The notes beneath the pieces are model-generated. The model was not told where the DNA came from, did not search any database, and saw only the letters and a list, made by a program, of their open reading frames with translations. From positions 6,184 through 70,183 of the forward strand of contig CAYSEV010000003.1 in assembly GCA_964430295.1 (NCBI GenBank): a stretch of DNA of 64,000 nt, written 5' to 3'. This document shows positions 1-64,000 of the stretch, one piece after another. The translations under genes and the position numbers were made by a program. Positions within the stretch are counted from its first letter, which is position 1; every line of letters starts with the position of its first letter. Source of the DNA: an uncultured Gammaproteobacteria bacterium. Lineage in GTDB: Bacteria > Patescibacteriota > Microgenomatia > UBA10105 > UBA927.

Positions 1-91
1 CAGATATAAATAAATACACACCGTTTCCTGTTCCTCCTTGTGAAGGGTTCGCTGACTGCGACGCAAAATTAAAAGCTGCCGGTTACGCAGC

Positions 92-1087
92 GTGTTTATC
101 AGAAATGCCATGAAACGATTTTTAATTATCATTATTATTTTCTTCATGTTGTTTGGTGTCAGTTTTTTATGGTTTTCTTCATCCGAAAAAAACAAGACGC
201 CCACTCAAACCACAATTACTCCTACTCGCGTGGTCTCGGCCATATCTGCACCAAGAACGTTGACGTTTCCTGGCGATGATTCTGTGGTTTTTTCATACAC
301 TAGCCACCCCCCTCAGTTTCCGGAAGAATTACCTTCGTATGCCGTAACATATCCGCCGAAGATAGAAGAGGCGGTTGCGTCACTTGCAAAACAATGGGGG
401 TTCGTCGTTCCTGTCAAGAAGCCGGTTCCATATGTATATGACTGGATAGAGAAGGAAAAACACATGTCTGTAAACACAAAAACAAACACGCTTTCTTTCT
501 CATATTTTTATCCGTCTGTTAATTCGTCTATGAATGGAAGGTTAACAGTGGAGACAGTGATAAAAGATATTACAAAGGCCGGCTTACTTCAAAAAAGTCT
601 TGTTTTCGTTGAAGCAAAAAAAGAAATCAACGCAACGTCTGGAGAGGGATTAGATTCAACCATATACCCTTCTACATTTATTTCATATCAATATAAAGTG
701 GCAGATCAGCCATATCCATTCATTTTTACGGGCGCAAACCAATATGCAGCGACCATAAGAATACTCGACCGTGGAGACATTGTGTCTTTTTCTATTAGAA
801 TTCCTCCTTTTGTAAAGCCTCTGCAACTAAAAAAAACGATATCTGCGGAAGAAATACTACAATCATTAAATGAACACAAAGGTATTCTTGTGAGAGCCGG
901 TGAACAAACCCAACCCGATCCATATAAATTGATTGAATCGTTTTCCTCGGTTGAAATATCTTCCATCACAATTGGATACTTTATGGATGACGCGGAAAAA
1001 ATATTTTATCCTATTTATATAATTTCCGGCTCTGCCTACGGGGCAACAACGTATAAAGTCACATACTATTTGCGGGCCACTTTATAA
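92..1087 (+). CDS. hypothetical membrane-anchored/secreted protein (N-terminal hydrophobic helix, no recognisable domain)
   Basis: 331-aa ORF. The N-terminus is FLIIIIIFFMLFGVSFLWF, a signal anchor. No motif recognised. Convergent with dnaN. Confidence 0.45.
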   Translation: MFIRNAMKRFLIIIIIFFMLFGVSFLWFSSSEKNKTPTQTTITPTRVVSAISAPRTLTFPGDDSVVFSYTSHPPQFPEELPSYAVTYPPKIEEAVASLAKQWGFVVPVKKPVPYVYDWIEKEKHMSVNTKTNTLSFSYFYPSVNSSMNGRLTVETVIKDITKAGLLQKSLVFVEAKKEINATSGEGLDSTIYPSTFISYQYKVADQPYPFIFTGANQYAATIRILDRGDIVSFSIRIPPFVKPLQLKKTISAEEILQSLNEHKGILVRAGEQTQPDPYKLIESFSSVEISSITIGYFMDDAEKIFYPIYIISGSAYGATTYKVTYYLRATL

Positions 1088-1105
1088 CTACCAACTTATG
1101 TAGTT
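1086..1105. terminator. weak hairpin between convergent genes (aactac-N8-gtagtt)
   Basis: A 6-bp inverted repeat overlaps the stop codons of ORF 92..1087 and dnaN. It is not T-rich on either side. Confidence 0.2.
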
Positions 1106-2199
1106 CTGACAGGCATTATGATGTGAAGAAATGATTCATCCGTTGTGGATTTAAAGACTCCAGGGTTAAGTGATCCTGTCATTTCAAAGATCAATTCGCT
1201 TTCCTGAATATTTGATAAGAGATCCGTCAGAAATTTGCTGTTAAATGCCATTTCCCCGCCTTCTCCCGTCACTTGCGCATCTATTTCTATTTGGTCTTCC
1301 CCTATTTGGGGCGTGTTTGCGCTCACTAGCACAGTTTGATCTTTTATTTGAAGCTTTATTATGTTTGCGCTGTCTCGGGCAAATATACTTGCTGACTTTA
1401 CTGCTTTTGAAAGAACTGCTGTTTCAATAACTACGCTGGTGTTGTGTTTTGTCGGGATAATCCGTTCATAATTAGGATAGTCGCCATCAATAAGCCTTGT
1501 TCGTATTTCAGTATCCCCAATCACAAAAAGAAGCTGATTGTCTTTTTGTCTTGCCAGCTGTATCTCTTTCACATCTTTTTCTTCGTTTGATATTTTTAAG
1601 ACCTCTGCAATAGCTTTTGCCGGCACCAAAAGATCTAACCCGTGATCAGTGTCGGTTGTTTGTTTTTTAACAGAGAGTCTATATCCATCAGTTGCCGCAA
1701 AGTTCAGCTCTCCGTCTTTTTCAATGATTCTAATTCCGGTTAGAACTGGCCTTCCCTCATCTGTGGCAGCGCTAAACACCACCCGGTTAAGATTTCTCAC
1801 AAGATCATCCTTATTCATCGTTATGGCGTTTTTTAGTTCGGGTTGTGGTAGCGGTGGGTATTCTTTTGCTGCAATTCCTGGAATCACTGCCTTATATCCA
1901 TTACAAACAATAAGAAGCGCTCCTTCTTTTTCTGACATGTCCACGGTTCCTTGAGGCAAAGACGCAACGTATTCACAAAGTAGTTTAGAGGGAACACAAA
2001 CCCCTCCCTCTTCTATGATTTTTGATCCCACGAGTACTGTTTCGGTTGTCTCCAGGTTTGTCGCTGTCACTTTTAGCCTTCCGCTCTCTGTTGTTAATAA
2101 GACATTTTGTAGTATCGGCAGCTGTGGTTTTGTTGGCACTATTCGTCCGGTTCGAAGCAGGGTTCTGAATAGGTTTTCCTGAAGAATTTGAATATTCAT
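1096..2199 (-). CDS. dnaN: DNA polymerase III beta subunit (sliding clamp)
   Basis: 367 aa. The N-terminus MNIQILQENLFRTLLRTGRIVPTKPQLPILQNVLL is typical of the beta clamp. It lies immediately downstream of dnaA in the canonical arrangement. Confidence 0.9.
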   Translation of the reverse strand: MNIQILQENLFRTLLRTGRIVPTKPQLPILQNVLLTTESGRLKVTATNLETTETVLVGSKIIEEGGVCVPSKLLCEYVASLPQGTVDMSEKEGALLIVCNGYKAVIPGIAAKEYPPLPQPELKNAITMNKDDLVRNLNRVVFSAATDEGRPVLTGIRIIEKDGELNFAATDGYRLSVKKQTTDTDHGLDLLVPAKAIAEVLKISNEEKDVKEIQLARQKDNQLLFVIGDTEIRTRLIDGDYPNYERIIPTKHNTSVVIETAVLSKAVKSASIFARDSANIIKLQIKDQTVLVSANTPQIGEDQIEIDAQVTGEGGEMAFNSKFLTDLLSNIQESELIFEMTGSLNPGVFKSTTDESFLHIIMPVRTT

Positions 2200-2249
2200 A
2201 GTAATCGAAACGTATCTTTATGTATATCTCTATAGTATTAGTAAATAGA

Positions 2250-2412
2250 AAACGGTGTGGAAAAGTGTATGTCTTTTTGAAATATAAGTCAACGGGCCCG
2301 TAGAACAAAATAAATAAAGAAAAGAAAACACCAAAAAAGCGGTGGAAAAACAGGTGGATAACGTAGTGGATAACTCACCCTCTTATGTGTATAAGTGGAT
2401 AACGGAAAGAAG
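2250..2412. promoter_or_regulatory. oriC: oriC element in the dnaA-dnaN spacer: three DnaA boxes plus an AT-rich stretch
   Basis: GTGGATAAC (reverse complement of TTATCCAC) occurs at 2354-2362, 2367-2374 and 2396-2404. A near-box tgtggaaaa lies near 2258. An AT-rich run, aaataaataaagaaaagaaaaca, sits at 2300-2330 as a candidate DUE. The position between dnaA and dnaN matches the B. subtilis-type bipartite origin. Confidence 0.7.
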
Positions 2413-3780
2413 TTATGCCCAGACTTTCAATTTAATCCCCTCAACATCGTTTCGAAGGTGTTCATTTGTGGATAATTCTTTTGCAATGGCATCCACGCCA
2501 TGCATAACCGTTGTGTGATCTCTTCCTCCTAAAAGCCCGCCGATGTCTCCATGAGTGAGACCGAGTTCTGTTCTGCACAAATACATAAAGACCTGTCTTG
2601 GACGGGCAATCGGTCTATCCCTTTTGGGGCCCCTCATTGCTGTGGATTTAATACCAAAATATTCCGCAACAGCTTCCATTAAATCTTGCGGAGGCACTCT
2701 TTTTTGCGTTCGCTCCGTCTGCTTAATTGCCGGTTTAATACTCAGTAATGAAGAAATCAATTCCGTAGATACCTCTATATTTTTTGTTGCAGTTTCTGTT
2801 ATGAGTCTTCTAAGAAAACCTTCTATAGCTCTTGTATCAGAAATGTTTGCGGCTATGAGCTGAGCAGACTCAGAAGAAACCGCAAGCCCAAGAGCCTTTG
2901 ATTTTATATTGATAATAGCCACTCGCAGTTCAAAGTCCGGATTAGCGACATCCACCGTTAACCCGCCCTCAAATCGGCTTCGAAGCCTATCTTCGAGTTT
3001 TGAAATCTCTGTAGGAGGTCTATCTGATATAAGAATTATTTGTCCCCCTTCTCTATGAACTGCGTTAAACGTATGAAAAAACTCCTCTTGTGCCGTCAAC
3101 TTTCCTGCAATAAATTGGACATCATCAACCAACAGCAGTTGTGCATTTCGATATTTCTGTTTGAACTGACGGGCTGTTTTTGTCTGTATAGCTTCAACAA
3201 TTTCGTTTAAAAACTCCTCACCCATACAATACACCACCCTAGTTGTCGGTTTTCGTTGCAAGATGCTGTTGGCAACAGCATGCATTAAATGAGTTTTACC
3301 GACTCCTACCCCGCCGTAAATAAACAAAGGGTTATATGCTGTTCCCGGAGAGCGGGCAACCGCTGTTGCCGCCGCATAAGCCATTTGGTTTGATGTGGAA
3401 ACCGCGAAATTTTCAAACGTTGCATCCGGACGAATATGAAGCCGTCTGGAAAGAGAAGAAAGATCCTGTTCTCCACTTGAGGCGGGAACCGAAGCAAAGA
3501 GCGGACCGGCGTCTTTAGAGGAGAGCTTTTCTTTTTTTGGAACCACCGAGAACACCATGCTTATGTTTTCGTGTGTGTGGTGGTCTAATATGCTTTTGAC
3601 GAGAGAATAATATCTCGTTTCTACGAGCGTTCTCATGAGAGGGCTTGTAAAGCTGATATGAGCGACATTATCAGATAGAGATAATAGCCTAGAGCTCGCA
3701 AAATGTGTTTGAAACGTAGCTTTAGAAACCGATAATTCGATCTCTGCTAATACCGTCTTCCAGAGTTTTTCAGTATCCAT
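2413..3780 (-). CDS. dnaA: chromosomal replication initiator DnaA
   Basis: 455 aa. Walker A GGVGVGKTHL. C-terminal DNA-binding signature LTHGDIGGLLGGRDHTTVMHGVDAIAKEL. Box VII/sensor region LLLVDDVQFIAGK. Confidence 0.95.
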   Translation of the reverse strand: MDTEKLWKTVLAEIELSVSKATFQTHFASSRLLSLSDNVAHISFTSPLMRTLVETRYYSLVKSILDHHTHENISMVFSVVPKKEKLSSKDAGPLFASVPASSGEQDLSSLSRRLHIRPDATFENFAVSTSNQMAYAAATAVARSPGTAYNPLFIYGGVGVGKTHLMHAVANSILQRKPTTRVVYCMGEEFLNEIVEAIQTKTARQFKQKYRNAQLLLVDDVQFIAGKLTAQEEFFHTFNAVHREGGQIILISDRPPTEISKLEDRLRSRFEGGLTVDVANPDFELRVAIINIKSKALGLAVSSESAQLIAANISDTRAIEGFLRRLITETATKNIEVSTELISSLLSIKPAIKQTERTQKRVPPQDLMEAVAEYFGIKSTAMRGPKRDRPIARPRQVFMYLCRTELGLTHGDIGGLLGGRDHTTVMHGVDAIAKELSTNEHLRNDVEGIKLKVWA

Positions 3781-3837
3781 GATGCGTAATACATGAGCAG
3801 AGTAATATAGTGACGCAGCGCATGAGGGTTATATCAC

Positions 3838-3861
3838 ATTGTGGATAAGTTGTCCACAAGA
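3838..3861. promoter_or_regulatory. inverted pair of DnaA boxes upstream of dnaA (second half of bipartite oriC / dnaA autoregulation)
   Basis: The sequence tTGTGGATAAgTTGTCCACAag contains a perfect TGTGGATAA box and a TGTGGACAA box in inverted orientation. It lies 60 nt upstream of the dnaA start. Confidence 0.6.
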
Positions 3862-3899
3862 ACACCCACATCACAGCCGTGCTATCATAGTGTAGAGAT

Positions 3900-5909
3900 A
3901 TGATTTCATCGACACAAATCATGGTTAGTTTAGTTATCCTCGGGTGCATGGTTCTCTTAGGCGATGAAAAACAATCAATTGTTTTTATAGTTTCTGTAGC
4001 TGCGACAATTTGTCTTTATATTTATGATTGGTATAAAGGTAAAAAAAAGTATGTTATTGCGACGGACACTCTGGTGCTTTGGTTATTGCTTGGGGTGTCT
4101 TTCATACTATCATCAATACACTCGTTAAGTCGTGGATATTCATTCACAGAAGGTATCAAGTATATAAACGCCTTTTTGTTATTTGTCTATTTTTCAAATA
4201 AAACAGATCAAAAAGATATCCATCGATACGCAACAGCCTTATATTATTGGACCATTGTAATCCTCGTGATTTCGTATATGTTTGTTTTTTTCCCTATATT
4301 CAGGTCTTTTTTACCCCTGATGAACCTTTTGTATAAATCTTATGACCATAGTCATGTTGTCGATGTTTTGATATTTACAACCCCCTTATGGATATATATG
4401 TTGAAACAAAAAAAAGATCTGATCACCAAACTAAGTGTTCTGTTTTTAGCATCCGGTCTATTAACATCGTATGCAAGAGGCGCAATACTACTCATATTAA
4501 TTATGGGTGCTATTTTTGGGAAAAAATACCTTCACGGGAAATATAGCAAGCAAGGGTCCTGGTTTCTTTTCTTGAGCACTGTGCTAAGTATTGGCGCCCT
4601 TGTTTATTTTACGTACGGTATAAGGAGTAATCCTATATCAGGAGTATTACATAAACTAAACACTCAAAAAATGGTGACGGTTGAAAGCAGAATGGGCTTT
4701 TGGAAACAAGCGATAACTTCTATAAAAACATATCCTCTCTTTGGACAGGGACCCGGTACATTCTATTTGGTGTCCAAAAAATTTCAATCGGAGCCCAACT
4801 CATATTCCTGGTTCGCGCACAGCTTCCCTCTTCAGTCCGTCACAGAGATGGGTCTTTTAGGTTTTATAATTTTATTTCTCTTATTATATAAATTATTGTT
4901 TATTAATAAAAAAGGATTGTTATTTCATAGTGCTCTCAATATTACGCCCGAGGCCTCTCTACTTCATGGTATTATTCTGGTCTTTCTTTACAGTTTTTTT
5001 GAGATGAATATGGATTTTACAGTGGTTTGGGTTCTCTTTTGGTCTATACTAGGAATGTTAAATCAGGTTCAAAATAAATCGCATAGTTCCAACAAAAAAA
5101 CAAATATCCACGTAATCATTCCATTAGTTATTCTTAGTGTATTCTATGTGAGTGCCATTCTGGGTTCTATTACTAATGCAAATCATAGAACGCAAGATCT
5201 TGCAGTAATGATTATGCCCTATGATGCAAATATTGTCGGCTCATATCTTGAAAAATTGCCAACCAAAAAAGCCGTTACACAAACACAAAAAAAGATAATA
5301 CGATTTTTCCACGCATATAATTCCTCTATTCTTGTTAATTTGGCATCAGCCGAAACGGATCCGATAAAATATGATGATTATATGAAAACGGCGATTGAAA
5401 GTGATCCTCAAAACAGGTCAAATCTTGAAACGTACATAACCTATTCTCTCAAAAATAACAGAGACGATAATCTCCAATATATTGTTAAAACCATGGCACA
5501 GACCATAAGTGTACAAAAGCAAAAAGATCAAAACTATATAGAAACCAGATGGAAAAACATACACAATTGTTTTAACTCGGCATCACTAATCTGGAATGAT
5601 TCTCCGTATGTAGATACCTATCAGGCAAAATCTCTGTATTTTGCCTCATTATGTCTTATTAAAGAAGGAAATTTTGAAGATGGAAAACGATTGATGGAGA
5701 TTGCCGTTAACGCAAAAACCAGTTGGAGCAATATTTACATTGACTATGCGGCAATAATATGGTGGAATGAGGGAAATTACGCTAAAGCAAAAACAATTCT
5801 GAAAGAGTGTGAAAAAAATGAAAACGCTAGAAATCATTGCTCCCAGTTTGATAACGGCCAATTATCTCATACTAGTGTGCAGGATAAAAATATTTCATTT
5901 ATAAAATAA
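3900..5909 (+). CDS. polytopic membrane protein with O-antigen-ligase/polymerase-like (Wzy_C) core and C-terminal TPR-like soluble domain
   Basis: 669 aa. About 10 predicted TM helices in the N-terminal 420 aa. The loop motif HSFPLQSVTEMGLLGFIILFLLLY is typical of the O-antigen ligase family. The C-terminal ~250 aa is hydrophilic and helical, with TPR-like repeats. Its stop overlaps the start of the radical SAM gene. Confidence 0.55.
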   Translation: MISSTQIMVSLVILGCMVLLGDEKQSIVFIVSVAATICLYIYDWYKGKKKYVIATDTLVLWLLLGVSFILSSIHSLSRGYSFTEGIKYINAFLLFVYFSNKTDQKDIHRYATALYYWTIVILVISYMFVFFPIFRSFLPLMNLLYKSYDHSHVVDVLIFTTPLWIYMLKQKKDLITKLSVLFLASGLLTSYARGAILLILIMGAIFGKKYLHGKYSKQGSWFLFLSTVLSIGALVYFTYGIRSNPISGVLHKLNTQKMVTVESRMGFWKQAITSIKTYPLFGQGPGTFYLVSKKFQSEPNSYSWFAHSFPLQSVTEMGLLGFIILFLLLYKLLFINKKGLLFHSALNITPEASLLHGIILVFLYSFFEMNMDFTVVWVLFWSILGMLNQVQNKSHSSNKKTNIHVIIPLVILSVFYVSAILGSITNANHRTQDLAVMIMPYDANIVGSYLEKLPTKKAVTQTQKKIIRFFHAYNSSILVNLASAETDPIKYDDYMKTAIESDPQNRSNLETYITYSLKNNRDDNLQYIVKTMAQTISVQKQKDQNYIETRWKNIHNCFNSASLIWNDSPYVDTYQAKSLYFASLCLIKEGNFEDGKRLMEIAVNAKTSWSNIYIDYAAIIWWNEGNYAKAKTILKECEKNENARNHCSQFDNGQLSHTSVQDKNISFIK

Positions 5910-5910
5910 T

Positions 5911-6915
5911 ATGTATCCAAAACACGCAATTATCGCAGTAACTCTTAACTGTAATTCTCGTTGCATTATGTGCAACATATGGAAGAATCGTATTACAAAT
6001 GAGTTGCAACCACATGAGTTTCTAAAAATCCCCTCGTCACTCATAGATATTAATATTACCGGTGGAGAACCATTTTTACGAAAAGATCTGGTGGAAATTA
6101 TCGCAAATATGAAAAAAGCTGCTCCCAAAGCGAGAATGGTTATGATTTCGAATGGGTTTATGCCCCATAGAGCATCAGAGGATTTGCCAAAGATCTATAA
6201 AATAGATCCAAACTTTGCCTTTAGAGTTTCTATTGATGGTATAGGTAAAGCCCATGATGAAATTCGAAGGATTCCTGGCGGATTCGATAAGATCATGAAA
6301 ACCATTGAAGCAGCCAGAAAAGCCGGCCTGAAAGATTTAGGAGTCTCTTTTACAGTTATCGATCAAAATGTGAGTGAAATTCCTAAAGTACGAGAATTTT
6401 GTAAAAAAAATGATTTAGAGTTTTCTATTACCGTTGCAACCAATTCTGTTATATATTTTGGCTCAGATAAAAGTTCTCTTCGTCCAAAACATCCGGAAAA
6501 ACTTGAAGAACAACTTCGGAGTCTTTCGCGGGACCATTATAGTCATATTAATCCAAAAGAAATAAGTAGAGGGTGGTTTGTTAAAGGGCTAATAGAGTAC
6601 ATGAATACAGGCAAGCGAACACTCCCCTGCGATGCTGGACAAGGGTTTTATTATATGGACTCAGTCGGCAATGTTTATACGTGTCATTTAAAACCCTGGA
6701 TAATGGGTAATATACGACAAGATTCACTGGATCAGATTTTTGGAAGAAATATACACGCTGGCAAAGTCGCCGCGTGTAATGATTGCTGGATGGTTTGTAC
6801 GGCAAAATCAATGATGAAAAAACGTTTAGCCCTTATTTTACCCGGTGTTATTCCAGATGTACTGGATGCCTTGGTTCAATACGCATTCCAAAATAAATCA
6901 AGCTCTACCGTGTGA
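5911..6915 (+). CDS. radical SAM protein with C-terminal SPASM-like Cys cluster
   Basis: 334 aa. A CxxxCxxC motif occurs at residues 14-21 (CNSRCIMC). C-terminal cysteines CDAGQG...YTCH...ACNDCWMVC are typical of a SPASM/twitch auxiliary Fe-S domain. It is translationally coupled to the upstream Wzy-TPR gene. Confidence 0.7.
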   Translation: MYPKHAIIAVTLNCNSRCIMCNIWKNRITNELQPHEFLKIPSSLIDINITGGEPFLRKDLVEIIANMKKAAPKARMVMISNGFMPHRASEDLPKIYKIDPNFAFRVSIDGIGKAHDEIRRIPGGFDKIMKTIEAARKAGLKDLGVSFTVIDQNVSEIPKVREFCKKNDLEFSITVATNSVIYFGSDKSSLRPKHPEKLEEQLRSLSRDHYSHINPKEISRGWFVKGLIEYMNTGKRTLPCDAGQGFYYMDSVGNVYTCHLKPWIMGNIRQDSLDQIFGRNIHAGKVAACNDCWMVCTAKSMMKKRLALILPGVIPDVLDALVQYAFQNKSSSTV

Positions 6916-6932
6916 GAATGATATTCCGTATT

Positions 6933-7937
6933 TTATTTGTCTGACAGGATTGCCAATTGAAGTTCTTTTTTGAAATGTGAGTAGTCATTGGTTCTATAGA
7001 AATGCACACGTTTTGTGTGTTTGTATTCATCCCTCAAAAAATCTCCGACCAAGCAATTTTTATCATATGACAATGCCTCAGCAACACTAATTGGATACCC
7101 TTCAATATTAGACGGTAGGACAAATAATCTGCAGTTGCTGATTAACTCTCTTTTTTCACGCCCGAAGACGTATCCGGTAAATATGATTTTTTTGGATTTA
7201 GCAAGCTTATACAATGTCTTTGTATATATATCCGAATGACTGGATCCTCCTGCAAGAACGATAGGGACAGAGACATCATCAGATGCTCTTATAAGCCACT
7301 CAATGCGTTTCTCAGGCACAAATCTCCCTAAAAATAAGATGTAATTGTTTTTTCTTAGGCCATATTTTTTTGTGATTATCTGGGCTGTTATGTTGTGTTG
7401 TTTTGTTGTGCTGTATACATCTAATATTGTATCCCTCTTATAAATATGTTTATAGCGTTTCGCTATTTTTATAGAAACGGCATATAGATTATGAGAGCAG
7501 GCCAAAACCACCCTCTCAGAAATTAAAAGAAATATCTTTGCCCCAAGTCCCCATTTTTTTCGCTCCCAATCAAAAGAATGAATGGTGGTATGAATTTTTT
7601 TTCCAAAAAAGCGAGGGATAAATGAAAAAAACGCCGGACCAACACCGTGATACCATACTATATCATTTGAACTAAAAGCTGCATGAAGGGAAGCAAAAAA
7701 ACTATATGAAATAGTGTCTAAATGAGTACTGTTAATAGACCAGATTGGTATAAGTATTGCTCCCTTATAGCGTTTAATATCAGTATCTGTTTGTGTCCAT
7801 GATCGTATATAGCATGATACTCGCGAACCCTTTGTTATAGATTCCAGCTTGTGTTGTATATAAGCTTCAATACCAGATGTCCCAGAAAATTCCATCGGTA
7901 TTCCTCTCGCTCCAATTATCGCAATCGAAGATATCAT
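6933..7937 (-). CDS. glycosyltransferase family 4 (GT-B, retaining)
   Basis: 334 aa. FLGRFVPEKRIEWLI ... EGYPISVAEALS matches the GT4 EX7E-type C-terminal motif. Confidence 0.75.
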   Translation of the reverse strand: MISSIAIIGARGIPMEFSGTSGIEAYIQHKLESITKGSRVSCYIRSWTQTDTDIKRYKGAILIPIWSINSTHLDTISYSFFASLHAAFSSNDIVWYHGVGPAFFSFIPRFFGKKIHTTIHSFDWERKKWGLGAKIFLLISERVVLACSHNLYAVSIKIAKRYKHIYKRDTILDVYSTTKQHNITAQIITKKYGLRKNNYILFLGRFVPEKRIEWLIRASDDVSVPIVLAGGSSHSDIYTKTLYKLAKSKKIIFTGYVFGREKRELISNCRLFVLPSNIEGYPISVAEALSYDKNCLVGDFLRDEYKHTKRVHFYRTNDYSHFKKELQLAILSDK

Positions 7938-7939
7938 AA

Positions 7940-9094
7940 CTATAAATTATATAATTTTATATACTCATTAATATTACGAGTGGAATAATTTTGTTTTACC
8001 ATACTCTTTGCTAACAGGATTTTTCCCATCTCATCTTCATATGAATCAAGTGCTCTGATGAGTACTCTTGTCATCTCACTGTCGTTTTTTGCTATATATC
8101 CATACGTATTATTCATCTTAGTATCTAATCCATAAAAATATTTTGTTACAACGAGTGCGCCAGTAGAAAATGCGTCTAATATTGAAACGGGAAACCCCTC
8201 GCTTTTCGCTGTTGAATTGCACACAAAACATTTAGACTGTTTTAATAACAAAGATATATCTTTTAAAGGGGTGGTAATAAAAATGTTATGTTCCAATTTG
8301 TGATGGCGAATATATTGCATGCATGCATCTTTTTCAGAGCCCTCCCCTACTAACATGCAGATAATCTTTTTTTTGGACAATCGTATAACAGTTCGTAAAA
8401 GTGTTAATAATTGGAAAATTTGTTTTTCTTTCTCTAGTCTCCCGGCATAGATAATATCTATCCGCTTTACTTTCTTTGATAATTTACAGTCAGCATACCT
8501 TGACCAATTGGGAATTATTTGTATGGTGCGAAGCGGAATGCCATAAGATCTTATAAGATCAAGCTGTATAGCCGTTGTAGGGACAATAATTCTGTCAGCA
8601 TAAGGGTATAACAATCGTATACCTAGTTCCTGAACCCAAGGCAATACCATTGTTCGTACCATGGTAGAAGTATAATGTCCCTCATTTATAATGATTGTAA
8701 CTTTTCGCCAAAAAAATATAAATTTAGTAGCGAGGACTGTTAAAGAATATGGACTTATATGTGAAGCTATTGTTGCCGGCTTTATTAAAAAAATATGGTA
8801 CCAAGCCCAAAGCATAAAAAGAAAATAATTGTCAGAACCGTTCCATCGGTAAAAATCCAATATTCTCACATTGGGGTTATTTATTACATCTCGTAAATCA
8901 AAATCCCTTTTTTCTTTTAATAGTATATATACGGGGGTATTATTGTGAGAAAATTTTAGTCTATTTACTATATCAGTTATTCTAACAGGTATTCCTCCTA
9001 ACCCAAGATTTGAATACACAATAACCAAAGGTTTAGTCATATAAATATAAATGACTGAAGAAAAAATTAGCTGTAGAAGCAAACCCATCTTCAA
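7940..9094 (-). CDS. glycosyltransferase family 4 (paralog 1 of 3); real start probably at 9040
   Basis: IYAGRLEKEKQI ... EGFPVSILDAFSTG. An internal Met, MTKPLVIVYSNLGLGGIPVRITDI, aligns with the N-termini of the paralogs at 11891 and 13000. That start gives an ATGACTAA overlap with the epimerase stop. Confidence 0.75.
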   Translation of the reverse strand: MKMGLLLQLIFSSVIYIYMTKPLVIVYSNLGLGGIPVRITDIVNRLKFSHNNTPVYILLKEKRDFDLRDVINNPNVRILDFYRWNGSDNYFLFMLWAWYHIFLIKPATIASHISPYSLTVLATKFIFFWRKVTIIINEGHYTSTMVRTMVLPWVQELGIRLLYPYADRIIVPTTAIQLDLIRSYGIPLRTIQIIPNWSRYADCKLSKKVKRIDIIYAGRLEKEKQIFQLLTLLRTVIRLSKKKIICMLVGEGSEKDACMQYIRHHKLEHNIFITTPLKDISLLLKQSKCFVCNSTAKSEGFPVSILDAFSTGALVVTKYFYGLDTKMNNTYGYIAKNDSEMTRVLIRALDSYEDEMGKILLAKSMVKQNYSTRNINEYIKLYNL

Positions 9095-10025
9095 AGCTTT
9101 TCATATCATGTCCCCCAGTGATATCCAATATCTTTTTATTGTTTGCCCACGTTTGGAGCATCTCTATTGAAGAATACTGTCGTTTACGCAATTGTAAGGA
9201 GTACCCATGCTGCTTAATAATAGTCTTTGCAATATCGAGAACATCCTTTAATAAGACAGGTTTTCCTGTCCCTATATTAAAAATCCGAAAACCATTTGGA
9301 TGATATAGTGTACTCAAAAGCATATGTGTAAAATCATCAATATATGTCCAGTCTCTTGAGAGTTTCTCTGGACTATATATGTCTATTTCTGATTCATTTT
9401 TTGCCGAAATTAATAATTTCATCGGTAGCATATCCGGTCTGCCATTTGGGCCATACACGCTAAATGGACGAATGAGACTAATCGGTATTTTAGTTTTCTC
9501 ATAAAAGTTCTTCACAGCTATTTCCATAGCGGTCTTCGATGCTCCATACGTTGATATCGGTGTCGACATCTGTATCGGTTCTTGTTCTGAAAACGGAACA
9601 TTTGAGCAGTTTCCATACACGGATGATGAACTGAATATAACTGCATGCCTAATCGTAGTCCTACATGCTTCGAGCATAGAAAGTGTTCCAACCACATTTG
9701 TAGAAAAGTATTTAACGGGAAATTGCTCGCCATTTCTTACACCCACTTCAGCGGCAGTATGTATTAATACGGAAGGTTTAAATTCATTAATTAATAAACG
9801 CAATTTCACGGCCTCTGTTATAGATGTTTTAGAAAAAATAAAATTAGAGTGTTCTTTGAGCTCTATTAATCTATATTGCTTTATTTTTTTTGAATAATAT
9901 GTATTAAGATTATCTATACCAACGACAAGTGCATTATTGTCTTTTGAGAGTATTTTTTTACACACCGCGCTTCCTATAAAACCGGCGGCGCCTGTGACGA
10001 GGTAAACATGTGCATTACGTATCAT
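9033..10025 (-). CDS. NAD-dependent sugar-nucleotide epimerase/dehydratase (SDR family)
   Basis: 330 aa. The N-terminus has the Rossmann motif VTGAAGFIGSAV. YxxxK-type SDR, about the length of a UDP-sugar 4-epimerase. Confidence 0.8.
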   Translation of the reverse strand: MIRNAHVYLVTGAAGFIGSAVCKKILSKDNNALVVGIDNLNTYYSKKIKQYRLIELKEHSNFIFSKTSITEAVKLRLLINEFKPSVLIHTAAEVGVRNGEQFPVKYFSTNVVGTLSMLEACRTTIRHAVIFSSSSVYGNCSNVPFSEQEPIQMSTPISTYGASKTAMEIAVKNFYEKTKIPISLIRPFSVYGPNGRPDMLPMKLLISAKNESEIDIYSPEKLSRDWTYIDDFTHMLLSTLYHPNGFRIFNIGTGKPVLLKDVLDIAKTIIKQHGYSLQLRKRQYSSIEMLQTWANNKKILDITGGHDMKSFEDGFASTANFFFSHLYLYD

Positions 10026-10085
10026 AATAATTGGTGTTTAATAGCCTTCATGATATCATTTTATGAATAATTAAGAAATAAAATT

Positions 10086-11894
10086 ATGTGCGGAATACTA
10101 GGATTTACCGGCAAAAGAAACAAAAAAGAACTGTCCAGACTCCTTTCTATAATTCAACATCGGGGATTTGACGGACAGTCCATCTTTATACAAAATGATG
10201 TCCACTTCGGTATGAATAGGCTTGCCATTATAGATTTGACAAAAAATCTCTATCCAATGAAATATAAAAAACTAACATTGGTATTTAATGGTGAAATCTA
10301 TAATTTTAAAGATTTGAAGAACATGTTACAACAAAAAGGCATTCACTTTAAAACAAATAGTGATGCCGAAATTATTCTCCCCCTCTATGATCTATATGGC
10401 AATAAGGCATTCAGCATGTTAGAGGGAATGTTCGCAATTAGTATTTATAACAATAAATCAAAAAAAATTCTGTTAATAAGAGATAAGTCTGGAGAAAAAC
10501 CATTATACTATGTCAAATCTGGAGATAACTTTTTTTTCTCATCAGAAATAAAGGTATTATTACAAATACCAGGAATTGCAAAGCAGTTAAATCGTCCGAG
10601 ACTCAGTGAATATTTCACGCATGGTTTTGTACACGCACCAAACACATTAATACAATCGATTAAAAAGCTCCCGCCTGCAACAGTGTTAACATTTAATGTT
10701 CAAACGCAATCATTAGTCACAAAAAAATATTGGGATGTATCTTCCTTTAACAACACTGCTATATCAATTAACGTGAGATCGTCTCGAAGTATATTAGATA
10801 AATTGCTTTCAGATTCAGTAATGTTAAGACTGATATCGGATGTCCCGATTGGTTGCTTTTTGAGCGGCGGAATTGACTCCAGTTTGATCTGCCAGTACGC
10901 AGTGCTAGTTAACCCAATGCTTCGTACGTACTCAGCGACTTTTCCGGGGTATGAAAATCAGGACGAATCAATATTTTCTTCGTATGTGGCAAAAATGTTA
11001 AAAACAAATCATACGCAAGTTGAATGTACAAGCACAGCTGTAATAGAAGTATTAGAAAATCTTGGCACATTGATAGACGAACCCATAGTTGATCCTGCAT
11101 TTGTTCCAACATTCCTTTTGGCTCGAGAAGCCAGAAAAAAAGTAAAAGTAGTTTTAACTGGAGAAGGCGCAGATGAACTTTTTGCAGGGTATTCTCGTTA
11201 CACAGTTGAAACGCAAAAAGAAAAGCTCCATAATGCAATAATCTCTTCAAAATTAACGCAATATATATGGAAACAAGTGTTTGGGAATACTCGCAGAAGA
11301 ATACTATTGCCTATTGATAAAAGATATAGTCCTCAGCATGTTTGGGATATGCATGAGTTATGTCTTGCTGAAAAATACACAAAAGAGCCGGGGTTGATGA
11401 ATGAACGATATTATTCCCCAAAAAAATCCACTCTATTTTATCTCCAGACAAATGACTTTGCACGATATCTGTCTGATCAATTATTAAACAAAGTAGATAA
11501 AGCAACAATGGCGGCAAATCTTGAAGCAAGAGCTCCGTATTTGGACTCTCGTATCATTGAGTATGCATTCTCTATACCAGACAACCAAAAACACAACTTC
11601 TTACAGGGGAAACTGGCTTTAAAAAAAGTTGCGGAAAAATATTTTCCTAAAAAATATGTATGGAGGAAAAAGCACGGTTTTGAAATGCCGTTATCTGAAT
11701 GGTTCAAAAAAGATCTTAAAATGTACGCTTACGATTCACTGTCAGCAGCAGCAAAATACCCCACTATTTTTGAATATGCCCGTTACAAACGGATTATAGA
11801 TGACCATATGAATGGTTCAAAAAATAATGCTAATAAAATATGGAGCATGATTGTCTTAACCAGATGGCTGCTTCGCAATGAAATTGTCGTATGA
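10086..11894 (+). CDS. asnB: asparagine synthetase B-like glutamine amidotransferase (WbpS-type, polysaccharide-associated)
   Basis: 602 aa. N-terminal Ntn nucleophile MCGILGF, a class II GATase. The central PP-loop SGGIDSS sits in FLSGGIDSSLI. The glycan-cluster context suggests sugar-carboxylate amidation rather than Asn biosynthesis. Confidence 0.8.
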   Translation: MCGILGFTGKRNKKELSRLLSIIQHRGFDGQSIFIQNDVHFGMNRLAIIDLTKNLYPMKYKKLTLVFNGEIYNFKDLKNMLQQKGIHFKTNSDAEIILPLYDLYGNKAFSMLEGMFAISIYNNKSKKILLIRDKSGEKPLYYVKSGDNFFFSSEIKVLLQIPGIAKQLNRPRLSEYFTHGFVHAPNTLIQSIKKLPPATVLTFNVQTQSLVTKKYWDVSSFNNTAISINVRSSRSILDKLLSDSVMLRLISDVPIGCFLSGGIDSSLICQYAVLVNPMLRTYSATFPGYENQDESIFSSYVAKMLKTNHTQVECTSTAVIEVLENLGTLIDEPIVDPAFVPTFLLAREARKKVKVVLTGEGADELFAGYSRYTVETQKEKLHNAIISSKLTQYIWKQVFGNTRRRILLPIDKRYSPQHVWDMHELCLAEKYTKEPGLMNERYYSPKKSTLFYLQTNDFARYLSDQLLNKVDKATMAANLEARAPYLDSRIIEYAFSIPDNQKHNFLQGKLALKKVAEKYFPKKYVWRKKHGFEMPLSEWFKKDLKMYAYDSLSAAAKYPTIFEYARYKRIIDDHMNGSKNNANKIWSMIVLTRWLLRNEIVV

Positions 11895-13003
11895 GAAAAA
11901 AAGTAATCCTTATAGTGTTTTGGGATTTGGATATTGGGGGCATTCAATCACTCATACGAGATATGATTCTCTATGTTTTAAGAACACAAACAAAAATTGT
12001 CATAAAAGTATTGATTAAAAATAACACAAACAGCCATATACTAGATGCGTTAAATAAAAATGGATTTACTGATGTGTGTTATCCGAATTTGCAGCATATA
12101 AAAAATCGTTATCTACGTCAGATATATTTTTTCCTCTGGGTGGCATATATGTATATAAAAATATTTCCTGATTATTGCCTTACATTTCTAGATGTACTGT
12201 CTATATATATGATTGTTCTAAAGTTTTGTATTTTTTGGAGGCACACAAAAATTATTTTAAATGAAAATGTATTAACTTCTACAAACAATCAACTCACAAA
12301 AAAAACTTCTTGGTTCTGGGATATCTGTATTAGAATGGTATATCCGTTTTCTCATAGAATCATCGTTCCAAGTAACGCCTGCAAAAGAGATCTTATAAGT
12401 AAATATTACATACCGAAATCGAAAATTAACGTTTGTTATAATTGGACGCTTATGAAAGAAGTTGAAGAAACCAAAAAAGAATACGATCTCATATATATAG
12501 GAAGGTTTGAAAAGGAGAAAAATCCGATTTCGCTGATACATCTGCTATACAAACTGAAACAAAAAAATCCAGACATATCCCTTTGTTTGGTAGGAAAAGG
12601 TATATATAAAAAACAAATGCAAGAAAAGATACGTAATTTAAAATTAGAGAATAATGCCAAGCTCCTTGGCTATAGAGCCGATGTCAACAAACTTCTAGGC
12701 AAATCAAAAATTCTTATCACCACCACGCATAACGAAGGTTTTCCTGTATCCATGTTAGAGGCAGGTATTCAAAAAATACCTTGTGTTTCCACCAGATTTA
12801 CTGGTGTTGAGGAAATTATCTCCCATAATAAAACAGGATTTATATGTGATACACAAGAAGATATGATGAAACGTGTAGAAAAATTACTTAAAGATGATGC
12901 TATGAGGAGAGCGCTTGGATTATCTTTCAAAAAAAAAGTTGGCTTAAGATTTGGTGAACATGCCATACGAAAATTTTTATCAAAAGCGTTTAATGTAATA
13001 TGA
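11891..13003 (+). CDS. glycosyltransferase family 4 (paralog 2 of 3)
   Basis: 370 aa. IGRFEKEKNPISLI ... EGFPVSMLEAG. The N-terminus is VILIVFWDLDIGGIQSLIRD. Its start has an ATGA overlap with the asnB-like stop. Confidence 0.75.
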   Translation: MRKKVILIVFWDLDIGGIQSLIRDMILYVLRTQTKIVIKVLIKNNTNSHILDALNKNGFTDVCYPNLQHIKNRYLRQIYFFLWVAYMYIKIFPDYCLTFLDVLSIYMIVLKFCIFWRHTKIILNENVLTSTNNQLTKKTSWFWDICIRMVYPFSHRIIVPSNACKRDLISKYYIPKSKINVCYNWTLMKEVEETKKEYDLIYIGRFEKEKNPISLIHLLYKLKQKNPDISLCLVGKGIYKKQMQEKIRNLKLENNAKLLGYRADVNKLLGKSKILITTTHNEGFPVSMLEAGIQKIPCVSTRFTGVEEIISHNKTGFICDTQEDMMKRVEKLLKDDAMRRALGLSFKKKVGLRFGEHAIRKFLSKAFNVI

Positions 13004-14097
13004 GCAGAAAAACACTTGTTATTGTTTATTGGAATTTAGGTATTGGGGGAATTCAAAAAAGAATTCGGGATATATCTCAATCAATTTCAAAAGAAAACAG
13101 AGATTGGCATATTATACTTTTGTTGCGAAGAGAAGTAGATGGAAGTTTCCTGGATCAGGTAAAAGAACATAACAATCTCAGCATAGAGGTGTATCCATTT
13201 AATAATCAAAAAATCCGGCCTGTTGGCGGATTTTTCTTTTGGTTATTATATAAATATATTCAGATAAAACCCACTACGTGTCTTACATTTTTGCCTCTTC
13301 TAGGTATAGCCATGATACTAATTAAAAAAGCAGTATTTTGGGTCAACACGAAACTTGTTATAAATGAAGGGGTCTTACTGTCAGAATATTTATATACTAA
13401 CAAATTAACATGGTTAAAACCTTTTATATCAGCACTTTATTCAAGCGCTGAAAATATAATAGTTCCAACACTTGCTTGTAAAGAAGATTTAGAATTACAA
13501 TTCTTTTTTAAAAAAAATACTATTTTAGTCTTATCAAATTGGACGCTAATTCGAAAAGCAGCGAAAAAAGGTAAAACACTTTATGATTTGGTGTATGTGG
13601 GAAGGTTTGAAAAAGAAAAAAATGTGCTTGTACTTTGCGATGTCATTAAAAGTCTGAAAAGCACGATACCTACTATAAAAGTAATTATGGTCGGATCAGG
13701 CAGTCTATTACCCTATTTGCAGACAAAAATTAAGAAATTACAGTTAACCAAGAATATTATAATCAAAGAATTTACAGTGAAAGCTTTTCAATATATGACT
13801 CAATCTAAGGCCCTCATATTACCCTCTTTAAGTGAAGGCATGCCAAATGTCGTATTGGAGGCGGCAATGTTACGCACTCCTTCTGTGGTGGCTAATTTTA
13901 AAGGAGCTCATGAGGTAGTTATTCATGCTAAGACAGGATATGTAGCAGATACAACAGAACAACTATATACGTATAGTAAAGAAATATTGAAATATCCACA
14001 GCTAAGGATAGAGATGGGAAAGAAGGCTCAGGAATTCGTTGAATCAAAATTTACTCAGAGAGCACAAAAGAGATTTATTAGGATATTGCTTGAATAG
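13000..14097 (+). CDS. glycosyltransferase family 4 (paralog 3 of 3)
   Basis: 365 aa. VGRFEKEKNVLVL ... EGMPNVVLEAA. The N-terminus is LVIVYWNLGIGGIQKRIRD. ATGA overlap with the upstream gene. Confidence 0.75.
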   Translation: MSRKTLVIVYWNLGIGGIQKRIRDISQSISKENRDWHIILLLRREVDGSFLDQVKEHNNLSIEVYPFNNQKIRPVGGFFFWLLYKYIQIKPTTCLTFLPLLGIAMILIKKAVFWVNTKLVINEGVLLSEYLYTNKLTWLKPFISALYSSAENIIVPTLACKEDLELQFFFKKNTILVLSNWTLIRKAAKKGKTLYDLVYVGRFEKEKNVLVLCDVIKSLKSTIPTIKVIMVGSGSLLPYLQTKIKKLQLTKNIIIKEFTVKAFQYMTQSKALILPSLSEGMPNVVLEAAMLRTPSVVANFKGAHEVVIHAKTGYVADTTEQLYTYSKEILKYPQLRIEMGKKAQEFVESKFTQRAQKRFIRILLE

Positions 14098-14126
14098 ATT
14101 TTAGTGGTAAACGGAGCTAAAAATAT

Positions 14127-15623
14127 ATGAATATACTCAAATCCTCACATCCTTACATGATACTCATATCATTACTTCTGTGCGTGTTTATATGGCTTTG
14201 TTTTCAGGTAAATACATTTTATGTCCCAAATTCTGATTTTTTAAATTACTTGAATGTTGGGCACAGAATACTTATTAATCCATTTGATCCCTATATAACC
14301 AGCGCACCACTATATTCTATTCTTGTCTACGTATTAGAAATAATTCTTCCAATAAAACATCCAGGTATTATAGGCGGTATTATAGTAAACATACTTTTTT
14401 TTATCACTTCGCTCATATTTCTTTGGCTACTTTCAAAACGTTGGATGAATAATTATGCATTATTACCCGTCCTTTTTTTTGGCATTAATCCGGTTATGCT
14501 TTATGTTGTCCTTCAACCGTCGAATATTCCCCTATCAGTCATGCTTATTCTTATGGCGTTGTTCTACTATACATCGAAGCCAACGTTTGCGTATGTATTG
14601 GTCTTAATTGCATCTTTGACCAGAATAGAATCAATTCCAGTGCTGTTTGTATTTATTATAAGTGATCTTATATTCTACAAAAGACTGCGTTGTTCAAAAA
14701 CAATCATCGTTGCATCATTATGTATACTTGCTTGGTATATCCGTCCAATTATTCCACACGATAATTATATAGATGAAATAAAATTCCGAAGAGATGAAAT
14801 ACCTAATCTTGCATTCATCAGAAATTCATTTATTCGAGCACCTTTTTCGTATGACTTGCTCAATGCTAATAAGCCTATCGAGGCTTTCTCATCTGAGACT
14901 ATTGCGATTCTTATCATAATACTATGGATCATATTGGGGCTGCGCCGATATTATAAGCTAGATAAAGTGCGGTCTTTCGTGATTATTGGATATGTATTGG
15001 GATATATTTTTATTCATACAGTTTTTCCTGACAGGGTGATTAGGTATAGCTATCCCCTTCTTCCTTTTGTATATATGTTGATATGTTGGCCTGTTATATA
15101 TATTAATACTATATATAGTTCCTATACAAGGAATCTTTCAATTTTCTTAGTAAGTGTCCTCGCATTAGGTGTATGTTGTTTTTCAGTTGTAAATGCTCCC
15201 TTTTACATAAATGATCAAAGATGGGATAGGGCTGAAAGGCGGTTGGTTGCAGAATGGCTAAATAATAATATTCATTCCCAAACTGCAGTCTATACTTTCG
15301 AACATTACGTCTTTTCTTATTATGTAAGCAATCCTTTTATTGATTATATCGATACCACAGAAAGCAAAGCCTGGACAGATGATTTGTGCACACAAAAGGG
15401 AGATATCTATGTGGTATTTGATAATCAGACAGAATCGGATGGCGAATACTTCGATCATTTAAACGGTTTGGATTTTTTTCATCAGTTCAAAAATAATAAA
15501 TCAGCAATGTCAAAATTGAAACTAATTAAAACAATACGCATTGAAAAGCGCCACGCGGAAATATATAAATTTATTGAGAATCCAATAAATCCTTGGTGCT
15601 CATCCATATTCAATGAAACATAG
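14127..15623 (+). CDS. polytopic integral membrane protein, GT-C-like (candidate polyprenyl-phosphate-sugar-dependent glycosyltransferase)
   Basis: 498 aa with about 11 hydrophobic helices in the first 330 aa and a hydrophilic C-terminal domain. It is followed directly by a DPM1/GtrB-like GT2, the classic GT2 plus GT-C pairing. No confident family assignment from sequence alone. Confidence 0.4.
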   Translation: MNILKSSHPYMILISLLLCVFIWLCFQVNTFYVPNSDFLNYLNVGHRILINPFDPYITSAPLYSILVYVLEIILPIKHPGIIGGIIVNILFFITSLIFLWLLSKRWMNNYALLPVLFFGINPVMLYVVLQPSNIPLSVMLILMALFYYTSKPTFAYVLVLIASLTRIESIPVLFVFIISDLIFYKRLRCSKTIIVASLCILAWYIRPIIPHDNYIDEIKFRRDEIPNLAFIRNSFIRAPFSYDLLNANKPIEAFSSETIAILIIILWIILGLRRYYKLDKVRSFVIIGYVLGYIFIHTVFPDRVIRYSYPLLPFVYMLICWPVIYINTIYSSYTRNLSIFLVSVLALGVCCFSVVNAPFYINDQRWDRAERRLVAEWLNNNIHSQTAVYTFEHYVFSYYVSNPFIDYIDTTESKAWTDDLCTQKGDIYVVFDNQTESDGEYFDHLNGLDFFHQFKNNKSAMSKLKLIKTIRIEKRHAEIYKFIENPINPWCSSIFNET

Positions 15624-16365
15624 AAATAAGTATCATCCTAAAATCGTTATAATTATTCCCGCATATAATGAGTCAAGATCATTGCCAAAGCTCCTCCAAT
15701 CTATATTGAAACACAAAAATATTCATACATGTCTCGTTATTGATGATGGTTCATCAGATGGGACAGCGGATATCGCAAAACTATCTGGAGCAACTGTTCT
15801 TAAATTACCCGTAAATATGGGATCAGGATGTGCGTTATATAAAGGTATTGAATACGCCCATAAAATACACGCAGATATTGTTGTAGCATTGGATGCAGAT
15901 GGTCAACATGATCCAAAATATATACCATTATTGTTGAAGCATATACAATCAGATAAAGATTATATTATCGCAAGCAGATATATAAAACCAACGAATTACA
16001 GCACTCAAAAAAATCGTGTGATTGCCACAAAGATTATATACCTATTGTTCAATAAGTTGCTTCATATAACCGTTCATGATCCAACTTCAGGATATCGGGC
16101 TTTTGGAAGTAAAGTTTTGAAAGAATTGTCTAGCAAAAATAAATTATATTTCCCTGAACCTGAGATTATTCTCACACTTTCATTTAAAGGCTATAATATT
16201 CACGAAGTGTCAGTCCCGATGTCTCCACGTCAGTATGGGGCCTCTACCATCACGTTGACAAAAGGGATAGTATTACTTTTATATATAATAATAAAAATTC
16301 TGTACTTCAGTATCACAACCCACTGTAAGCTGTATATGTCGAAACTGAGTCAATTATTAAAATAG
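15613..16365 (+). CDS. glycosyltransferase family 2, polyprenyl-phosphate sugar synthase-like (DPM1/GtrB/ArnC type)
   Basis: 250 aa. IVIIIPAYNESRSLPKLL, then DDGSSDGT, then DADGQHDP (the DxD region). C-terminal hydrophobic helix. Confidence 0.8.
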   Translation: MKHRNKYHPKIVIIIPAYNESRSLPKLLQSILKHKNIHTCLVIDDGSSDGTADIAKLSGATVLKLPVNMGSGCALYKGIEYAHKIHADIVVALDADGQHDPKYIPLLLKHIQSDKDYIIASRYIKPTNYSTQKNRVIATKIIYLLFNKLLHITVHDPTSGYRAFGSKVLKELSSKNKLYFPEPEIILTLSFKGYNIHEVSVPMSPRQYGASTITLTKGIVLLLYIIIKILYFSITTHCKLYMSKLSQLLK

Positions 16366-18360
16366 TGTTGGAATCTGGTCGATAATTGAAAGAGTTCTCT
16401 CAGCATCTATTCCAATAGTGTCAAAATACCACTTAAGGCTTTGATATCTTGGACGATTTTCTAATTCTACAAGTTCGAGCGCTTTTTTTCGGGAAATGAC
16501 TCCCTCTCGAATCTGATTACTGCGAAGACCATCATTTTCAGTAAAGCCTTGAACCCTATAATATATATAATTATAGAAAGCTGGAGTCCCATCATCGATT
16601 CTCCATGTCGCAACCGTATCTGCTGGGGTTTCCCACTCAAACTTTTTGAGAGTATGCAAAATTTTCTGTTCATCCCATTTAATATAATGCCACAAGTATA
16701 CAAAATCATGAGGCATCAAGTATGTTGATGCGTATGCCCCTGCGCTATCAATTAATGAGGCATTTATATAGAGCGGATTTCGGATAAATTGTAGAATATA
16801 ATACCTCAAAAGTTGAAATTTCCCATGCATTGATAGATTATGAATTACACCGTTTGGAGTTCCGTCAAATATTCCATAATAACCGAATTTAAAACGCTCA
16901 TCCTCAAGTTGATTTCCCCTTGAGTATATGACTAGATTTATGCCAGTTTGCTTTTTGAGTCTCTCTACATAATATTCAGCCTGTTTATCTCCCGCCATAA
17001 GAAGTGTAACCATCCCCAAATCGGGTTTATGTAACCAGGCTTCGATATTTTTTTTGATATTTAATCTCTTTTGTTTAATATCTGCCGAAACCCAAATATG
17101 CTCAACCCCTAATGCAGCGCACATTCGTGATTGATTCCTCCTGGCTATATCAGTTATCATTCCCCAGTCATATGTGTACGCTATAGGATTTAGTTTTAGA
17201 ATGTGTTTGACAAAATAAAGACCATAACTACTGTCTCTCCCTCCGCTCAATGGCACTATGCAATTCTTTTTTGACGATTGCGTTTGGAATGTTGAAATGT
17301 ATTTTTTAAGTTCGTTTACGCCCAATGGTTGTTGTTTCTTATATGTATTGCAAAAATTACAAATACCATTTCGATCAAATGTTATTAGAGGCATTGTCTC
17401 AGGCATAATACATTTAGAACATCTTTTTATATGTGATATAGCCTTATAATTTGGAATGTGTGACTTTATTTTGGCAATAGAATTATTGTTAAATGTATTT
17501 AGAGAATTATTTACACGCACTGTAATGTTATTAAACACGTGGGGCGATGTGACGCTTTGTCTGTTCTGCACACAGCCGAAACGTGACACGGAATCATATG
17601 TCTGTGGTGTTACAGAAAACTCTTTGATCTCTTTACACCCGATTTGCACAATTACTCCCGTATTTGCAGCAATATTTTTGATGGTTAATTGCAGCCTGGT
17701 ATTTAAAAATTTGGAAATAATACGCTTTATGAAGTATTCTTCAGAGGCAAATATAAGAATATTATGTATTTGAACATAGAAAATTGAGCCAGTATTCGTA
17801 GCAAGGATAATTGAATTTTCAATAGTGTCAGCAAGAGCTATATTTGATTCACCATAAATTTCAGAAAATATTTTTTGAACTGATGATATGGAGCTATATC
17901 CTTTTTGTTTGAATAATTCATACAGAAGGATGAATAATTCACTGTCAGTTTTATTTTTTTTATGTAACGTTGGATATTTTTTAAAAATCTGATCTTCGTT
18001 TACTACTATTCCATTGTGTATAACTATGGAGTTTTTCCCTTGAATTGGCTGATTGTTCTGATCTTCCCTCGAATCCCCATTAGTAGCTAATCTTGAATGT
18101 CCTATGACGAAGAATGAAGTACTATTTGAATTAGAGGAAATTTCCCGAAATAATTTATTCCACTGAATTGATTTTGTGAGCACTGCCGCTTTTTCGGGCG
18201 CCTTAATAATTGTTGTTGATTTTTTGATTGAATAGGCAATTCCGGAAGCATCGCTGCCTCTTGATTCAGATAATTGAAACAAGGTCTTAATTATATCCTC
18301 GATATTAAGATCTTCTTTGGATACGTCAGTGTTTTTTATAAGGCCAAGTATTCCGCACAT
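16357..18360 (-). CDS. fusion protein: N-terminal class-II glutamine amidotransferase (Ntn) plus C-terminal PP-loop N-acetyl-sugar amidotransferase (WbuX/PseA-like)
   Basis: 667 aa. MCGILGL N-terminal nucleophile. The middle region has a Cys cluster CSKCIMPE...CNFCN followed by the PP-loop PLSGGRDSS, the architecture recalled for the LPS N-acetyl sugar amidotransferase family. Confidence 0.6.
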   Translation of the reverse strand: MCGILGLIKNTDVSKEDLNIEDIIKTLFQLSESRGSDASGIAYSIKKSTTIIKAPEKAAVLTKSIQWNKLFREISSNSNSTSFFVIGHSRLATNGDSREDQNNQPIQGKNSIVIHNGIVVNEDQIFKKYPTLHKKNKTDSELFILLYELFKQKGYSSISSVQKIFSEIYGESNIALADTIENSIILATNTGSIFYVQIHNILIFASEEYFIKRIISKFLNTRLQLTIKNIAANTGVIVQIGCKEIKEFSVTPQTYDSVSRFGCVQNRQSVTSPHVFNNITVRVNNSLNTFNNNSIAKIKSHIPNYKAISHIKRCSKCIMPETMPLITFDRNGICNFCNTYKKQQPLGVNELKKYISTFQTQSSKKNCIVPLSGGRDSSYGLYFVKHILKLNPIAYTYDWGMITDIARRNQSRMCAALGVEHIWVSADIKQKRLNIKKNIEAWLHKPDLGMVTLLMAGDKQAEYYVERLKKQTGINLVIYSRGNQLEDERFKFGYYGIFDGTPNGVIHNLSMHGKFQLLRYYILQFIRNPLYINASLIDSAGAYASTYLMPHDFVYLWHYIKWDEQKILHTLKKFEWETPADTVATWRIDDGTPAFYNYIYYRVQGFTENDGLRSNQIREGVISRKKALELVELENRPRYQSLKWYFDTIGIDAERTLSIIDQIPTLF

Positions 18361-18383
18361 GTCCTAAATTGGATATATAATTA

Positions 18384-21380
18384 TCACTTGATGATAAATA
18401 ATAGGTCGGTTGTAAACATGGGAGTCTGTATATCCATCTTCCCTTTTATGACCTGTTGATGAAGAATTATTTCTCCATTTTCTGGATTAATCCAGTATAT
18501 TGTACCATCCTTATGCACCTCAAGTGAGAGCGTAGCTCTATTTTTTTCTGGATTAAATATTTTTGTATACACATATCCGTATATGATATCTGCGGATATA
18601 ACTGAAAACACCTTATGCTTTTTATTATTGGATGTAATATCGTATTTTTGAATATCAGTCCCTATATCAGCTATGTATGTAGAGAAAATTGAAGCGTAAG
18701 ATCTTTCTATAGGTCCTAAATATACATTGGATGGCCCAGTTTTGTTTTCAAAATACACATTCGGCATATTCCAAGATATTATTGACGCCTGTCTGAAAAA
18801 ACTTAACCAGAGTCTAATCCTGTATCTGATAGGAGAAAATATATCCCAATTTGCGAAATTATTCCCCTGTTCACTAAAGATCATCGGTTTATCATATTTC
18901 ACAAATTTATCTACCTCTCGGGCAAGATCCTGATCGCAATATTCATTACACTCTCCGCTATACCAGTGATAAGAAGTGGCCTCTATATCACTTAAGTCAG
19001 GTCTCTCCCAACTGGTTGTAATTGGGTGTTTATAGGGGTCTATAGCCCTTATATATGCGGCCATATAATGTATTAGGTCGTCACTGAGTTTGATTTCATT
19101 TGCAAGTTCCCACACATCAACATAGGCTCCGTATCGCGAGACTATATAATCCAGATAATTTTGTAATTGTTTTTTTTGGTCCGTTAATGGAATATCAGAA
19201 CCATAGGGTAATTCAAAGCTCATGAGGCTCATCCAGGTGTGGTATCTATTTTTCTTTAACGTGCTGAGAATAGAATCAAGCAAGATCCCTTCGTTTACTT
19301 TTGGACCAATATTACCTGATTTTCCGAAATTCCAAAGCATAAAACTACAGTTGCCAGCTCCCCATCTGTATGTATTAAATCCACTGTCAGCGTACGTTGC
19401 TAGGTAGTCTTCCACAGTTGTTGTTTTATAAAATGAATCATCGTCTGATCCTTTAACCTCATCGTCCAACGGCCATGCATTCAATGGGTTTCCATCATGA
19501 TGTAAATCATTTACACAATTTTGAATACCTATTGGTAAGAAGATATTTCCATTTGAACTCGCAAAGTACTTTTTGTTAATCTTTGAGAGGTAAATATAAC
19601 CGGGATTATTGGACTCTGTTACCAGAAAACTTCCTCTTTCCTGTTTGGTCTCAAATATCGAATTAGACAAGAATCTCCACTTCCAAATTCCGACCGTATC
19701 AGGTGAGAATCTAAGCTTCCACGTTTTTATATCATAATAAAACGCTTTTATAGTATATTCTTTATTGATTGGAGAGGTTAAGACAATACTGTATTCTGTG
19801 TTAAGCTGATCGCCCTTTTCTTTATTAGATTTCAATATGAGCTCAAAAATGCCATTTTTTAGTACAAATTTTTGTGGTTGTTCTATCGTTATTTTCAGAA
19901 GCTGTAGCTTGCTGTTGGCTTCATGAATTAAATAATGTATACGTGATATCAGTTCATTAATATAAGATATATTTATAAGATTTCTCTTTGTGATATTTCC
20001 ATGTAAAAAATCCGAATTTAAGCTCGTAATGCTGGTATTTTCTTTATTTAAAAAAAATATATCCTGATTAAAAGATTGTATGGAATCTATATCTATATCA
20101 TCAGAGGTATATTGCCATAACATATCTCCGTTTAGGTGATTTTGAAAGGAAACAACAGTTGATTTATCTGCTTTAGAAATAATAAAAACTCCTCGTTTAT
20201 TAGCTTTTGTTGCCACTGTGTCTATTTTTTTGTTTGTGCACCAATGTACGTCGCCGGAGAAAGACAAAGAACATTGTATTGTTTGGCCCACAATGACTAT
20301 ATTTTTATCAATGATTTGATATGAAAAATTTTGAATATTCGAAAAGGAATGTGACCACAGCTCGACACCATGTTTTGTGTCTAGAGCTACAAGAATTGTT
20401 GCATTAATATTAGAATATGTTACAAGTGCAAAATCTTTAGTTGCTTCCGTAATTCCAAGAGGACTATTATATGAATTATTATATGTCCACTCTTGTTTAG
20501 CAGTATTTGCATCTATACATTCAATTGCATTGTCATCTCGAATCACATATATACATGACACCCCCACTTGTAATGAATTATCAGATGAAGAAATCTCCAG
20601 TAAAGTTTCTCCAGATATTTTATTAAGAAGTTTGTATGTATTCGAATCATCCCAATATCCGATTGTTTTGTGAAATATAGAGGGTTTAGAAAAAAAGTAA
20701 TTATGTAAAGGCACATCCCATATTTTCTTACCGGTTCCCAAATCAATTGCAATAAGTCTGTTTTCGGTCGCACTATTAAGATATACAGTCGCATCATCTG
20801 TAGCAAATCTTCCGAAATGCAAAATTATCTCATCACTTTTATAATACGATGTATCTATTTGTTTTGTCGTATAAGTCCAGTGAAGTGATCCTGTGATTTT
20901 ATTAACAGCGTACAATGTCCCGTTTCTGCTCCCAAATAAGACATCTTGGTCAGTAACCACAGGTTCCGTATCAATTTTAGTTCGATCTGGTGTGGTAAAT
21001 CTCCAAAGTTCATTACCTGTATGTTTATCTAATGAATACAGATTTCCATCAAAATTCGTGAGAAATAGTTGATTATTCTTATCAAATTCGGATAAATAAA
21101 TTGAATAGCTTTGCTCATTGTGCCTCCAACGCAACAATCCGGTTCGTATATCTATAGAGGTCATTACGTTATCAAGTCCGCTATAAAATAAGGAGATGTT
21201 ATTAAAAGTGAGTGAGTGAAAAATTTTAGGAAGCGTTTTATGTGTCGCAACTGGATTTTTAAATGAATATACCCAGCCCGCTGAATTAAATATATTCCAT
21301 AGTAATATGGCCGTGCATACGATAAAACCAAAGAAAAAAATACGTATGATCAGTGCAAAATACTTCTTTATTTTTTGCAT
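18384..21380 (-). CDS. membrane-anchored PQQ-like beta-propeller fused to clan GH-A (GH5-like) TIM-barrel glycoside hydrolase
   Basis: 998 aa with an N-terminal TM helix. Repeated G-LY-(S/A)-(L/V)-D/N-K-x-TG-x-x-(L/H)-W units (LYSLDKHTGNELW, LYAVNKITGSLHW) indicate PQQ-type propeller blades. The C-terminal part carries the GH-A acid/base motif VDVWELANE and the nucleophile motif IFSEQG. Confidence 0.6.
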   Translation of the reverse strand: MQKIKKYFALIIRIFFFGFIVCTAILLWNIFNSAGWVYSFKNPVATHKTLPKIFHSLTFNNISLFYSGLDNVMTSIDIRTGLLRWRHNEQSYSIYLSEFDKNNQLFLTNFDGNLYSLDKHTGNELWRFTTPDRTKIDTEPVVTDQDVLFGSRNGTLYAVNKITGSLHWTYTTKQIDTSYYKSDEIILHFGRFATDDATVYLNSATENRLIAIDLGTGKKIWDVPLHNYFFSKPSIFHKTIGYWDDSNTYKLLNKISGETLLEISSSDNSLQVGVSCIYVIRDDNAIECIDANTAKQEWTYNNSYNSPLGITEATKDFALVTYSNINATILVALDTKHGVELWSHSFSNIQNFSYQIIDKNIVIVGQTIQCSLSFSGDVHWCTNKKIDTVATKANKRGVFIISKADKSTVVSFQNHLNGDMLWQYTSDDIDIDSIQSFNQDIFFLNKENTSITSLNSDFLHGNITKRNLINISYINELISRIHYLIHEANSKLQLLKITIEQPQKFVLKNGIFELILKSNKEKGDQLNTEYSIVLTSPINKEYTIKAFYYDIKTWKLRFSPDTVGIWKWRFLSNSIFETKQERGSFLVTESNNPGYIYLSKINKKYFASSNGNIFLPIGIQNCVNDLHHDGNPLNAWPLDDEVKGSDDDSFYKTTTVEDYLATYADSGFNTYRWGAGNCSFMLWNFGKSGNIGPKVNEGILLDSILSTLKKNRYHTWMSLMSFELPYGSDIPLTDQKKQLQNYLDYIVSRYGAYVDVWELANEIKLSDDLIHYMAAYIRAIDPYKHPITTSWERPDLSDIEATSYHWYSGECNEYCDQDLAREVDKFVKYDKPMIFSEQGNNFANWDIFSPIRYRIRLWLSFFRQASIISWNMPNVYFENKTGPSNVYLGPIERSYASIFSTYIADIGTDIQKYDITSNNKKHKVFSVISADIIYGYVYTKIFNPEKNRATLSLEVHKDGTIYWINPENGEIILHQQVIKGKMDIQTPMFTTDLLFIIK

Positions 21381-21418
21381 TATTAATAAATATCCAACAT
21401 CTTATATCTATCCAAAAA

Positions 21419-22273
21419 TTATTTTAATATGTCTGTAATAATTGGGTATATCGCCACATTGTTAAGATAAATCGGAATTGACCAGCCGATTATAATTGGT
21501 TTATCTTCTAGGAACATATACGTATCATCTTGTTTTGTAACCCCAAGTTGCAATGTTAAAAATACATCTTTTTTCAACGGATCCTCTGTAACATTAGTTC
21601 TTCCGTCAGTCGTACTGACCACTCTTTCTGCAGGCCTCACATCGACATCAAGGATTTTTGCAATTATTTTTCCCGATGGATCTTTAATTTCAGCATTTTT
21701 CTCAACCGCATTTGCTATCCATGGTTCAACTCCTCGTGTGTATGCTGAATACGATGACCATGTATCGATCAGTCTTGCTTTTATAGTAACTGTAAAAATA
21801 CGTCTGGTATCAGAAATGCCGTCAATACCAGAAACTATTCCGTGGATATTGGAACCGTTAATTGTCACATCAATAGTTCTGCCGATTTCAAGAGGTTGAT
21901 ATAAAAATGTATATTTCTTTTGTTTTGCTTTGTATTTAGCTTTGACAGAGGCAGTAATCCACATCTCTTTATTTTGGTATCCCCACTTCCGTATATTTAA
22001 TATTTCCAAATTTTTTTTGCCAAAATTATCAAATTGAACATCACCTATCCGTATCTTATCAGCGACCCAAAATGGAGCATCTCCCCCACCATTGTTGGGA
22101 AAGTATGTTGGTGAGTTTATTACTTTAAACTCAATCTTAATCCACTTATCTTGATTTAATGATGTAGATATCAGAAACAGCAATATGCTCACCAATACAA
22201 CCGTAAAAAACCAATCCAAAGGCTTTAATTTTTTTAAATTAAGAAGAGTGTCAGAAAGCTGAATATTCACCAC
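21419..22273 (-). CDS. hypothetical membrane-anchored extracytoplasmic protein
   Basis: 284 aa. N-terminal TM helix FFTVVLVSILLFLIST. Beta-rich, no recognisable motif. Co-directional with the GH fusion and the Wzy-like gene. Confidence 0.45.
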   Translation of the reverse strand: MVNIQLSDTLLNLKKLKPLDWFFTVVLVSILLFLISTSLNQDKWIKIEFKVINSPTYFPNNGGGDAPFWVADKIRIGDVQFDNFGKKNLEILNIRKWGYQNKEMWITASVKAKYKAKQKKYTFLYQPLEIGRTIDVTINGSNIHGIVSGIDGISDTRRIFTVTIKARLIDTWSSYSAYTRGVEPWIANAVEKNAEIKDPSGKIIAKILDVDVRPAERVVSTTDGRTNVTEDPLKKDVFLTLQLGVTKQDDTYMFLEDKPIIIGWSIPIYLNNVAIYPIITDILK

Positions 22274-22289
22274 ACTATTATACCTGAAA

Positions 22290-23828
22290 TTAAACTGCGG
22301 GCAATATCGATAAGAAAACCCACAACCATCCGATTATTTGTTGCTCTGTAAGTATAGGATAAAACTGAGAAAGTATCATAAAAGATATAATTGGAAGAAG
22401 GTAAATTGAATGATGCCCTATATACCCTTTGGAATGTTCGTTTATTCCACTCAAAAAATATTTTTTGGAATAACACAAAAAAAGCATAAAAGATAATAAT
22501 CCAGCATACCCGGACGCCACAAGAATTTGAGCGAATAGATTATGTGGTTGTGTGGGATATGAACTAAAACCACCTATTGTTTCAAGTAAAATTTGTGGAA
22601 ATGTTCCGAGTCCTATGCCAAAAGGATTTTGTGATACTATCTGAAAACTCTGTATTATGAGGTTCCAACGAAAATTCGCTCCTCCATCTTGTCCAAATGT
22701 AATAATAAATTGTGACAAACGCGGGATAACAAGAATGGGAAGCACAAGTACACCGATAATTCCTGATATTTTATATAATACAGGCAGCTTATTGGTTTCT
22801 CTTTGTTTTTTATATATATACAATAATTCAATTGCTACTATAATCCAAGACAACCTACTTGCTGATAATAGGAGCGCGACAAAAGAAGCAATAAATGCAA
22901 ATGAAGAGATTTTTTTTCCGAAATTTGACGTCCGTTTTGCAATTGAATAGTAGAATAGAAGCGGTAATATGAGTGCTATAAAAAATCCCAGAGAGTTTGG
23001 ATGCGAGAAAGTTCCTTGAATTCTGACAAATGAAATATCTTCGCTTGCAATATGAAGAATGCTGTCTGATAGAGACGGGTCAGCCGAATTTTCAATAAGC
23101 TTTCCTAAAGGACCTTTATTTATAAATTGGAGTATACTGATGAATCCCTCGAATATACCCAGTGCTGAAAAGATCGGGAGAAAATGATGAGTAACCCAAT
23201 ACCCTAATTTATACTGTTGAATATAGTAATACAGGTAAATATATAGTGAAAATTGCATAAGAAGAAGAAAGGATAACAATGGTATAGGTGAGATGATACT
23301 AGAAAATATATTTAATATAAGAAATGTTCCAATAAATATATCCTTAGTTTCGATTTTAGAAGTGGAGATCTTTATCTTTGGCAAATAAATAATATCTCTT
23401 AAAGATAGATATATAAGTATTAACACCATAAATCCAGTTAGCGATATACCCACAGACATAATAAAAGGTAATCTTCCATTTACATACTCAGGGGATACAA
23501 CCAGAAAATCGATGCTTTTTCCGCTTTGAAAAGGTAAACAAAATATAGAGGAATATAACAAAGCTGTCCGGATGGATTTGAAAACGTAAAGAAGACCACA
23601 AATGAAAAGTATAGCGAGAGCAAGAAGTATTTTATTATTAGGCGCGTATAACAATATGAAAAGAAACAGGATAGACCACCAGAATAGTTTTTTTTCAGTC
23701 GACCAACTATCTATGGTAGTGCGTACGCTACCTATTAAAGTATATAATCCGTTCATAGTATGAAAGATGCATTGGTAATTATACTGTATGATCATCCCAA
23801 AGAGCATACTGCCGACTATTGTACGCAA
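22290..23828 (-). CDS. O-antigen ligase/polymerase-like (Wzy_C) polytopic membrane protein
   Basis: 512 aa and multi-TM. The segment SASRLSWIIVAIELLYIYKK is typical of the Wzy_C loop-helix region. The start is ambiguous: an alternative Met 25 at 23756 removes the 69-nt antisense overlap with the next gene. Confidence 0.55.
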   Translation of the reverse strand: MRTIVGSMLFGMIIQYNYQCIFHTMNGLYTLIGSVRTTIDSWSTEKKLFWWSILFLFILLYAPNNKILLALAILFICGLLYVFKSIRTALLYSSIFCLPFQSGKSIDFLVVSPEYVNGRLPFIMSVGISLTGFMVLILIYLSLRDIIYLPKIKISTSKIETKDIFIGTFLILNIFSSIISPIPLLSFLLLMQFSLYIYLYYYIQQYKLGYWVTHHFLPIFSALGIFEGFISILQFINKGPLGKLIENSADPSLSDSILHIASEDISFVRIQGTFSHPNSLGFFIALILPLLFYYSIAKRTSNFGKKISSFAFIASFVALLLSASRLSWIIVAIELLYIYKKQRETNKLPVLYKISGIIGVLVLPILVIPRLSQFIITFGQDGGANFRWNLIIQSFQIVSQNPFGIGLGTFPQILLETIGGFSSYPTQPHNLFAQILVASGYAGLLSFMLFLCYSKKYFLSGINEHSKGYIGHHSIYLLPIISFMILSQFYPILTEQQIIGWLWVFLSILPAV

Positions 23829-24929
23829 ACTAGTTTGTTTTTTGAGAAAGAAAATTATGTGCTAGATGTTCTAATAAAAGACAGCTCTTCAATTAAAGAG
23901 ATACTTTACGGTAAAAAGAATATTCATATTATCCGCAAAGTTACTAATCGACGCATAGCATTCACGCCGCTTTATCTGATCCCCTTTAAACGTATCAGAA
24001 TAATTGAAAATCTAAATATGCAAATAAATATGTTTTGTATTCGTTTACTAATAACGGTAATTGAATTCTTCAAGAAATTTTCTAAAAAATATTTATGGGT
24101 ATACAGCCCGGATCAAACTTCAATTGCTTATTTATTTGATCAATCATATTACCTTGTTTACGATTGCGTTGATTATCATGGAGATGAAAATAATTCAGCA
24201 AGCGAAAGTATGCTTATACAACGAAGTAACACCATTGTTGTCAATTCTATGTCACTGTATAACATATATAAGCAGAAATATCCCAACGCACTATTATCGC
24301 CGTCAGGATTTGATTTAAGCACATTTGAAAAAAACGCCCGAGCAAAAAAAAGTACAAAAAGCACAAATCCGATTATCGGATACATAGGAGGCATAAATTC
24401 CAGATTGGATTTTAAGTTATTAGAAAAGATCATTCGCTCAAATCCGGACATCAGATTTACCTTTATTGGGCCTATCCAACAAAGAGAATCAACCTATATA
24501 TTTCAGTCTTTAGTTCTCCCTAAAATATCAAAATTGTTGTCTACTGAAAATGTTCAATACATCCCATACATGCCAAGGGAAAAAATAATTTCATATATAT
24601 CACAATTTTCGATTTCAATTATTCCATATGATAGTTCCCTGCCGTTTAATCGGTATAGTTTTCCGATGAAAATTATTGAATATTTTTATATGGGTATCCC
24701 TGTGCTTTCTACTCCAATTGACGAAATTAAGAGAATGTCACAATTTGTTTCGATTGGTAATACTCCTGCCAAGTGGAATTTTTACATCAGAAAGTTATTA
24801 AAAAAGCCGCAGAGCCTATATCTCAAAAAAAGAAAAAGGGTGTACGCTATACAACAAAGCTGGGATAAAAAATTTAATTATATTATGCATTCTATTGAAC
24901 CAAACAATATCATATTGGATAGAAAATAG
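23760..24929 (+). CDS. glycosyltransferase, GT-B fold (GT4-like)
   Basis: 389 aa. IGYIGGINSRLDFKLLEKII ... IIPYDSSLPFNRYSFPMKIIEYFYMGIPVLSTP resembles the C-terminal GT-B nucleotide-binding half. The start may be downstream of the annotated Met. Confidence 0.5.
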   Translation: MKDALVIILYDHPKEHTADYCTQTSLFFEKENYVLDVLIKDSSSIKEILYGKKNIHIIRKVTNRRIAFTPLYLIPFKRIRIIENLNMQINMFCIRLLITVIEFFKKFSKKYLWVYSPDQTSIAYLFDQSYYLVYDCVDYHGDENNSASESMLIQRSNTIVVNSMSLYNIYKQKYPNALLSPSGFDLSTFEKNARAKKSTKSTNPIIGYIGGINSRLDFKLLEKIIRSNPDIRFTFIGPIQQRESTYIFQSLVLPKISKLLSTENVQYIPYMPREKIISYISQFSISIIPYDSSLPFNRYSFPMKIIEYFYMGIPVLSTPIDEIKRMSQFVSIGNTPAKWNFYIRKLLKKPQSLYLKKRKRVYAIQQSWDKKFNYIMHSIEPNNIILDRK

Positions 24930-24942
24930 AATCAAATTATAT

Positions 24943-25716
24943 TCATTTTTGTATGATGCCAAGTCCAGACTCTTTAGGAAACGGGAAAATAATTTTGTTA
25001 GTATGTTTTAGTTCTCTCCAGAGCTTCCATACTCCAAATTTTCCTAAATTTTTTGTCCATTTAACATGTACATCATGAAACACCATAAATCCCCCGTTTG
25101 TCAGCATCGGCCAAAATAACGAGTAATCCAGTTTTACTCCTTCGTATGAATGATTCCCGTCAACATAAATATATTGATATCTCTTCTTTGGATATGTAGT
25201 AGCGAATTCTTTTGTAGTCATTACGTATGTGCTTATATATGAAGAAAGTCCGAGTTTACTAAAATGTTTTTTTGCATCAATTTTTTTCCAAAATCCTATT
25301 CCACTCCAGTTATTTTTTTTATCATCTCTATCGAATCCGGCATCAACGAAATCAACGTGTCCACTAAAATTATCTTTGCAGGCCACAGACAGTATTGCCG
25401 GTATATACCCTGTCCTCGACCCTATGCATAGTATGGACACAGGTTTTATGTTACGGATAAGTGCGTAATGTATTAAACCGAATCCCAAAAAATACTGACT
25501 ATAGTTTATATTGTGTCCTTCATCAGCTCCGAAATGTGTATGGAGAATCCTTGAGACGTGTCGTTTAATGAGTAGTTGAGTATAAACTGAATGGCTGGGA
25601 ATATTATCAATAACGAAGTCAAAAGCACTATCTAGTATACTTCGTCCAAATCTATATAACTTCCGCATCCCAAAAAATTTATATTTAATAAGCAGATCCT
25701 GTATCATACAAGGCAT
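24943..25716 (-). CDS. class I SAM-dependent methyltransferase, TylF/MycF-like (sugar O-methyltransferase family)
   Basis: 257 aa. ILCIGSRTGYIPAILS (glycine-rich SAM loop region) ... YIYVDGNHSYEGVKLDYSLFWPMLTNGGFMVFHD, typical of the macrocin O-MT fold. Confidence 0.5.
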   Translation of the reverse strand: MPCMIQDLLIKYKFFGMRKLYRFGRSILDSAFDFVIDNIPSHSVYTQLLIKRHVSRILHTHFGADEGHNINYSQYFLGFGLIHYALIRNIKPVSILCIGSRTGYIPAILSVACKDNFSGHVDFVDAGFDRDDKKNNWSGIGFWKKIDAKKHFSKLGLSSYISTYVMTTKEFATTYPKKRYQYIYVDGNHSYEGVKLDYSLFWPMLTNGGFMVFHDVHVKWTKNLGKFGVWKLWRELKHTNKIIFPFPKESGLGIIQK

Positions 25717-25794
25717 ATAGTATCAAAATACACATTAAATAACACTATTCTTATATTGAGGGAATTTAATATGGTTTAATGGTACTATTGCATC

Positions 25795-27141
25795 ATGATT
25801 TTTTCGATCTTTTACGAACAAATATACAAAAAAATTGCAAATAGCACTTGGCATAGATACCATAATTATCTGCTTAAACGTATAGCAGACCATAGGTACT
25901 CAAAGATTGGTCTTCTTTCCAAAATAGTGATACTAATCCAACTTATATCACTTGAAAAAAATAAACATAACTTGGGAGTACTGCAGTCACAGCCATCTGG
26001 TATGAGTATTCTTTATGCGAGTGTGGGAATGTTTTTTAATCTCAATCATTTAGGATCTGTATACATGGTTAGCGATAAATCACTCGGGATTTCTTATAGA
26101 TTAGAAAAAGACGTTATTGAATGGACAAAAAAACTGTTTCATGTGAATGATGATACTGTCGAGGGGTATGTAACAAGTGGTGGAACAGAATCAAATTTAT
26201 TCATGATGTGGTCATTGAGGGAATTTTTAAAATCAACAAAAAAAAGAAAAACATGTGTCTTAGTGACTTCGTTTACGCACTATTCCATACTGAAAGCCGC
26301 AAAAATGTTAAATATCGAGATAGCATATATTCCATTGGATAAATGTACGTGGTCAATGGATGTTACATTCCTACCTAACGCGATCTTTGCAATGCAGAAA
26401 CGAGGCTTCAAAAATATACTCGTAGTAGCTACCTTAGGGTACTCTTCTATAGGAACAAGTGACTCTATAATTGCCATTAACAGTATACTAAGCGATATTA
26501 CTAAACGTAATAAAGAGATCTTATGCGCAGGATGGGTTGATGCAGCTGCACAAGGCATTCCTTTTTCTTTACATCATGATCACGCAAATTTTCTATCATT
26601 AGATAATATATATGGTATATCCGTCGATTTCCATAAAACAGGAAATGCCCCTATTCCGTCAGGAGTAATCATATATAGAAATGTTTTAAGGAAAGCGATT
26701 CAGCAACCAATAGAATATTTGAAAGAATATGATGTAACAGTAAGCGGATCACGGCCCGGATTTTCATCACTATCAATTTGGTCAAGTATTTATGGTAAAT
26801 CGCTTGTTTCTATGAAGCGCAATTCGTTAAAGGCAGAACAAATTAAGTATCAGTTTATAAAAAAATTTAAAGAATCATTTCCTAAAGCCACTATAATTCA
26901 CAGTGAGTATTCGTATACATGTGCTATTGTTGTTAACAAATATTTTAACAAATTATCTGAAGTTGTTGAACAGAAATATAATCTGAATTTTTGTACTGTA
27001 CCTCTGCAATCAGGAAGCATGCTGAATCACTACAAAATTCATATAACTCCACTAACACGGGAAACTGTCCTGCAGCAATTCTTATCTGATGTGATAAATG
27101 ATCAGAATAACCATCAAAAGGGACGTTCTTTAGAATGTTAA
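25795..27141 (+). CDS. PLP-dependent group II (fold-type I) amino-acid decarboxylase, paralog A
   Basis: 448 aa. VTSGGTESNLFMMWSLREF is the S-G-G-T-E-S-N decarboxylase motif. The PLP-lysine region is DFHKTGNAPIPSGVI. Confidence 0.65.
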   Translation: MIFSIFYEQIYKKIANSTWHRYHNYLLKRIADHRYSKIGLLSKIVILIQLISLEKNKHNLGVLQSQPSGMSILYASVGMFFNLNHLGSVYMVSDKSLGISYRLEKDVIEWTKKLFHVNDDTVEGYVTSGGTESNLFMMWSLREFLKSTKKRKTCVLVTSFTHYSILKAAKMLNIEIAYIPLDKCTWSMDVTFLPNAIFAMQKRGFKNILVVATLGYSSIGTSDSIIAINSILSDITKRNKEILCAGWVDAAAQGIPFSLHHDHANFLSLDNIYGISVDFHKTGNAPIPSGVIIYRNVLRKAIQQPIEYLKEYDVTVSGSRPGFSSLSIWSSIYGKSLVSMKRNSLKAEQIKYQFIKKFKESFPKATIIHSEYSYTCAIVVNKYFNKLSEVVEQKYNLNFCTVPLQSGSMLNHYKIHITPLTRETVLQQFLSDVINDQNNHQKGRSLEC

Positions 27142-28484
27142 TATCGATTGTTTAACAATAGTACTTCCTGCTTATGGGATCGTCCTTTATTATTATTCCA
27201 GTCCATTTCTCGTAACGTTAGAATAGTTTCAAACAAATCTTTACCCAAACTGTCCTTTAGTGACGTATCGTCTCTAAAATACGAAATAGCTTCTCCTAAT
27301 GTCCCCGGCAATGATTCACTTTTCCCTTGCTTCCTCCCCCAGCTTGATATTGTTTCGGAATGGCCGTTCATTTTGGCGTTAATTTCCATATGTTCCTCAA
27401 TACCATGTAAACCTGAAGCTATGATCGCACCTAACGCCAAATATGGATTCGAAGTCGCATCTGATGGCTTATATTCAATATTCGTAACTTGAGCATTATC
27501 TGATGCTCTCGGAATACGGATAATAGCATCCCTGTCTCCATATCCCCAGGTTATAATTGAACCGCTCCAGGAATTCGATAGAAATCTCCTATATGAATTA
27601 ATAGATGGGGATGTCAAACATAATAAGCTCCTCGCATGATGTAACAATCCTGCTATAAAAGATTTTGATATATCGGAAATTTCGCTGTTTCTACCCGTAT
27701 TTGCAGTGATATTTTTATGGTTGCGCCATATACTAAGATGAATATGTGTACCGCTACCGGCTTGTGAAGTAAACGGTTTGGGTAAGAATGATACTTCCAT
27801 TGAGTCTTGTCTTTGTACAATAGCGCGGATTGTTTCTCTAAATGTGACCTGTTGATCTGCAGCCGCTATGGCATCTTTATATTTTACCGATAATTCAAAT
27901 TGGCCGGTTCCAGACTCAGCATGGAGTGTTTCAGACATAATGCCTTGTGCTCGGAGTGCATCTGTTATTTCAGAAAAGAGATTTGCATATTTATCAAGCG
28001 GATATGTTTGTCCAAAAATTGAGTTATCCACCGGCAAAAAACCTTCAGATGTTTGCCGTAATAGGTAAAATTCGTTTTCGAAGGAAAATTTGAACGACAA
28101 TCCATATTTTGATGCTTTTCGAATCATGCGGTCTAAGAAATCTCTTGGACAGTTCTTCCATGCTGTCTCGCCTTCATATAAATAGCAAAAAACTTTCGCA
28201 TGACCCGCTGCATAGGGTACTATATTAAAAGTACTCCAATCTGGTCTTAACAAGACATCACCATGACAAAAATACGATACTGGAAACGTATATCCCGACT
28301 GTGTTTTAATCACTGGCTTTCCTGGTTTAGGAAAAGTTATACTTCTATATTCAGGATGGTGTAAATTATCTATATATACTGCTTTAGCTCCAATTACTCC
28401 GGAATGGTCACACCACATAAAACGAATATAGCGTATATTGTTTCGTTTTATTAAATCGCGGATTTTGCCTGGTATTTCCGACAT
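27138..28484 (-). CDS. glutamine synthetase family protein (glutamate--amine ligase; GS type I-like catalytic domain)
   Basis: 448 aa. N-terminal beta-grasp YIRFMWCDHSGVIGAKAV. Catalytic-domain motifs FENEFYLL, HAESGTGQFELSVKY and KPFTSQAGSGTHIHLSIW match the conserved GS KP..G.NGSG.H.H.S.W block. Confidence 0.75.
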   Translation of the reverse strand: MSEIPGKIRDLIKRNNIRYIRFMWCDHSGVIGAKAVYIDNLHHPEYRSITFPKPGKPVIKTQSGYTFPVSYFCHGDVLLRPDWSTFNIVPYAAGHAKVFCYLYEGETAWKNCPRDFLDRMIRKASKYGLSFKFSFENEFYLLRQTSEGFLPVDNSIFGQTYPLDKYANLFSEITDALRAQGIMSETLHAESGTGQFELSVKYKDAIAAADQQVTFRETIRAIVQRQDSMEVSFLPKPFTSQAGSGTHIHLSIWRNHKNITANTGRNSEISDISKSFIAGLLHHARSLLCLTSPSINSYRRFLSNSWSGSIITWGYGDRDAIIRIPRASDNAQVTNIEYKPSDATSNPYLALGAIIASGLHGIEEHMEINAKMNGHSETISSWGRKQGKSESLPGTLGEAISYFRDDTSLKDSLGKDLFETILTLREMDWNNNKGRSHKQEVLLLNNRY

Positions 28485-28608
28485 GCGCGTATGGTACTAC
28501 TGCTTTTACAGTGAGGTCAAGGAATATACCTGTATAATGCTATATCGTATACGGATTGTATCGTCTTTGATATTATATAGCTGAAATATAGGAAATACAC
28601 TCGCATAT

Positions 28609-29865
28609 ATGATTATCAACAGGTTATTCCCAAAACAAATAGTTAACAGTGTAGTAAAACTTCTTGATACAGTCGAGACTGACAACAGAAAGATGTTACA
28701 TCTTACTGCAAATGAAAACACACTATCCCCTCTTGCCATGCATTTTTATAAATCTTCACTGGGTATGCGATACGATTTTGGGAGAGGAAAAGATCGTGTG
28801 GTATCTGTAGATTTTTTTGGAAATTTTGCGGCAACAACCTATCCGGAATTACATGATATTTTTGACATTGCATACATAAATGCAAAATCAATGCTGCATG
28901 CACAGGAAGTCAATCTTCAATGTCTATCAGGTGCTCATGCAATGTTGTGCGCACTCATTGGATCAAGTGATCCTGGTGATGTGATAATGACTGTGAGAGA
29001 AGCTGATGGCGGGCATTTTTGTACTGAAAAAATTATTAAATCAATAGGTCGAAAACATGTGTTTGCAACATATGATGTAAAGAAACTGACATTTGATGTA
29101 GATAAAACAATTCAAACGTTTATAAAATCACATGCTAAGATTCTATACCTTGATACATCTGTTCTATTAAAACCGCATCCCCTAAAGGAATTAAGAGCAC
29201 GTCTCCCGAAGGACAGTATCATAATATATGATGCCAGTCATACATTAGGATTAATTATGAGCGGGTATTTTCAGTCTCCGCTTTTGGAAGGAGCGGATAT
29301 GATATCTGCTAACACTCATAAAACGTTCCCAGGTCCACATAAGGGAATATTAGCTTTTAAGACAAAAAAAATGGGTGACCATGTTAATTCGATTATTCAA
29401 AATAGTCTATATTCTACGTTTCATACTAATAATCAGTTAGCATTAGCCATTTCGATAATAGAATTGAAACTGTATGGGAAACAGTATGCAAAACAGATTG
29501 TTCATAACTCTAATGAATTAGGGCTTCAGTTGGAAAAAGCTGGATTTTCTATTAGAAAAGTTGATTCTGTTTATAGTCATAATCATCAGGTCCATATGTT
29601 TGTAGATAATGATGTTAGAAGTGTCGTAAAGCTATTGCGTGACAATGGAATTGCAGTAAGCACAAGTGATGCTTTAGGTGGAAAATCATTTATTAGGATA
29701 GGAACCCAAGAGATCACAAAAAGAGGAATGAAAGAATCAGAAATGGCTTATATAGCAAAATTAATACGAAATATTTTTGAAGGACGCACGATGTTGAATG
29801 AAGTGATTTCATTTAACAACAAATACGATAAAATTCTTTATTGCCTGCCGTTTGAAGAAAAGTAA
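28609..29865 (+). CDS. serine hydroxymethyltransferase-like PLP enzyme (SHMT/threonine-aldolase-like fold-type I)
   Basis: 418 aa. MLHLTANENTLSP is comparable to the SHMT ASEN motif. ANTHKTFPGPHKGIL is comparable to the SHMT T-T-H-K-T-L-R-G-P-R-G-G PLP-lysine block. Confidence 0.55.
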   Translation: MIINRLFPKQIVNSVVKLLDTVETDNRKMLHLTANENTLSPLAMHFYKSSLGMRYDFGRGKDRVVSVDFFGNFAATTYPELHDIFDIAYINAKSMLHAQEVNLQCLSGAHAMLCALIGSSDPGDVIMTVREADGGHFCTEKIIKSIGRKHVFATYDVKKLTFDVDKTIQTFIKSHAKILYLDTSVLLKPHPLKELRARLPKDSIIIYDASHTLGLIMSGYFQSPLLEGADMISANTHKTFPGPHKGILAFKTKKMGDHVNSIIQNSLYSTFHTNNQLALAISIIELKLYGKQYAKQIVHNSNELGLQLEKAGFSIRKVDSVYSHNHQVHMFVDNDVRSVVKLLRDNGIAVSTSDALGGKSFIRIGTQEITKRGMKESEMAYIAKLIRNIFEGRTMLNEVISFNNKYDKILYCLPFEEK

Positions 29866-31190
29866 TGAATATCCGTTATAAAGTCGTGTATACTTTTTTT
29901 TGTAACATGTGGTATAAAGAAAAATTTGTATAATATAGTCTTGATTTTTTTTGATCGCTCAAATTCAAAAACTGTATTTTTAGCGTATATCCAGTATTTA
30001 TTCTCAATCTCCTTCGAAAACCTTTTCATCTTGCCTTTATGAAGTATTACTCCACAGGTGAGGCTGTACGGAGAGCTTATTATCAATGAATTGGGATATG
30101 TTTCTTTAATAAATAGTATGAATTTCTCTTTTAACTTAAGTTGTTGGTTAATGATATTTCTAAAACCAGTTTTACCGTATCTGTGTATGACTGCCCATAT
30201 TGCCGCAGCGGATGCTCCTGGTCTTGATCCTAACAGTGTATTGTCCCGTATTGAAAATACCGGAACTTCTTTTTCAATCAGCTCCTTGAGTCGTTTTGAA
30301 CATAACACGACTCCCGCAGGATACGGAACAGCTGTAAATTTGGAAAAATCGACCGAATATGCATGGACATATTTTGAGTTTAACGGTCTATACTTGCTAT
30401 GTGAAAATGGCAATACGAATCCATCAAATGCAGCATCTATAATAATAGAGAAAAATATATCTTTGAAGTCTGCTTGAATTTTTTCAATCATAGAAGATAC
30501 AAGTTCAGTATCGTCGCTCGTTCCGGTTTCTGTGTACCCATGTGTCAACGAAATAATAAAGCCCCGCATTCCTGATTTAATTTGACTTCTTATTAATTGC
30601 TCGAGTGACGGTATATCAATGGTCCAAGATACACTGTTAAGTGGAGAATCTTTCATGCCAATAGACGTCATTGAACATGCTTTATCGATAGAGTAATGAG
30701 TAAGAGTTGTTTTTATAAGGCATATATTATCCAAAGGAATCTTTGTTTGAAGGTATGATTTAGCAATCCAAACAGAATATATATTCCCCTCCGTTCCTCC
30801 AGAAGATACATATCCTTCCAGCAATTTATGGTTTCCACCGTATAAATCTATTAATTTATGAATAACTTCATATTCTAATTGTCGAGTTCCACTTTTATCA
30901 TTTGTTGTGCTCCAGACTCCAAGATTATTAGGATTATAGCGTAGGAAGCTCCTATACACGTGTAACGCAAAAAAATTAACTTTAGGATACAGCGTTCCGA
31001 TATTATGAGTAAGATCACTTTTTCTTAAATCGATAATTGCAGAAAAAAGCCTCGCAATTACCCGCAAAAAACCTGCTGAGCGTTTAGGAAATTGTGTTTT
31101 TGTAAGAGGAGTGTAATATGATATTAGAGGGAGCATTGAATAATACCGTATTCGGTTACTCATTTTTTGCGAAAAAAGCTGAAAATTCAT
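29838..31190 (-). CDS. PLP-dependent group II amino-acid decarboxylase, paralog B
   Basis: 450 aa. VSSGGTEGNIYSVWIAKSYL. The overall architecture parallels the ORF at 25795 (e.g. TLTHYSIDKACSM vs SFTHYSILKAAKM). Confidence 0.65.
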   Translation of the reverse strand: MNFQLFSQKMSNRIRYYSMLPLISYYTPLTKTQFPKRSAGFLRVIARLFSAIIDLRKSDLTHNIGTLYPKVNFFALHVYRSFLRYNPNNLGVWSTTNDKSGTRQLEYEVIHKLIDLYGGNHKLLEGYVSSGGTEGNIYSVWIAKSYLQTKIPLDNICLIKTTLTHYSIDKACSMTSIGMKDSPLNSVSWTIDIPSLEQLIRSQIKSGMRGFIISLTHGYTETGTSDDTELVSSMIEKIQADFKDIFFSIIIDAAFDGFVLPFSHSKYRPLNSKYVHAYSVDFSKFTAVPYPAGVVLCSKRLKELIEKEVPVFSIRDNTLLGSRPGASAAAIWAVIHRYGKTGFRNIINQQLKLKEKFILFIKETYPNSLIISSPYSLTCGVILHKGKMKRFSKEIENKYWIYAKNTVFEFERSKKIKTILYKFFFIPHVTKKSIHDFITDIHYFSSNGRQ

Positions 31191-31205
31191 ATAGCAATTT
31201 TAAAA

Positions 31206-32189
31206 TTACCAACGGTAATGCACGTCATTTTTTACATAGGTATCATAGATATGTTTTATAGCTTTCATATTTGCCTCTGATAGCTTGGGTAAATCACTTG
31301 AAGCAGCATTTTCCTTTATTTGCAATGGTGTTTTCCCTCCAACGATAACTGTAGATACTGCGTCCTGCATTAAAATCCATTTAAGTGCAAACTGGGCCAT
31401 TGTATAATCTTTACCTTTAAGTGATTTAATTTTTCTGACTGCAGATAATCCTTTATAGAAATCAACACCTGCGAAAGTTTCTCCTTGATCAAATACTTCT
31501 CCGTGCCTATTAAAATTTCTATGATCATTTTTTGGGAATCTAGAAAATATAGAAAACTTTCCAGTCAAAAGGCCACTTGCAAGAGGCACTCTTACGATGA
31601 TGCCTATATTTCTTTTTTTTGCCTCTCTAAATAGAAGCTCCATAGGTCTTTGTCTAAACATATTAAAAATAATTTGTATTGTAGAAACATTTGGGTACTC
31701 TATTGCTTTAAGTGCCTCTTCGACTTTCTCGACACTCACACCATAAAAGCGAATTTTTTTCTTCTTCACCATCTCATCTAAAAATGAAAACACTTGTGGC
31801 ATGTAATATACTTCAGTTGGCGGTGTATGAAGTTGTAATATATCGATACATGAGGTATTTAAGTTCTTTCGACTCTGCTCTATATATGCGTGCATGTTGC
31901 TTTTTGTGTATGCATCTCTAGTATGTGGATCGGATTTTCTGCCTATTTTTGTAGCGACAATAATGCGTCTACCAGCATTTTGTATATATTCACCGATAAA
32001 TTTTTCACTTCTTCCGTTTCCATATATATCCGCCGTATCTATGAAATTTATACCAGTATCAGATATACTTGATAATGCTGTTCTAGCCTGCTCGTCCGAC
32101 ACAGTACCCCATCCACCCCCTATGCCCCAACTACCATATCCTATCTCAGAAACTTTATATCCGGTTTTTCCTAAAGTTCTATATTTCAT
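31206..32189 (-). CDS. aldo/keto reductase
   Basis: 327 aa. MKYRTLGKTGYKVSEIGYGSWGIGG...FIDTADIYGNGRSE is the classic AKR N-terminal signature. Confidence 0.85.
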   Translation of the reverse strand: MKYRTLGKTGYKVSEIGYGSWGIGGGWGTVSDEQARTALSSISDTGINFIDTADIYGNGRSEKFIGEYIQNAGRRIIVATKIGRKSDPHTRDAYTKSNMHAYIEQSRKNLNTSCIDILQLHTPPTEVYYMPQVFSFLDEMVKKKKIRFYGVSVEKVEEALKAIEYPNVSTIQIIFNMFRQRPMELLFREAKKRNIGIIVRVPLASGLLTGKFSIFSRFPKNDHRNFNRHGEVFDQGETFAGVDFYKGLSAVRKIKSLKGKDYTMAQFALKWILMQDAVSTVIVGGKTPLQIKENAASSDLPKLSEANMKAIKHIYDTYVKNDVHYRW

Positions 32190-32210
32190 AGATATTGTAA
32201 AATAAACACA

Positions 32211-33581
32211 TTAGTCCTCAATAATTTGAGCTGAAAAATATAGGTCACTTGAATGGTATGGTCGATTTTTGTTACACATAAAGCTGTATAACTTTCCCAA
32301 AAATGTTGCATCAAAGGCTTTTAATTCTGCCGCTAGTATATCCATTTCTGTCTTAAATGTCTTTCCGGCTGTACCATCCGTACGATCAAATATGTAAGAC
32401 ACGATATCATGTCTCTTTTTCTTTTCTATTACAGATTCACCAGACGTTTCAATATTTGTTATTATACGAAAGAGTTCACTAAAACCTCTTGCCGTATATG
32501 ATATTTTTTGAACTTCATGTATAGTCGGGAAATATTCACCCCATATCCCTTGAGATTTATCCGGATATAGAAAAATTGCAGGTTTACCTAGAGATAAAAA
32601 ATCCCCCGCTATGGTTGATAGATCTGTAACAAGAATGTCTGCTGCAATAAGTGTCTTATTCGGTCCAAGGTAGTTTGACCGTGTAGAATCATCAAAATAC
32701 GTATTTGCATATTTTTTGAGTGTTTTTATGATAGGGTCTTTTATTTGGTACTGATATATACAAATAGGATGAGGCCGAATGATTACATTAAAATTCATTT
32801 GTTTTGCATAAGAGCAAAAACGTTCTAAATTCCTAATATCATCTCGTTTTTTTCCTATCCCCCATATTTTTTGTGATTCCCAACTAGGGGCATAAACGAT
32901 CGTTCTCCTACTTGGATCTAGATTATACTCCTGTAATATTTTGTGCTTATCTAAGGTGTTTGTGTATAGCGTGTCATTTAATACTCTTCCTATGATTCGT
33001 ATTCGCTTATCGTTTGCATGTAGAGGTGTTCGCTTTATTACTTCATCTTTTAATAATGATCCAGTGACAAAAATTCTTGCATATTTAGAAAAAGATGGAA
33101 TATTATCTGCGTGAAAATACGGTGCAGGTCCAATTTCAAATAATTCACTATGAAATACCTGCACGATATTTTTTCGCATATAAGTTTCAATAATTGGCAT
33201 TGGCATATCTATCAACCAAATTGCACGATTTCCGTATATATTTTTAAGGAAGAGTACATATGGTATAAATGCACGTTGCCATTGTGAATGTGTTATATGT
33301 TCTGACGGCTTAAGAGTACAATATTCAGGTGAACAATGCCCCAAATAATGCGTTAGAAATGGCATGTTGAATAGATACTTGTTTTTAATCCATTTAGGAG
33401 AGTTATTATAACTTTGCGCATTTGTATATATCATTATCGGGAGAATTGAATTCGAATCTATTAAATGTTTATAGTAGGCGTCCATATTTCTACCACATCC
33501 TAGATCCGATTCAATCGCCATAATCATGCATGGAACTTTATTATTTCCCCGGCGAGTAAAACTGTTAAATTCTGATATCAT
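32211..33581 (-). CDS. CDP-glycerol/CDP-polyol phosphotransferase, TagB/TagF family (teichoic-acid-type polymerase/primase)
   Basis: 456 aa. IVYAPSWES compares with the TagF YAPTWR block, and VIIRPHP compares with the TagF KxHP block. The C-terminal GT-B-like half has the conserved His. Confidence 0.55.
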   Translation of the reverse strand: MISEFNSFTRRGNNKVPCMIMAIESDLGCGRNMDAYYKHLIDSNSILPIMIYTNAQSYNNSPKWIKNKYLFNMPFLTHYLGHCSPEYCTLKPSEHITHSQWQRAFIPYVLFLKNIYGNRAIWLIDMPMPIIETYMRKNIVQVFHSELFEIGPAPYFHADNIPSFSKYARIFVTGSLLKDEVIKRTPLHANDKRIRIIGRVLNDTLYTNTLDKHKILQEYNLDPSRRTIVYAPSWESQKIWGIGKKRDDIRNLERFCSYAKQMNFNVIIRPHPICIYQYQIKDPIIKTLKKYANTYFDDSTRSNYLGPNKTLIAADILVTDLSTIAGDFLSLGKPAIFLYPDKSQGIWGEYFPTIHEVQKISYTARGFSELFRIITNIETSGESVIEKKKRHDIVSYIFDRTDGTAGKTFKTEMDILAAELKAFDATFLGKLYSFMCNKNRPYHSSDLYFSAQIIED

Positions 33582-33645
33582 AGAATTAAATTATGAAGGA
33601 ATAAATATAGTGGGTAGTATACCTGAGAATAGTATCTATTAAAAT

Positions 33646-34275
33646 ATGAAGATTGCATTTATAGGGATGTCCGGGTGCGGTAAAACGTATTGGTCATCTA
33701 AAATACATAAATTAGGATATTCACTCATAGGGTGTGATGCACAGATTGGCAAAAAATTGTCAGGTGAAATGGCTGAGCTAACACGATCAAGTGGAACCGA
33801 AGACGTTTCGCGATGGATGGGACAACCTTTTGAGTCACAGTACGCTAAACATAGTCGTATGTATCTCTATTACGAAAATGAGGTAATGCAAGAAGTTATA
33901 TCTTTTGTTGAGCATTCTTCAGATGTTGCTAATATTGTTGTAGATACCACAGGTAGTCTCGTATATGTCAAAAAGTCAATTTTGCAAAAGCTAAAAAAAC
34001 AATTGACTTTTGTATACTTAAAATCTCCCCAATCACGAATAAAAACTATGATTCAACAGTATTTTGATGATCCAAAACCTATAATTTGGGGTGATTTTTA
34101 TGTAAAGAACAGTGTTGAGTCGAATATAGAATCAATAAAGCGATGTTATCCTTCTATGCTTGAGTATCGTAGCCGTATATACGAATCACTGGCAGACGTT
34201 ACATTGGATGTGGATAAATTATCAGACAATACTATTACTGCAGAAACGGTACTGAAAATGATTTCTCTCGATTGA
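33646..34275 (+). CDS. P-loop small-molecule kinase (shikimate-kinase/AAA_33-like fold)
   Basis: 209 aa. Walker A IAFIGMSGCGKTY lies right at the N-terminus, a size and layout like shikimate/gluconate kinases. The substrate is unknown. Confidence 0.5.
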   Translation: MKIAFIGMSGCGKTYWSSKIHKLGYSLIGCDAQIGKKLSGEMAELTRSSGTEDVSRWMGQPFESQYAKHSRMYLYYENEVMQEVISFVEHSSDVANIVVDTTGSLVYVKKSILQKLKKQLTFVYLKSPQSRIKTMIQQYFDDPKPIIWGDFYVKNSVESNIESIKRCYPSMLEYRSRIYESLADVTLDVDKLSDNTITAETVLKMISLD

Positions 34276-34294
34276 TATAAACATATGGAGACAT

Positions 34295-35044
34295 TTATGT
34301 CAGCCCCAAAATATGCATATTAATATCCTCTAAATCCTTGGGTGTGTCTACATCGCACCAGAAATCAGCAGTCGTATTATCACAATAGTAAACGCTATCT
34401 CCTTGGTCAATGATTTTTTGAAAAGCATACTCAGGAAATTCTTTATATTTTCGCTGTTTCATAATATCGTTTAATGACTGAATTACAACTGGACTTGCAT
34501 ATTTATCAACGTAGTCTATTCCCTGGGCTATCCCATATGCATCTGTAGCTGATATGTGTTTTCCGTATTCAATAACAGTCCCCGTCTTCTGGTTAACACT
34601 GACTGCAAAATCCTCATCGGTATTTTTCCTCCTTTGTTCAACTGCTGAAACTATACTTTTTTTGCTCTCAATAAGTCGTATCAAAATCTCCTTGTTGTAA
34701 TATAGATCTCCTGCCAGTCGAAAAAAATCTGAATTATATAATAACGGGCTCGCACAATAAAAAGAATATATACTATTTCGCTGAAGATAGTGTTTGTTAA
34801 ATACAAAAGTAAAATGTATATCAGGAAAAAACTTTTCTGTAAATTTCTTTATCTGATCTGCTTTATAACCTACGACTAATATAATATCTGATATTCCAAT
34901 TGTCCTTATATTATTTATGCTATACCACAACAACGGTTTTTCATGAACCATAAGGAGACTTTTATGGGTAATCCCGGAATAGGGCAACAACCTTCCCCCA
35001 TCACCGGCCAAGAGTATTACAGCTTTAGTCTTTGTTATATTCAT
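34295..35044 (-). CDS. alcohol/sugar-phosphate nucleotidyltransferase (LicC/IspD/TarI-like cytidylyltransferase)
   Basis: 249 aa. AVILLAGDGGRLLP is the G-x-G-x-R nucleotide-binding loop of the NTP_transferase fold. Its size matches TarI/LicC. Its start shares TAATG with the stop of the upstream methyltransferase. Confidence 0.6.
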   Translation of the reverse strand: MNITKTKAVILLAGDGGRLLPYSGITHKSLLMVHEKPLLWYSINNIRTIGISDIILVVGYKADQIKKFTEKFFPDIHFTFVFNKHYLQRNSIYSFYCASPLLYNSDFFRLAGDLYYNKEILIRLIESKKSIVSAVEQRRKNTDEDFAVSVNQKTGTVIEYGKHISATDAYGIAQGIDYVDKYASPVVIQSLNDIMKQRKYKEFPEYAFQKIIDQGDSVYYCDNTTADFWCDVDTPKDLEDINMHILGLT

Positions 35045-35961
35045 TATAATGTTTCAGGCCATCGCGACTTCAAAGTAAGGTTTATAAATCGGGAAATACG
35101 GTTTAGGTCTATCAGGTTCGATGCCGGTTTATGACATAGAATAATAGTCCTCCAGCTTCCTTTACTCCACGTTGACTCGTTATAGTTTCCATATAAATTT
35201 TGAATTTCAAAACCGACATGTTCAAGCATTTGTTTATACTGTTTAAGGGTATACTGAATCATATAGTAATGAAAATATCCTGATTTACCGTTCTTTTGCC
35301 ATTTTCTGTGGTATGAATCTAACTGAGCATCCTCGTAATATAAATCGGTATCTATAAGGTTGTATCCATCAACAGTATTCTTCTTGACGTATTTGTACAC
35401 TCCTGGGCGTACTTTTTTACCGTATTTCTTAATATACGAAACATGTTCATATGCATTAATAACATCAATCAAAAATTTTCCTCCAGGTTTGAGAGCATTA
35501 AATATTCGGTGAAGAACATCTATATTCTCTTCGTGTGCAAAATATCCAAAAGCAGAATATAAGGATAAAATAACATCATAGGTATTATGGTCAGCTAGTT
35601 CTCTCATGTCCTTTTTTATAAACGTAACTGATGAATTATTTTTTTTTGCCTCTTTTCTAGCAATTTTGAGGAAATAATCAGAATAATCCAGCCCTGTTAT
35701 TTTTAAATTTGCTTTTGATAGTTCAATTGCATGTCTTCCGTGTCCGCAACCTAAATCAAGGATATTATGTGTTGGACGTAGTGGAACTATTTTGCGTATA
35801 AACGAGGCTTCATCGCGGGAGCGGCTTTGAGATAAAACCGGATTATAAAGGTGGTAATATGTTGCTCCAAATTGTTTTTTCCACCAAGTTTTTGGAGTTT
35901 TTGATGGTAAAGAAAAAATAGAAGTCATAGTGTATATACGTTTGGTATATTTTGTATCCAA
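35044..35961 (-). CDS. class I SAM-dependent methyltransferase (Methyltransf_11/25-like)
   Basis: 305 aa. ILDLGCGHGRHAIELS is SAM motif I. It overlaps the upstream decarboxylase gene by 37 nt. Confidence 0.75.
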   Translation of the reverse strand: MDTKYTKRIYTMTSIFSLPSKTPKTWWKKQFGATYYHLYNPVLSQSRSRDEASFIRKIVPLRPTHNILDLGCGHGRHAIELSKANLKITGLDYSDYFLKIARKEAKKNNSSVTFIKKDMRELADHNTYDVILSLYSAFGYFAHEENIDVLHRIFNALKPGGKFLIDVINAYEHVSYIKKYGKKVRPGVYKYVKKNTVDGYNLIDTDLYYEDAQLDSYHRKWQKNGKSGYFHYYMIQYTLKQYKQMLEHVGFEIQNLYGNYNESTWSKGSWRTIILCHKPASNLIDLNRISRFINLTLKSRWPETL

Positions 35962-37196
35962 TTTTGAGCGATAGAATAGGTTAGAGCACCCTGATTAAGT
36001 ATTGTAACAACATCTCCGATATTCATATCTTTGGCATAACATGCATACCCCCATAAATCACGTGTTGTGCACAAATTTCCGTACATAGTATTTATAATTT
36101 CTTTGTCTGATGGTCTAGTCAGATTTATGGCCGGAAAGTATTCATACATATATCGCTGCCACCCGACCATATTTATGCCGCCATCAAGAATAGATACCGC
36201 AGTGTTTTTAATATCGACGATTGATAACACAATATGCATTGCCCTATTACAGATAATTCTGCCTGGTTCTGCATAGTAATCTGGTGTTATGAGAGGTTCT
36301 AAATACGTATGTATTGCTTTTGAGATCGCACTAGCATATTTTTTGAGTTCTATTGCTTCTCTTAGTTTAAATTCATTTGAAAATCTTCGTTTTACATCAT
36401 CATATGAACTATGTACGTTGTTGTGTGAATCTTTAGAGAATTCGTATGGGTAATATCCCTCTGATTCATACGGTTCAAATCCCCCACCGAAATCTATATA
36501 TTTTATAGTTTCTCTTTCTTGTTTAGAAAAGTGACTAAGTTGATCAGCTAATTCCTTAATACTTTCAACATATGCAACTGCATCTTTATTTCTGGATGCA
36601 TGAAAATGTATGCCCTGAATATGTATGTACGGATACTTGTAAGCCTGCTTCCAAAATACACGAAGCTGATCAATATCTATGCCGAATTTAACCCATTGCG
36701 GCAATGCTTTTACGTGTATACGTACACCAATGGTTATATGTTTTTTAAGATTGTTGGTTATTGTTCCTAATCGATCTAGTTCAAGAAAACTGTCAACGTG
36801 AATGCGTACATATTTTGTATGTTTAACCGCATATAAAAGTTCATGATTTTTTTTCCCTGGACTATAATATAGTATATTTTTACACCCTAATTTTATTGCA
36901 TCAGTAAGCTCAACGCCGCTTGCAACATCAAGACCATACCCATGTAAGAGTGCTTCTTTAACCAATGGTCGATAATTATTTATTTTATATGCATAAAACG
37001 GGTGAAAGTTAGGTATATGTGTTGAGAAAATATTAACAAAATTTTCTAAGTCCTCCTGAAGCGCCTGTTTGTCGAAGACATAAAAAGGAGTTTCATATTT
37101 TTTTGACAACATCAAGATTTTTTCACGGTTGTTTTTTGTAAAAGATTTCACAATCTTCACGAATTGTCGCTGATGTTTAATGTCGCCAGTTTTCAT
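35925..37196 (-). CDS. PLP-dependent fold-type III decarboxylase (Orn/DAP/Arg decarboxylase family)
   Basis: 423 aa. YAYKINNYRPLVKEALLHGYGLDVASGVELTDA is the N-terminal TIM-barrel PLP-Lys region. IDFGGGFEPY is the G-G-G-F/L motif. ATGA overlap with the ABC ATPase stop. Confidence 0.7.
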   Translation of the reverse strand: MKTGDIKHQRQFVKIVKSFTKNNREKILMLSKKYETPFYVFDKQALQEDLENFVNIFSTHIPNFHPFYAYKINNYRPLVKEALLHGYGLDVASGVELTDAIKLGCKNILYYSPGKKNHELLYAVKHTKYVRIHVDSFLELDRLGTITNNLKKHITIGVRIHVKALPQWVKFGIDIDQLRVFWKQAYKYPYIHIQGIHFHASRNKDAVAYVESIKELADQLSHFSKQERETIKYIDFGGGFEPYESEGYYPYEFSKDSHNNVHSSYDDVKRRFSNEFKLREAIELKKYASAISKAIHTYLEPLITPDYYAEPGRIICNRAMHIVLSIVDIKNTAVSILDGGINMVGWQRYMYEYFPAINLTRPSDKEIINTMYGNLCTTRDLWGYACYAKDMNIGDVVTILNQGALTYSIAQNWIQNIPNVYTL

Positions 37197-37948
37197 AGTG
37201 GAGACGTGTATTCAAGGTTCTTTCCTTGCATAGATTTATAGAATTGATCTACCAATTCTTTCGATCCACTGTGTTCAACCTGTCCATTTCTTAATACAAC
37301 AATTCTATTGCAGTTATTTTTTACATATGAAAGCCAGTGCGTCACCAAAAGAATGGTCGTCCCTTTTTTGTAAAGCATTTCAATCGTTTTTAACGCTTTA
37401 TTTTGGAATTTTTGATCCCCTACATACATACTTTCATCAAGAATAAGTATGTCAGGATCAGAATGAATAGTGATGGAAAAGCTTAGCTTCAATTTCATCC
37501 CATCAGAATATGTAAAAAGTGGCGCATCGATAAACTGTCCTACATCAGAATACTCTATAATAGAGTTAAGTTTTGATGTTATTTCTTTTTCTCTCATGTT
37601 AAGAAGCATCCCCATCAGATAGATATTTTGAATGCCAGTTAATTCCGGTCTAAATCCTGCTTCAAGATTGATCAACGATACTATTCTTCCGTGAGTTTCC
37701 ACAGTTCCGGATGTCGGTGTTGTCACCCCTGATATTATTTTCAATAACGTGGTTTTCCCCGATCCATTGGGACCAATAATGCCGACTCTCTCCCCCTTCA
37801 TGAACTGTAGATTTATATCCTTTAACGCCCAAAAAGATTCATTTCTTCCTTTAAGTATTTTTTCCATCAGTGTTGGTTTTTCATGATGGATTTCATATTT
37901 TTTACTAATATGTGTAAGTTTTATTGCTATAGTGTTGTTTTTTTTCAT
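37193..37948 (-). CDS. ABC transporter ATP-binding protein, polysaccharide/teichoic-acid export type (Wzt/TagH-like, short form)
   Basis: 251 aa. Walker A GIIGPNGSGKTTLL. Signature/Walker B region ILILDE. Co-operonic with an ABC-2 permease. Confidence 0.85.
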   Translation of the reverse strand: MKKNNTIAIKLTHISKKYEIHHEKPTLMEKILKGRNESFWALKDINLQFMKGERVGIIGPNGSGKTTLLKIISGVTTPTSGTVETHGRIVSLINLEAGFRPELTGIQNIYLMGMLLNMREKEITSKLNSIIEYSDVGQFIDAPLFTYSDGMKLKLSFSITIHSDPDILILDESMYVGDQKFQNKALKTIEMLYKKGTTILLVTHWLSYVKNNCNRIVVLRNGQVEHSGSKELVDQFYKSMQGKNLEYTSPL

Positions 37949-38844
37949 ATCCAGTCATCAAAGTTTTTACTTTCTTGTATAAAGATGTAAATACCAAGTG
38001 CAAACATAATGCCAATAACAATACAATTAGAGACAATCATCAGTGGTCCCGGCAACGCCGTACCTACGAATGCATGTTGAAGTAATTGAATTATTGAGGT
38101 GAGCGGATTCAGTCGCCAGAGCCATATATATTTTGATGGCATTTGTGTAAGCGGGTATACAATAGGACTGGCATAAAACCAGACGATCAATAGAGCTGAA
38201 ACAAAAAAATTAATATCCCTATAACGTGTATTGAGTGCAGATGTAAGTAAGCTTATCCCTGATGTAAATATACATAAGAGTACAATGGCAATCACGCTAT
38301 ATGGGAGTGAGTACAGTGTCATTGTTCCAATCGTTATTGTTGAAATAACAAACAACGCTAAGGCAGCAAGAAAATGTATCAAATTAGACATGATGATAGA
38401 GAGTGGTATGACTGCTCTTGGAAATGACGCTTTCTTAATAAGTGATCGTTCGTATACGATTGACGGTGTTGATTTGGATAATGAAAGTGAAAAAAAGTTC
38501 CATACAAGAAGTCCAATAAAAAGAAAATAGTTATAGTTTTTAATTGGTTCTTTGATAAATAATGGGAAAATGAATCCAATTATCAGCATTTGTAACAATG
38601 GATTTGCAACAATCCATACAAAACCGAAAACTGTATTTTTATATCTCGATTGCAATTCTGTTTCCGTTAATCTTGCAAGCAATTCAATAAATAGCTTCGT
38701 ATCTCTATTCATGGGTGTTATTATAGCCTTTATATTTGTTTTAGGTAATCCCTTTAGGAAGGTTATTTCAATACATATAGAATTTCTATGAACTATCATC
38801 CTCAAATTTCCCCTTGCATACCTCCAGAAATGCATGATATGCAT
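37945..38844 (-). CDS. ABC-2 type transporter permease (Wzm/TagG-like); real start probably Met45 (about 38712)
   Basis: Six TM helices. The N-terminal LARLTETELQSRYKNTVFGFVWIVANPLL is typical of the ABC-2 polysaccharide exporter start. The annotated start would overlap the upstream aminotransferase by 59 nt. Confidence 0.75.
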   Translation of the reverse strand: MHIMHFWRYARGNLRMIVHRNSICIEITFLKGLPKTNIKAIITPMNRDTKLFIELLARLTETELQSRYKNTVFGFVWIVANPLLQMLIIGFIFPLFIKEPIKNYNYFLFIGLLVWNFFSLSLSKSTPSIVYERSLIKKASFPRAVIPLSIIMSNLIHFLAALALFVISTITIGTMTLYSLPYSVIAIVLLCIFTSGISLLTSALNTRYRDINFFVSALLIVWFYASPIVYPLTQMPSKYIWLWRLNPLTSIIQLLQHAFVGTALPGPLMIVSNCIVIGIMFALGIYIFIQESKNFDDWI

Positions 38845-39634
38845 GCATTAATTTTTTCAACTCATCAGGTACAGAAACAAATTTGAAATTATTTATTTGA
38901 GCGATAGGAATAATATTAGAACTTGTGCTTGTTAAAAATGCGCCATCATAGTCAGAAATCTTGTCGAGAGGGATTGTTTGTTCTGACGTTTCAAAACCAT
39001 GCTTTTTTGCTATAAACAATACTGTTTGCCTTGTAACTCCCTCGAGCACATATTTTGCCGGTGGCGTCAATATTTTATTATTTTTTAATGCAAAAAAATT
39101 TGTCCTCGATCCCTCCAGAATACTATCATTTGAATCTGTAAAAAGCACGTCATAATCTCCCCTCTTTCTAGCTGCTGTAAAGTACAAATAGCTTTGAAGC
39201 ATATTCAGAGACTTTGCATTAGGGAGAAATCGTGTATATCTGACTGTATTTACGGATGCTCCATTGGTATACAATTTCCTATCCGGAAACAATGGCGCTA
39301 ACGGCAAAATATATATATTTGCGCTGTTATGCTTAACGTCTCCTATAAGTAAAATTTTAATATTAAAACTGGGCTGACAAGAGATTGTCTTTTCAATAAG
39401 AGAGCGTAGGAATGCTGAGATATCTTCCTGAGTGAACGTATGCGTTAATCCGAGAATTTCAGTTGATTTGAATAATCTTTGTATATGTTGTTCTTCAAAA
39501 TATATAATACCGTTACGCACTTTTAGTGTCTCGTATACTCCAAATCCATATTGATATTCAATACTATCGATTGGAATAGTAGCATTCGCTATAGGTTCTA
39601 GCTGTCCATTTTTTGAAAAATATGGAAATATCAT
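38786..39634 (-). CDS. class IV (fold-type IV) PLP aminotransferase (D-amino-acid/branched-chain aminotransferase or ADC-lyase-like)
   Basis: 282 aa. YQYGFGVYETLKVRNGIIYFEEQHIQRL is the class IV N-terminal E..K.. region with the catalytic Lys. The length fits the DAAT/ADCL subgroup. Confidence 0.7.
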   Translation of the reverse strand: MIFPYFSKNGQLEPIANATIPIDSIEYQYGFGVYETLKVRNGIIYFEEQHIQRLFKSTEILGLTHTFTQEDISAFLRSLIEKTISCQPSFNIKILLIGDVKHNSANIYILPLAPLFPDRKLYTNGASVNTVRYTRFLPNAKSLNMLQSYLYFTAARKRGDYDVLFTDSNDSILEGSRTNFFALKNNKILTPPAKYVLEGVTRQTVLFIAKKHGFETSEQTIPLDKISDYDGAFLTSTSSNIIPIAQINNFKFVSVPDELKKLMHAYHAFLEVCKGKFEDDSS

Positions 39635-39669
39635 AATATATACGATTAAAGTGTTCTATTAATACACGG

Positions 39670-40335
39670 TTGTTTTATGCATCTGCCTCGAAGATTGTAA
39701 TACATAATGATAATATACGATATATGTCTTTTATATACGGCGTAAGTATTCTCGCGTTGATTATATTATCACTTCCCCTTCTCATTTTAATTGTAATTCT
39801 TGGTTTTATATTCAATGGAAAGCCTATATTGTTTAAACAATTGAGAGTTGGGAAGGATGGCAATATATTTACAATTTACAAATTTAGAACAATGGTAAAC
39901 GATAGTGAAAAACAAAAAATGGATCTCATACGGTATAACGAAGCTGATGGACCCGTATTCAAAATTAAGAATGATCCACGTTATACACAAATCGGAAAAT
40001 TTTTAGCACATACTGGATTAGACGAATTACCACAACTTTGGAATGTTTTAAAAGGTGATATGGCTCTTATAGGCCCACGTCCGCTACCGGTAGATGAAGC
40101 AAAACGGCTTAAACCCTGGCAAAAAAAACGCCTTGGTATTAAACCCGGTATTATTTCCCCATGGATATTGCAGGGATATCACACGATGAGTTTTGATGCG
40201 TGGATGAGAAGTGATATTGCATACACCTCTGAGAAGTCATTTCTTTATGATGTTCGGTTGGCAATATCCGTTATATATTTGCTTCTCCGATTATTTATAA
40301 AAGAAATTTTCACATTGTATAGAAAACGTATATAG
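39670..40335 (+). CDS. initiating polyprenyl-phosphate sugar-phosphate transferase (small bacterial sugar transferase, PglC/WbaP-C-terminal type)
   Basis: 221 aa. KDGNIFTIYKFRTM ... GPVFKIKNDPRYTQIGKFLAHTGLDELPQLWNVLKGDMALIGPRP is a diagnostic PGT block. The likely true start is Met19 (39724). Confidence 0.85.
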   Translation: MFYASASKIVIHNDNIRYMSFIYGVSILALIILSLPLLILIVILGFIFNGKPILFKQLRVGKDGNIFTIYKFRTMVNDSEKQKMDLIRYNEADGPVFKIKNDPRYTQIGKFLAHTGLDELPQLWNVLKGDMALIGPRPLPVDEAKRLKPWQKKRLGIKPGIISPWILQGYHTMSFDAWMRSDIAYTSEKSFLYDVRLAISVIYLLLRLFIKEIFTLYRKRI

Positions 40336-40485
40336 TCTAGGCTTGAAGAGCAACTTGTCTTCCATATAATATAGTATTTACACCACAACTCAATTTGTTG
40401 TTGTGTAGATTACAACGTTATTATATATAATTTGGATTGTCCTATCAGCCTAAATGAATTCTAAATAGTAATTCGTTAGAAAATA

Positions 40486-40514
40486 TTGACAAATCGGAAG
40501 GTAATTGATACTAT
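40486..40514 (+). promoter_or_regulatory. sigma70-type promoter (TTGACA, 17-nt spacer, TACTAT) driving the 926-aa gene
   Basis: TTGACA at 40486-40491, TACTAT at 40509-40514, and ATG at 40524 giving a very short leader. It sits in a 188-nt AT-rich intergenic region. Confidence 0.5.
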
Positions 40515-40523
40515 AGGTTTAAT

Positions 40524-43304
40524 ATGACTAATGTTGAAGCGTTAGAGCTTTCGGGAAAACAGTCGTCAAATGAAGAGATATTACAGCACCTCCATGATTT
40601 TGGTGTAACACTTTCTTCCGATAGAGACATACTTGCAGCCCAATTATCTGTTGCCTTCGATGCTATTCCACAAGGAGAATTATCTGAGATGGCGGTCCTT
40701 AATTGGGAAAAACAAGATGAACGATTTAGTCAGCTGTTGGCCTCAATTTCACCGGATGATCAGAAAATACGTGATGTCTGTGCCAGAACACCACACGCCG
40801 GTCCTCTTGGCAATATCTTGAGAACTCTTGAAAATCCTCTCCATGCTTCACCATCAAATAAAAAAAATGCTGAGCTATTGCTGGAAGAAGCACGCCTCCT
40901 GTCGGTGTTAAACGGTACTCATAAGAGTATGGATGATTATATCTCTCAGGGAACTCGCGTAGTAACTATCAAAGCACAGCTAAATGATGTCAGAAAGGCA
41001 CATGAGCTTATCACAACAAGAAATGGATATAAGCTGACAACACAAGAAGCAATAGCAGAGGCACGAGCCGTTCGTGAAAACCCTCTTTTGCCAGCTGCAC
41101 GATTTGTGAAGAAAGAATATAGAAAAGCGACTGATGGTGTCACGGGTGTTATATACGAACACCGCACGAAAGTAGAGTTAAGCCGTAAGAAAAAAGAAGC
41201 CAGCAGAGCTCGCATGCGTGAATATTCTCAATACGTTGACGCATTGGCTGCCAACATGCGATTTGATAAAGGAGAAAAGACTGCAGAACGACTCCTTGAT
41301 GCAAGTTCATTTGATTTGCCTTCATGGGTGAAACATGTCCAACTTGATCAATCTGTCGGACCTATACGATCCGATATATCAACACGAATAGGACATGTTC
41401 TGACACTTTCGTCAACTGCAAAACTTCCTTCTGATATTGATAAGGCGCGTACACCAGCTGAAGCATTGCAGATGCTTGCAATTTCACAAGCAAAGGTTTT
41501 GTTTCTGGAAAAAAATGCTCCAGACTATGTCACGATGCCTGGGTTCGCTGCGAAGCGAAATATATGGTTTTTTGAGCGTGAAGCTAAGAGAATTTTGGAC
41601 CAAGGTCTCGATAAACGAAGAAGTACGGCTTGGTTGAAAACTGCTGAGTTAACTGTTGCGTTTAGCGTTATTGCCACAGCATGCGCTCCAAAAACATCAC
41701 CAACAATTGTTGTTGAAAGGACACCTCCTGCCGGTTTAACGGCAGAGCCTCCTTCATCTGGTACACCCAAAACAGAAGCACCACAAGTTACCTCTCCTGA
41801 GGTAACTGTAATTAAATCTGAGTCCGGCTTGAACAAAACAAAAGTACTGACCACTTTAAATTCAGAGTCGTATAAAAAGCTTACGGCAGAAGACAAGAAG
41901 GCAGCACCAAATCTCGTACAGTTATTTGATGCACTGAAGGCTAAATTTGCCGAGGAAAAAACATCAATGAGTCCTGAAGATATTCAGGTCTTGTACCTGA
42001 GAATTTTTCAGGCAAAAACTGACAAGAATGAAGCGTTTGATTGGGAGGTTGCGATTGTTCCGCTCGAGAGTCCCGAAGGGACAAAACCCGGATTTCAATA
42101 CGCAAAAGTTGCATTTATCGACGCGGATGGAAATGTTGTCACACACAATGTGGTTATAAATGACAATGAACTCATAGACAAACAAACCGCCGAAGCAACT
42201 GCAACAGCAGATGTGACTGAATTTGCTACAGCACCCGCACCAAAGCCTGCGACACAAAAAGATACGTTTACAGCTCAGACTATGCGTGTTGTGGATGGTC
42301 CACATAAAGGACAACTGTTATTTGCCGTTACTACACTTGAGGATGGGACGTTGTTGTATCTCTATCTGGACCCAACTGATGTGACCAAAACGCTTACACT
42401 GGAAAGTAAACAACAAAGCAAACTGGCCGAGGTTTGGGAGTCGTTAGGTGTTACAACAGCGGAAGCAGCAGGAATAATTGAAAAGCCTGCCTTAGTATTG
42501 CCTGATAAAAAAACAGAGTTAGGATATACGAAAGACATGATGGGAAATTATGTAAAAGTGGAAAATGGATTCACATACATATGGGATGAAGAACGTGAGG
42601 CGGGATATAGGCAATATTTCAGTGGGTATATACTAGACTTTCGTCCAGAAATCAATTTGCCTGATTCTAAGGGTAAAAACACGTGGAATGATGGTTTTTT
42701 GACGGAAGCATATGTCGATGGTGCATTTCTTGGTGAACAGGAATTGCCTTCTGCTATTCGTCCAGAAAATTTAGATCCTACAGGGAAAATAAATGTCACA
42801 GATTTCTTCCAAACTTTAATGATGCAACATATGGTGGATAGAGGAATAATAAAAAGTGTTTCTGATTTTGAAACTGCAAAATTTTGGTTGACACACGATT
42901 ATCATATTGATTTTACGACAGGGAATGGAGCTGAAAAACAAAGCTTTGGTATTTGGGATGGCAGCAAGATAATTGTTCACATTCGCGCAGACGCTGAGGA
43001 ATTAAAAGCAAATATGGAAACCAATGGGTTTTCTGAAGCCAAGTCGTATACAGTATATGGTGAGGAAAATAGCTATATGGTTAAGTTGTGGACGAAAAAC
43101 GGTAATTTATATGTAGATATCGCGCCAACACTGCCGGCATCAAAGTGGACCAATATGCAAATTACAGAGATGATTATGTTTTGGGTTGCCGTATTTGATC
43201 AGGGACCAGATTTGAGCGCTCCGCAGTCTGGAGAAATGCTCAACAAAATCGTGTTAAATAACAAAGGGCAATTGACGCTAATAGAGTTTACTCCAAGGAA
43301 ATAA
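40524..43304 (+). CDS. large hypothetical envelope protein: ~370-aa cytoplasmic N-domain, single TM, Pro/Thr/Ser linker, ~500-aa extracytoplasmic C-domain
   Basis: 926 aa with no N-terminal signal peptide. Hydrophobic segment LKTAELTVAFSVIATACAP near residues 375-395, followed by the PT-rich linker KTSPTIVVERTPPAGLTAEPPSSGTPKTEAPQVTSPEV. No catalytic motif recognised. GC is distinctly higher than the upstream island. Confidence 0.5.
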   Translation: MTNVEALELSGKQSSNEEILQHLHDFGVTLSSDRDILAAQLSVAFDAIPQGELSEMAVLNWEKQDERFSQLLASISPDDQKIRDVCARTPHAGPLGNILRTLENPLHASPSNKKNAELLLEEARLLSVLNGTHKSMDDYISQGTRVVTIKAQLNDVRKAHELITTRNGYKLTTQEAIAEARAVRENPLLPAARFVKKEYRKATDGVTGVIYEHRTKVELSRKKKEASRARMREYSQYVDALAANMRFDKGEKTAERLLDASSFDLPSWVKHVQLDQSVGPIRSDISTRIGHVLTLSSTAKLPSDIDKARTPAEALQMLAISQAKVLFLEKNAPDYVTMPGFAAKRNIWFFEREAKRILDQGLDKRRSTAWLKTAELTVAFSVIATACAPKTSPTIVVERTPPAGLTAEPPSSGTPKTEAPQVTSPEVTVIKSESGLNKTKVLTTLNSESYKKLTAEDKKAAPNLVQLFDALKAKFAEEKTSMSPEDIQVLYLRIFQAKTDKNEAFDWEVAIVPLESPEGTKPGFQYAKVAFIDADGNVVTHNVVINDNELIDKQTAEATATADVTEFATAPAPKPATQKDTFTAQTMRVVDGPHKGQLLFAVTTLEDGTLLYLYLDPTDVTKTLTLESKQQSKLAEVWESLGVTTAEAAGIIEKPALVLPDKKTELGYTKDMMGNYVKVENGFTYIWDEEREAGYRQYFSGYILDFRPEINLPDSKGKNTWNDGFLTEAYVDGAFLGEQELPSAIRPENLDPTGKINVTDFFQTLMMQHMVDRGIIKSVSDFETAKFWLTHDYHIDFTTGNGAEKQSFGIWDGSKIIVHIRADAEELKANMETNGFSEAKSYTVYGEENSYMVKLWTKNGNLYVDIAPTLPASKWTNMQITEMIMFWVAVFDQGPDLSAPQSGEMLNKIVLNNKGQLTLIEFTPRK

Positions 43305-43353
43305 CGTCTCTCCTCTACTTGTAATTTCTTGTTTTTTCTACTACGCTTGAGGT

Positions 43354-43995
43354 ATGGCGTTTCGGAAAATTTGGATAGTATTGATACTTGTAACAATCAT
43401 AGCAGTACCCCTTATTTTTGCCTTCATTGTACCGCATATGGATGATTTGGTGCACACGGCCTCAATGCTTAAGGCATCTAAACGAAGAGTGGGATCAAAC
43501 TACAAGATTGTAAACACGATCCCGAACTATACCATTGAGCTAAAGGATACAGCGTATTTGGACTATATAACAGGACAATTGACTATTTTTTCACCTAATG
43601 GCGTTATTGATGTGGCAGCTAATTCAGGTCACCGTGAGGTTAAAAAGCGATATACGGTAACAGATCTTCGCATTGAATTCGTATCTAAACTGGATAGATA
43701 TATATTAGGATTGTCAGGAAATGAGACCTTTTCAAGTTGGGGTACATATGCTGTAGAAGGAAATGTGTTGGTGGTAAAAATTGCACTGAATTTTAATGAT
43801 AGTATGTTATCTTCTTCACCGACTGCCCCTGAAGAGGTCTTTCTTGACACCTTGTATCAGACGCTATATTTTGCCCATGGTGTCACATACGGAGTTGATT
43901 TTACTGAGGGATTTGAAAAAAACAAAAAAGACATGCTTAATTTTTTACGCACGGGTATATTTGCCTGGCCGGTTAAAATCTCAAGGAACTCATGA
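43354..43995 (+). CDS. hypothetical signal-anchored extracytoplasmic protein
   Basis: 213 aa. N-terminal IWIVLILVTIIAVPLIFAFIV. Translationally coupled to the next gene by an ATGA overlap. Confidence 0.5.
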   Translation: MAFRKIWIVLILVTIIAVPLIFAFIVPHMDDLVHTASMLKASKRRVGSNYKIVNTIPNYTIELKDTAYLDYITGQLTIFSPNGVIDVAANSGHREVKKRYTVTDLRIEFVSKLDRYILGLSGNETFSSWGTYAVEGNVLVVKIALNFNDSMLSSSPTAPEEVFLDTLYQTLYFAHGVTYGVDFTEGFEKNKKDMLNFLRTGIFAWPVKISRNS

Positions 43996-45710
43996 AATAC
44001 GTTTTCTATAAAATTTTTATACTGTTTTTTGCTTTATTTTTGTACGTAAATAGTACTGTCCCCGTATATGCTAATGGGATTTGCAGCGGGCCTCCATATG
44101 ATTCTGCATGCGTCATGCAAAATGTTCCATATTTGCAAGATGTATATCAAGATCAGGGAGTGCCACCGTACGTAGTTCGCGTCTTAGTTGGAAGAATATG
44201 GGTAAATAGAACAGTATGTACAATCCCTCAATCAGGTGGCGGATCATGTCAATGTTGCACTGATGCGGGTGGATGTTATCTGGATTGTCCCGGAACTAAT
44301 AATAATAATAATAATAACGGCACGCCTGAGCCAACATTGCCTCCGGGGCGCACTCCAACGCCAACCAACACGCCTGCCCCAACTCCCGCATGTCAAAAAA
44401 TGTATTATTGTAATACAAGTACCTATACGTGCAGTCAAACAGGATCACAATACGATACGACGATCCCGTACCCGCTCTGTGGAAGTGCCTCCCCTACCTG
44501 TGCAGCCAATCTTGCTACATATTTACCGGGACAAACAACGGGTACCTGTTTTGACTCATTGGCTGCATGTCAATTTAGCTGCGTTGCGCCTCCGGGTACC
44601 GTGCGGATGCGTGCTGTGGTGGTCCCTTCTGGTACAAACACATGTGCAGCTGTGACATCAAGTACAAGCTATGCATCTGTAGATGTGTCCCTTTTCCCTG
44701 ACGGCACGACGAAAACAACAGCATCTGATGGAACTTATACAAGCGCAAGATGGACGAATTCAGATCCGGGTACAAAATCGTTTATCGATACACCTCCTGC
44801 AGATTATGTTCTTGCACTTGCCTGTTACAACACAACATCGCAGCCTGCATACTCGTCGGGATATACGGCTACACTTCCATCTGCTGAAACGCTCACCTGG
44901 CAACTTGGGTACACGGCTGGAGTCGGGTGGTTCCAGGCTCAGGGCGGAGACGTATATGCCGCTACTCAACTTCGATCATACATACCATCATCTGCCGTTG
45001 GCGGAAGATATTTTGATAAAGATGGCAATACCGGAGGTACTCCGGGTATTGTGACATTTGGCACAAGTGCGGATTTTGATAATACATCAGGGACAGGATA
45101 CGGATACGTATCAACAAAAAATTGGCTGGTCAAAGAAACCCAATCCGCAACAGATTATTATGCAGTCATGTATCATAGGTTTGGTTCCCCTACAACGGCA
45201 GATTATCCGGGTGGCACAACATTTACATCCAAGCCTGCATCGAGGACTGAACCGTACTATGTAAATGGTGATCTGATCGTTGATACAAATCAATGGAGCG
45301 TTGGAAATGGAGAAACAATCACTGTTCTGGTAAACGGGAGTCTGACAATAAATAAAAAAATTAACATAACAGGAACGGGATTTGTCGCTTTTATCGTAAA
45401 CGGAGATATTACTATAGGTTCAGGTGTCGGTACAACTTCAACCTCTTCAACACCTGTTCTGGAGGGAATCTATATTACCTCACCCTCAGGAACATTTAGG
45501 ACAGGAAGTTCTACGAGTGCAGCAGCACGACGGTTTGTAGGCAAAGGAACATTCGTGGCAGGAACATTTGCGCTTGAGCGTGACTTAGATGCCGATGGAC
45601 ATAATATTGATTATGCTGCAGATTTGTTTATTTATAATCCGGAACTCATGCTTCGAATGCCGGATAAAATGAAAGATTTGCCGGTAAGCTGGCAAGAAGT
45701 AGCGCCGTAA
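43992..45710 (+). CDS. secreted Cys-rich / Thr-Ser-Gly-rich surface protein with poly-Asn tract and Pro-Thr linker
   Basis: 572 aa. Signal peptide MKYVFYKIFILFFALFLYVNSTVPVYA. About 24 Cys in the first 200 aa (CxxC, CQCC). NNNNNNN then PTLPPGRTPTPTNTPAPTPA. The C-terminal 300 aa is rich in G/T/S/V and looks beta-rich. Confidence 0.5.
   Translation: MKYVFYKIFILFFALFLYVNSTVPVYANGICSGPPYDSACVMQNVPYLQDVYQDQGVPPYVVRVLVGRIWVNRTVCTIPQSGGGSCQCCTDAGGCYLDCPGTNNNNNNNGTPEPTLPPGRTPTPTNTPAPTPACQKMYYCNTSTYTCSQTGSQYDTTIPYPLCGSASPTCAANLATYLPGQTTGTCFDSLAACQFSCVAPPGTVRMRAVVVPSGTNTCAAVTSSTSYASVDVSLFPDGTTKTTASDGTYTSARWTNSDPGTKSFIDTPPADYVLALACYNTTSQPAYSSGYTATLPSAETLTWQLGYTAGVGWFQAQGGDVYAATQLRSYIPSSAVGGRYFDKDGNTGGTPGIVTFGTSADFDNTSGTGYGYVSTKNWLVKETQSATDYYAVMYHRFGSPTTADYPGGTTFTSKPASRTEPYYVNGDLIVDTNQWSVGNGETITVLVNGSLTINKKINITGTGFVAFIVNGDITIGSGVGTTSTSSTPVLEGIYITSPSGTFRTGSSTSAAARRFVGKGTFVAGTFALERDLDADGHNIDYAADLFIYNPELMLRMPDKMKDLPVSWQEVAP
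44297..44317 (+). repeat. (TAA)7 trinucleotide microsatellite, in frame as AAT = Asn7, inside the 572-aa gene
   Basis: Read directly: ggaactaataataataataataataacggc. Confidence 0.85.
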
Positions 45711-45757
45711 TACGTGAAGTTCTGGCTGCAATGCCTGTTGTATGATATAATTCTTAT

Positions 45758-45895
45758 ATGGTTAAACGAACATATCAGCCAAAAAAAGGAAAGCGCGTGC
45801 GAACTCATGGGTTTCGCGAGCGAATGAAAACGGCAGGCGGACGCAAAGTCTTGAAACGACGACGATCTATAGGTCGAGCGAAGTTGACTGTGTAA
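45758..45895 (+). CDS. rpmH: 50S ribosomal protein L34
   Basis: Not in the ORF track (45 aa). Translates as [45 protein letters not shown], a near-canonical L34. Followed by rnpA. Confidence 0.85.
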
Positions 45896-45957
45896 TAATC
45901 AATACACGATTAGCAGATATATTGTACGCTTCTCGTATTGTCGGTTATTAGTTTATT

Positions 45958-46320
45958 ATGCTTCCCCATAAATATCGGCTTCCCCCATACTCTATTCGTG
46001 ATGTTATGCGCCGCGGTCGACGTATAGTCCGAAATGGAATAACTATGCTTTTTTTGCACCGAACAACTCACCTACCTCAAGAGCAAATTTTGCAGTTTCG
46101 AGTTGCTGTTATTACCTCTGCCAACATTGATACGCGAGCGGTTATCCGAAACAGAATGCGACGGGTTATGCATGAATCTATCGCACATATACTGCCGAAC
46201 ATATCCAATACGACTGATTGTGTTGTCATCGGATCAAAGAGTCTCATAGGGTTATCTCAATCTGAGGTTGAAATTCGGCTGGATGATATTTTTAGGTATG
46301 CCGGACTCACACACAAATAA
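45958..46320 (+). CDS. rnpA: ribonuclease P protein component
   Basis: 120 aa, basic. Sits immediately after rpmH in the conserved rpmH-rnpA order. Confidence 0.85.
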
Positions 46321-46328
46321 CACGTACT

Positions 46329-46646
46329 ATGAAAAAGCTTCATAATACTCCAGCTATAAAACGGATTTCGTATGCACGGGTTGTCCCATTGTTTATCATT
46401 CGATTTTATCAGCGATTTCTGTCTTTTGACACGGGATACGTCGGAAGGCTTATTCCAATAGGTAAAACATGTCGCTTTACGCCAACGTGTAGTGAGTATA
46501 CATATCAGGCTATTGAACGCTATGGTATACTATACGGATCTCGGTTAGGTATACAACGAATACTTCGTTGTCATCCTTGGAATCCCGGAGGATGGGATCC
46601 CGTACCGGAAAATAATCCAATAACTAATAAACGAATAATCCAATAG
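46329..46646 (+). CDS. yidD: membrane protein insertion efficiency factor YidD
   Basis: 105 aa. [40 protein letters not shown] is the YidD Cys motif. Confidence 0.85.
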
Positions 46647-46696
46647 ATGGTTTGGAATACTCTGGTATTAGATTGTTGGGGTATTGAAATAGATAT

Positions 46697-47536
46697 ATGC
46701 AAAATCCAACACTATGGAATCAGTTACTTGTATGGCCGATTGTTAATGTGCTCATTGCTCTTTATAAAGGTTTTGAGTATCTGCATGTCCCTGGTCCGTT
46801 AGGGTTTGCAGTCATAGGCCTAACGGTTATTATCCGGTTACTCCTCTATCCCCTTATGAATGCGCAAATGAAATCCGCAAAAAAGATGTCTGCACTCAAA
46901 CCGCACTTGGACTCGTTAAATGAAAAGCATAAAAATGATAAACAGGCACTTCAACAGGCACAACTTGCTCTGTATAAAGAACATGGGGTGAATCCAGCAG
47001 CCGGATGTCTCCCCCTTCTGATACAAATGCCTGTTCTTATCGCTTTATATAATGTGTTTTATCAGGTGCTCAATAACGGCAACATACAAAAGGTCGTTGA
47101 AACACTCAATCACGTGGCGTATGCATCCTGGATGCATATCGGCACACTGGATCTCTCATTTTTCGGTGTAAACCTGGGGCTTAAACCCTCTCAATGGCAA
47201 ACACATGGGTGGTGGTTATTATCTATCCCAGTTATTACAGGTGCATTGCAGTGGTATCAAAGTAAACTGATGTTGCCTCAATCTGCATCGGTAAGCTCCG
47301 ATACCCAAAATTCAAATACGAAACAAATACAAAAAAATAAAAATTCCAAAAAAGATGAAACGGTTGAACAAAAACCTGAAGATACAGCAGCAGAAATGCA
47401 AAAACAAATGGCCATGATTACACCTGTTATGTTTGGGTATTTTGCCCTTCAGTTCCCTCTTGGTCTGGCCCTCTACTGGAATGTTTTTGGACTTTTTGGT
47501 ATCATGCAACAACTGAAAATTAATAAGGAGAAGTAA
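46697..47536 (+). CDS. yidC: membrane protein insertase YidC/Oxa1 family (short form)
   Basis: 279 aa. YPLMNAQMKSAKKMSALKPHLDSLNEKHK...LYKEHGVNPAAGCLPLLIQMPVLIALY is the conserved YidC core. Confidence 0.85.
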   Translation: MQNPTLWNQLLVWPIVNVLIALYKGFEYLHVPGPLGFAVIGLTVIIRLLLYPLMNAQMKSAKKMSALKPHLDSLNEKHKNDKQALQQAQLALYKEHGVNPAAGCLPLLIQMPVLIALYNVFYQVLNNGNIQKVVETLNHVAYASWMHIGTLDLSFFGVNLGLKPSQWQTHGWWLLSIPVITGALQWYQSKLMLPQSASVSSDTQNSNTKQIQKNKNSKKDETVEQKPEDTAAEMQKQMAMITPVMFGYFALQFPLGLALYWNVFGLFGIMQQLKINKEK

Positions 47537-47540
47537 TGCT

Positions 47541-47996
47541 ATGGAACAAAAACAGGCAGTTCAACATATAACAGAAGATTTATTATCGAGACTTGGTATA
47601 CAAGGCAATGTCACGGTCGATATAGATGAGACAGAAAGCTTTCGAGTCCATATTGAAACCGAGGAAACAGGTCTCCTTATAGGTTTTCACGGACGTACAT
47701 TGGAAAGTCTTCAAATTATTTTGGGTATTATTGTCTCCAAAGAATTAGCTACGTGGGTAAAAGTGTATGTAAATGTTGGCGATTACCGAGAAAAGCGAGA
47801 AGAAGCCCTTATGCTCATGGCACAACATGCAGCCGAACGGGCTCTTGCAGCAGGAAGAGAAATTGAATTGGCAAATCTTTCCGCATCAGAGAGACGTGTG
47901 ATACATCTGACACTGAGTGGTGATGATCGTGTGGAAACAGAATCTGTCGGGGAAGGGTCAAGGCGAACGTTACTTGTGAAGCCAAAGCTCGTCTAA
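47541..47996 (+). CDS. jag: Jag/KhpB-type RNA-binding protein (KH plus R3H)
   Basis: 151 aa. The C-terminal R3H motif is LSASERRVIHLTLSGDDRVETESVGEG. The position after yidC is conserved. Confidence 0.75.
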   Translation: MEQKQAVQHITEDLLSRLGIQGNVTVDIDETESFRVHIETEETGLLIGFHGRTLESLQIILGIIVSKELATWVKVYVNVGDYREKREEALMLMAQHAAERALAAGREIELANLSASERRVIHLTLSGDDRVETESVGEGSRRTLLVKPKLV

Positions 47997-48060
47997 TAGT
48001 AAGCTCCACTTCCATATTTGCAATTTCCTCACTAAATCGTGAATAATGAGTTTATGAATC

Positions 48061-49431
48061 ATGAGTCTGTATATTCGATTCATACAAAAATTATACTTCA
48101 TGATATTTAAGTCACGAGTTACATTGTCTACACTGCACAGATTTTTTTTCTCCTTACTAATAGTATTATTGCCGACACAGGTAGGACTGCACTTCTGGCC
48201 TGAGTGGGCGCATGTATTGGGCAGACGAATTGATTACCTCTCCCCCACTTTGTATTTAACAGATATTCTTATATGTTTCGTTGTTGTATTTTGGGTAATC
48301 GATCACAACTGGGATCATGAATTACGAATATTGAATACTGGCAAAAAATTAACATACATACTTCATGTTTCAGTATGTATTATTCTCTTACTTATACATA
48401 TTGCCACTTCCCTTTCCCCTGCTCTTGCATGTTACGCATGGCTTAAAGTGTTTGAATTTGGCTTACTTATTGTATATATAAAAAAAACAAAGCCTCCATT
48501 ATCGATAGTTCATAATTCTTTGTTGATTGCTCTTTTCTATACATCATTGATTGCTATAGTGCAGTTTTTCCTGCACCGTTCAATCGGTGGCCCTATGTGG
48601 CTGCTTGGTGAACGAACATTTTCGGCAAGTACTCCGGGAATAGCTCAAATACCCTTGTATTTGGATATTGGGTTTTGGAAGTTTGATTTTGGACTTATAT
48701 TGCGGGCGTATGGTACATTTCCCCATCCAAATGTATTAGGTGGATTTATTGCGGTGGTTGTACCACTGCTATTAGGTGAATATGCAAATAAACAAGTAAA
48801 CCAAAGGATTAAAAATTTATATATTCCTGTATGTGTGCTGGGAATTGTCGCATTGATCCTAACATTTAGCAGAAGTGCATTGGTGGTTTGTGGTATGAGC
48901 ATGCTTATACTCACAGTACGAGACAAAAAGCATCTTTGGGGAAAAACGCTGCTGGGGTTATTCGTTATGTTTCTACTGTCTCTTATGATATTTTCAGTTC
49001 ATGTCACCGATGAATCTGTTGTAGTCAGACAAGCGTTGAATATATCCGCGATTGAAATTTGGAAAACACATCTATGGTTTGGTGTCGGGCTTGGGAATTT
49101 TATTGTGTCACTTCCCCTTTTTTTACCTTCAAAACTTATTTATTTTCTGCAGCCGGTACATAATATATATCTCCTACTTCTATCGGAAATGGGAATTGTA
49201 GGAATTTGTGTGATAGTATATATTTTGTATTTCTTATTCAAGAATGAATCACAAATTATGCATACGGACAAAAAAATAAAACATGTAATTCATACTTCAC
49301 TTTTTATGTTTCTCATACTTGGTCTTGTTGATCACTATCCTCTCACCTTACAGCAGGGACAGTTGTTGTTAACGCTTTTAATCGGTCTAAGCATTGTTGA
49401 ATATAATCCTCCAAAAACAGTTTTACACTAA
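48061..49431 (+). CDS. O-antigen ligase/polymerase-like (Wzy_C) polytopic membrane protein
   Basis: 456 aa and multi-TM. LTFSRSALVVCGMSMLILTV and YGTFPHPNVLGGF are typical of the Wzy_C domain. The region has low GC. Confidence 0.55.
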   Translation: MSLYIRFIQKLYFMIFKSRVTLSTLHRFFFSLLIVLLPTQVGLHFWPEWAHVLGRRIDYLSPTLYLTDILICFVVVFWVIDHNWDHELRILNTGKKLTYILHVSVCIILLLIHIATSLSPALACYAWLKVFEFGLLIVYIKKTKPPLSIVHNSLLIALFYTSLIAIVQFFLHRSIGGPMWLLGERTFSASTPGIAQIPLYLDIGFWKFDFGLILRAYGTFPHPNVLGGFIAVVVPLLLGEYANKQVNQRIKNLYIPVCVLGIVALILTFSRSALVVCGMSMLILTVRDKKHLWGKTLLGLFVMFLLSLMIFSVHVTDESVVVRQALNISAIEIWKTHLWFGVGLGNFIVSLPLFLPSKLIYFLQPVHNIYLLLLSEMGIVGICVIVYILYFLFKNESQIMHTDKKIKHVIHTSLFMFLILGLVDHYPLTLQQGQLLLTLLIGLSIVEYNPPKTVLH

Positions 49432-49513
49432 TCCGTAACACACGTGTATGTGGTGTTTCCCGGATATGTCTCAACTCTGATAATTATTTTTAATAAACGA
49501 TTCATGTTAGAAT

Positions 49514-50815
49514 ATGGCCATGCCTCACATGCATAGATCCCTCTCTTCTACCCGCCTGACGATTGCAAAGAATACGTCGGCACAATTTATTGGTCGCATC
49601 ATCAGTTCGTTGTCTACAGTTATACTTACATTTTATATAGCGAGAAAATTTGGCTCAGTTGGATATGGTGAATTTGTTAAGATTACAACATTTGTATCAT
49701 TTTTTTATCTTTTAGCTGATTTTGGGTTTAATGCTATATATATTCAAAAAAGTACGCTTACTTCTTTCGGTGATAAGCGGATTCATGATCCCCAATGGAA
49801 TATGTTACTCTTTATTCGAATCGTACTCAGTGTTTTACTTTTGATCTTAGCTCTCGTAATTATTTGGTGCATACCAATATCTGAAACTAATGGATATTCG
49901 AGTTTGGTACACATAGGAATCATATTACTCCTGCCTACTATTTTATTTCAGGCACTTATTACAACAATCAATGGGTTATTTCAAAAAATTCTTCGATATG
50001 AATGGTCAGCTATTTCCGTCATTTTTGGATCATTATCTTCAATACTATTGATTCTACTTTTTGTATATAATCAATCAACTTCATTAATTCAATTTAGTCT
50101 GATTCCTCTGCTGGTTGGTAGCGCTGTAACAACACTCGTCGCATTCATATTTGTTCGGATGCTAGGATGTGTTGTGACTATTGAGAGATCGTTGGAGTCA
50201 TATAAGACATTTATATACGCAACAATTCCCCTTGGGTTAACACTCCTCTTTAATGTCATATATTTTCATGTTGATAGTATCGTTATGACGTTTTCTCGTT
50301 CTACCTCCGAGGTTGGCATTTATGGACTTGCGTACAAAGTATTTGAATTGTTATTGGTATTTCCAACCTTTTTTATGAATTCGCTGTATCCGATGTTCGT
50401 GATCGAAGTACAAAAAAGAGAAGAACATTCTCACGCGAAACTGCTCATATTGATTAAAAAGTCAGCAACCGTACTTCTTCTTGCATCAGTTGCTCTATCT
50501 GTTATGACATGGATAGCAGCTCCATATATCACATATATTAAGCACGACTTTTTTGAAAGTATATATGCTCTACGTATATTACTGTTAGGCATTCCATTCT
50601 TTTATCTTTCCAGCCTTACTATGTGGATTCTTATCGCAGTTAAAAAACAACACATACTGGCTTGGCTATATGGTATAACAATGCTTGTAAACATAGGGCT
50701 AAATATATTATTTGTTCCGATATATGGTTATACGGCCGCAGCATGGATTACGGTGGTAAGTGAAGCAATGGTACTTATTGCCAGCAGCATAGTTGTGAAA
50801 CAATCCCTATCATGA
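49514..50815 (+). CDS. oligosaccharide/polysaccharide flippase, MOP superfamily (Wzx-like)
   Basis: 433 aa with about 12 TM helices. The N-terminal LTIAKNTSAQFIGRIISSL is typical of Wzx/polysaccharide biosynthesis protein family starts. Confidence 0.65.
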   Translation: MAMPHMHRSLSSTRLTIAKNTSAQFIGRIISSLSTVILTFYIARKFGSVGYGEFVKITTFVSFFYLLADFGFNAIYIQKSTLTSFGDKRIHDPQWNMLLFIRIVLSVLLLILALVIIWCIPISETNGYSSLVHIGIILLLPTILFQALITTINGLFQKILRYEWSAISVIFGSLSSILLILLFVYNQSTSLIQFSLIPLLVGSAVTTLVAFIFVRMLGCVVTIERSLESYKTFIYATIPLGLTLLFNVIYFHVDSIVMTFSRSTSEVGIYGLAYKVFELLLVFPTFFMNSLYPMFVIEVQKREEHSHAKLLILIKKSATVLLLASVALSVMTWIAAPYITYIKHDFFESIYALRILLLGIPFFYLSSLTMWILIAVKKQHILAWLYGITMLVNIGLNILFVPIYGYTAAAWITVVSEAMVLIASSIVVKQSLS

Positions 50816-50884
50816 TTATCACATAGCTTTAAATAATTCATTCCCACTATATACTCGTATAAATATCCGCTATACTCAAACATT

Positions 50885-51292
50885 ATGAAATACATTATCA
50901 ATACAGATGGCGGGTCTCGTGGAAATCCCGGGCAAGCTGCAATAGGGGTTGTAATACGGGATTTAGAAACAGGAAAATTGGTTGCATCATTTGGTAAAAA
51001 AATCGGAATTACTACAAATAATGTAGCAGAATATTCTGCTGTGATTGCTGCATTACAGTATGTAATCGACACGAAAGAACAGGGGAGTGATATACAATTT
51101 TTTCTTGACTCTTCATTGGTTGTTAATCAACTGAACGGATTATTTAAAGTGAAAGATTCTAACATGCGTAATTTAATGTTTAAAGTTCGCGAATTAGAGC
51201 AGGGAATAGATGGGCATATTGTATATTCATATGTACCTCGTGAACAAAATACTGCAGCTGACTTTGAAGTAAATAAGGCACTTGATAACTAA
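50885..51292 (+). CDS. rnhA: ribonuclease HI
   Basis: 135 aa. INTDGGSRGNPG ... NNVAEYSAVIAAL, with the DEDD catalytic residues in place. Confidence 0.85.
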   Translation: MKYIINTDGGSRGNPGQAAIGVVIRDLETGKLVASFGKKIGITTNNVAEYSAVIAALQYVIDTKEQGSDIQFFLDSSLVVNQLNGLFKVKDSNMRNLMFKVRELEQGIDGHIVYSYVPREQNTAADFEVNKALDN

Positions 51293-51354
51293 ATGTCATC
51301 CTTGCGAAAGCGAGGATCAATAACATGATTCCCGATAAGGTTGGGAATGACATA
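51293..51354 (+). other. compact predicted RNA structure directly after the rnhA stop (outer 6-bp stem enclosing two hairpins, one with a GAAA tetraloop)
   Basis: atgtca (51293-98) pairs with tgacat (51349-54). ccttgc-GAAA-gcgagg at 51300-51315. attccc-gataaggtt-gggaat at 51328-51348. It is not tRNA-like (no T-loop) and not followed by a T-run. Confidence 0.25.
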
Positions 51355-51478
51355 GGATGAATGTGGATATAATCCCCTCATGTCGGTTACCGTATATAAT
51401 CCGTGAATAGGCTTGCATACTCCAAGTTGTTTTCGGTGTTTTTATTTGCCATAATACAAAAATATAACACGTACTATT

Positions 51479-54076
51479 ATGACTCCTGCCTCCTCATTGT
51501 CGCATAGTGATGATATTGATCAATTACCTTTAGCTCGTCTGTATGCTGAAGAAGAATCCTTTGTCTCTCCGTTGCGGGAATATTTAGAAACACATGGATG
51601 CCGTGTAATTGTGAATGACAACTCTCTAATTCCTGAGACATATTTTCTGGTAGCAGGAAGCCCAGTATTCGTGAAACATATTTTTGCAACGAAAGCTACA
51701 TCCGCTCTTCGGGTTATCGGTATCGTGGTAACTACAGATGTTTCTGAAGGCAAAAATCTCGCTGATGACTCTCGCAAAATTGTTGTTATAGATCCTCGGT
51801 ATTTAAGTAACACAGATGTAAGAGAAATTTTCGCATTTTTCTTTTCCGGCACTGAAACACTTTTGAACATAATACGAAACATACATGAGCCAATTACTCA
51901 TATTGATCCTGCCTCCAATGATGCAAAGTCTGTACCTAGTGGAGTACCTTCGATAACTGAAATACATCAATCACTTCCTCCAATCGTTCCTCGAGTTAAA
52001 TCAGTAGAAGAAGTACTTACACAAAATGATAGTGAAAGAATTAATCATATTATGACGGATGTGTTTGGAGATCCTCATGTGCGTAAGAAAAAACATAGGT
52101 ATTTAAAAATTCAGAAACATATGTTGAGGACTATTGGAAATATTACTATGTATACGTTTTTCCTTTTTGGCGTTGTATTATTTCCGTTATCTGTATATCT
52201 TGCCGGGTTATCTGCCTCTACATTTTTTTTGTTGAGAGCAGCAAATTTTATAAGCAAAACTGACATGGTACGTGCAAGCTCCTCATTGAATAGGGGAGAA
52301 TATTGGTTAAGTCAAACCGAGTTTATATTTTCGCTTATAAAAACACCAACATACATATTTGGAGTGGGGGAACCTATCCGTAATCAAGAACGTGTGCTTT
52401 CATTGTTATCAGATCTTATGAGAGGTATTACGGAATCAATGGATGTAGTAACACAAGGAAAACAATTTATTGAAGCAAGCATCCCATCTTCAGTTAGGGA
52501 AGATGAAAAACTTCCTGCATCATCACTGGAGTCGCTTCGTATTTCTGTCGTAGCGGCACATAATAGTTTAGGGTTGGCCGAAGCAGAATTGTCTGCACTT
52601 ATGAGAGATCAACCATTTCCATTTTCATTCAGGATGCTACAACCCACGTTTTCACACGCAGAATATAAGTTACAATCTATTCGAAAAATTTTGTCATATG
52701 CAGAAGAACTCTTAACTGTTTATCCAAAGATTGCGGGATTTAAAACTACGCAATCATTTCTAGTATTACTTCAAAATAGTAATGAACTTCGACCAATGGG
52801 AGGATTTATTGGTAGTTTAGGTCTGGCAACATTTGATAATGGAATTCTATCAGATTTTTCAATAGAAGACGTCTATGCAATTGACGGTCAATTAAAAGGA
52901 CATGTAGATCCACCACGACCAATAGCTGAATTGTTGGGGAATGAGCATTGGTACTTACGAGATAGTAATTGGGATCCGGATTTTTCTATAAGTGGACAAC
53001 GCGCTGAATGGTTTTATGAAAAAGAAACAGGGAAGCATGTAGATGGAGTACTTGCCATAAATATACCTATTATTGAACGAATGTTAACCGCCATAGGTCC
53101 TATTCAACTGCCAGACTATAACGATCGAATTACTAAAGAAAATTTCTTTGGAAAATCTCTGTATTATACTCAAAATAATTTTTTCCCAGGATCAACTCAA
53201 AAGAGGGATTTCTTGGGATCTCTAGCCAGAGCTGCAATGACAAAAATTATGACCGATAAAGACATTGACAGTCTTGCGTTGATAAAAGCTGTTATGGATG
53301 GTATTGAGCAGAGAGATATGCTATTGCATATTCAAGATCCTGAAGTTCAATCAATGATTGAACATTTTGGATGGGGTGGAAGAGTATACGATTCATCTAC
53401 TTGTACTGGTGTTGATGTAAATCGATGTATAGGTGGAGAGATTTTGTTTTCTGAAGCGAATCTCAGTGTGAGCAAGGTTAATTATTATGTAACGCACGAA
53501 GCCAGTCGTGAAATCACAATAACACCACAACAGGAAATCAACGAACGTGTTCTATACACGATAGGTAATACAGCAAATACTGCTGCAAATCCAAATGAAA
53601 AAGGAGTAGGCGGCACGTATCAAACATACGTACGTTTACTACTTCCCAAGGACAGTATTGTAAACACCGTATTACTAGATGGTGTACCTATTCCGACCAG
53701 AAGTACTGCGCAAAAAAATATGCCAGAGCTTCCATATATAGAGAATGCAGATGGAACAGCGCAAGCAAGAGGAATTGGTATTGCTCTTCGGGTTGCTCCT
53801 GGTGAAAAGAAACAGATCCAAATTACATATGCCAGATCCCAACATCTGCAGATAGGTAAAGGGGGTGGGTACTTGGATCTTTTATGGTACAAACATCCAG
53901 GAATATCTTCAATGCCACTACACACTATTATTCGATATCCGCCAAATTGGAAAATGAATGATGAGTCCCTAAATAAAGATGAGTCAATCAGTACATTTAT
54001 TGCAAAATCAGGCGAATTCGAGTACAATACACGTATAGAACGCGATATAAAGTATCGTATTAAATTTATACAATGA
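51479..54076 (+). CDS. large membrane-anchored extracytoplasmic protein, DUF4012-like
   Basis: 865 aa. ~200-aa cytoplasmic N-region, then a TM (ITMYTFFLFGVVLFPLSVYLAGL), then a ~620-aa outside domain. The motif NELRPMGGFIGSLGLATFDNG is recalled from the DUF4012 family of cell-envelope proteins, which I cannot verify here. Confidence 0.45.
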   Translation: MTPASSLSHSDDIDQLPLARLYAEEESFVSPLREYLETHGCRVIVNDNSLIPETYFLVAGSPVFVKHIFATKATSALRVIGIVVTTDVSEGKNLADDSRKIVVIDPRYLSNTDVREIFAFFFSGTETLLNIIRNIHEPITHIDPASNDAKSVPSGVPSITEIHQSLPPIVPRVKSVEEVLTQNDSERINHIMTDVFGDPHVRKKKHRYLKIQKHMLRTIGNITMYTFFLFGVVLFPLSVYLAGLSASTFFLLRAANFISKTDMVRASSSLNRGEYWLSQTEFIFSLIKTPTYIFGVGEPIRNQERVLSLLSDLMRGITESMDVVTQGKQFIEASIPSSVREDEKLPASSLESLRISVVAAHNSLGLAEAELSALMRDQPFPFSFRMLQPTFSHAEYKLQSIRKILSYAEELLTVYPKIAGFKTTQSFLVLLQNSNELRPMGGFIGSLGLATFDNGILSDFSIEDVYAIDGQLKGHVDPPRPIAELLGNEHWYLRDSNWDPDFSISGQRAEWFYEKETGKHVDGVLAINIPIIERMLTAIGPIQLPDYNDRITKENFFGKSLYYTQNNFFPGSTQKRDFLGSLARAAMTKIMTDKDIDSLALIKAVMDGIEQRDMLLHIQDPEVQSMIEHFGWGGRVYDSSTCTGVDVNRCIGGEILFSEANLSVSKVNYYVTHEASREITITPQQEINERVLYTIGNTANTAANPNEKGVGGTYQTYVRLLLPKDSIVNTVLLDGVPIPTRSTAQKNMPELPYIENADGTAQARGIGIALRVAPGEKKQIQITYARSQHLQIGKGGGYLDLLWYKHPGISSMPLHTIIRYPPNWKMNDESLNKDESISTFIAKSGEFEYNTRIERDIKYRIKFIQ

Positions 54077-54753
54077 AAAAACATACACTTTCAGCAGAAC
54101 CAAGAACACAAGTCGGCAAAACAGTTAAATTATTGAGAAAGCATGGTAAATTGCCTGCAACGATTTATGGTAACGGATTAAAAAGTCAGTCAGTGACGGT
54201 AGATACGGCAGCATTCGCTATCGTACGCAAAGAAGCAGGGGAAACCGGACTTATTGAATTATCTGTTAGCGGAAAAGTTCATCCTGTGCTTATTCATTCT
54301 GTGCAAGTTCACCCAGTAACTGACTCGCTTATCCATGTTGAATTTCATCAGGTAAATCTTAAAGAAAAGATACATGCAAAGGTTATGCTTGAACATACAG
54401 GTGAAAGCCCAGCAGCCGCGCAAAAGCTTGGTGTTGTTATGACACTTCATGATTCTATAGAGGTAGAGGCTCTTCCAACTGAATTACCGGAAAAATTACA
54501 TATAGATCTCTCCGGATTAGCAGAAGTAGGGCAGGATATTACTGCAGCAAATGTTGCATTACCATCTGGAGTTACGTTAATTACTGATTCAACGACTGTT
54601 CTTGTAAAGGTAGGTCCATTAGTAACAAAAGAGGCAGAAGCTGAGGTAGCAGCTGATGCAGCTCAGGCAGCAGAAGCAGCAGCATCTGCGGAAACAGTGG
54701 CAACAGAGAATGCTGGCGAGGTTAAAAAGGAAACTTCAGAAAAAACTTCTTAA
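54073..54753 (+). CDS. rplY: 50S ribosomal protein L25 / general stress protein Ctc (long form with acidic Ala/Glu tail)
   Basis: 226 aa. MKKHTLSAEPRTQVGKTVKLLRKHGKLPATIYG is a hallmark L25 N-terminus. Confidence 0.8.
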   Translation: MKKHTLSAEPRTQVGKTVKLLRKHGKLPATIYGNGLKSQSVTVDTAAFAIVRKEAGETGLIELSVSGKVHPVLIHSVQVHPVTDSLIHVEFHQVNLKEKIHAKVMLEHTGESPAAAQKLGVVMTLHDSIEVEALPTELPEKLHIDLSGLAEVGQDITAANVALPSGVTLITDSTTVLVKVGPLVTKEAEAEVAADAAQAAEAAASAETVATENAGEVKKETSEKTS

Positions 54754-54811
54754 GAAGCAATGTTTTTTGTTTGCTTATTTCCAAAGTGTTAATTGCCCCG
54801 TTTATTGGAGT

Positions 54812-55390
54812 TCAGCGTTTGTGTATTAATTGAGGATCTATTGATTCTGCCTGTTGAGTATACGTTTTTGCAAGGTCATCTTTGTGAAGTAACTTCGCAA
54901 TATACGCTGCCTGCAAATACGCATCACGGTAATCAGTGTGTTGTACGATTATAGCTTTCCAATATGCAAGTTTCGTTTCAAGTTGCGAAGGTTCAGAATT
55001 CCATACATCTAACGTTCTCTGTATATCTGTTGATGCTCCCAGTACTGATTCAGTCTTGTTCGTTGAGATAAGCTCTTGGATAAATTCTATTTCCCGATTC
55101 ATATATATATCTTGTCTTGTATTCTTGTATGACTTTGCAAGCATAAAATGTGGTTGTGCTGAAAACGGTTGTTTGAGAAGTGAAACTATTTCTTTGGAAT
55201 AAACGTGTTGTCTGGTTTGGATTATATTCACAATCCCAATGCTAATGACTATAGAAAATAATCCAATGGTGTTGAGTATGTACAATCTCCTCTGTGTATG
55301 TTTTGCGGAAATAAATCGGGAAATTTGCGGTAATATCTTTGAAACTCGCATCATGTAGCCTATTGTATGAACATGATGTAAAAAACGCAA
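54812..55390 (-). CDS. hypothetical membrane-anchored protein with TPR-like helical C-terminus
   Basis: 192 aa with one TM (IGLFSIVISIGIVNII). No motif recognised. Confidence 0.4.
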   Translation of the reverse strand: MRFLHHVHTIGYMMRVSKILPQISRFISAKHTQRRLYILNTIGLFSIVISIGIVNIIQTRQHVYSKEIVSLLKQPFSAQPHFMLAKSYKNTRQDIYMNREIEFIQELISTNKTESVLGASTDIQRTLDVWNSEPSQLETKLAYWKAIIVQHTDYRDAYLQAAYIAKLLHKDDLAKTYTQQAESIDPQLIHKR

Positions 55391-55462
55391 CTATGATAAG
55401 TTCCATAATCCAATATCTCTACACTAGGCCTGTTCATACTGATTGCACGTATACATATATAT

Positions 55463-56227
55463 ATGATATCCTACCCACACTTACATATGCCTGCCGCATT
55501 AAAGGAGCGTATTATGCCAAAACAAATCAAGAAATCTGCACAAAAAAGCACAGCTAGAACTTCCCGTTCAGCAAAAAAAGTTCATGAACTTATGGATATA
55601 TCTTCTGAACAATTTGGTATAGATCAAACAGTCGTTTCGATCCCCCCAAAATCTAAAAGCGGGTTGCAATGGAGTGTCGTATTATTAGGTCTATTATTTA
55701 TAGTTGCTGTATATGCTGCAAGCAAGGGATATATCATCGCTGCGATTGTAAATGGCTCGCCAGTATTCCGATGGGATGTTAATCGAATGTTGGAAACCAG
55801 ATATGGACAACAAACCCTGGAAAGCATGATTAGCGAAAAAATGATTGGTGATGCCGCAGTTAAACAGGGTGTTGTTATTACTCAAAAAGATATCGATGCA
55901 AAAACAGCAGAAGTCGTAAAATCTCTTGGACCAAATGTAAAACTTGATGACTTATTAAAGTATCAGGGGATGAATAAATCAGATTTTGAACATCAGATTT
56001 CATTGCAACTAACTGTTGAGCGTATTTTGGGCAAAGACGTGAACGTAACTGATACAGAAATAAATGACTTTATTGAAAAGAATAAAGAAACACTTGTCGC
56101 AACTGATGAAGCAGGTATGCGAGGAGAGGCAAGAGAAGCACTGACATCTCAAAAAATTAATGAAAAAATACAACCTTGGTTTGCAAGCCTGAAACAAAAT
56201 GCAAAAGTTGTTAGACTTATGAAGTGA
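55463..56227 (+). CDS. SurA N-terminal-domain chaperone-like protein (PpiD/PrsA-like without PPIase domain), membrane-anchored
   Basis: 254 aa with one TM (WSVVLLGLLFIVAVYAA). IAAIVNGSPVFRWDVNRMLETRYGQQTLESMISEKMIGDAAVKQGV resembles the SurA_N chaperone module. The real start may be MPKQIKK. Confidence 0.5.
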   Translation: MISYPHLHMPAALKERIMPKQIKKSAQKSTARTSRSAKKVHELMDISSEQFGIDQTVVSIPPKSKSGLQWSVVLLGLLFIVAVYAASKGYIIAAIVNGSPVFRWDVNRMLETRYGQQTLESMISEKMIGDAAVKQGVVITQKDIDAKTAEVVKSLGPNVKLDDLLKYQGMNKSDFEHQISLQLTVERILGKDVNVTDTEINDFIEKNKETLVATDEAGMRGEAREALTSQKINEKIQPWFASLKQNAKVVRLMK

Positions 56228-56964
56228 GAATGAAACAGGTACTCTTGATCATCGGATTTATTGTAATGGTTATTGCTGCATCCTTGTTTGCGTATTCAAG
56301 GTCTAAAGCGGATGTTGAATCAGTAAAAGGGGCACAGACTGCAACGAATGACCTGGGGACGAATACATCTATAGTAGCTGAAACAAAAAAAATGGAGGAA
56401 TCTATGCCAACTAAAACAGAAGATACAAAAAAAAAGAAAACGTATACAAATCCGCCGGCAATGACAATAGCAGTAGATAAGGCGTATACAGCTACAATTA
56501 AGACCAGTAAAGGTGTGATGAAGCTTGTGTTGTATCCAAAAGATGCTCCAAACACCGTGAATAATTTTGTTTTTTTGGCACGTGAAGGGTTTTATAACTC
56601 AACTGTTTTTCATAGAATTATTAAAGGTTTCATGATTCAGGGCGGAGATCCAAAGGGCGATGGTACCGGCGGACCTGGGTATCGCTTTGCGGATGAAAAA
56701 ATAACCAGAAGTTATACACGCGGGACGATTTCTATGGCAAACGCAGGACCAGATACAAACGGTAGTCAATTTTTTATCATGCATGCTGATTATCCACTGC
56801 CAAAAAACTATGTGATATTTGGCGGGATTGAATCAGGGGATACAGAAAGTTTGAAAACGTTGGATGCAATTGCCACAATTCCAACATCTTTAAGTATGAT
56901 GGGTGAACAGTCAAAGCCGATAGACGCAGTAACGGTGGAATCTGTAAGTATTGAAGAAAAATAA
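56224..56964 (+). CDS. ppiB: peptidyl-prolyl cis-trans isomerase, cyclophilin type, membrane-anchored
   Basis: 246 aa. NNFVFLAREGFYNSTVFHRIIKGFMIQGGDP...GGPGYRFADE ... SMANAGPDTNGSQFFI is the canonical cyclophilin signature. Confidence 0.9.
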   Translation: MRMKQVLLIIGFIVMVIAASLFAYSRSKADVESVKGAQTATNDLGTNTSIVAETKKMEESMPTKTEDTKKKKTYTNPPAMTIAVDKAYTATIKTSKGVMKLVLYPKDAPNTVNNFVFLAREGFYNSTVFHRIIKGFMIQGGDPKGDGTGGPGYRFADEKITRSYTRGTISMANAGPDTNGSQFFIMHADYPLPKNYVIFGGIESGDTESLKTLDAIATIPTSLSMMGEQSKPIDAVTVESVSIEEK

Positions 56965-56985
56965 GAGTTATTTTAGTGGATTATT

Positions 56986-57273
56986 ATGCCATTTTTTTTG
57001 GGTAGTGCATATCACTTTGGGAGTGGATTTAGCTGGAACGGGGGATTTTTCTGGCCTGCATTTTTTATACCGCTGGCTCTCTGGTCTGTGATGTGTACAG
57101 GTATTGCACTCTGGCATGCTGCAAAGCGAGGAGAAGCTGCTTGGTTTATATTTTTCCTGTTCGTTCACACTGCAGGTGTGTTGGAACTGTTATATTTGAT
57201 TTTTGTAGCTGATCTGTTCAGTCAAAGCGAACGTGCAAAAAAAACCTCTCGCACGGTGAAAAAGCGATCTTAA
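56986..57273 (+). CDS. small hypothetical membrane protein
   Basis: 95 aa with 2-3 hydrophobic helices. No motif. Confidence 0.35.
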   Translation: MPFFLGSAYHFGSGFSWNGGFFWPAFFIPLALWSVMCTGIALWHAAKRGEAAWFIFFLFVHTAGVLELLYLIFVADLFSQSERAKKTSRTVKKRS

Positions 57274-57282
57274 CTACGCTGT

Positions 57283-58320
57283 ATGAATACTTGGAAATTG
57301 TTGCATGATTCTCCTGAGTTATGGGAACGATATCTTATCCGGGAAAAAGTTATTAAATCAATTCGTTCATATTTTGAGGCAAATGTGTTTCATGAGGTGG
57401 AAACACCTCTGATTATCGCGCATCCTCCGGCTGAATCCTATGTTGATGTGTTTGAAACGACCCTCTTAAATCGGAAGCGATTGCCCTCAAAAGCCTACCT
57501 TTCCACCTCACCGGAAGTGGCACTAAAAAAATTACTTGTTGCTGGGATAGGGAATTGTTATGCCTTAACAAAAAGCTTTAGAAATACAGAAATGCAGTCA
57601 CTTCGTCATAATCCCGAATTCACTATTCTTGAGTGGTATCGTGCCGGTGTGGATTATCTGTCTATTATGGAAGATGTTGAGCGCCTTGTGTTCTCGATAC
57701 AACAATCAATAAGTGATGATCCTGTTTTACATTATCAGGGAAGTGATATTCATTTAGGGCCGCCATGGGATCGCCTTACTATGAAAGATGCGTTTTTACG
57801 ATATGCGCAGGTAGATCTGGATGCTTTTTTGGATTTAAACGTAGCAAGACAGATTTCGGCAAATAAGGGCTATCAGGTGTCAGAATCCAACACATGGGAA
57901 GAGCTATATAATCAAATATTTTTAAATGAAATTGAACCAAAATTAGGATTCGGTAAACCAGTGTTTTTATATGAATTTCCTGCCTCTATGGCTGCACTTT
58001 CCAAGAAAAAATCCGCAGATCCTCGGTATGCAGAGCGGTTTGAATTTTATATTGCAGGGTTAGAGCTTGGAGATGCGTATAGTGAATTAACCGATTGGGT
58101 TGAACAAAAAAAACGGTTTGATGCGGAATTGGTTGAACTTACAAGACTCGGTAAAACACTGTATGAATATGACACAGATTTTATAGAAGCGCTCAAAGTT
58201 GGACTTCCTGATTGTTCCGGCATTGCAGTCGGTGTTGATCGTCTGGTGATGCTATTTTCCAATGTGATATCTATTGATGAAACGTTATTCTTTCCAGCAA
58301 GCGAACTGTTTTCTATATAA
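57283..58320 (+). CDS. epmA: EF-P lysine(34) beta-lysyltransferase (truncated class-II LysRS paralog, EpmA/PoxA/GenX)
   Basis: 345 aa. [30 protein letters not shown] and [22 protein letters not shown] match the EpmA blocks HNPEFTMLEWY, FHELTD and [22 protein letters not shown]. Confidence 0.8.
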   Translation: [345 protein letters not shown]

Positions 58321-58398
58321 TTATGAATATGTAGTCATGCTAAATTACATGATTCTTCGATCACATCATCATATTTCGTTCTCATTGATTGATATTGT

Positions 58399-59061
58399 AT
58401 GAATACACATACGTTGAAACAGGTACAAAATGCTATTCAACATGTAAGATATCCTGTTGATATCATTGCAGTAACTAAAACGCATTCGTTTGAGAGTGTA
58501 TATGAGGCATATACTCAAGGATTTCGTCACTTTGGAGAAAACAGAGTTGAAGAAGCCATTACTAAAATTAATTTATCCCGTCAAAACAATCTAAATAATA
58601 TATGTTGGCATATGATCGGCCATGTGCAGTCAAGGAAAATACGAGATGTTGTGATATATTTTGATAGTGTTGATTCTGTGGATAGTATTGAATTGCTAGA
58701 AAAACTTGATAGAGAAGCACACATCCAACAAAAAAAACTTCGTGTGCTTCTCGAAGTAAATATATCTCAAGAAGCAGGTAAATATGGTTTTAAAGATTTA
58801 GATGTTCAAATGCTGCGAAGTATTGAAACAAAAAACGTTTATATTGACGGCATTATGACAATGGCTCCTTTAGTACAGAATCCTGATGAGAATAGAAATA
58901 TCTTTAAAGATCTTCGGGAATTATCCAAAGTACTCCAGGAGGAAATAACGGGATTTGGTCATGTGCTTTCTATGGGAACAAGTGCTGACTATATAGTTGC
59001 TCTAGAGGAAGGTGCTACCGAAATTCGATTGGGTGGGGCGTTGTTTGGGCCCAGAAAATAA
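58399..59061 (+). CDS. yggS: YggS/PLPHP family pyridoxal-phosphate homeostasis protein
   Basis: 220 aa. IIAVTKTHSFESVYEAYTQGFRHFGENRVEEA is the alanine-racemase-N-like barrel with the PLP Lys in VTKT. Confidence 0.85.
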   Translation: MNTHTLKQVQNAIQHVRYPVDIIAVTKTHSFESVYEAYTQGFRHFGENRVEEAITKINLSRQNNLNNICWHMIGHVQSRKIRDVVIYFDSVDSVDSIELLEKLDREAHIQQKKLRVLLEVNISQEAGKYGFKDLDVQMLRSIETKNVYIDGIMTMAPLVQNPDENRNIFKDLRELSKVLQEEITGFGHVLSMGTSADYIVALEEGATEIRLGGALFGPRK

Positions 59062-59078
59062 GATATAATAAGCACAAT

Positions 59079-59642
59079 ATGGCAAACATTACGACGGCTG
59101 ATTTTACCAAGGGCATGTTCATTGAATTTAAAAATGAACCCCATCAAATAACAGAACTTACATTTGTAAATCCCGGAAAGGGGAGTGCGTTTGTTCGCAC
59201 ACGGCTTAAATCTCTTAAAACCGGTAAAGTGCAGGAATTTACATATAAATCCGGCGAATCTGCTGTGGAGATTCCTGTGTTAACCCGCGAGATGCAATAT
59301 CTGTATAAAGAAAATGAAAATTACTTATTTATGGATAATGAATCCTATGAACAGTTTGCAATTTCAGAAAGCATGCTTGGCAATTATGTGAATTACTTAA
59401 AACCAAATGATATTTATCAGATCTTGGTAAACGGAGAAGAAGCTGTTGGCTTGAGATTCCCCAAAAAAGTACGGCTGATGGTGACTGAGGCTGATGATGG
59501 AGCTAAGGGAAATACCGTGAGTGGCGCAACTAAAACGGTCAAAATAGAAACAGGCGCTATTGTTACCGTTCCACTGTTCATTAAGCAGGGAGAGATGATT
59601 GCTATTGATCCTGAATCCGGTTCATACCTTGAAAGAGGATAA
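59079..59642 (+). CDS. efp: translation elongation factor P
   Basis: 187 aa. FVNPGKGSAFVRTRLKSLKTGK shows the EpmA-type loop PGKG with the modifiable Lys at the K34-equivalent position. Confidence 0.9.
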   Translation: MANITTADFTKGMFIEFKNEPHQITELTFVNPGKGSAFVRTRLKSLKTGKVQEFTYKSGESAVEIPVLTREMQYLYKENENYLFMDNESYEQFAISESMLGNYVNYLKPNDIYQILVNGEEAVGLRFPKKVRLMVTEADDGAKGNTVSGATKTVKIETGAIVTVPLFIKQGEMIAIDPESGSYLERG

Positions 59643-59665
59643 TTAGTTCATGGTAGACTGGTAGC

Positions 59666-60856
59666 ATGGCCTCAGTAAAATCTAAACGAATTCCTCTATG
59701 GCAGTTTATTATAGCTTTTGCCGTGGGTTGTATAGCAGTACTTGTTATTGCTGTATGGGCTATTGATACATGGGAAGTGATACAGCAAAAAATCTTTGGT
59801 CTTTCCTCTGATAAGAAAAAACTGGAACAACAGGTTACCGCAATTGCAAAAGAACTTTCTGATATAAAATCCCAGGATCAGATTATTATAAATAAAACAC
59901 TTGAAGCAAATATTAAAGATATCGAACAGGCGTACACAAAGACAGTATCACTCTATGAGGATCTGTTGAAATTAAAAGAAATAACCTCTAAAACTAAAAC
60001 GTTCGACGATGGCTTTACAGATATTCTCACACTTCTTTCGAAACGAAATTATGCATCTGCAAGTGCGTCAATTAAAACATTAAAAGCCGCTATTGATTCT
60101 GAATCGGCAAAAATTGCCGCATCATTTATCATACCAGCTTCCGTCCCTCTGAATAACTCTGCTCCAGGATCAGGATTCAGTAGGCAATCTGTGACGGCCA
60201 ATGGGGAACAACATCTGGTGGATATTATCGCAGGGGATTTATCCACAACACGGGTGATTGTAGATACGGCATCTGATGGTGATTGTAAAACGGATTGTCC
60301 TGTTCTTTCACTGGGTGACTATGTGTCCCGAAACGGGGGATTTGCCGGTATTAACGGATCATATTTTTGCCCCGCTACATATCCCAGTTGCCAGGATAAA
60401 AAGAATTCTTTTGACACGTTACTCATGAATAAGAAAAAAACGTATTTTAATTCAGATAACAATAAATACAGTGTCGTACCCGCTGTTATCTTTCAAGGTG
60501 GCTCAGTGCGATTTGTGGGGCGTTCTTTAGAGTGGGGAAGAGATACGGGGATAGATAGTATGATAGCCAATCAGCCACTGCTCGTTTCAGGAGGAAATGC
60601 TGTATTTGGTGGTGATGGAGATCCGAAAAAAGGAAGTAAAGGTCCACGGGGGTTTGTGGCAAATAAAGGAAATACCGTGTACATTGGGTTTGTTCATAAT
60701 GCTACCGTTGCAGAGGCGGCATTAGTTCTTAAGGCTCTTGGCATGGAAAATGCACTGAATTTAGATAGCGGAGGGTCTTCAGCATTGTGGTTCGGAGGAT
60801 ATAAGGTGGGACCGGGTAGAGGGATTCCCAATGCTATTATATTCGTACGAAAATAA
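59666..60856 (+). CDS. membrane-anchored phosphodiester glycosidase family protein (NAGPA/DUF2233 domain) with coiled-coil stalk
   Basis: 396 aa. TM IPLWQFIIAFAVGCIAVLVIAVWAI, then a coiled coil. The C-terminal RNGGFAGINGSYFCP ... LNLDSGGSSALWFGG matches phosphodiester glycosidase motifs. Confidence 0.6.
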   Translation: MASVKSKRIPLWQFIIAFAVGCIAVLVIAVWAIDTWEVIQQKIFGLSSDKKKLEQQVTAIAKELSDIKSQDQIIINKTLEANIKDIEQAYTKTVSLYEDLLKLKEITSKTKTFDDGFTDILTLLSKRNYASASASIKTLKAAIDSESAKIAASFIIPASVPLNNSAPGSGFSRQSVTANGEQHLVDIIAGDLSTTRVIVDTASDGDCKTDCPVLSLGDYVSRNGGFAGINGSYFCPATYPSCQDKKNSFDTLLMNKKKTYFNSDNNKYSVVPAVIFQGGSVRFVGRSLEWGRDTGIDSMIANQPLLVSGGNAVFGGDGDPKKGSKGPRGFVANKGNTVYIGFVHNATVAEAALVLKALGMENALNLDSGGSSALWFGGYKVGPGRGIPNAIIFVRK

Positions 60857-60957
60857 ATATATATGTGAGTGGTTACGGTTATATTAGTTCTTACGTTTCA
60901 GCTTCATGATACCTTTTATTGACAGTCGGGTATTTAAGGTGAAACAATATCCACAAC

Positions 60958-62022
60958 ATGGGGACCCCACTCACCACAGAAGATTTATATGGATCATCGC
61001 CCTCTTCAGGCGATAGTGATAAACCGGAAAAACCGTTGGTGTATGAAGAAACACCAGTTATTGATCCTATCGTAGCTGATGCTCACCCATCTGATTCTGT
61101 GGTTTCATCTGATGGTGCAGAGTCTACACATGGAAATCAAGATTCCGGTGATGCCCCCAAATTATCTCCGCCTCATGATCTGCCACGTATGCCTAACGCT
61201 CCGTTGCCTCGTAGCTCTTCACATGTATTATTAAACATGGTTGCATTCATACTGTTATTTGTTGCTGGCATTTGGTTATCGAGTGCACTGCGACCATATT
61301 TGCCGGCAGGTTTAAGTGAGTCTTTGGGACTGGCTCCCATTTCACCTACCGCAAAACCAACGCCCAGCGCCCCTGCTACTGTCATAAGCCCAACGCCCGC
61401 AGGGATGATAGGATGGAAATCATATGATGTTATATCCGGAACTACAAGAAAGCCGATGCCAGGTATATCTTTTCAGTTGCCTACAGATATATTGCCACCT
61501 ATATGTGATGGATCAGGGTGCGCATCTCAGGGAACATATCTTCCGGGTGGAACAAGATTTACGGTTGCTGCACGGGGTACAGGACAATTACTTCGAGATT
61601 ATAGAGGCACTACGATTTCTGACGTAAATGGCATTGCCTTTACGACAAAAGCAGTGACTATAGCTGGAAAGCCATCAATGGAATATACAGGAACATTTAC
61701 CGGCCGGACTATATCGGGATATGCGTTTACGTCTATGCGTGGAGTAATGGTCCCGTTAAGTGATACAACTTCTGTTGAATTTAATCATTTTGTTCCAAGC
61801 GGCATTGTCGCAAATTTTCAGACAGATGATATTATTTTTGATGAAATACTTAAACGAGTTGTTCTATCAGGTTTGGATCAAACACAAAAGGGTGCAAATT
61901 TACTTTCTCCGACCGTATCTTTGACAGCTTCACCGTCTCCAACGTATAAAGTGTCTGTCACGCCTACTCCCACGCGCATAGCAACACAATCGGGATCGCC
62001 AACTTCTACCAAACTACCGTAA
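60958..62022 (+). CDS. hypothetical Pro/Ser/Thr-rich membrane-anchored extracytoplasmic protein
   Basis: 354 aa. Low-complexity N-terminus, TM VAFILLFVAGIWLSSAL, a PT-rich linker, and a beta-rich C-terminal domain. Confidence 0.45.
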   Translation: MGTPLTTEDLYGSSPSSGDSDKPEKPLVYEETPVIDPIVADAHPSDSVVSSDGAESTHGNQDSGDAPKLSPPHDLPRMPNAPLPRSSSHVLLNMVAFILLFVAGIWLSSALRPYLPAGLSESLGLAPISPTAKPTPSAPATVISPTPAGMIGWKSYDVISGTTRKPMPGISFQLPTDILPPICDGSGCASQGTYLPGGTRFTVAARGTGQLLRDYRGTTISDVNGIAFTTKAVTIAGKPSMEYTGTFTGRTISGYAFTSMRGVMVPLSDTTSVEFNHFVPSGIVANFQTDDIIFDEILKRVVLSGLDQTQKGANLLSPTVSLTASPSPTYKVSVTPTPTRIATQSGSPTSTKLP

Positions 62023-62057
62023 AGGATATTTTTAATTTTTTACCCGGTGTTAACCTA

Positions 62058-64000
62058 TCAGGACGTTTTTCCCGGCCACGGGGTAATGATCAATGGGACG
62101 TTGTTCCATCCAGGAAGTTGCTGATAAATCGTTTCAGTCACAAACGGCATAAACGGATGAGCTACCTTGAGGATAGTTCTATATACGTGAAGTAATACTG
62201 CGAGTGCTTGCGGATCCCCTGATTTAAAGCGCTCTTTATTTTTTTCTAAATGCACATCAGCTAGTCTGTGCCATGCAAAGTCGTAAATAGATTTAGCGGC
62301 ATCGGAAAGGCGATAATTTTCTATATTTTTCGTAACTTTTGATGTCATCATGTTAAGTTCCGTAATAATACGCTTATCATGATTATTTGAGAGAGCAGTA
62401 TGTAGTGTCTCTGAATATGTTTCAATATGCGTTCCCTCCGGTGTGTTCATTTCTATAAATCTGCCGATATTCCATAATTTATTTGCAAAGTTACGCATGC
62501 CTCTAATTTTATCTTCCGCTAATGCCTGATCATTACCCGCTGCTGTACCAAACACAAGAGCAAATCGTAGAGCATCAGTGCCATATTGATCGATCATTTT
62601 TAGGGGGTTAATCACATTACCTTTACTCTTACTCATCTTTTGTCCTTTTCCATCTCTGACTAATCCATGAAGGTATACGGTTTTAAAAGGTACATTTCCG
62701 GTCATGTAAAGCCCTAGCATGGTCATTCGACATACCCACCAGGGTAAGATGTCATATCCTGTTTCCATGACACTCGTAGGGTAGAAATACTCAATATCCG
62801 ATTTTTCACTTTTCATTTTTAACTTTTCATTTGCGATAAGAGTCGCGAAAGGCCATTGTCCTGAAGAAAACCATGTGTCAAATGTATCTTCATCTTGAGA
62901 TAAATTTGTTCCTCCACATGTTGTACAGGTAGAGGGAGCATCACCTTCTGTGATAATCCATTCAGCATTGTTATGAGTTCGCGTGCAGTCTGTGCATTTC
63001 CACGCAGGAATACGTATACCCCATACGATTTGACGACTAATATTCCAATCATGAAAGTTTGTAAACCACTGTGTTGCTAATTTTTCAAACCGTTTAGGCA
63101 CAAATTGAATCTGTTTTTCTTTAACGGCTTTTTTAGCTACATCTGTCAGTGGTTTTACTTTTACAAACCATTGTTCCATAGGTAATGGTTCAATGACAGT
63201 GTTAGATTTATAACACATGCCGACTCTATGGGTGTACTGTTCATCAATTTTTACGAGCAATCCATCTTCTTTCAGATCTTCTACCATGAGTGCCCGAGCT
63301 TCTGCCACCTTCTTTCCATGATATTTTTCTGCACGAGTTTTGTATTTAGAATCTATATTTGGTTTTGAAAGGAACCACGAAAAATCCATGCGACCTTTAA
63401 AGTCAATAATAGGGGTAACGGGAAGATTAAATTTCTTGCCTAATTCAAAGTCGTGGGCGTCATGTGCAGGTGTTACCTTCATGATTCCTGTACCGAATTT
63501 GGGATCTACCTCAGGATCAGGAATGATTGTCATGGTAATTGGGCCTAATAATCCCATGATTTCCATGGTTTTTCCTATATATTTTTTATATCGCTTATCT
63601 TTTGGATTGACGGCTAATGCTGTATCTCTGAATTTAGTTTCAGGTCGAACTGTGGCTATTGTGAATGGACCATATGTAAGATAGTACATCGGATCAATTC
63701 TATCTTCGTATTTTACTTCCAGATCGGAAAATCCGGTGCCGCATTTTGTACAATAATTAACTAACCGGACACCACGATATACTAGGCCGTCATCATAAAG
63801 CTTTTTAAATGTCTTGTAGACCGTACCTACGATCTTGGGATCCATGGTAAATGTATTGCGGCTCCAGTCGAGAGAAAATCCAAGCCGACGAAGCTGATTT
63901 TCCATAGTTCCACGGTTTGTGTGCACAAAATCCCAGATATTTTTATATAACGTCTCACGATCAAAATCGAATCGGCTTTTACCTTCTTTGGCTAAGTGTT
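62058..64000 (-). CDS. valS: valine--tRNA ligase, C-terminal about 640 codons; the N-terminus lies beyond the window end
   Basis: ATVRPETKFRDTALAVNPKDKRY compares with the ValS [23 protein letters not shown] block. WNISRQIVWGIRIPAW compares with the ValS WCISRQLWWGHRIP block. KMSKSKGNVINP is the KMSKS motif. The reading frame stays open upstream of the track's Met at 63926, through to position 64000. Confidence 0.85.
   Translation of the reverse strand, partial: HLAKEGKSRFDFDRETLYKNIWDFVHTNRGTMENQLRRLGFSLDWSRNTFTMDPKIVGTVYKTFKKLYDDGLVYRGVRLVNYCTKCGTGFSDLEVKYEDRIDPMYYLTYGPFTIATVRPETKFRDTALAVNPKDKRYKKYIGKTMEIMGLLGPITMTIIPDPEVDPKFGTGIMKVTPAHDAHDFELGKKFNLPVTPIIDFKGRMDFSWFLSKPNIDSKYKTRAEKYHGKKVAEARALMVEDLKEDGLLVKIDEQYTHRVGMCYKSNTVIEPLPMEQWFVKVKPLTDVAKKAVKEKQIQFVPKRFEKLATQWFTNFHDWNISRQIVWGIRIPAWKCTDCTRTHNNAEWIITEGDAPSTCTTCGGTNLSQDEDTFDTWFSSGQWPFATLIANEKLKMKSEKSDIEYFYPTSVMETGYDILPWWVCRMTMLGLYMTGNVPFKTVYLHGLVRDGKGQKMSKSKGNVINPLKMIDQYGTDALRFALVFGTAAGNDQALAEDKIRGMRNFANKLWNIGRFIEMNTPEGTHIETYSETLHTALSNNHDKRIITELNMMTSKVTKNIENYRLSDAAKSIYDFAWHRLADVHLEKNKERFKSGDPQALAVLLHVYRTILKVAHPFMPFVTETIYQQLPGWNNVPLIITPWPGKTS

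What the first reader, a model, noticed from the sequence alone, without database searches (positions are those of the whole stretch)
3900..45757. About 42 kb inserted between divergent dnaA and rpmH at the origin; most of it is a low-GC glycan island
dnaA on the minus strand and rpmH-rnpA-yidD-yidC-jag on the plus strand are divergent, as in most bacteria, but here they are about 42 kb apart. By eye, 3.9-40.3 kb runs about 23-35% GC (for example 12001-12060 is about 23%), against about 45-58% for dnaA, jag, the 40.5-45.7 kb operon and the 60-62 kb genes. A second low-GC mini-block with Wzy-like and Wzx genes sits at 48.1-50.8 kb, between jag and rnhA. No integrase, transposase or tRNA flanks the island. 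Surface-glycan loci with atypical GC are usually horizontally exchanged. Finding one placed exactly in the otherwise conserved origin-proximal gap, where gene dosage and expression are highest, is unusual.
Basis: seen in the sequence. Interest (0 to 1): 0.65.

Follow-up and report, generated by a model that had tools for sequence, protein, structure and literature searches.

The report
Old glycan gene cluster beside dnaA
In this tiny uncultured bacterium (Gottesmanbacteria), about 40 kb of cell-surface sugar-polymer genes sit between dnaA and rpmH, two genes that are normally neighbours; relatives carry a similar cluster at the same site with different contents, so it is an old, changeable feature of the lineage, not a recent foreign insert.

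Summary
The layout is real. dnaA (2413-3780, minus) and rpmH (45758-45895, plus) are divergent and 42 kb apart. In 76 other genomes the typical gap is about 0.5 kb. The interval holds 30 tightly packed glycan-biosynthesis genes (3900-40335) and three unknown secreted-looking proteins (40524-45710).

GC steps fall at 3.9 and 40.6 kb, but they are small: 34% against 39-41%, not 23-35% against 45-58%. About 86% of the gap comes from amino-acid composition. Synonymous-site GC barely differs.

There are no tRNAs, integrases, transposases or flanking repeats. DnaA boxes cluster between dnaA and dnaN, so the cluster does not interrupt the predicted origin.

Relatives settle the interpretation:
- The nearest ones (DnaA 90-91% identical) share the gene order, at 32-88% protein identity.
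- Relatives at 74-78% carry a different glycan cluster at the same site, in intervals of 39-45 kb.
- Some clade members, and essentially all more distant Microgenomates, keep the tight ancestral dnaA/rpmH pair.
- Intermediates with one or three intervening genes exist.

So it is an insertion on an evolutionary scale, but old and lineage-wide. It behaves like a variable surface-polysaccharide locus at a fixed site. The Wzy/Wzx mini-block after jag is ancestral. Interest is moderate.

The parts
1096..2199 (-). dnaN (DNA polymerase III beta clamp)
   Evidence: The translation is 53-68% identical to genes called DNA_pol3_beta in relatives.
2256..2475 (.). Predicted oriC core: six DnaA boxes with at most one mismatch, all in the same orientation. 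Five are in the dnaA-dnaN spacer and one is just inside the 3' end of dnaA. An A-rich stretch lies at about 2300-2340.
   Evidence: The whole-window box count is at the chance level (29 against 25.4 expected), but six fall within 220 bp, where about 0.09 are expected. The same cluster is present in L081, L083, L084 and L001.
2413..3780 (-). dnaA
   Evidence: Bac_DnaA and Bac_DnaA_C domains. The closest named relatives are Candidatus Gottesmanbacteria.
3840..3858 (.). Inverted pair of DnaA boxes (TGTGGATAA g TTGTCCACA) in the 119-bp spacer between dnaA and the first glycan gene.
   Evidence: An equivalent pair sits upstream of dnaA in L081, L083, L084 and in the Amesbacteria outgroup L001.
3900..16365 (.). 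Glycan module A: a Wzy_C-family membrane protein of 669 aa (no other domain detected), a radical SAM/SPASM enzyme, four GT4 glycosyltransferases, an NAD-dependent sugar epimerase/dehydratase, an AsnB-type amidotransferase, a 498-aa multi-pass membrane protein with no family match, and a GT2 resembling polyprenyl-phosphate sugar synthases.
   Evidence: Pfam and NCBIfam (only AsnB passes its curated cutoff). The part from 3900 to about 13000-14100 is syntenic with L081/L082 at 32-77% aa identity.
16357..25716 (.). Glycan module B: a glutamine amidotransferase fused to a WbuX-like N-acetyl-sugar amidotransferase, a 998-aa PQQ-propeller/DUF5060 protein, a DUF4330 protein, a second Wzy_C protein, a GT1-like protein and a Methyltransf_24 protein.
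   Evidence: The part from 18384 to 25716 is syntenic with L091 at 38-70% aa identity.
25795..39634 (.). Glycan module C: two group-II PLP decarboxylases, a glutamine-synthetase-family ligase, a threonine-transaldolase/SHMT-like enzyme, an aldo-keto reductase, a TagF-family glycerophosphotransferase-like enzyme, a small kinase-like P-loop protein, a LicC-like nucleotidyltransferase, a SAM methyltransferase, an Orn/DAP-decarboxylase-fold enzyme, an ABC-2 exporter (ATPase plus permease) and a class IV aminotransferase.
   Evidence: Best solved-structure matches: LicC 1jyk at 5e-15 and threonine aldolase 7k34 at 2e-43. The gene order is identical in L091, at 50-88% aa identity.
39670..40335 (+). 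Small polyprenyl-phosphate phosphoglycosyl transferase (Bac_transf), the initiating enzyme. It is the conserved right-hand anchor of the locus.
   Evidence: Pfam 2.5e-51. It is 56-60% identical and in the same position in L085, L086 and L088.
40524..45710 (+). Three proteins of unknown function (926, 213 and 572 aa) with ordinary GC. The two smaller ones begin with a hydrophobic segment, and the 926-aa and 572-aa proteins have Thr/Pro-rich stretches. The last one has a weak DUF7305 match. They are part of the inserted interval.
   Evidence: Homologues lie before rpmH in L085 and L086 (52-53% for the 572-aa protein). In L112 a three-gene block containing a homologue of the 572-aa protein (47%) is the only thing between dnaA and rpmH.
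45758..47996 (+). rpmH, rnpA, yidD, yidC and jag(khpB) operon, with an extended -10 (TGATATAAT) just upstream of rpmH.
   Evidence: with homologues in the relatives.
48061..50815 (+). Wzy_C-family protein and Wzx-type flippase: an ancestral mini-block, not part of the insertion.
   Evidence: Pfam. It is present after jag in L085-L088, and at least a Wzy_C-like gene follows jag in most ancestral-type contigs. GC3 is 0.30-0.32, the same as the backbone.

Best explanation
The interval is a long-resident, modular gene cluster for cell-surface glycopolymers. It has built up inside the divergent dnaA/rpmH spacer in a sub-clade of Candidatus Gottesmanbacteria (CPR, Microgenomates).

Shown:
- The ancestral state is dnaN<dnaA<>rpmH-rnpA-yidD-yidC-jag-Wzy-Wzx-rnhA-DUF4012-L25, with a spacer of about 0.1-0.5 kb.
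- Within the clade the spacer holds 0, 1, 3 or about 35 genes.
- Genomes with the big locus keep its position and its right-hand end: the ABC-2 exporter, class IV aminotransferase, phosphoglycosyl transferase and unknown proteins before rpmH. A long Wzy_C gene also stays near dnaA. The interior differs between lineages.
- The DnaA-box cluster lies between dnaA and dnaN, so the insertion leaves the predicted origin intact.

Inferred:
- The low GC mainly reflects the Ile/Tyr/Phe/Asn/Lys-rich, Ala/Glu/Thr/Pro/Val-poor make-up of glycosyltransferases and membrane proteins in an AT-biased genome. It does not indicate foreign DNA in this genome.
- The interior is exchanged or replaced over time. In some relatives its synonymous GC is 12-13 points below the backbone.

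Inferred biochemistry:
- The Bac_transf enzyme starts a lipid-linked glycan, which the GT4/GT2 enzymes extend and the amidotransferases, epimerase and radical SAM enzyme modify.
- One branch is handled by Wzy_C-family proteins together with the Wzx flippase after jag.
- A second, teichoic-acid-like branch makes an amino-alcohol-type head group (transaldolase, decarboxylases, methyltransferase). The kinase-like protein and the LicC-like enzyme activate it as a CDP derivative, a TagF-family enzyme adds it as a phosphodiester, and the ABC-2 transporter exports the product.
For: - Gene content.
- GC steps at 3.9 and 40.6 kb.
- GC decomposition: GC1 differs by 0.10, GC2 by 0.056 and GC3 by 0.027. 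Four-fold-site GC is 30.7% against 33.3%. Island proteins recoded with backbone codon usage would be 35.2% GC, against 34.3% observed and 40.5% for the backbone.
- Same junction and synteny in the nearest relatives: L081/L082 and L091.
- Same site with different content: L083/L086 have a 38.7 kb interval and L084/L085 a 44.9 kb interval; also L089 and L090 and about a dozen JGI contigs.
- Ancestral adjacency: L087, 67 of 76 outgroup genomes, and nearly all metagenome contigs at or below 63% N-terminal DnaA identity.
- Intermediates: L095 has one gene and L112 three genes.
- Inverted version still linked to rpmH: L088.
- GC offset in all relatives. GC3 offset is 0-1 points in L081 and L084, 6 in L083, and 12-13 in L089 and L090.
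- The GS-like gene in mid-island has only one close homologue (50%, in L091). The next hits are about 42% identical, in Patescibacteria, Chloroflexi and Cyanobacteria, and none of the top 120 lies on the long contigs of the other relatives.
- DnaA boxes.
Against: - No complete interval from a relative could be read. Only stretches of about 10 kb either side of the query genes (dnaA, yidC, the GS-like gene) were available, so 'variable interior' rests on the sampled ends and on one mid-island gene.
- The DnaA tree is a single-gene neighbour-joining tree without support values. It shows big-locus and ancestral states interleaved, so one gain with several losses cannot be told from several gains.
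- Island genes on the two strands have the same third-position GC skew (0.071 and 0.061). Flank genes show 0.186 (plus strand) against 0.011 (minus strand). This is a compositional oddity consistent with some foreignness or frequent inversion.
- All enzyme roles except AsnB are family-level only, below the NCBIfam equivalog cutoffs. The proposed chemistry is untested.
Confidence: 0.75

Rival explanations
1. It is a recently acquired genomic island: a low-GC glycan cassette from a foreign donor inserted next to the origin in this genome.
For: - The GC step is sharp and significant.
- GC3 is slightly lower in the island (0.290 against 0.318, p = 0.006).
- The island lacks the replication-strand skew seen in the flank.
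- The mid-island GS-like gene has a patchy distribution.
- Related loci in L089 and L090 do look foreign, with GC3 12-13 points low.
Against: - There are no mobility genes, tRNA or flanking repeats.
- Relatives with only 38-88% protein identity across these genes keep the same order at the same site, so the locus predates their divergence.
- 86% of the GC gap is amino-acid composition.
- The locus GC follows each host genome's GC.
Confidence: 0.08
2. The dnaA/rpmH spacer in this clade is an active cassette-exchange hot spot. Whole glycan modules would be swapped between lineages by homologous recombination, using the conserved flanks (dnaA on one side; the phosphoglycosyl transferase and rpmH operon on the other), as happens at pneumococcal cps or enterobacterial O-antigen loci. 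The window would be one allele among many.
For: - The flanks and position are conserved while the interiors differ.
- Protein identity varies widely between adjacent genes when the window is compared with L081 (32-77%).
- The dnaA-proximal genes in L089 and L090 have foreign-like GC3.
- A DNA-uptake or type IV secretion locus sits next to dnaN in relatives (PMC12102498).
Against: - No recombination breakpoints or shared near-identical cassettes between distant lineages were seen.
- The genomes sampled are too diverged (DnaN 53-68% identical) to detect recent exchange.
- The pattern could also arise from slow vertical divergence with gene gain and loss.
Confidence: 0.3
3. The origin is not next to dnaA but near 38-40 kb, at the right end of the island, as the cumulative GC-skew minimum suggests. 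The island would then lie on the other replichore and be transcribed mostly co-directionally with the fork.
For: The cumulative GC skew falls until about 37-38 kb and rises afterwards. Sixty percent of island coding length is on the minus strand.
Against: - There is no DnaA-box cluster at 40.3-40.5 kb or 45.7 kb. Six boxes cluster at 2256-2475 and a pair lies at 3840-3858, a layout conserved in relatives and the outgroup.
- Plus- and minus-strand island genes have equal coding-strand skew, so the trough is explained by gene orientation alone.
Confidence: 0.07
4. It is an assembly chimera that joins the dnaA region to an unrelated glycan contig.
For: None specific. Metagenome assemblies can mis-join.
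Against: The same dnaA/Wzy_C junction and the same phosphoglycosyl transferase/unknown-protein/rpmH junction recur in independent assemblies from ENA, NCBI, Logan and JGI.
Confidence: 0.01

Closest known systems
Variable surface-polysaccharide loci at fixed chromosomal sites (enterobacterial O-antigen cluster between galF and gnd; Streptococcus pneumoniae cps between dexB and aliA). Comparison from established knowledge.
   Same: - The flanking genes and position are conserved while the interior gene content differs between lineages.
- The content type matches: an initiating phosphoglycosyl transferase, many glycosyltransferases, sugar-modifying enzymes, Wzy/Wzx and/or an ABC exporter.
- GC is lower than the rest of the genome.
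   Different: - The site is the dnaA/rpmH divergent spacer at the predicted origin, in a CPR bacterium.
- The locus is much larger (about 36 kb, 30 genes) and combines several pathways.
- Variation is seen between deeply diverged lineages, not between strains of one species.
- Cassette exchange has not been demonstrated.
Wall teichoic acid and phosphocholine-decoration pathways of Gram-positive bacteria (TagF/TarL, TagGH, TarD/TarI, LicA/LicC/LicD). Comparison from established knowledge.
   Same: A TagF-family domain, an ABC-2 exporter pair, a nucleotidyltransferase whose best solved relative is LicC, and a small kinase-like protein next to it.
   Different: - No TagO/WecA-type or TagA/TagB enzymes and no LicD or LCP ligase were detected among the ORFs scanned. 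The initiator is a Bac_transf enzyme.
- The module carries decarboxylases, a transaldolase-like enzyme and a GS-family ligase, which point to a different, unknown head group.
Origin-proximal type IV secretion locus of Patescibacteria (PMC12102498)
   Same: It is another cell-envelope system that lies directly beside dnaA-dnaN in Microgenomatia. It is present on the other side of dnaN in all relatives examined.
   Different: It is a different machinery, it lies on the dnaN side, and it is conserved rather than variable. The glycan locus on the dnaA side did not come up in my four literature searches or in the passages of that paper I read.

Membership tests
Horizontally acquired genomic island | Base composition and codon usage differ from the host backbone | tested here: inconclusive
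   Total GC is 34.3% against 40.4% (p = 3e-9), but GC3 is 0.290 against 0.318 and four-fold-site GC is 30.7% against 33.3%. 86% of the gap is amino-acid composition. The strand-skew pattern does differ from the flank.
Horizontally acquired genomic island | Mobility genes (integrase, transposase, recombinase) in or beside it | tested here: not met
   No such domain is found in any of the 33 ORFs between 3900 and 45710. The region is 98.5% coding, which leaves no room for remnants.
Horizontally acquired genomic island | Insertion at a tRNA/tmRNA gene, or flanking direct repeats | tested here: not met
   There are no tRNA or tmRNA genes in the window. Only short, low-complexity, chance-level repeats were found.
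Horizontally acquired genomic island | Absent from close relatives | tested here: not met
   The nearest relatives (L081/L082, L091) carry the same genes in the same order at the same site. The locus is absent only in more distant clade members and outgroups.
Variable surface-polysaccharide locus at a conserved site (O-antigen/cps-like) | Same chromosomal position between conserved flanking genes in different lineages | tested here: met
   dnaA lies on one side and the phosphoglycosyl transferase, unknown proteins and rpmH on the other in the window, L083/L086 and L084/L085. The intervals are 42.9, 38.7 and 44.9 kb.
Variable surface-polysaccharide locus at a conserved site (O-antigen/cps-like) | Interior gene content differs between lineages | tested here: met
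   The dnaA-proximal 10 kb differs among L081, L083, L084, L089 and L090. The GS-like gene was found only in the window and L091. Only the ends of the relatives' intervals could be read.
Variable surface-polysaccharide locus at a conserved site (O-antigen/cps-like) | Encodes an initiating transferase, glycosyltransferases, and an export or polymerisation system | tested here: met
   Bac_transf, five GT4-type, one GT1-like and one GT2 glycosyltransferases, two Wzy_C proteins and an ABC-2 exporter. Wzx lies just outside, at 49514.
Variable surface-polysaccharide locus at a conserved site (O-antigen/cps-like) | Cassettes exchanged between strains by recombination in the flanks | not testable with these tools
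   This needs many complete, closely related genomes. Those available are deeply diverged.
Wall-teichoic-acid-type pathway | TagF/TarL-family phosphotransferase, a TagGH-type ABC exporter and a CDP-activating nucleotidyltransferase | tested here: met
   Glyphos_transf at 7.5e-17, and ABC_tran plus ABC2_membrane. The nucleotidyltransferase's best PDB hit is LicC. All of these are family-level matches only.
Wall-teichoic-acid-type pathway | TagO/WecA initiator, TagA/TagB linkage-unit enzymes and an LCP ligase | tested here: not met
   None of these families appears among the Pfam hits for the 43 window ORFs scanned (all of 3900-45710 plus selected flank genes). They could be encoded in unscanned flank ORFs or elsewhere in the genome.
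Bacterial oriC next to dnaA | Cluster of DnaA boxes in a spacer flanking dnaA | tested here: met
   Six boxes lie within 220 bp at 2256-2475 and an inverted pair at 3840-3858. The layout is conserved in L081, L083, L084 and L001.
Bacterial oriC next to dnaA | GC-skew sign change at the site | tested here: inconclusive
   The minimum within the window is at about 38 kb and is driven by gene orientation. A 64-kb window cannot show the chromosome-wide switch.

The most novel reading that the evidence does not exclude
In a Gottesmanbacteria sub-clade the dnaA/rpmH spacer at the origin may have become a dedicated 'landing pad' for surface-glycan cassettes. These cassettes would be gained, lost, inverted and swapped between lineages using the very conserved flanks as homology arms, possibly with help from the adjacent type IV secretion/DNA-uptake system. 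Together, the two systems either side of dnaA-dnaN would set the cell-surface identity and host specificity of these episymbionts.
Probability: 0.25. Interest if true: 0.6.

Novelty: new variant of a known kind. Interest (0 to 1): 0.42.

Why it matters
- The dnaA/rpmH pair is among the most conserved gene adjacencies in bacteria and is widely used to find origins and to orient genomes. A whole clade in which the spacer has grown to about 40 kb shows that the adjacency is dispensable when the DnaA-box cluster lies on the dnaN side. It also gives a graded series (0, 1, 3 and about 35 genes) for studying how such a site fills up.
- CPR bacteria are thought to live attached to host cells. A large, lineage-variable surface-glycan cluster, including a teichoic-acid-like branch with an unusual amino-alcohol-type head group, is a reasonable candidate for determining attachment or host range. 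It sits beside the type IV secretion locus already noted near the origin in these bacteria.
- The result is also a caution: a sharp low-GC block need not be foreign DNA.

Tried and rejected
- The genome-contig scan with full-length DnaA was saturated by universally conserved peptide patterns. It returned only distant genomes (50% identity or less). These served as an outgroup sample but included no close relatives.
- Exact look-ups of the window's own DnaA found no contig on record, which cost two look-ups.
- Flanking direct or inverted repeats as attachment sites: only short AT-rich chance matches.
- tRNA/tmRNA and Rfam: nothing.
- GC skew as an origin locator: rejected for this window, because the trough at about 38 kb follows from 60% minus-strand coding and equal coding-strand skew on both strands.
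- Using the whole-window DnaA-box count as evidence: rejected, since 29 against 25.4 expected is not significant. Only the local clustering is informative.
- NCBIfam equivalog names for the module C enzymes: all fall below the curated cutoffs, so only family-level roles are claimed.
- Literature searches for an island between dnaA and rpmH, or for Gottesmanbacteria glycan loci, found nothing relevant apart from the type IV secretion paper.

Full report
**What is in the window**

ORF calls and domain searches give this layout:
- dnaN 1096-2199(-) and dnaA 2413-3780(-).
- Thirty tightly packed ORFs from 3900 to 40335.
- Three proteins of unknown function from 40524 to 45710(+).
- rpmH 45758-45895, rnpA, yidD, yidC and jag, ending at 47996(+).
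- A Wzy_C-family gene (48061-49431) and a Wzx-type flippase (49514-50815).
- RNase H, a DUF4012 protein and ribosomal protein L25.

The closest named DnaA and YidC relatives are Candidatus Gottesmanbacteria, which belong to the Microgenomates within the CPR. The basic observation therefore holds: dnaA and rpmH are divergent and 42 kb apart.

**Composition**

An unbiased two-breakpoint segmentation of 100-bp GC values puts the steps at 3,900 and 40,600. The segment means are 41.2%, 34.1% and 39.5%, and none of 200 permutations reaches this.

The size of the contrast is not. dnaA is 43.3% GC, jag 42.8%, the 40.5-45.7 kb genes 38.5-45.1% and the 60-62 kb genes 40.7-44.9%. None of these is 45-58%.

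Splitting by codon position shows where the gap comes from:

| Measure | Island | Backbone |
|---|---|---|
| GC1 | 0.40 | 0.50 |
| GC2 | 0.335 | 0.39 |
| GC3 | 0.290 | 0.318 |
| Four-fold-site GC | 30.7% | 33.3% |

Island proteins recoded with backbone codon usage would still be only 35.2% GC, against 34.3% observed and 40.5% for the backbone. About 86% of the gap is therefore amino-acid composition. The island proteins are rich in Ile, Tyr, Phe, Asn and Lys, and poor in Ala, Glu, Thr, Pro and Val.

**Mobility signatures**

There are no tRNA or tmRNA genes and no Rfam matches. No integrase or transposase domain appears in any ORF of the interval. No meaningful flanking repeats were found. The region is 98.5% coding.

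**Origin**

The whole-window count of DnaA boxes with at most one mismatch is at the chance level: 29 against 25.4 ± 5.6 expected. Their placement is not random, though. Six boxes, all in one orientation, fall within 2256-2475 (five in the dnaA-dnaN spacer, one just inside the 3' end of dnaA), and an inverted pair sits at 3840-3858 upstream of dnaA. The same layout occurs in relatives L081, L083 and L084 and in the Amesbacteria outgroup L001. There is no cluster near 40.4 or 45.7 kb. The predicted origin is therefore on the dnaN side of dnaA, and the inserted DNA does not interrupt it.

The cumulative GC-skew minimum in the window is at about 37-38 kb. Plus- and minus-strand island genes have the same coding-strand third-position skew (0.071 and 0.061), and 60% of island coding length is on the minus strand. 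That alone produces the trough. Flank genes do show a strand asymmetry (0.186 against 0.011), so the island lacks the replication-strand signature of its surroundings. This is a minor compositional oddity.

**How unusual the gap is**

In 76 evaluable genomes from a broad scan, rpmH lies divergent upstream of dnaA in 67. The median gap is 514 bp and the maximum 5.5 kb. Outgroups L001 and L010 also keep the order jag, Wzy, rnhA, DUF4012, L25 (L010 with Wzx as well). The low-GC 'mini-block' at 48-51 kb is therefore ancestral, and its GC3 equals the backbone's.

**Relatives**

| Locus | DnaA identity to window | What lies between dnaA and rpmH |
|---|---|---|
| L081/L082 | 91% | Same first 8-9 genes next to dnaA (Wzy_C, radical SAM, GT, GT, epimerase, AsnB, GT4) at 32-77% aa identity, then diverges |
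| L083/L086 and L084/L085 (each pair on one contig) | 76% and 78% | Glycan genes at both ends of intervals of 38.7 and 44.9 kb (window 42.9 kb). The right end is conserved: the phosphoglycosyl transferase and unknown proteins before rpmH in both, with the ABC-2 exporter in L085 and the class IV aminotransferase in L086. The dnaA-proximal content differs (PQQ/DUF5060, RGP, Wzy_C). |
| L089 and L090 | 74% and 75% | RGP and Wzy_C next to dnaA, followed by yet other glycosyltransferase sets |
| L087 | 69% | Nothing: the tight ancestral pair |
| L088 | 71% | The whole block from the phosphoglycosyl transferase and rpmH through L25 is inverted and lies upstream of dnaA, still with glycan genes beyond the transferase |

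A metagenome scan using the clade-specific N-terminus of DnaA added about 65 contigs with usable upstream sequence:
- Glycan genes abut dnaA in most contigs at or above 65-70% N-terminal identity.
- They abut dnaA in none of the roughly 40 contigs at or below 63%. Nearly all of those have rpmH within about 70-300 bp; the exceptions are 0.67, 1.9 and 7.5 kb.
- Intermediates exist. L095 has one intervening gene. L112 has three, including a homologue of the window's 572-aa protein.

A single-gene neighbour-joining DnaA tree, without support values, shows an almost uniformly glycan-bearing sub-clade around the window. Elsewhere in the crown clade the two states are interleaved. One gain followed by losses cannot be told apart from repeated gains.

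**Composition in relatives**

The glycan part is 3-10 GC points below each genome's own backbone, even though those backbones range from about 40 to 52% GC. The locus follows its host's composition. GC3 gives a more varied picture: no offset in L081 and L084, 6 points in L083, and 12-13 points in L089 and L090. Some versions of the locus therefore do look recently imported.

The mid-island GS-family gene has only one close homologue, at 50% identity in L091. The next hits are about 42% identical and come from Patescibacteria, Chloroflexi and Cyanobacteria. None of the top 120 hits lies on the long contigs of the other relatives.

**Interpretation**

The locus predates the divergence of relatives that are now only 38-88% identical in these proteins. 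Its low GC is mostly a matter of protein composition.

The best description is a lineage-specific surface-polysaccharide locus at a fixed site, with conserved ends and variable contents. This is the same kind of organisation as O-antigen or capsule loci, but at an unusual address.

**Likely function (family-level inference only)**

- A small Bac_transf phosphoglycosyl transferase initiates the glycan.
- Five GT4-type, one GT1-like and one GT2 glycosyltransferases extend it.
- AsnB-type and WbuX-like amidotransferases, an epimerase and a radical SAM enzyme modify it.
- Wzy_C-family proteins, together with the neighbouring Wzx, handle one branch.
- Module C (25.8-39.6 kb) looks teichoic-acid-like. 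It has a TagF-family enzyme and an ABC-2 exporter. Its nucleotidyltransferase has LicC (1jyk) as its best solved relative, and a kinase-like protein lies beside it. It also has two PLP decarboxylases, an Orn/DAP-decarboxylase-fold enzyme, a threonine-transaldolase-like enzyme (best match 7k34), a methyltransferase, an aldo-keto reductase and a GS-family ligase.
- I infer a CDP-activated amino-alcohol-type head group that is added as a phosphodiester.
- Only AsnB passes an NCBIfam curated cutoff.

**Context and verdict**

A type IV secretion locus next to dnaN, seen in every relative examined, has been described for Patescibacteria, with the same untested 'origin dosage' speculation (PMC12102498). 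My four literature searches found no report of the glycan locus on the other side of dnaA.

This is a real, well-delimited, moderately interesting structural feature: a new variant of a known kind of locus. It is not a recent horizontally acquired island.

Noticed in passing
window 92-1087; L081, L083, L084 and L087-L090 at about 12.6-21.4 kb: Directly beyond dnaN, every relative carries a conserved type IV secretion-like set: PrgI, TraC-like, a VirB4-type ATPase, a large protein (Peptidase_M23 or C39-like in most), and a DUF87/TrwB coupling-protein-like gene. The window's first ORF (331 aa, no Pfam hit) is the homologue of the first gene of that set in L081 (58%). The origin is thus flanked by two cell-envelope systems. 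The secretion side is described in PMC12102498.
   Followed up: partly
L090 15804-19478: The VirB4-like ATPase in this relative is 1224 aa long and carries Intein_splicing and LAGLIDADG domains. It is an intein-containing type IV secretion ATPase.
   Followed up: no
window 40524-45710; L085 3119-9250; L086 2516-9166; L112 5494-9946: Three poorly conserved proteins of unknown function always sit just upstream of rpmH in genomes that carry the locus. The two smaller ones begin with a hydrophobic segment, the 926-aa and 572-aa proteins have Thr/Pro-rich stretches, and the last has a weak DUF7305 match. In L085 and L086 a PMT-family (protein O-mannosyltransferase-like) gene follows them. In L112 a three-gene block containing a homologue of the 572-aa protein is the only insert between dnaA and rpmH. 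They may be glycosylated surface proteins and may have been the first occupants of the spacer.
   Followed up: partly
L088 (CAZVTT010000001.1) 1-11383: The whole segment from the phosphoglycosyl transferase and rpmH through L25 is inverted relative to dnaA, which puts L25 next to dnaA and co-oriented with it. This is an origin-adjacent inversion that keeps the glycan genes linked to rpmH.
   Followed up: partly
window 3900-40335: Sixty percent of island coding length is head-on to a fork leaving the predicted origin, against 11% in the right flank. Island genes also show no leading/lagging difference in third-position GC skew (0.071 against 0.061), unlike the flank (0.186 against 0.011).
   Followed up: yes
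window 2413-3780 versus 1096-2199: DnaA is unusually conserved in this clade: 90-91% identical to the nearest relatives, where DnaN is only 68% and the adjacent 331-aa protein 58%. DnaA identity therefore overstates how closely related the genomes are.
   Followed up: partly
window 3781-3899: The first glycan gene starts 41 bp beyond the inverted DnaA-box pair of the dnaA promoter region, the place rpmH occupies in the ancestral layout. Its promoter may therefore be under DnaA control.
   Followed up: no
window 59666-60856: A 396-aa protein has a NAGPA (phosphodiester glycosidase, 'uncovering enzyme'-like) domain at 2e-13. It could be relevant to phosphodiester-linked surface glycans.
   Followed up: no
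window 22290-23828(-) and 23760-24929(+): The mechanically called starts of these two divergent ORFs (one a TTG) overlap by 69 bp. At least one start is probably mis-called.
   Followed up: no

Follow-up and report, generated by a model that had tools for sequence, protein, structure and literature searches.

Twitch-domain radical SAM enzymes tailor sugars in antibiotic pathways. BtrN and SpeY, both from aminoglycoside pathways, are twitch radical SAM carbohydrate dehydrogenases that take sugars or cyclitols, and not peptides, as substrates, and NeoN and HygY are radical SAM carbohydrate epimerases. To our knowledge, and in the literature that we searched, no twitch radical SAM enzyme has been characterized in cell-surface polysaccharide assembly. 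A curated precedent for a conserved pairing of a GT4 glycosyltransferase with a radical SAM gene is TIGR04157 (glyco_rSAM_CFB), a glycosyltransferase of Bacteroidota with a radical SAM/SPASM neighbor; a target peptide is also part of that system. HpnJ (hopanoid cyclitol ether) belongs to a different class, with a B12-like domain. In the pathways of HpnJ and of the calditol synthase Cds, a glycosyltransferase installs a hexose and the radical SAM enzyme then remodels the sugar on the lipid (PMC13459092). BlsE of the blasticidin S pathway (PDB 7VOB) acts on a sugar-acid nucleoside (PMC3715490).

Gene pair and locus organization

The window, that is, the whole stretch of 64,000 nucleotides that was analyzed, contains a gene for a polytopic membrane protein followed on the same strand by a radical SAM gene (Table 1). 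The first gene stops with TAA at 5907-5909, and a single base, T (5910), precedes the ATG of the radical SAM gene at 5911. The gene pair, its 1-nt junction, and the auxiliary-Cys architecture of the radical SAM protein, all reported in a preliminary description, are thus real according to the ORF coordinates, Pfam matches, and Cys positions. The junction is identical in one relative (TAAtATG in L081) and equivalent in another (TGAtATG in L090). Across the genomes with the conserved junction, at least three in number, the radical SAM proteins are about 80% identical and the membrane proteins only about 40%; because the same stop-N-ATG arrangement is found despite this divergence, the spacing has been maintained and is not a matter of chance. 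It probably allows cotranscription and termination-reinitiation of the two genes. A promoter and terminator scan of positions 3600 to 7300 gave counts at chance level, with nothing above chance between the two genes, and searching the window for Rfam families and tRNAs gave no hit.

Table 1. Features of the locus, with positions in the window
Feature	Position	Strand	Length
Divergent intergenic region between dnaA (-) and the Wzy_C/TPR-like gene (+); two inverted DnaA boxes at 3840-3858	3781..3899	.	
Wzy_C/WaaL-fold polytopic membrane protein with predicted C-terminal TPR-like helical-repeat domain (residues ~429-648)	3900..5909	+	669 aa
TAA-T-ATG junction, 1-nt spacer between the two genes	5907..5913	+	
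Radical SAM enzyme with predicted twitch-like auxiliary-cluster domain and amphipathic, basic C-terminal helix	5911..6915	+	334 aa
CxxxCxxC motif (C14, C18, C21) for the SAM-binding [4Fe-4S] cluster	5950..5973	+	
Twitch-like region: C240-x12-G-x4-C258, beta hairpin, helices, then C289-xx-C292-xxx-C296	6628..6798	+	
GT4 glycosyltransferase, subfamily GT-A, weak DUF1972 N terminus; conserved partner of the radical SAM family	6933..7937	-	
Second GT4 glycosyltransferase, conserved convergent block	7940..9094	-	
SDR-family NDP-sugar epimerase/dehydratase, conserved block	9033..10025	-	
AsnB-type glutamine amidotransferase, conserved beside the block	10086..11894	+	

The membrane protein matches Wzy_C in Pfam (1e-12, residues 179 to 326, 48.5 bits against a gathering score of 31.7), and its N-terminal half resembles the WaaL ligase 7TPG (Foldseek E value of 4e-4, target-normalized TM score of 0.58). 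Based on the Pfam threshold and the predicted WaaL-like polytopic fold, it belongs to the Wzy_C/O-antigen ligase family. This confirms the Wzy-like part of the earlier assignment as a Wzy-like plus TPR protein; the TPR part is not recovered by the Pfam models (TPR_8, E=0.025, 15.2 versus 25.7 bits; TPR_2, E=0.034, 14.7 versus 27 bits) and is seen only at the level of the fold. The AF2 model (pLDDT of 84) has paired helices over residues ~429 to 648, and this domain resembles consensus-TPR (CTPR), OGT, SPINDLY, PilF, and MamA TPR domains (Foldseek probability ~1.0, E ~0.03), which supports the prediction that the C-terminal third adopts a TPR-like fold of repeated helical hairpins. The 62 homologues of the protein come mostly from Gottesmanbacteria/Patescibacteria.

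The conserved junction raises the possibility that the radical SAM protein is a specific functional partner of the Wzy_C/TPR-like protein and modifies the glycan or acceptor handled by that ligase or polymerase. We consider this very unlikely, as the supposed conservation of the pair, checked from both sides, fails beyond close relatives. Outside the window, the pairing is confined to L081, L082, and L090 (probably also the P0002/P0124 contig), with radical SAM identities of at least about 79%. At 69% identity and below it is gone (L091, L083, L085, L086, and L001), and among the 69 loci of the genome scan (L001 to L080) a homologue of the membrane protein is present in two and adjacent to the radical SAM gene in neither. 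Conversely, three orthologues of the membrane protein gene (L087 to L089), which also adjoin dnaA, have an RGP-family gene and no radical SAM gene. The idea that RGP (UDP-arabinopyranose-mutase family) and the radical SAM protein are alternative partners of the membrane protein was dropped, since the window lacks RGP and L091 has both genes. We propose that the two genes are a coexpressed pair in a genus-level lineage, sharing a glycan operon without a specific enzyme-substrate relation.

The downstream genes behave differently. The radical SAM and GT-A genes are convergent, with 17 nt between their stops, and L091, at 69% radical SAM identity, keeps the block of convergent GT-A, second GT4, and SDR genes with the divergent AsnB gene beside it, without the Wzy_C/TPR-like gene. 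The AsnB-type protein is close to the XrtA/PEP-CTERM EPS amidotransferase model but under its cutoff.

Architecture and relatives of the radical SAM protein

The 334-aa protein matches Radical_SAM (PF04055) in Pfam (1.8e-17, 64.4 versus 29.5 bits), and its AF2 model has a pLDDT of 89.6. The CxxxCxxC motif lies at residues 14 to 21, as previously reported, and is conserved in 72 to 73 of 73 homologues; the GGE SAM-binding motif (G51-G52-E53) is invariant in all 73. The C-terminal part is less easily named. The match to SPASM (PF13186/TIGR04085) is marginal, with 22.8 bits against a Pfam cutoff of 21.5. A SPASM domain has the motif CX9-15GX4C-gap-CX2CX5CX3C-gap-C and binds two auxiliary [4Fe-4S] clusters, whereas the abbreviated twitch domain has a Cys-flanked beta hairpin followed by a helix and CxxC and binds one. 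The protein has five C-terminal Cys residues instead of the seven of the SPASM motif (C240, C258, C289, C292, and C296), which are invariant in 18 homologues of 43 to 82% identity, and no Cys downstream of C296. In the AF2 model, the segment from C240 to C258 contains strands 246 to 249 and 254 to 256, and C289/C292 come after helices. The C-terminal domain is therefore predicted to be twitch-like and to bind one auxiliary Fe-S cluster, a fit that is architectural and not to a curated family, because NCBIfam N_Twi_rSAM gives only 49.5 bits against a cutoff of 170. One Patescibacteria clade of the family has lost four of the five Cys residues and kept one. The C terminus is thus not the Cys cluster typical of SPASM maturases that had been described before.

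Homologue alignment shows that R57, D59, and R119 are invariant and R220, R236, and K216 mostly so; these Arg and Asp positions may fit a substrate that is anionic and carries phosphate. At the C terminus lies an amphipathic, basic helix (muH of 0.2 to 0.56, about 0.4 to 0.5), which is no more than suggestive of a membrane anchor.

None of the cutoffs of the curated NCBIfam subfamily models is reached. MoaA, AhbD, NirJ, PqqE-like, anSME-like, and SCIFF-type models give 40 to 80 bits against cutoffs of 230 to 650 (for instance, archaeal MoaA, 66.3 versus 325; AhbD, 72 versus 500; NirJ, 60.6 versus 515), and BlsE (47.1 versus 400) and PTO1314 (79.6 versus 306) models do no better, so neither a housekeeping function nor a named maturase can be assigned. 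The subfamily search suggested in the preliminary description thus gives no housekeeping model that claims the protein. JGI automatic annotation labels homologues Fe-coproporphyrin III synthase or MoaA/NifB/PqqE/SkfB family, and together with the weak AhbD and archaeal MoaA matches this could mean that a cofactor enzyme (MoaA, AhbD/NirJ of the heme pathway, PqqE, or a NifB fragment) has been displaced into a glycan locus by chance. The scores, however, are 4- to 9-fold under the curated cutoffs, no heme, Moco, or PQQ gene is adjacent, and the glycan context and glycosyltransferase fusions described below are conserved across phyla, so that we give this explanation hardly any weight. A defense function was also rejected, as PADLOC gave only a weak match of the radical SAM core to pVip (37 bits).

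The best PDB sequence matches are the sactipeptide maturase SkfB (2.5e-16) and BlsE (4e-13), and the best structural match of the model is BlsE, a cytosylglucuronate decarboxylase (Foldseek E 1.5e-14, TM 0.66). The carbohydrate/nucleoside twitch enzymes BtrN, SpeY, and AbmM are also among the structural matches. The likeness to BlsE, SkfB, anSME, and MoaA, at 14 to 21% identity, is at the superfamily level and does not discriminate between substrates. BlsE (PMC3715490) is similar in size, has no RRE, and has one auxiliary-cluster domain, but it is about 20% identical, belongs to an antibiotic pathway instead of a surface-glycan locus, and has no GT4 linkage or fusion. BtrN and SpeY, which are fold and sequence matches, share the Cx(9-15)Gx4C ... 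CxxC pattern and a single auxiliary [4Fe-4S] cluster; they differ in a lower TM score (0.39 to 0.45) and in that the family studied here has an additional conserved Cys (C296) and has lost the cluster altogether in one clade. The premise of the preliminary description that such enzymes act only on peptides is too narrow, since BtrN, BlsE, and SpeY act on carbohydrates.

Nevertheless, a peptide or protein maturase of the SPASM type has to be considered, which would cross-link or oxidize a small precursor or Cys/Ser residues of an envelope protein, perhaps held by the TPR-like domain. SkfB is the best sequence match, CteB, anSME, SuiB, PqqE, and EpeE are among the sequence or fold matches, and ranthipeptide and sactipeptide maturase models of NCBIfam match weakly. 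TPR domains often bind peptides. Against this stand several observations. anSME, SkfB, CteB, PqqE, and SuiB share the superfamily of a radical SAM and C-terminal Fe-S domain but have a 7-Cys SPASM and/or an N-terminal RRE and a substrate encoded nearby, all of which are absent here. No RRE domain can precede the radical SAM core because CxxxCxxC starts 13 residues from the N terminus, and by motif position and Pfam, which gave no further domain, neither the protein nor its neighbors have an RRE or PqqD-like leader-binding domain. The maturase models score 45 to 65 bits against cutoffs of 300 to 850; the anSME equivalog is absent among the best 25 NCBIfam matches, the PDB match to anSME reaches only 2e-8, and no sulfatase lies within 3.9 to 40 kb. 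The short precursor ORF that had been thought to be hidden nearby has no room, because the intergenic gaps around the two genes are 119, 1, and 17 nt, and no small-ORF family common to the loci was found among 334 small intergenic ORFs of 70 loci (blastp-short, which may miss very divergent peptides). The TPR-like partner is not kept with the radical SAM gene, and the recurrent fusions of the family are to glycosyltransferases and never to peptidases, transporters, or RRE proteins. Taken together, a peptide substrate seems improbable.

Linkage to glycosyltransferases

The radical SAM protein belongs to a large family, with 1,751 homologues at E<=1e-5, 842 cluster-50 representatives at E<=1e-30, and 583 species-level genome matches. 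The literature searched holds no description of the family and no characterized member. It is spread over CPR bacteria, Acidobacteriota, Chloroflexota, Planctomycetota, Actinomycetota, Bacteroidota, Clostridia, Fibrobacterota, and Desulfobacterota, and the genome scan found it in archaea as well.

Of 69 loci, which come from many phyla, 34 have a GT4 gene directly beside the radical SAM gene; for control genes of these loci the figure is 15% (OR 5.4, p=4e-10). Two tight GT4 subfamilies recur, GT-A (34/70) and GT-B (32/70), with both present in 27/70, as counted with home-made procedures in which ORFs are the longest ORFs and gene clusters are BLAST graphs. Typically, the three genes share a strand in the order GT-B, radical SAM, GT-A, and the stop codon of one often overlaps the start codon of the next; the window has no GT-B gene. 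The TIGR04157 model, with a cutoff of 400 bits, gives GT-A 33 bits and GT-B 43 bits. About a third of the loci have no adjacent glycosyltransferase; short contigs and distant family members make up many of them. Other neighbors are Wzx, Wzy_C, Bac_transf, Wzz/PCP, Poly_export, DegT, SDR epimerases, and NTP transferases. The gene clusters that recur besides GT-A and GT-B are generic glycan-locus genes; none occurs in more than 18 of the 70 loci, and no further conserved partner (Ugd, aminotransferase, or reductase) that would hint at the reaction was found among them.

The linkage extends to gene fusions. In L065, a single ORF encodes a radical SAM domain followed by GT-A, the halves being 33% identical to the radical SAM protein of the window and 30% identical to the glycosyltransferase at 6933-7937, respectively. 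Among the best 120 database matches to this fusion protein, 54 have GT-B N-terminal to the radical SAM domain; 51 of these are plain fusions of ~800 aa, and in the other 3 a short additional segment separates the two domains. Of the best 150 profile matches, the 10 longest include 3 fusions to GT2, 3 fusions to GT4, and 1 fusion to Glyco_tran_28_C. The fused proteins mirror the order of the separate genes.

Proposed role in surface-glycan assembly

Because the family adjoins and fuses to glycosyltransferases in surface polysaccharide loci, a sugar is the most likely substrate. This favors the anaerobic sugar modification that had been one option of the preliminary description. We conclude, with a probability of roughly two in three, that the 334-aa protein is a carbohydrate-directed, twitch-type radical SAM enzyme of a large uncharacterized family that carries out a tailoring step in Wzx/Wzy-type surface-glycan assembly. 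In such a step, the N-terminal [4Fe-4S] cluster held by C14, C18, and C21 would cleave SAM to the 5'-deoxyadenosyl radical, which may take a hydrogen from a sugar that is nucleotide activated or, more likely, on its polyprenyl-diphosphate carrier. The enzyme would act between or alongside the steps of its conserved GT4 partners, in the window the convergent glycosyltransferase at 6933-7937, and the substrate radical may be resolved by the single auxiliary cluster (C240, C258, C289, C292) and/or C296. We infer the sugar substrate and the order of steps from this context. The reaction could be an epimerization at a carbon that is not activated, a uronic acid decarboxylation of the BlsE kind, an oxidation giving a keto sugar, or a ring contraction.

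Alternatively, the target may be the polyprenyl carrier or a glycolipid anchor and not a sugar of the repeat unit, with Cds, HpnJ, and GDGT-MAS as models for the enzyme. Cds and HpnJ are precedents for remodeling of a lipid-borne sugar after a glycosyltransferase (PMC13459092), and the fold matches include GDGT-MAS, which acts on lipid tails. GT-A is similar to enzymes of the Cps2T/WchF type, whose substrate is the first lipid-linked sugar, and the amphipathic, basic helix would fit a membrane substrate. But the helix is weak evidence, and Cds and HpnJ, which share the pathway logic, have membrane-lipid head groups as products instead of Wzx/Wzy glycans. This explanation overlaps strongly with sugar tailoring, differing only in the moiety attacked, and we regard it as unlikely.

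A bolder version of sugar tailoring, which we put forward tentatively, is that the family provides the first radical SAM step of Wzx/Wzy glycan assembly, in many organisms fused to GT-B or GT-A, and that it works between the transfers by these two glycosyltransferases, turning a sugar linked to polyprenyl diphosphate into a noncanonical residue of a conserved core. If so, this residue might, for example, be a sugar whose configuration has been inverted at a carbon that is not activated, a pentose left when a uronic acid loses its carboxyl group in a radical reaction, or a unit with a contracted or carbocyclic ring, and glycans of CPR bacteria, gut Lachnospiraceae, Bacteroidota, Planctomycetota, and some archaea would share the core.

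The family is large and phylogenetically broad, is present in Clostridia and Bacteroidota of the human gut, and is tied to two GT4 subfamilies, so its reaction, once identified, would reveal an unrecognized sugar modification in many surface glycans. Annotation of glycan loci would also gain a name for a gene now labeled radical SAM protein, Fe-coproporphyrin III synthase, or glycosyltransferase. The fused proteins of cultured Coprococcus are a tractable experimental entry point; one GT-B fusion, RHV31086.1 of Coprococcus sp. OM04-5BH, was found on 39 contigs.

Glycosyltransferases are the conserved partner of the radical SAM protein

The conserved partner of the 334-aa radical SAM protein (rSAM) is glycosyltransferases. 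When ORFs were called in 80 species-level loci and clustered by BLAST, 34 of 69 loci had a GT4 gene directly beside rSAM (33 of them with both genes on one strand), compared with a 15% adjacency for other genes in the same loci (odds ratio, 5.4; p = 4e-10). Inside GT4 there are two tight subfamilies, linked across phyla by mutual scores of 200 bits or more, namely, GT-A (40 members, including the window gene convergent with rSAM), with a DUF1972-type N terminus, and GT-B (36 members of about 410 aa). GT-A is present in 34, GT-B in 32, and both in 27 of 70 loci; the usual gene order is GT-B, rSAM, GT-A, and stop and start codons often overlap. No curated NCBIfam model matched GT-A or GT-B. The other neighbours of rSAM are generic for the Wzx/Wzy pathway (Wzx, Wzy_C, Bac_transf, Wzz/PCP, Poly_export, DegT, SDR, acetyltransferase, and NTP transferase).

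The same gene order is repeated inside single polypeptides. A Zixibacteria locus (L065) carries an rSAM~GT-A fusion as one 734-aa ORF; over the full length of each half, identity to the window proteins is 33% for rSAM and 30% for GT-A. A database search with this fusion gave 395 matches. Among the best 120, GT-B lies N-terminal to rSAM in 54 (51 plain GT-B~rSAM proteins of about 800 aa and 3 in which a short additional segment separates the two domains), and 16 more parse as GT-A containing (12 GT-A, 2 GT-A with another GT4, and 2 GT-A-rSAM). According to Pfam, several of the GT-A-containing matches, such as P0183 to P0187, are full rSAM~GT-A fusions, and the rSAM domain is absent from others, such as P0188, P0190, P0193, and P0204. 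Some fusion-match clusters hold hundreds to more than 1,000 member sequences. One GT-B~rSAM protein, the 812-aa "glycosyltransferase" RHV31086.1, comes from the isolate Coprococcus sp. OM04-5BH (39 contigs), and its rSAM domain is 33% identical to residues 5 to 306 of the window rSAM (E value, 3e-45). Of the 150 best profile matches, the ten longest are fused to GT2 (three), GT4 (three), Glyco_tran_28_C (one), GHL15 (one), a methyltransferase (one), or a second rSAM domain (two, one of them also a GT2 fusion). LicD or an FNR-like reductase module (FAD_binding_6/NAD_binding_1) is also found fused to the rSAM domain, the latter probably as a built-in reductase for the cluster. The fusions to the FNR-like module, LicD, GHL15, or a methyltransferase are P0205 to P0245 (e.g., P0214 from Kiritimatiellae), P0302, P0351, and P0363. 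A peptide-related fusion or neighbour of rSAM was not seen in any of the fusions and loci examined.

The family is large, with 1,751 matches in a word-indexed search, 842 cluster-50 representatives at an E value of ≤1e-30 in an exhaustive search, and 583 species-level genome matches in many bacterial phyla and some archaea. Full-text literature searches returned no description of it, and no model in NCBIfam release 20 represents it.

Cysteine types and structure of rSAM

The preliminary description saw in rSAM a C-terminal Cys cluster typical of SPASM maturases, which normally act on peptides. The CxxxCxxC motif that it placed at residues 14 to 21 is present (C14, C18, and C21); the SPASM and peptide framing was not supported. 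An alignment of 18 homologues at 43 to 82% identity has five invariant C-terminal cysteines (C240-x12-G-x4-C258 and C289-xx-C292-xxx-C296), which join the opening half of the SPASM motif to a CxxC in a twitch-like arrangement with one predicted auxiliary cluster. This five-Cys pattern rules out a full SPASM protein with seven cysteines and two clusters; the Pfam SPASM match is marginal (22.8 bits; cut-off, 21.5), and there is no N-terminal RRE, because the motif begins at residue 14. No precursor ORF was found nearby either: the intergenic gaps around the gene pair are 119, 1, and 17 nt, and of the 334 small ORFs in intergenic regions up to three genes away from rSAM in 70 loci, none belongs to a family shared between loci. 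A housekeeping assignment is likewise not borne out by subfamily models, as no curated NCBIfam model (release 20) reaches its cut-off on rSAM; the best is the PTO1314 family (79.6 against 306 bits), and AhbD, MoaA, NirJ, PapB, SkfB, BlsE, and others score 45 to 75 bits.

Three cysteine types occur among 73 homologues from other genomes. Type I, to which the window rSAM belongs, has all five cysteines, and type II (Bacteroidota, Clostridia, and Actinomycetota) has four, with Gly for C296. In type III, found in Patescibacteria, C240, C258, C289, and C292 are replaced by Ser, Asn, Asp, or other residues and C296 is kept. The homologues without the four twitch cysteines (L012, L014, L018, L019, L024 to L026, and L028 to L033) are still linked to GT-B and GT-A; with these cysteines lost, the auxiliary cluster seems dispensable in this clade.

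Matches of rSAM to PDB sequences (SkfB, BlsE, CteB, BtrN, anSME, and MoaA) are all at the superfamily level. The AF2 model (pLDDT, 89.6) most resembles the sugar-acid decarboxylase BlsE (TM score, 0.66), followed by anSME, SkfB, and MoaA, with further matches to BtrN, SpeY, and AbmM.

A proposed role in tailoring a glycan

We put the probability that the substrate of rSAM is a carbohydrate in glycan assembly at about 0.68. Anaerobic sugar modification, a secondary suggestion of the preliminary description, is the best-supported reading. What best fits is that rSAM would tailor a glycan by modifying a sugar jointly with GT-A and GT-B. This sugar is probably lipid linked, because of the order GT, rSAM, GT and the fusions, and an NDP-sugar may be the substrate instead. 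Invariant Arg, Asp, and Lys residues in the homologues would fit a substrate bearing phosphate. Ring contraction of a lipid-linked hexose following glycosyl transfer has precedents in Cds and HpnJ (PMC13459092). As one clade lost the auxiliary cluster yet retains C296, there is a weak argument for a redox-neutral reaction, which would be an epimerisation with a Cys hydrogen donor or an isomerisation; the resemblance to BlsE means that decarboxylation of a uronic acid may also be in play. Carbohydrate-directed twitch rSAM enzymes are already known, and the family is therefore not categorically new. Distinctive are its surface-glycan setting, its tight coupling or fusion to glycosyltransferases, and its wide distribution, which includes gut commensals.

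The Wzy-TPR gene and the origin region

Features of the window (positions in nucleotides)
Feature	Position	Strand	Remarks
dnaN	1096-2199	-	near window start
DnaA boxes	2256-2475		six, clustered, in or beside dnaN-dnaA spacer
dnaA	2413-3780	-	origin-proximal
Inverted DnaA boxes	3840-3858		two, 40-60 nt upstream of Wzy-TPR start
Wzy-TPR gene	3900-5909	+	669 aa; divergent from dnaA; TAA at 5907-5909; Wzy_C family
rSAM gene	5911-6915	+	334 aa; ATG at 5911, one base past Wzy-TPR stop
GT-A gene	6933-7937	-	convergent with rSAM
PQQ-like/DUF5060 gene	18384-21380	-	about 1000 aa
Second Wzy_C paralogue	22290-23828
Second polymer locus	25795-40335
Third Wzy_C paralogue	48061-49431

The pairing of rSAM with an upstream Wzy-TPR protein, with abutting stop and start codons, was confirmed for both ORFs and for the 1-nt junction. 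The same stop-N-ATG junction is found in L081 and L090, where Wzy-TPR is only about 40% identical to that of the window, and the spacing is thus real and maintained. Public gene calls open rSAM too late (L090 3664-4647; P0041 and P0058): P0005 is called from an ATG within CxxxCxxC, and the P0041 and P0058 calls lack the motif, so that the junction and the cluster motif are hidden in databases.

Wzy-TPR has a Pfam Wzy_C match above threshold. In its AF2 model (pLDDT, 84), the N-terminal two thirds match WaaL ligase and residues ~429 to 648 match TPR solenoids; the Pfam TPR models are all well below threshold.

Relatives at 79 to 82% rSAM identity (L081, L082, and L090) share the window arrangement, with dnaN-dnaA, then Wzy-TPR and rSAM facing a convergent GT(DUF1972), GT4, and SDR, and then a forward AsnB. 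At 69% identity, L091 is without Wzy-TPR and keeps the convergent GT/GT4/SDR/AsnB block. L083, L085, L086, and L001 (57 to 70%) have another order, in which forward GT, rSAM, and Wzx meet reverse Wzy_C (~510 aa), DUF4330, and two GT4 genes. Seen from the Wzy-TPR side, rSAM is absent in three likewise origin-proximal orthologues (L087 to L089). Because rSAM is not paired with Wzy-TPR beyond close relatives and is absent in these orthologues, the pairing is lineage specific. For this particular pairing the co-occurrence is thus not conserved, an outcome that the preliminary description had named as refuting its idea. In the window lineage, rSAM is probably coexpressed with the WaaL/Wzy-fold TPR protein as part of an origin-proximal glycan region.

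In other Microgenomates, an RGP-family gene (PF03214, UDP-arabinopyranose-mutase family) accompanies the rSAM-less Wzy-TPR, directly upstream in L087 (7019-10013) and L088 (7015-9983) and two genes upstream in L089 (5022-10037). RGP and rSAM lie two genes apart in L091 (3402-6996); the window has no RGP gene. A pentose or arabinose theme is possible, given the RGP association and the BlsE-like rSAM fold.

The replication origin lies at the start of the window (dnaN, dnaA, and DnaA boxes). DnaA boxes (TTATCCACA, ≤1 mismatch) cluster at the dnaN-dnaA spacer, which is likely oriC. Two more boxes lie in the promoter region from which dnaA diverges, so that the glycan operon and dnaA have in common one control region with predicted DnaA sites.

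The rest of the glycan region

The origin-proximal glycan region covers ~3.9 to 40 kb, and a third Wzy_C lies with Wzx at 48 to 51 kb, making three Wzy_C-family paralogues within 64 kb. The organism, if it is a CPR bacterium, is without LPS; these "O-antigen ligase-like" proteins could act on a protein, a lipid, or a wall polymer as acceptor. The second, different polymer locus encodes two PLP decarboxylases, GlnA-like and SHMT-like proteins, an aldo-keto reductase, Glyphos_transf, an NTP transferase, a methyltransferase, an Orn/DAP decarboxylase, an ABC-2 transporter pair, a class IV aminotransferase, and Bac_transf, which suggests a teichoic-acid-like polymer bearing an amine-derived substituent.

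Related glycan loci contain more radical SAM genes, such as a second, 297-aa rSAM/SPASM in L085 (5972-6865) and a B12-binding rSAM between sulfotransferases in L083 (5184-6680), and CPR glycan loci may often make use of radical chemistry. The protein that combines DUF5060 with a PQQ-like beta-propeller also recurs in glycan loci of several related genomes (L081, 20479 to end; L087, 10010 to end), and in L087 its gene adjoins Wzy-TPR.

What the first reader, a model, noticed from the sequence alone, without database searches (positions are those of the whole stretch)
18384..21380. PQQ-type beta-propeller fused to a GH5-like (clan GH-A) hydrolase, membrane-anchored, inside the glycan operon
The C-terminal domain carries both GH-A catalytic signatures in the right order and spacing: VDVWELANE (acid/base Glu after Asn) and IFSEQG (nucleophile Glu). 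The N-terminal ~400 aa is a multi-blade PQQ-like propeller with repeated LY-x-(L/V)-(D/N)-K-x-TG-x-x-(L/H)-W units. Many exopolysaccharide systems include a dedicated periplasmic hydrolase that trims or releases the polymer (PslG, BcsZ, PelA, AlgL analogues). A propeller-GH5 fusion that is co-transcribed with a Wzy-like gene and an amidotransferase is not a described architecture, to my knowledge.
Basis: partly seen in the sequence, partly recalled or inferred. Interest (0 to 1): 0.55.

Follow-up and report, generated by a model that had tools for sequence, protein, structure and literature searches.

The report
Propeller-fused GH5 glycanase in glycan cluster
A candidate-phylum (Gottesmanbacteria-like) bacterium encodes a membrane-anchored, outward-facing protein that joins a BamB-like beta-propeller to an intact GH5-type sugar-chain-cutting domain; because this gene travels with surface-glycan assembly genes in many related genomes, it most likely trims or releases the cell's own surface polysaccharide, which makes it an uncharacterised variant of a well-known theme.

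Summary
ORF 18384-21380 (-) encodes 998 aa: an N-terminal TM helix, a BamB/PQQ_2-type beta-propeller (aa ~35-470), a DUF5060 beta-sandwich, a (beta/alpha)8 barrel (aa 612-905) and a C-terminal beta-sandwich.

- **Closest solved relative:** ManDH5, a GH5 beta-mannanase from Dictyoglomus (profile E 7e-38; Foldseek E 7e-33, TM 0.75).
- **Catalytic residues:** E762 of VDVWELANE aligns with ManDH5 E303, the residue its depositors mutated to Q. E837 of IFSEQG aligns with the GEFG Glu. Seven canonical GH5 residues are kept in 50-54 of 54 fused homologues.
- **Recurrence:** at least 46 of the top 150 family clusters (50% identity) and 13 of 80 genome loci share the architecture. All six Patescibacteria-labelled loci do.
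- **Context:** fused genes sit in glycan-assembly clusters, usually next to Wzy_C and DUF4330. Six fused relatives carry a cytoplasmic GT26, GT2 or GT4 domain ahead of a TM helix and the propeller.
- **Unfused relatives:** they lack the window's cluster genes, and the two loci examined have unrelated or catabolic-looking neighbours.

Most likely it is an extracytoplasmic retaining beta-glycanase that processes the cluster's own glycan, as PslG, BcsZ and CcsZ do. Substrate and propeller role are inferred. I rate it a new variant of a known kind, of moderate interest.

The parts
18384..21380 (-). Whole gene: 998-aa TM-anchored propeller-DUF5060-GH5-like protein
   Evidence: ORF list. An identical protein is in the NCBI collection on an 80.8-kb contig. 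Full-length AF2 model: pLDDT 88.3, pTM 0.81.
21288..21377 (-). N-terminal signal-anchor / TM helix (aa 2-31), preceded by Lys residues; N-in, C-out topology inferred
   Evidence: Helix 2-31 in the model; hydropathy peak at aa 4-22; translation QKIKKYFALIIRIFFFGFIVCTAILLWNIF. 44 of 53 fused homologues have a hydrophobic segment in their first 70 aa.
19971..21278 (-). BamB/PQQ_2-type beta-propeller (aa ~35-470): 8 sequence repeats, with about 40 strands in the model (8-10 four-stranded blades)
   Evidence: Pfam PQQ_2 1.4e-22. Repeat HMM finds 8 units. Foldseek to BamB structures E ~1e-20. Best PDB sequence matches are propeller ectodomains of membrane kinases (7eq5) and BamB.
19911..19967 (-). 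Linker helix (aa 472-490) between the propeller and the catalytic module
   Evidence: DSSP on the full-length model.
19617..19892 (-). DUF5060 beta-sandwich (aa 497-588)
   Evidence: Pfam PF16586 E 1.4e-8, above the gathering score. Present in 33 of 33 family members. Aligns to the N-terminal domain of ManDH5.
18666..19547 (-). (beta/alpha)8 barrel, clan GH-A / GH5-like catalytic domain (aa 612-905)
   Evidence: AF2 secondary structure gives 8 strand/helix alternations. Foldseek top hits are ManDH5 GH5 mannanase entries, E 7e-33, TM 0.75. The family profile hits GH5 mannanases 3ziz (1.6e-6) and 3wfl.
19095..19121 (-). VDVWELANE: N761-E762, predicted catalytic acid/base at the end of beta-4
   Evidence: Translation. 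E762 aligns with ManDH5 E303, which is Q in the 9gpc 'E303Q' entries. N761 is kept in 54 of 54 and E762 in 53 of 54 fused homologues, and both in 33 of 33 sequences of A1.
18864..18881 (-). IFSEQG: E837, predicted catalytic nucleophile on beta-7
   Evidence: Translation. Aligns with the GEFG Glu (E392) of ManDH5. Kept in 32 of 33 and 52 of 54 homologues.
18390..18614 (-). C-terminal beta-sandwich (aa 923-997)
   Evidence: DSSP on the models. Aligns with the C-terminal domain of ManDH5. Weak Collagen_bind_2 hit.
21419..22273 (-). Upstream neighbour: DUF4330 protein (284 aa, single N-terminal TM), the most conserved partner gene
   Evidence: Pfam PF14221 6.6e-11; one TM. A homologue is present in 9 of 14 fused loci, and also in L028. 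Gap to the GH gene is 38 nt.
22290..23828 (-). Upstream neighbour: Wzy_C-family polytopic membrane protein (512 aa), a polymerase or ligase
   Evidence: Pfam Wzy_C 2.7e-16; about 9 TM segments. Conserved next to DUF4330 and the fused gene.
16357..18360 (-). Downstream neighbour: class-II GATase fused to a WbuX-like N-acetyl-sugar amidotransferase; same strand, 23-nt gap; lineage-specific and not a conserved partner
   Evidence: Pfam and NCBIfam hits. Absent from all 14 fused loci compared.

Best explanation
The gene encodes a type-II (N-in, C-out) membrane-anchored ectoenzyme. Its C-terminal module has three parts: a DUF5060 sandwich, a (beta/alpha)8 barrel and a C-terminal sandwich. This module is a catalytically competent retaining beta-glycanase of the ManDH5-like branch of GH5 (clan GH-A), with E762 as acid/base and E837 as nucleophile.

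The enzyme acts outside the cytoplasmic membrane on the glycan made by its own cluster. The possible actions are trimming, chain-length limitation, or release of the polymer or lipid-linked intermediate. This is the role that PslG, BcsZ, CcsZ and plant KORRIGAN play for their polymers.

The BamB-like propeller is a non-catalytic module. It either binds the glycan or docks the enzyme onto the conserved partners Wzy_C and DUF4330.

Shown: the domain architecture, the fold, conservation of the catalytic residues, conserved gene neighbourhood, and GT fusions. Inferred: topology, activity on the cell's own glycan, a beta-linked and possibly manno-configured substrate, and the propeller's role.
For: **Enzyme identity**
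- Single-sequence and profile matches to ManDH5 (E 9e-12 and 7e-38).
- Foldseek E 7e-33, TM 0.75 to ManDH5; its PDB titles call it a 'beta-D-mannanase of GH5 family' with an E303Q mutant bound to mannotetraose.
- E762 aligns with E303 and E837 with E392.
- R672, N761, E762, H805, Y807, E837 and W870 fall on strands beta-2, 4, 6, 7 and 8 of the model. They are kept in 31-33 of 33 family members and 50-54 of 54 fused homologues.

**Extracytoplasmic location**
- A single N-terminal hydrophobic helix follows a Lys-rich start.
- All six GT-fused relatives have a predicted TM segment between the GT and the propeller; five have one and P0224 has two.

**Link to biosynthesis**
- The gene lies on the same strand as Wzy_C, DUF4330 and the amidotransferase, with gaps of 16, 38 and 23 nt.
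- Distant fused homologues (27-40% identity) sit in equivalent clusters with Wzy_C, GTs, an epimerase and, in most, DUF4330, an AsnB-like enzyme or a radical-SAM enzyme.
- Across the 14 fused loci compared, DUF4330 is present in 9, Wzy in 7 and GT1 in 7. Unfused loci show almost none. The apparent exception, L028, proved to be fused.
- Independent N-terminal fusions of GT26 (3), GT2 (2) and GT4 (1) onto the cassette.
- Two unfused relatives, in Planctomycetes and Chloroflexi, have unrelated or catabolic-looking neighbours.

**Propeller as a binding or docking module**
- Its closest relatives are BamB and the sensor ectodomains of membrane kinases.
- One relative has ricin-type lectin domains in the same position.

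**Precedent**
- CcsZ is a GH5 enzyme encoded in the clostridial cellulose-synthase operon (PMC7710045).
- PslG, PelA and PgaB are exopolysaccharide-biosynthetic hydrolases (PMC4928890 and PMC5933820, listed).
Against: - No activity, substrate or product is known for any fused member.
- The closest characterised relative, ManDH5, is a degradative mannanase at only ~20% identity, so specificity cannot be transferred.
- No Pfam GH model reaches threshold on the barrel, and dbCAN could not be run.
- Co-transcription is inferred only from spacing and strand. The promoter/terminator scan was no better than shuffled sequence.
- The window cluster contains an ABC-2 exporter as well as Wzy_C proteins. 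The assembly route is therefore unclear, and so is the step at which a hydrolase would act.
- Several fused loci (L008, L010, L019, L021) showed no homologues of the window's neighbours at the thresholds used. Some of these contigs are short.
Confidence: 0.6

Rival explanations
1. Transglycosylase or ligase. The retaining GH5 domain mainly transfers the glycan, or a segment of it, to another acceptor such as a cell-wall polymer, another chain or a protein-linked glycan. It would remodel or anchor the polymer instead of hydrolysing it, as fungal Gas/Crh enzymes and plant mannan endotransglycosylases (GH5_7) do.
For: The two-Glu retaining machinery is intact and conserved, and retaining clan GH-A enzymes can transglycosylate (established knowledge). 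The gene is tightly coupled to Wzy_C, a polymerase/ligase family, and to GT domains. No LCP-type ligase and no Wzz/PCP protein appeared in the Pfam scans of the cluster.
Against: The nearest characterised relative is a hydrolase; ManDH5 crystals contain mannobiose after co-crystallisation with mannopentaose (titles). No sequence feature that distinguishes transglycosylases was tested. Most biosynthesis-cluster GHs studied so far are hydrolases (PMC4928890, PMC7710045).
Confidence: 0.15
2. Outward-directed degradative enzyme. This would be a cell-surface beta-mannanase or glucanase used by the episymbiotic or scavenging CPR cell to digest environmental or host-envelope polysaccharides. The propeller would act as a substrate- or host-binding module, and the location in the glycan cluster would be incidental.
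For: ManDH5 and the large unfused part of the family (1,088 clusters at E<=1e-30) look degradative. They carry secretion signals, PKD, TSP3, Por_Secre_tail or ricin modules, and one locus sits next to a solute symporter. Patescibacteria depend on external or host resources (general knowledge).
Against: Synteny with Wzy_C, DUF4330 and GT genes is conserved across fused homologues as low as 27% identity. Six independent fusions to cytoplasmic glycosyltransferases are hard to explain for a purely catabolic enzyme. No sugar-uptake or catabolic genes were found beside the fused genes.
Confidence: 0.17
3. Non-catalytic scaffold or lectin. The GH-like barrel would be a pseudo-enzyme that only binds the glycan. 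Alternatively, the propeller would be a true PQQ quinoprotein that oxidises sugars.
For: No Pfam GH model reaches threshold on the barrel. The propeller hits PQQ-family models.
Against: Both catalytic Glu residues and five further active-site residues are kept in 50-54 of 54 fused homologues, which argues for selection on catalysis. Scores for PQQ-dehydrogenase models are 48 bits against cutoffs of 480 or more, and the best structural matches are cofactor-less BamB propellers.
Confidence: 0.04

Closest known systems
ManDH5, GH5 beta-D-mannanase of Dictyoglomus thermophilum (PDB 9gmj, 9gpa, 9gpc-g)
   Same: The same three-part catalytic module: DUF5060 sandwich, (beta/alpha)8 barrel and C-terminal sandwich. 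Foldseek E 7e-33, TM 0.75; profile E 7e-38. The acid/base (E303/E762) and nucleophile (E392/E837) align.
   Different: Only ~20% identity. ManDH5 is 568 aa and has no propeller. It is described as a degradative mannanase and was not reported here in a biosynthetic cluster. The substrate of the window protein is unknown.
BVU_0362 of Bacteroides vulgatus (PDB 4n0r), 'putative glycoside hydrolase'
   Same: DUF5060 plus a GH-A barrel architecture. Profile E 1.6e-18, Foldseek E 3e-22.
   Different: Uncharacterised, from a gut Bacteroides, with no propeller and ~15% identity.
CcsZ (GH5) of the clostridial cellulose synthase operon ccsZABHI
   Same: A GH5 endoglycanase encoded inside a polysaccharide-biosynthesis operon of a bacterium without an outer membrane, proposed to act on the nascent polymer (PMC7710045).
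   Different: A different branch of GH5: CcsZ did not appear among the PDB profile hits. It is synthase-dependent (BcsA-like), not in a Wzy_C/ABC context, and has neither propeller nor DUF5060.
PslG (GH39), BcsZ (GH8), PelA, PgaB: exopolysaccharide-biosynthetic hydrolases
   Same: Extracytoplasmic hydrolases encoded in the biosynthetic cluster and acting on the cognate polymer. PslG is also clan GH-A and membrane-anchored (PMC4928890 and PMC5933820, listed; details from established knowledge).
   Different: Different GH families, Gram-negative periplasmic setting, no beta-propeller, no fusions to glycosyltransferases.
BamB and the PQQ_2 propeller ectodomains of membrane Ser/Thr kinases (e.g. 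PDB 7eq5)
   Same: The same repeat family and fold: Pfam PQQ_2 1.4e-22, Foldseek E ~1e-20. All are extracytoplasmic and cofactor-less.
   Different: Not an orthologue of BamB: TIGR03300 scores 68.7 bits against a cutoff of 285. Here the propeller is fused to an enzyme, and it may have more than 8 blades.
KORRIGAN (plant GH9 membrane-anchored endoglucanase of the cellulose synthase complex)
   Same: A type-II membrane-anchored endoglycanase needed alongside a polysaccharide-synthesising machine. This is a functional analogy from established knowledge.
   Different: An unrelated fold (GH9, (alpha/alpha)6), eukaryotic, with no propeller.

Membership tests
Clan GH-A / GH5 | (beta/alpha)8 TIM-barrel catalytic domain | tested here: met
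   The AF2 model (pLDDT 89.5, pTM 0.91) shows 8 alternating strands and helices over aa 612-905. Top Foldseek hits are GH5 ManDH5 entries, followed by other clan GH-A barrels such as GH2.
Clan GH-A / GH5 | Asn-Glu acid/base at the C-terminal end of strand beta-4 | tested here: met
   N761-E762 follow strand 756-758. E762 aligns with ManDH5 E303, the site of the E303Q mutant. Both are invariant in 33 of 33 family members.
Clan GH-A / GH5 | Nucleophile Glu on strand beta-7 | tested here: met
   E837 lies within strand 833-843 and aligns with ManDH5 E392 (GEFG). Kept in 32 of 33 and 52 of 54 homologues.
GH5 | The further conserved GH5 residues: Arg on beta-2, His on beta-3, His-x-Tyr on beta-6, Trp on beta-8 (from established knowledge of GH5) | tested here: met
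   R672 (beta-2), H805 and Y807 (beta-6) and W870 (beta-8) are conserved. No conserved His was found after beta-3; that position is mostly Phe. So 7 of the 8 residues are present.
GH5 | Significant sequence similarity to accepted GH5 members | tested here: inconclusive
   The family profile hits ManDH5 (called GH5 by its depositors) at 7e-38 and GH5 mannanases 3ziz at 1.6e-6 and 3wfl at 5e-4. However, Pfam Cellulase PF00150 is absent for the query and sub-threshold in 1 of 33 members.
GH5 | CAZy/dbCAN family and subfamily assignment | not testable with these tools
   No dbCAN or CAZy library was available, and the ManDH5 paper is not in the held library.
GH140 (apiosidase-like, PF13204 plus Collagen_bind_2) | Match to the PF13204 catalytic model and the PF12904 C-terminal domain above threshold | tested here: not met
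   PF13204 scores 17.3 bits (cutoff 26.5) over only 57 residues. PF12904 scores 13.9 bits (cutoff 22). Nine of 33 family members give sub-threshold PF13204 hits. No GH140 structure appeared among the PDB profile hits.
PQQ-dependent dehydrogenases (quinoproteins) | Full-length match to quinoprotein dehydrogenase models | tested here: not met
   TIGR03075 scores 48.2 bits against a cutoff of 480, and TIGR03074 scores 17.7 against 833. Only the repeat-level PQQ_2 model matches. PQQ-ligand residues were not examined individually.
BamB (outer-membrane assembly factor) | Equivalog-level match | tested here: not met
   TIGR03300 scores 68.7 bits against a cutoff of 285.2, and NF008351 scores 64 against 423. 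The resemblance is at fold level only.
Polysaccharide-biosynthesis-associated glycoside hydrolases (PslG/BcsZ/CcsZ class, a functional class) | Encoded within, and conserved with, the biosynthetic gene cluster | tested here: met
   Synteny with Wzy_C, DUF4330 and GTs in most fused loci, plus GT fusions.
Polysaccharide-biosynthesis-associated glycoside hydrolases (PslG/BcsZ/CcsZ class, a functional class) | Extracytoplasmic catalytic domain | tested here: inconclusive
   Predicted only, from a single N-terminal TM with Lys-rich N-terminus and from the GT-TM-propeller order in the fusions. There is no experimental topology.
Polysaccharide-biosynthesis-associated glycoside hydrolases (PslG/BcsZ/CcsZ class, a functional class) | Cleaves the cognate polymer | not testable with these tools
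   This requires biochemistry on the native glycan.

The most novel reading that the evidence does not exclude
The propeller-DUF5060-GH5 cassette would be an obligatory extracytoplasmic subunit of a Patescibacteria-type glycan assembly machine (Wzy_C + DUF4330 + propeller-GH5) and not an accessory trimming enzyme. In some lineages the machine is welded to the cytoplasmic glycosyltransferase as a single GT-TM-propeller-GH5 polypeptide. In this reading the retaining GH5 domain sets chain length, or performs the transfer or ligation step by transglycosylation. It would replace the Wzz/PCP co-polymerases and LCP-type ligases, none of which appeared in the Pfam scans of these clusters, and the propeller would dock it onto Wzy_C.
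Probability: 0.2. Interest if true: 0.65.

Novelty: new variant of a known kind. Interest (0 to 1): 0.45.

Why it matters
Hydrolases encoded in polysaccharide-biosynthesis clusters are a known kind (PslG, BcsZ, CcsZ, PelA, PgaB). They are useful as probes of the polymer and as anti-biofilm tools. This gene adds three things.

1. It is a previously undescribed and widespread architecture: a TM anchor, a BamB-like propeller, DUF5060 and a GH5-like barrel. It defines a conserved module with Wzy_C and DUF4330 in Patescibacteria, whose surface glycans are essentially uncharacterised.
2. Single polypeptides join a cytoplasmic glycosyltransferase to an extracytoplasmic glycoside hydrolase across the membrane. 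This is an unusually direct genomic statement that synthesis and cleavage are coupled.
3. It offers a practical handle. The recombinant ectodomain could be used to identify and dissect the unknown glycan of uncultivated CPR bacteria.

It does not overturn current understanding, and it does not by itself make a long-standing question testable.

Tried and rejected
- **ManDH5 literature:** no paper is in the held library, so subsite and specificity details could not be transferred.
- **DUF5060 literature:** one incidental mention only.
- **DUF4330:** no paper mentions it, and there is no solved relative by single sequence or by a 10-sequence profile.
- **Promoter/terminator scan of 16000-24200:** counts equal to shuffled sequence, so uninformative.
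- **tRNA scan of the window:** nothing found.
- **GH140 (apiosidase) membership:** considered because of weak PF13204 and Collagen_bind_2 hits. Rejected as sub-threshold, and the PDB profile hits favour GH5.
- **Quinoprotein and BamB orthology:** rejected on model scores.
- **L028:** it first looked like an unfused gene in a Wzy/DUF4330 context. ORF re-analysis showed a 1340-aa product with propeller repeats, so it is fused.
- **NJ tree of the catalytic domains:** too crude to decide whether the fused forms have a single origin. They fall in three basal groups outside the unfused clade.
- **Lipocone-superfamily paper:** checked for propeller/EPS contexts and found not relevant.


Full report
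**1. Observation**

VDVWELANE occupies aa 754-762 (window 19095-19121) and IFSEQG occupies aa 834-839 (window 18864-18881). Pfam finds PQQ_2 on aa 72-225 (E 1.4e-22) and DUF5060 on aa 511-572 (E 1.4e-8, above the gathering score). It also gives sub-threshold hits to Apiosidase/GH140 (aa 735-791) and Collagen_bind_2 (aa 917-987). A repeat HMM built from these finds eight units, at aa 61, 102, 144, 197, 282, 318, 397 and 438. The N-terminus (QKIKKYFALIIRIFFFGFIVCTAILLWNIF) is a hydrophobic helix preceded by lysines. An identical protein exists once in the public collection, unnamed, on an 80.8-kb NCBI contig.

**2. Structure**

The C-terminal half (aa 490-998) was modelled with a 33-sequence alignment and gives pLDDT 89.5 and pTM 0.91. 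The full-length protein gives pLDDT 88.3 and pTM 0.81. The order of elements is:
- TM helix, aa 2-31
- all-beta propeller, aa ~35-470, with about 40 strands; this fits 8-10 four-stranded blades, of which 8 are detectable by sequence
- linker helix, aa 472-490
- DUF5060 beta-sandwich, aa 497-588
- (beta/alpha)8 barrel, aa 612-905
- C-terminal beta-sandwich, aa 923-997

The barrel strands are at aa 617-620, 670-674, 714-718, 756-758, 787-788, 802-808, 833-843 and 865-871.

**3. What the catalytic module is**

The best solved relatives by sequence are 9gmj and 9gpc, deposited as 'DUF5060 domain-containing protein' (E 9e-12 with the single sequence, 7e-38 with the family profile). Foldseek identifies them as ManDH5, 'a beta-D-mannanase of GH5 family from Dictyoglomus thermophilum'. 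The set includes an E303Q mutant bound to mannotetraose (E 7e-33, TM 0.75).

Counting along the printed alignment, query E762 (the Glu of WELANE) pairs with ManDH5 E303, and the 9gpc sequence indeed reads WEFWNQ at that site. Query E837 (IFSEQG) pairs with E392 (VGEFG). The family profile also reaches classical GH5 mannanases: 3ziz at 1.6e-6, 3wfl at 5e-4 and 3pz9 at 0.011.

Across 33 family members, R672, N761, E762, H805 and W870 are invariant. Y807 is kept in 31 of 33 and E837 in 32 of 33. These residues fall on beta-2, beta-4, beta-6, beta-7 and beta-8 of the model. This is the canonical GH5 constellation (from my knowledge of the family) except for the beta-3 His.

No Pfam GH model reaches threshold on the barrel. 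At family level, Apiosidase gives 9 of 33 sub-threshold hits and Cellulase PF00150 gives 1 of 33. The domain is therefore securely clan GH-A and ManDH5-like. 'GH5' rests on ManDH5's deposited name and on the mannanase profile hits. dbCAN was not available.

**4. What the propeller is**

Its closest sequence relatives in the PDB are propeller ectodomains of membrane protein kinases (7eq5, 7evf) and BamB. By fold, BamB is closest (E ~1e-20), and no solved chain spans both halves of the protein. Scores against quinoprotein dehydrogenase and BamB equivalog models are far below their cutoffs: 48 against 480, and 69 against 285. 'PQQ-type' therefore names only a repeat class. Nothing supports cofactor binding or catalysis by the propeller.

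**5. Family size and recurrence of the fusion**

The word-indexed search with the whole protein found only two other full-length relatives: P0002 at 40% identity and P0003 at 27%. Searching with the C-terminal half gave 39 relatives, six of them further propeller fusions. The exhaustive profile search gave 13,642 representatives at E<=1e-3 and 1,088 at E<=1e-30.

Of the best 150, 44 have a propeller homologous to the query's lying N-terminal to the GH module. At least two more (P0241, P0285) have PQQ_2 propellers by Pfam. In the species-representative genome set, 147 loci encode the family. Of the 80 kept, 13 are fused (L006-L010, L012, L014, L019, L021, L022, L028, L029, L080). That set includes every locus labelled Gottesmanbacteria, Microgenomates, Paceibacterota or Patescibacteria. 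The unfused majority comes from Planctomycetota, Chloroflexota and other phyla.

In 54 fused sequences the active-site residues are kept as follows: N761 54, E762 53, E837 52, R672 53, H805 52, Y807 50 and W870 52. The fused proteins are therefore under selection as enzymes.

**6. Context**

*Organism and extent of the cluster.* The window's DnaA (2413-3780) is 74-79% identical to DnaA proteins named Candidatus Gottesmanbacteria. The organism is therefore a Gottesmanbacteria-like member of the Patescibacteria. From 3900 to ~40335 the window is one glycan-biosynthesis region. It holds two Wzy_C proteins, GT1, GT2 and GT4 enzymes, an epimerase, an AsnB-like enzyme, a radical-SAM/SPASM enzyme, methyltransferases, a TagF-like glycerophosphotransferase, an ABC-2 exporter pair and a Bac_transf initiating transferase.

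*Local arrangement.* The target gene is the third of four same-strand genes: Wzy_C 22290-23828, DUF4330 21419-22273, the target, and a GATase/WbuX-like amidotransferase 16357-18360. The gaps are 16, 38 and 23 nt. Consensus promoter and terminator scans were uninformative, so co-transcription is an inference.

*Conservation in relatives.* Contigs carrying P0002 and P0111 show the same set of neighbours: Wzy_C, DUF4330, GT4, an AsnB-like enzyme, an epimerase and a long Wzy_C. The radical-SAM gene is also present beside P0002. The P0003 contig keeps DUF4330, an epimerase, radical SAM and a long Wzy_C. The P0142 and P0143 contigs keep Wzy_C, GTs and an epimerase, and have a stand-alone WecG/TagA GT26 adjacent or nearby.

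*Systematic comparison.* I ran tblastn with the window's neighbours against all loci. In the 14 fused loci compared, DUF4330 was found in 9, Wzy in 7, the divergent GT1 in 7, and AsnB and GT4 in 6 each. The WbuX-like amidotransferase was found in none. Unfused loci had almost none of these. The one apparent exception, L028, turned out to be fused. Two unfused loci examined have unrelated or catabolic-looking neighbours, such as a sodium:solute symporter and a xylose-isomerase-like TIM barrel.

**7. Glycosyltransferase fusions**

Five representatives with extra N-terminal sequence, plus P0003, carry a cytoplasmic-type glycosyltransferase in front of the propeller:
- GT26 (WecG/TagA): P0003, P0172, P0260
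- GT2: P0221, P0224
- GT4/GT1: P0267

Each has a predicted TM segment between the GT and the propeller. Three different GT families fused independently to the same cassette. This is the strongest evidence that the cassette belongs to glycan biosynthesis. It also supports the topology of GT inside and propeller-GH5 outside. One relative (P0206) has ricin-type lectin domains in the position of the propeller. That suggests the N-terminal slot is used for binding modules.

**8. Mechanism proposed**

*Shown:* a TM-anchored protein with an intact and conserved retaining GH-A/GH5 active site, fused to a BamB-like propeller, genetically coupled to Wzy_C, DUF4330 and glycosyltransferases.

*Inferred:*
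- N-in, C-out topology.
- The enzyme cleaves beta-glycosidic bonds in the cluster's own product after export. It would trim, limit the length of, or release the polymer, by a double-displacement mechanism with E837 as nucleophile and E762 as acid/base.
- The propeller binds the glycan or docks the enzyme on Wzy_C/DUF4330.
- The relation to a beta-mannanase, and the repeated association with GT26 enzymes (beta-ManNAc/ManNAcA transferases, from my knowledge of TagA and WecG), hint at a manno-configured beta-linkage. This is speculative, and the window itself has no GT26.

*Precedents for hydrolases in biosynthetic clusters:* CcsZ, a GH5 enzyme in the clostridial cellulose synthase operon (PMC7710045), and PslG, PelA and PgaB (PMC4928890 and PMC5933820, listed).

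**9. Rivals**

- **Transglycosylase or ligase (0.15).** This is compatible with the retaining chemistry and with the lack of detected Wzz or LCP proteins in the cluster. It is not distinguishable in silico.
- **Outward-directed degradative mannanase or glucanase (0.17).** This fits the unfused family, but conserved synteny and the GT fusions argue against it.
- **Pseudo-enzyme or true quinoprotein (0.04).** Residue conservation and the model scores contradict this reading.

**10. Novelty and score**

The kind, a glycoside hydrolase embedded in a polysaccharide-biosynthesis locus, is well known. The catalytic module belongs to a family that now has a solved and named member. Four things are new:
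- the TM-propeller-DUF5060-GH5 architecture;
- its restriction to glycan-assembly clusters, mainly in Patescibacteria;
- the conserved Wzy_C-DUF4330 partnership;
- the GT-TM-propeller-GH5 polypeptides.

I found no description of any of these in the searchable literature.

I rate it a new variant of a known kind, with interest 0.45. It is solidly real, conserved and experimentally tractable, but not very surprising to a specialist and not tied to a long-standing open question. The most novel reading still open has probability ~0.2: the cassette is an obligatory chain-length-setting or transglycosylating subunit of a CPR-type assembly machine.

Noticed in passing
window 21419-22273 (-): The DUF4330 protein (284 aa, one N-terminal TM) is the most conserved neighbour of the fused gene and follows a Wzy_C gene wherever gene order was inspected. 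It has no solved relative by sequence or by a 10-sequence profile, and no paper in the library mentions the family. Its role in the module is unknown.
   Followed up: partly
P0003, P0172, P0260, P0221, P0224, P0267 (L004/L005 8001-11444 for P0003): Single polypeptides combine a cytoplasmic glycosyltransferase (GT26, GT2 or GT4), a TM segment, the propeller and the GH5-like module. They join synthesis and cleavage domains across the membrane.
   Followed up: partly
window 1096-3780 and L004/L005 17144-19444: The glycan cluster begins directly beside dnaA/dnaN in the window. The same adjacency to dnaA/dnaN is seen in the distantly related locus that carries P0003.
   Followed up: no
L006, L007 (CAYHHA010000001.1, CAYGFH010000001.1): The two closest genome loci are labelled 'uncultured Gammaproteobacteria'. 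However, a DnaA 91% identical to the window's lies on an 840,518-bp contig, the same length as L007's contig. Named DnaA relatives are Candidatus Gottesmanbacteria, so the record labels look wrong.
   Followed up: partly
window 16357-18360 (-): A 667-aa fusion of an N-terminal class-II glutamine amidotransferase domain (GlmS/PurF-like) with a WbuX-like N-acetyl-sugar amidotransferase. It is absent from the equivalent position in all related loci, so it is a lineage-specific insertion into the cluster.
   Followed up: partly
window 14127-15623 (+): A 498-aa protein with at least 9 predicted TM segments and no Pfam or NCBIfam match. It is conserved in L006 and L007 (45-51% identity) and could be an unrecognised flippase, polymerase or GT-C-type enzyme of the cluster.
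   Followed up: no
window 3900-5909 (+) and 22290-23828 (-); 37193-38844 (-): The cluster has two Wzy_C-family proteins (669 and 512 aa) together with an ABC-2 exporter pair and a TagF-like glycerophosphotransferase (32211-33581). No Wzz/PCP or Wzx family was detected. The assembly route is therefore mixed or unclear.
   Followed up: no
L003 14698-15681; L004 16131-17117: Related clusters contain an RGP-family protein (PF03214, reversibly glycosylated polypeptide / UDP-arabinopyranose mutase-like), which is unusual in bacteria. No homologue was noted in the window.
   Followed up: no
window 40524-43304, 43992-45710, 48061-49431, 51479-54076, 59666-60856 (+): Five large ORFs (396-926 aa) downstream of the cluster have no NCBIfam match. 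The 926-aa ORF also has no Pfam match and no predicted TM segment.
   Followed up: no
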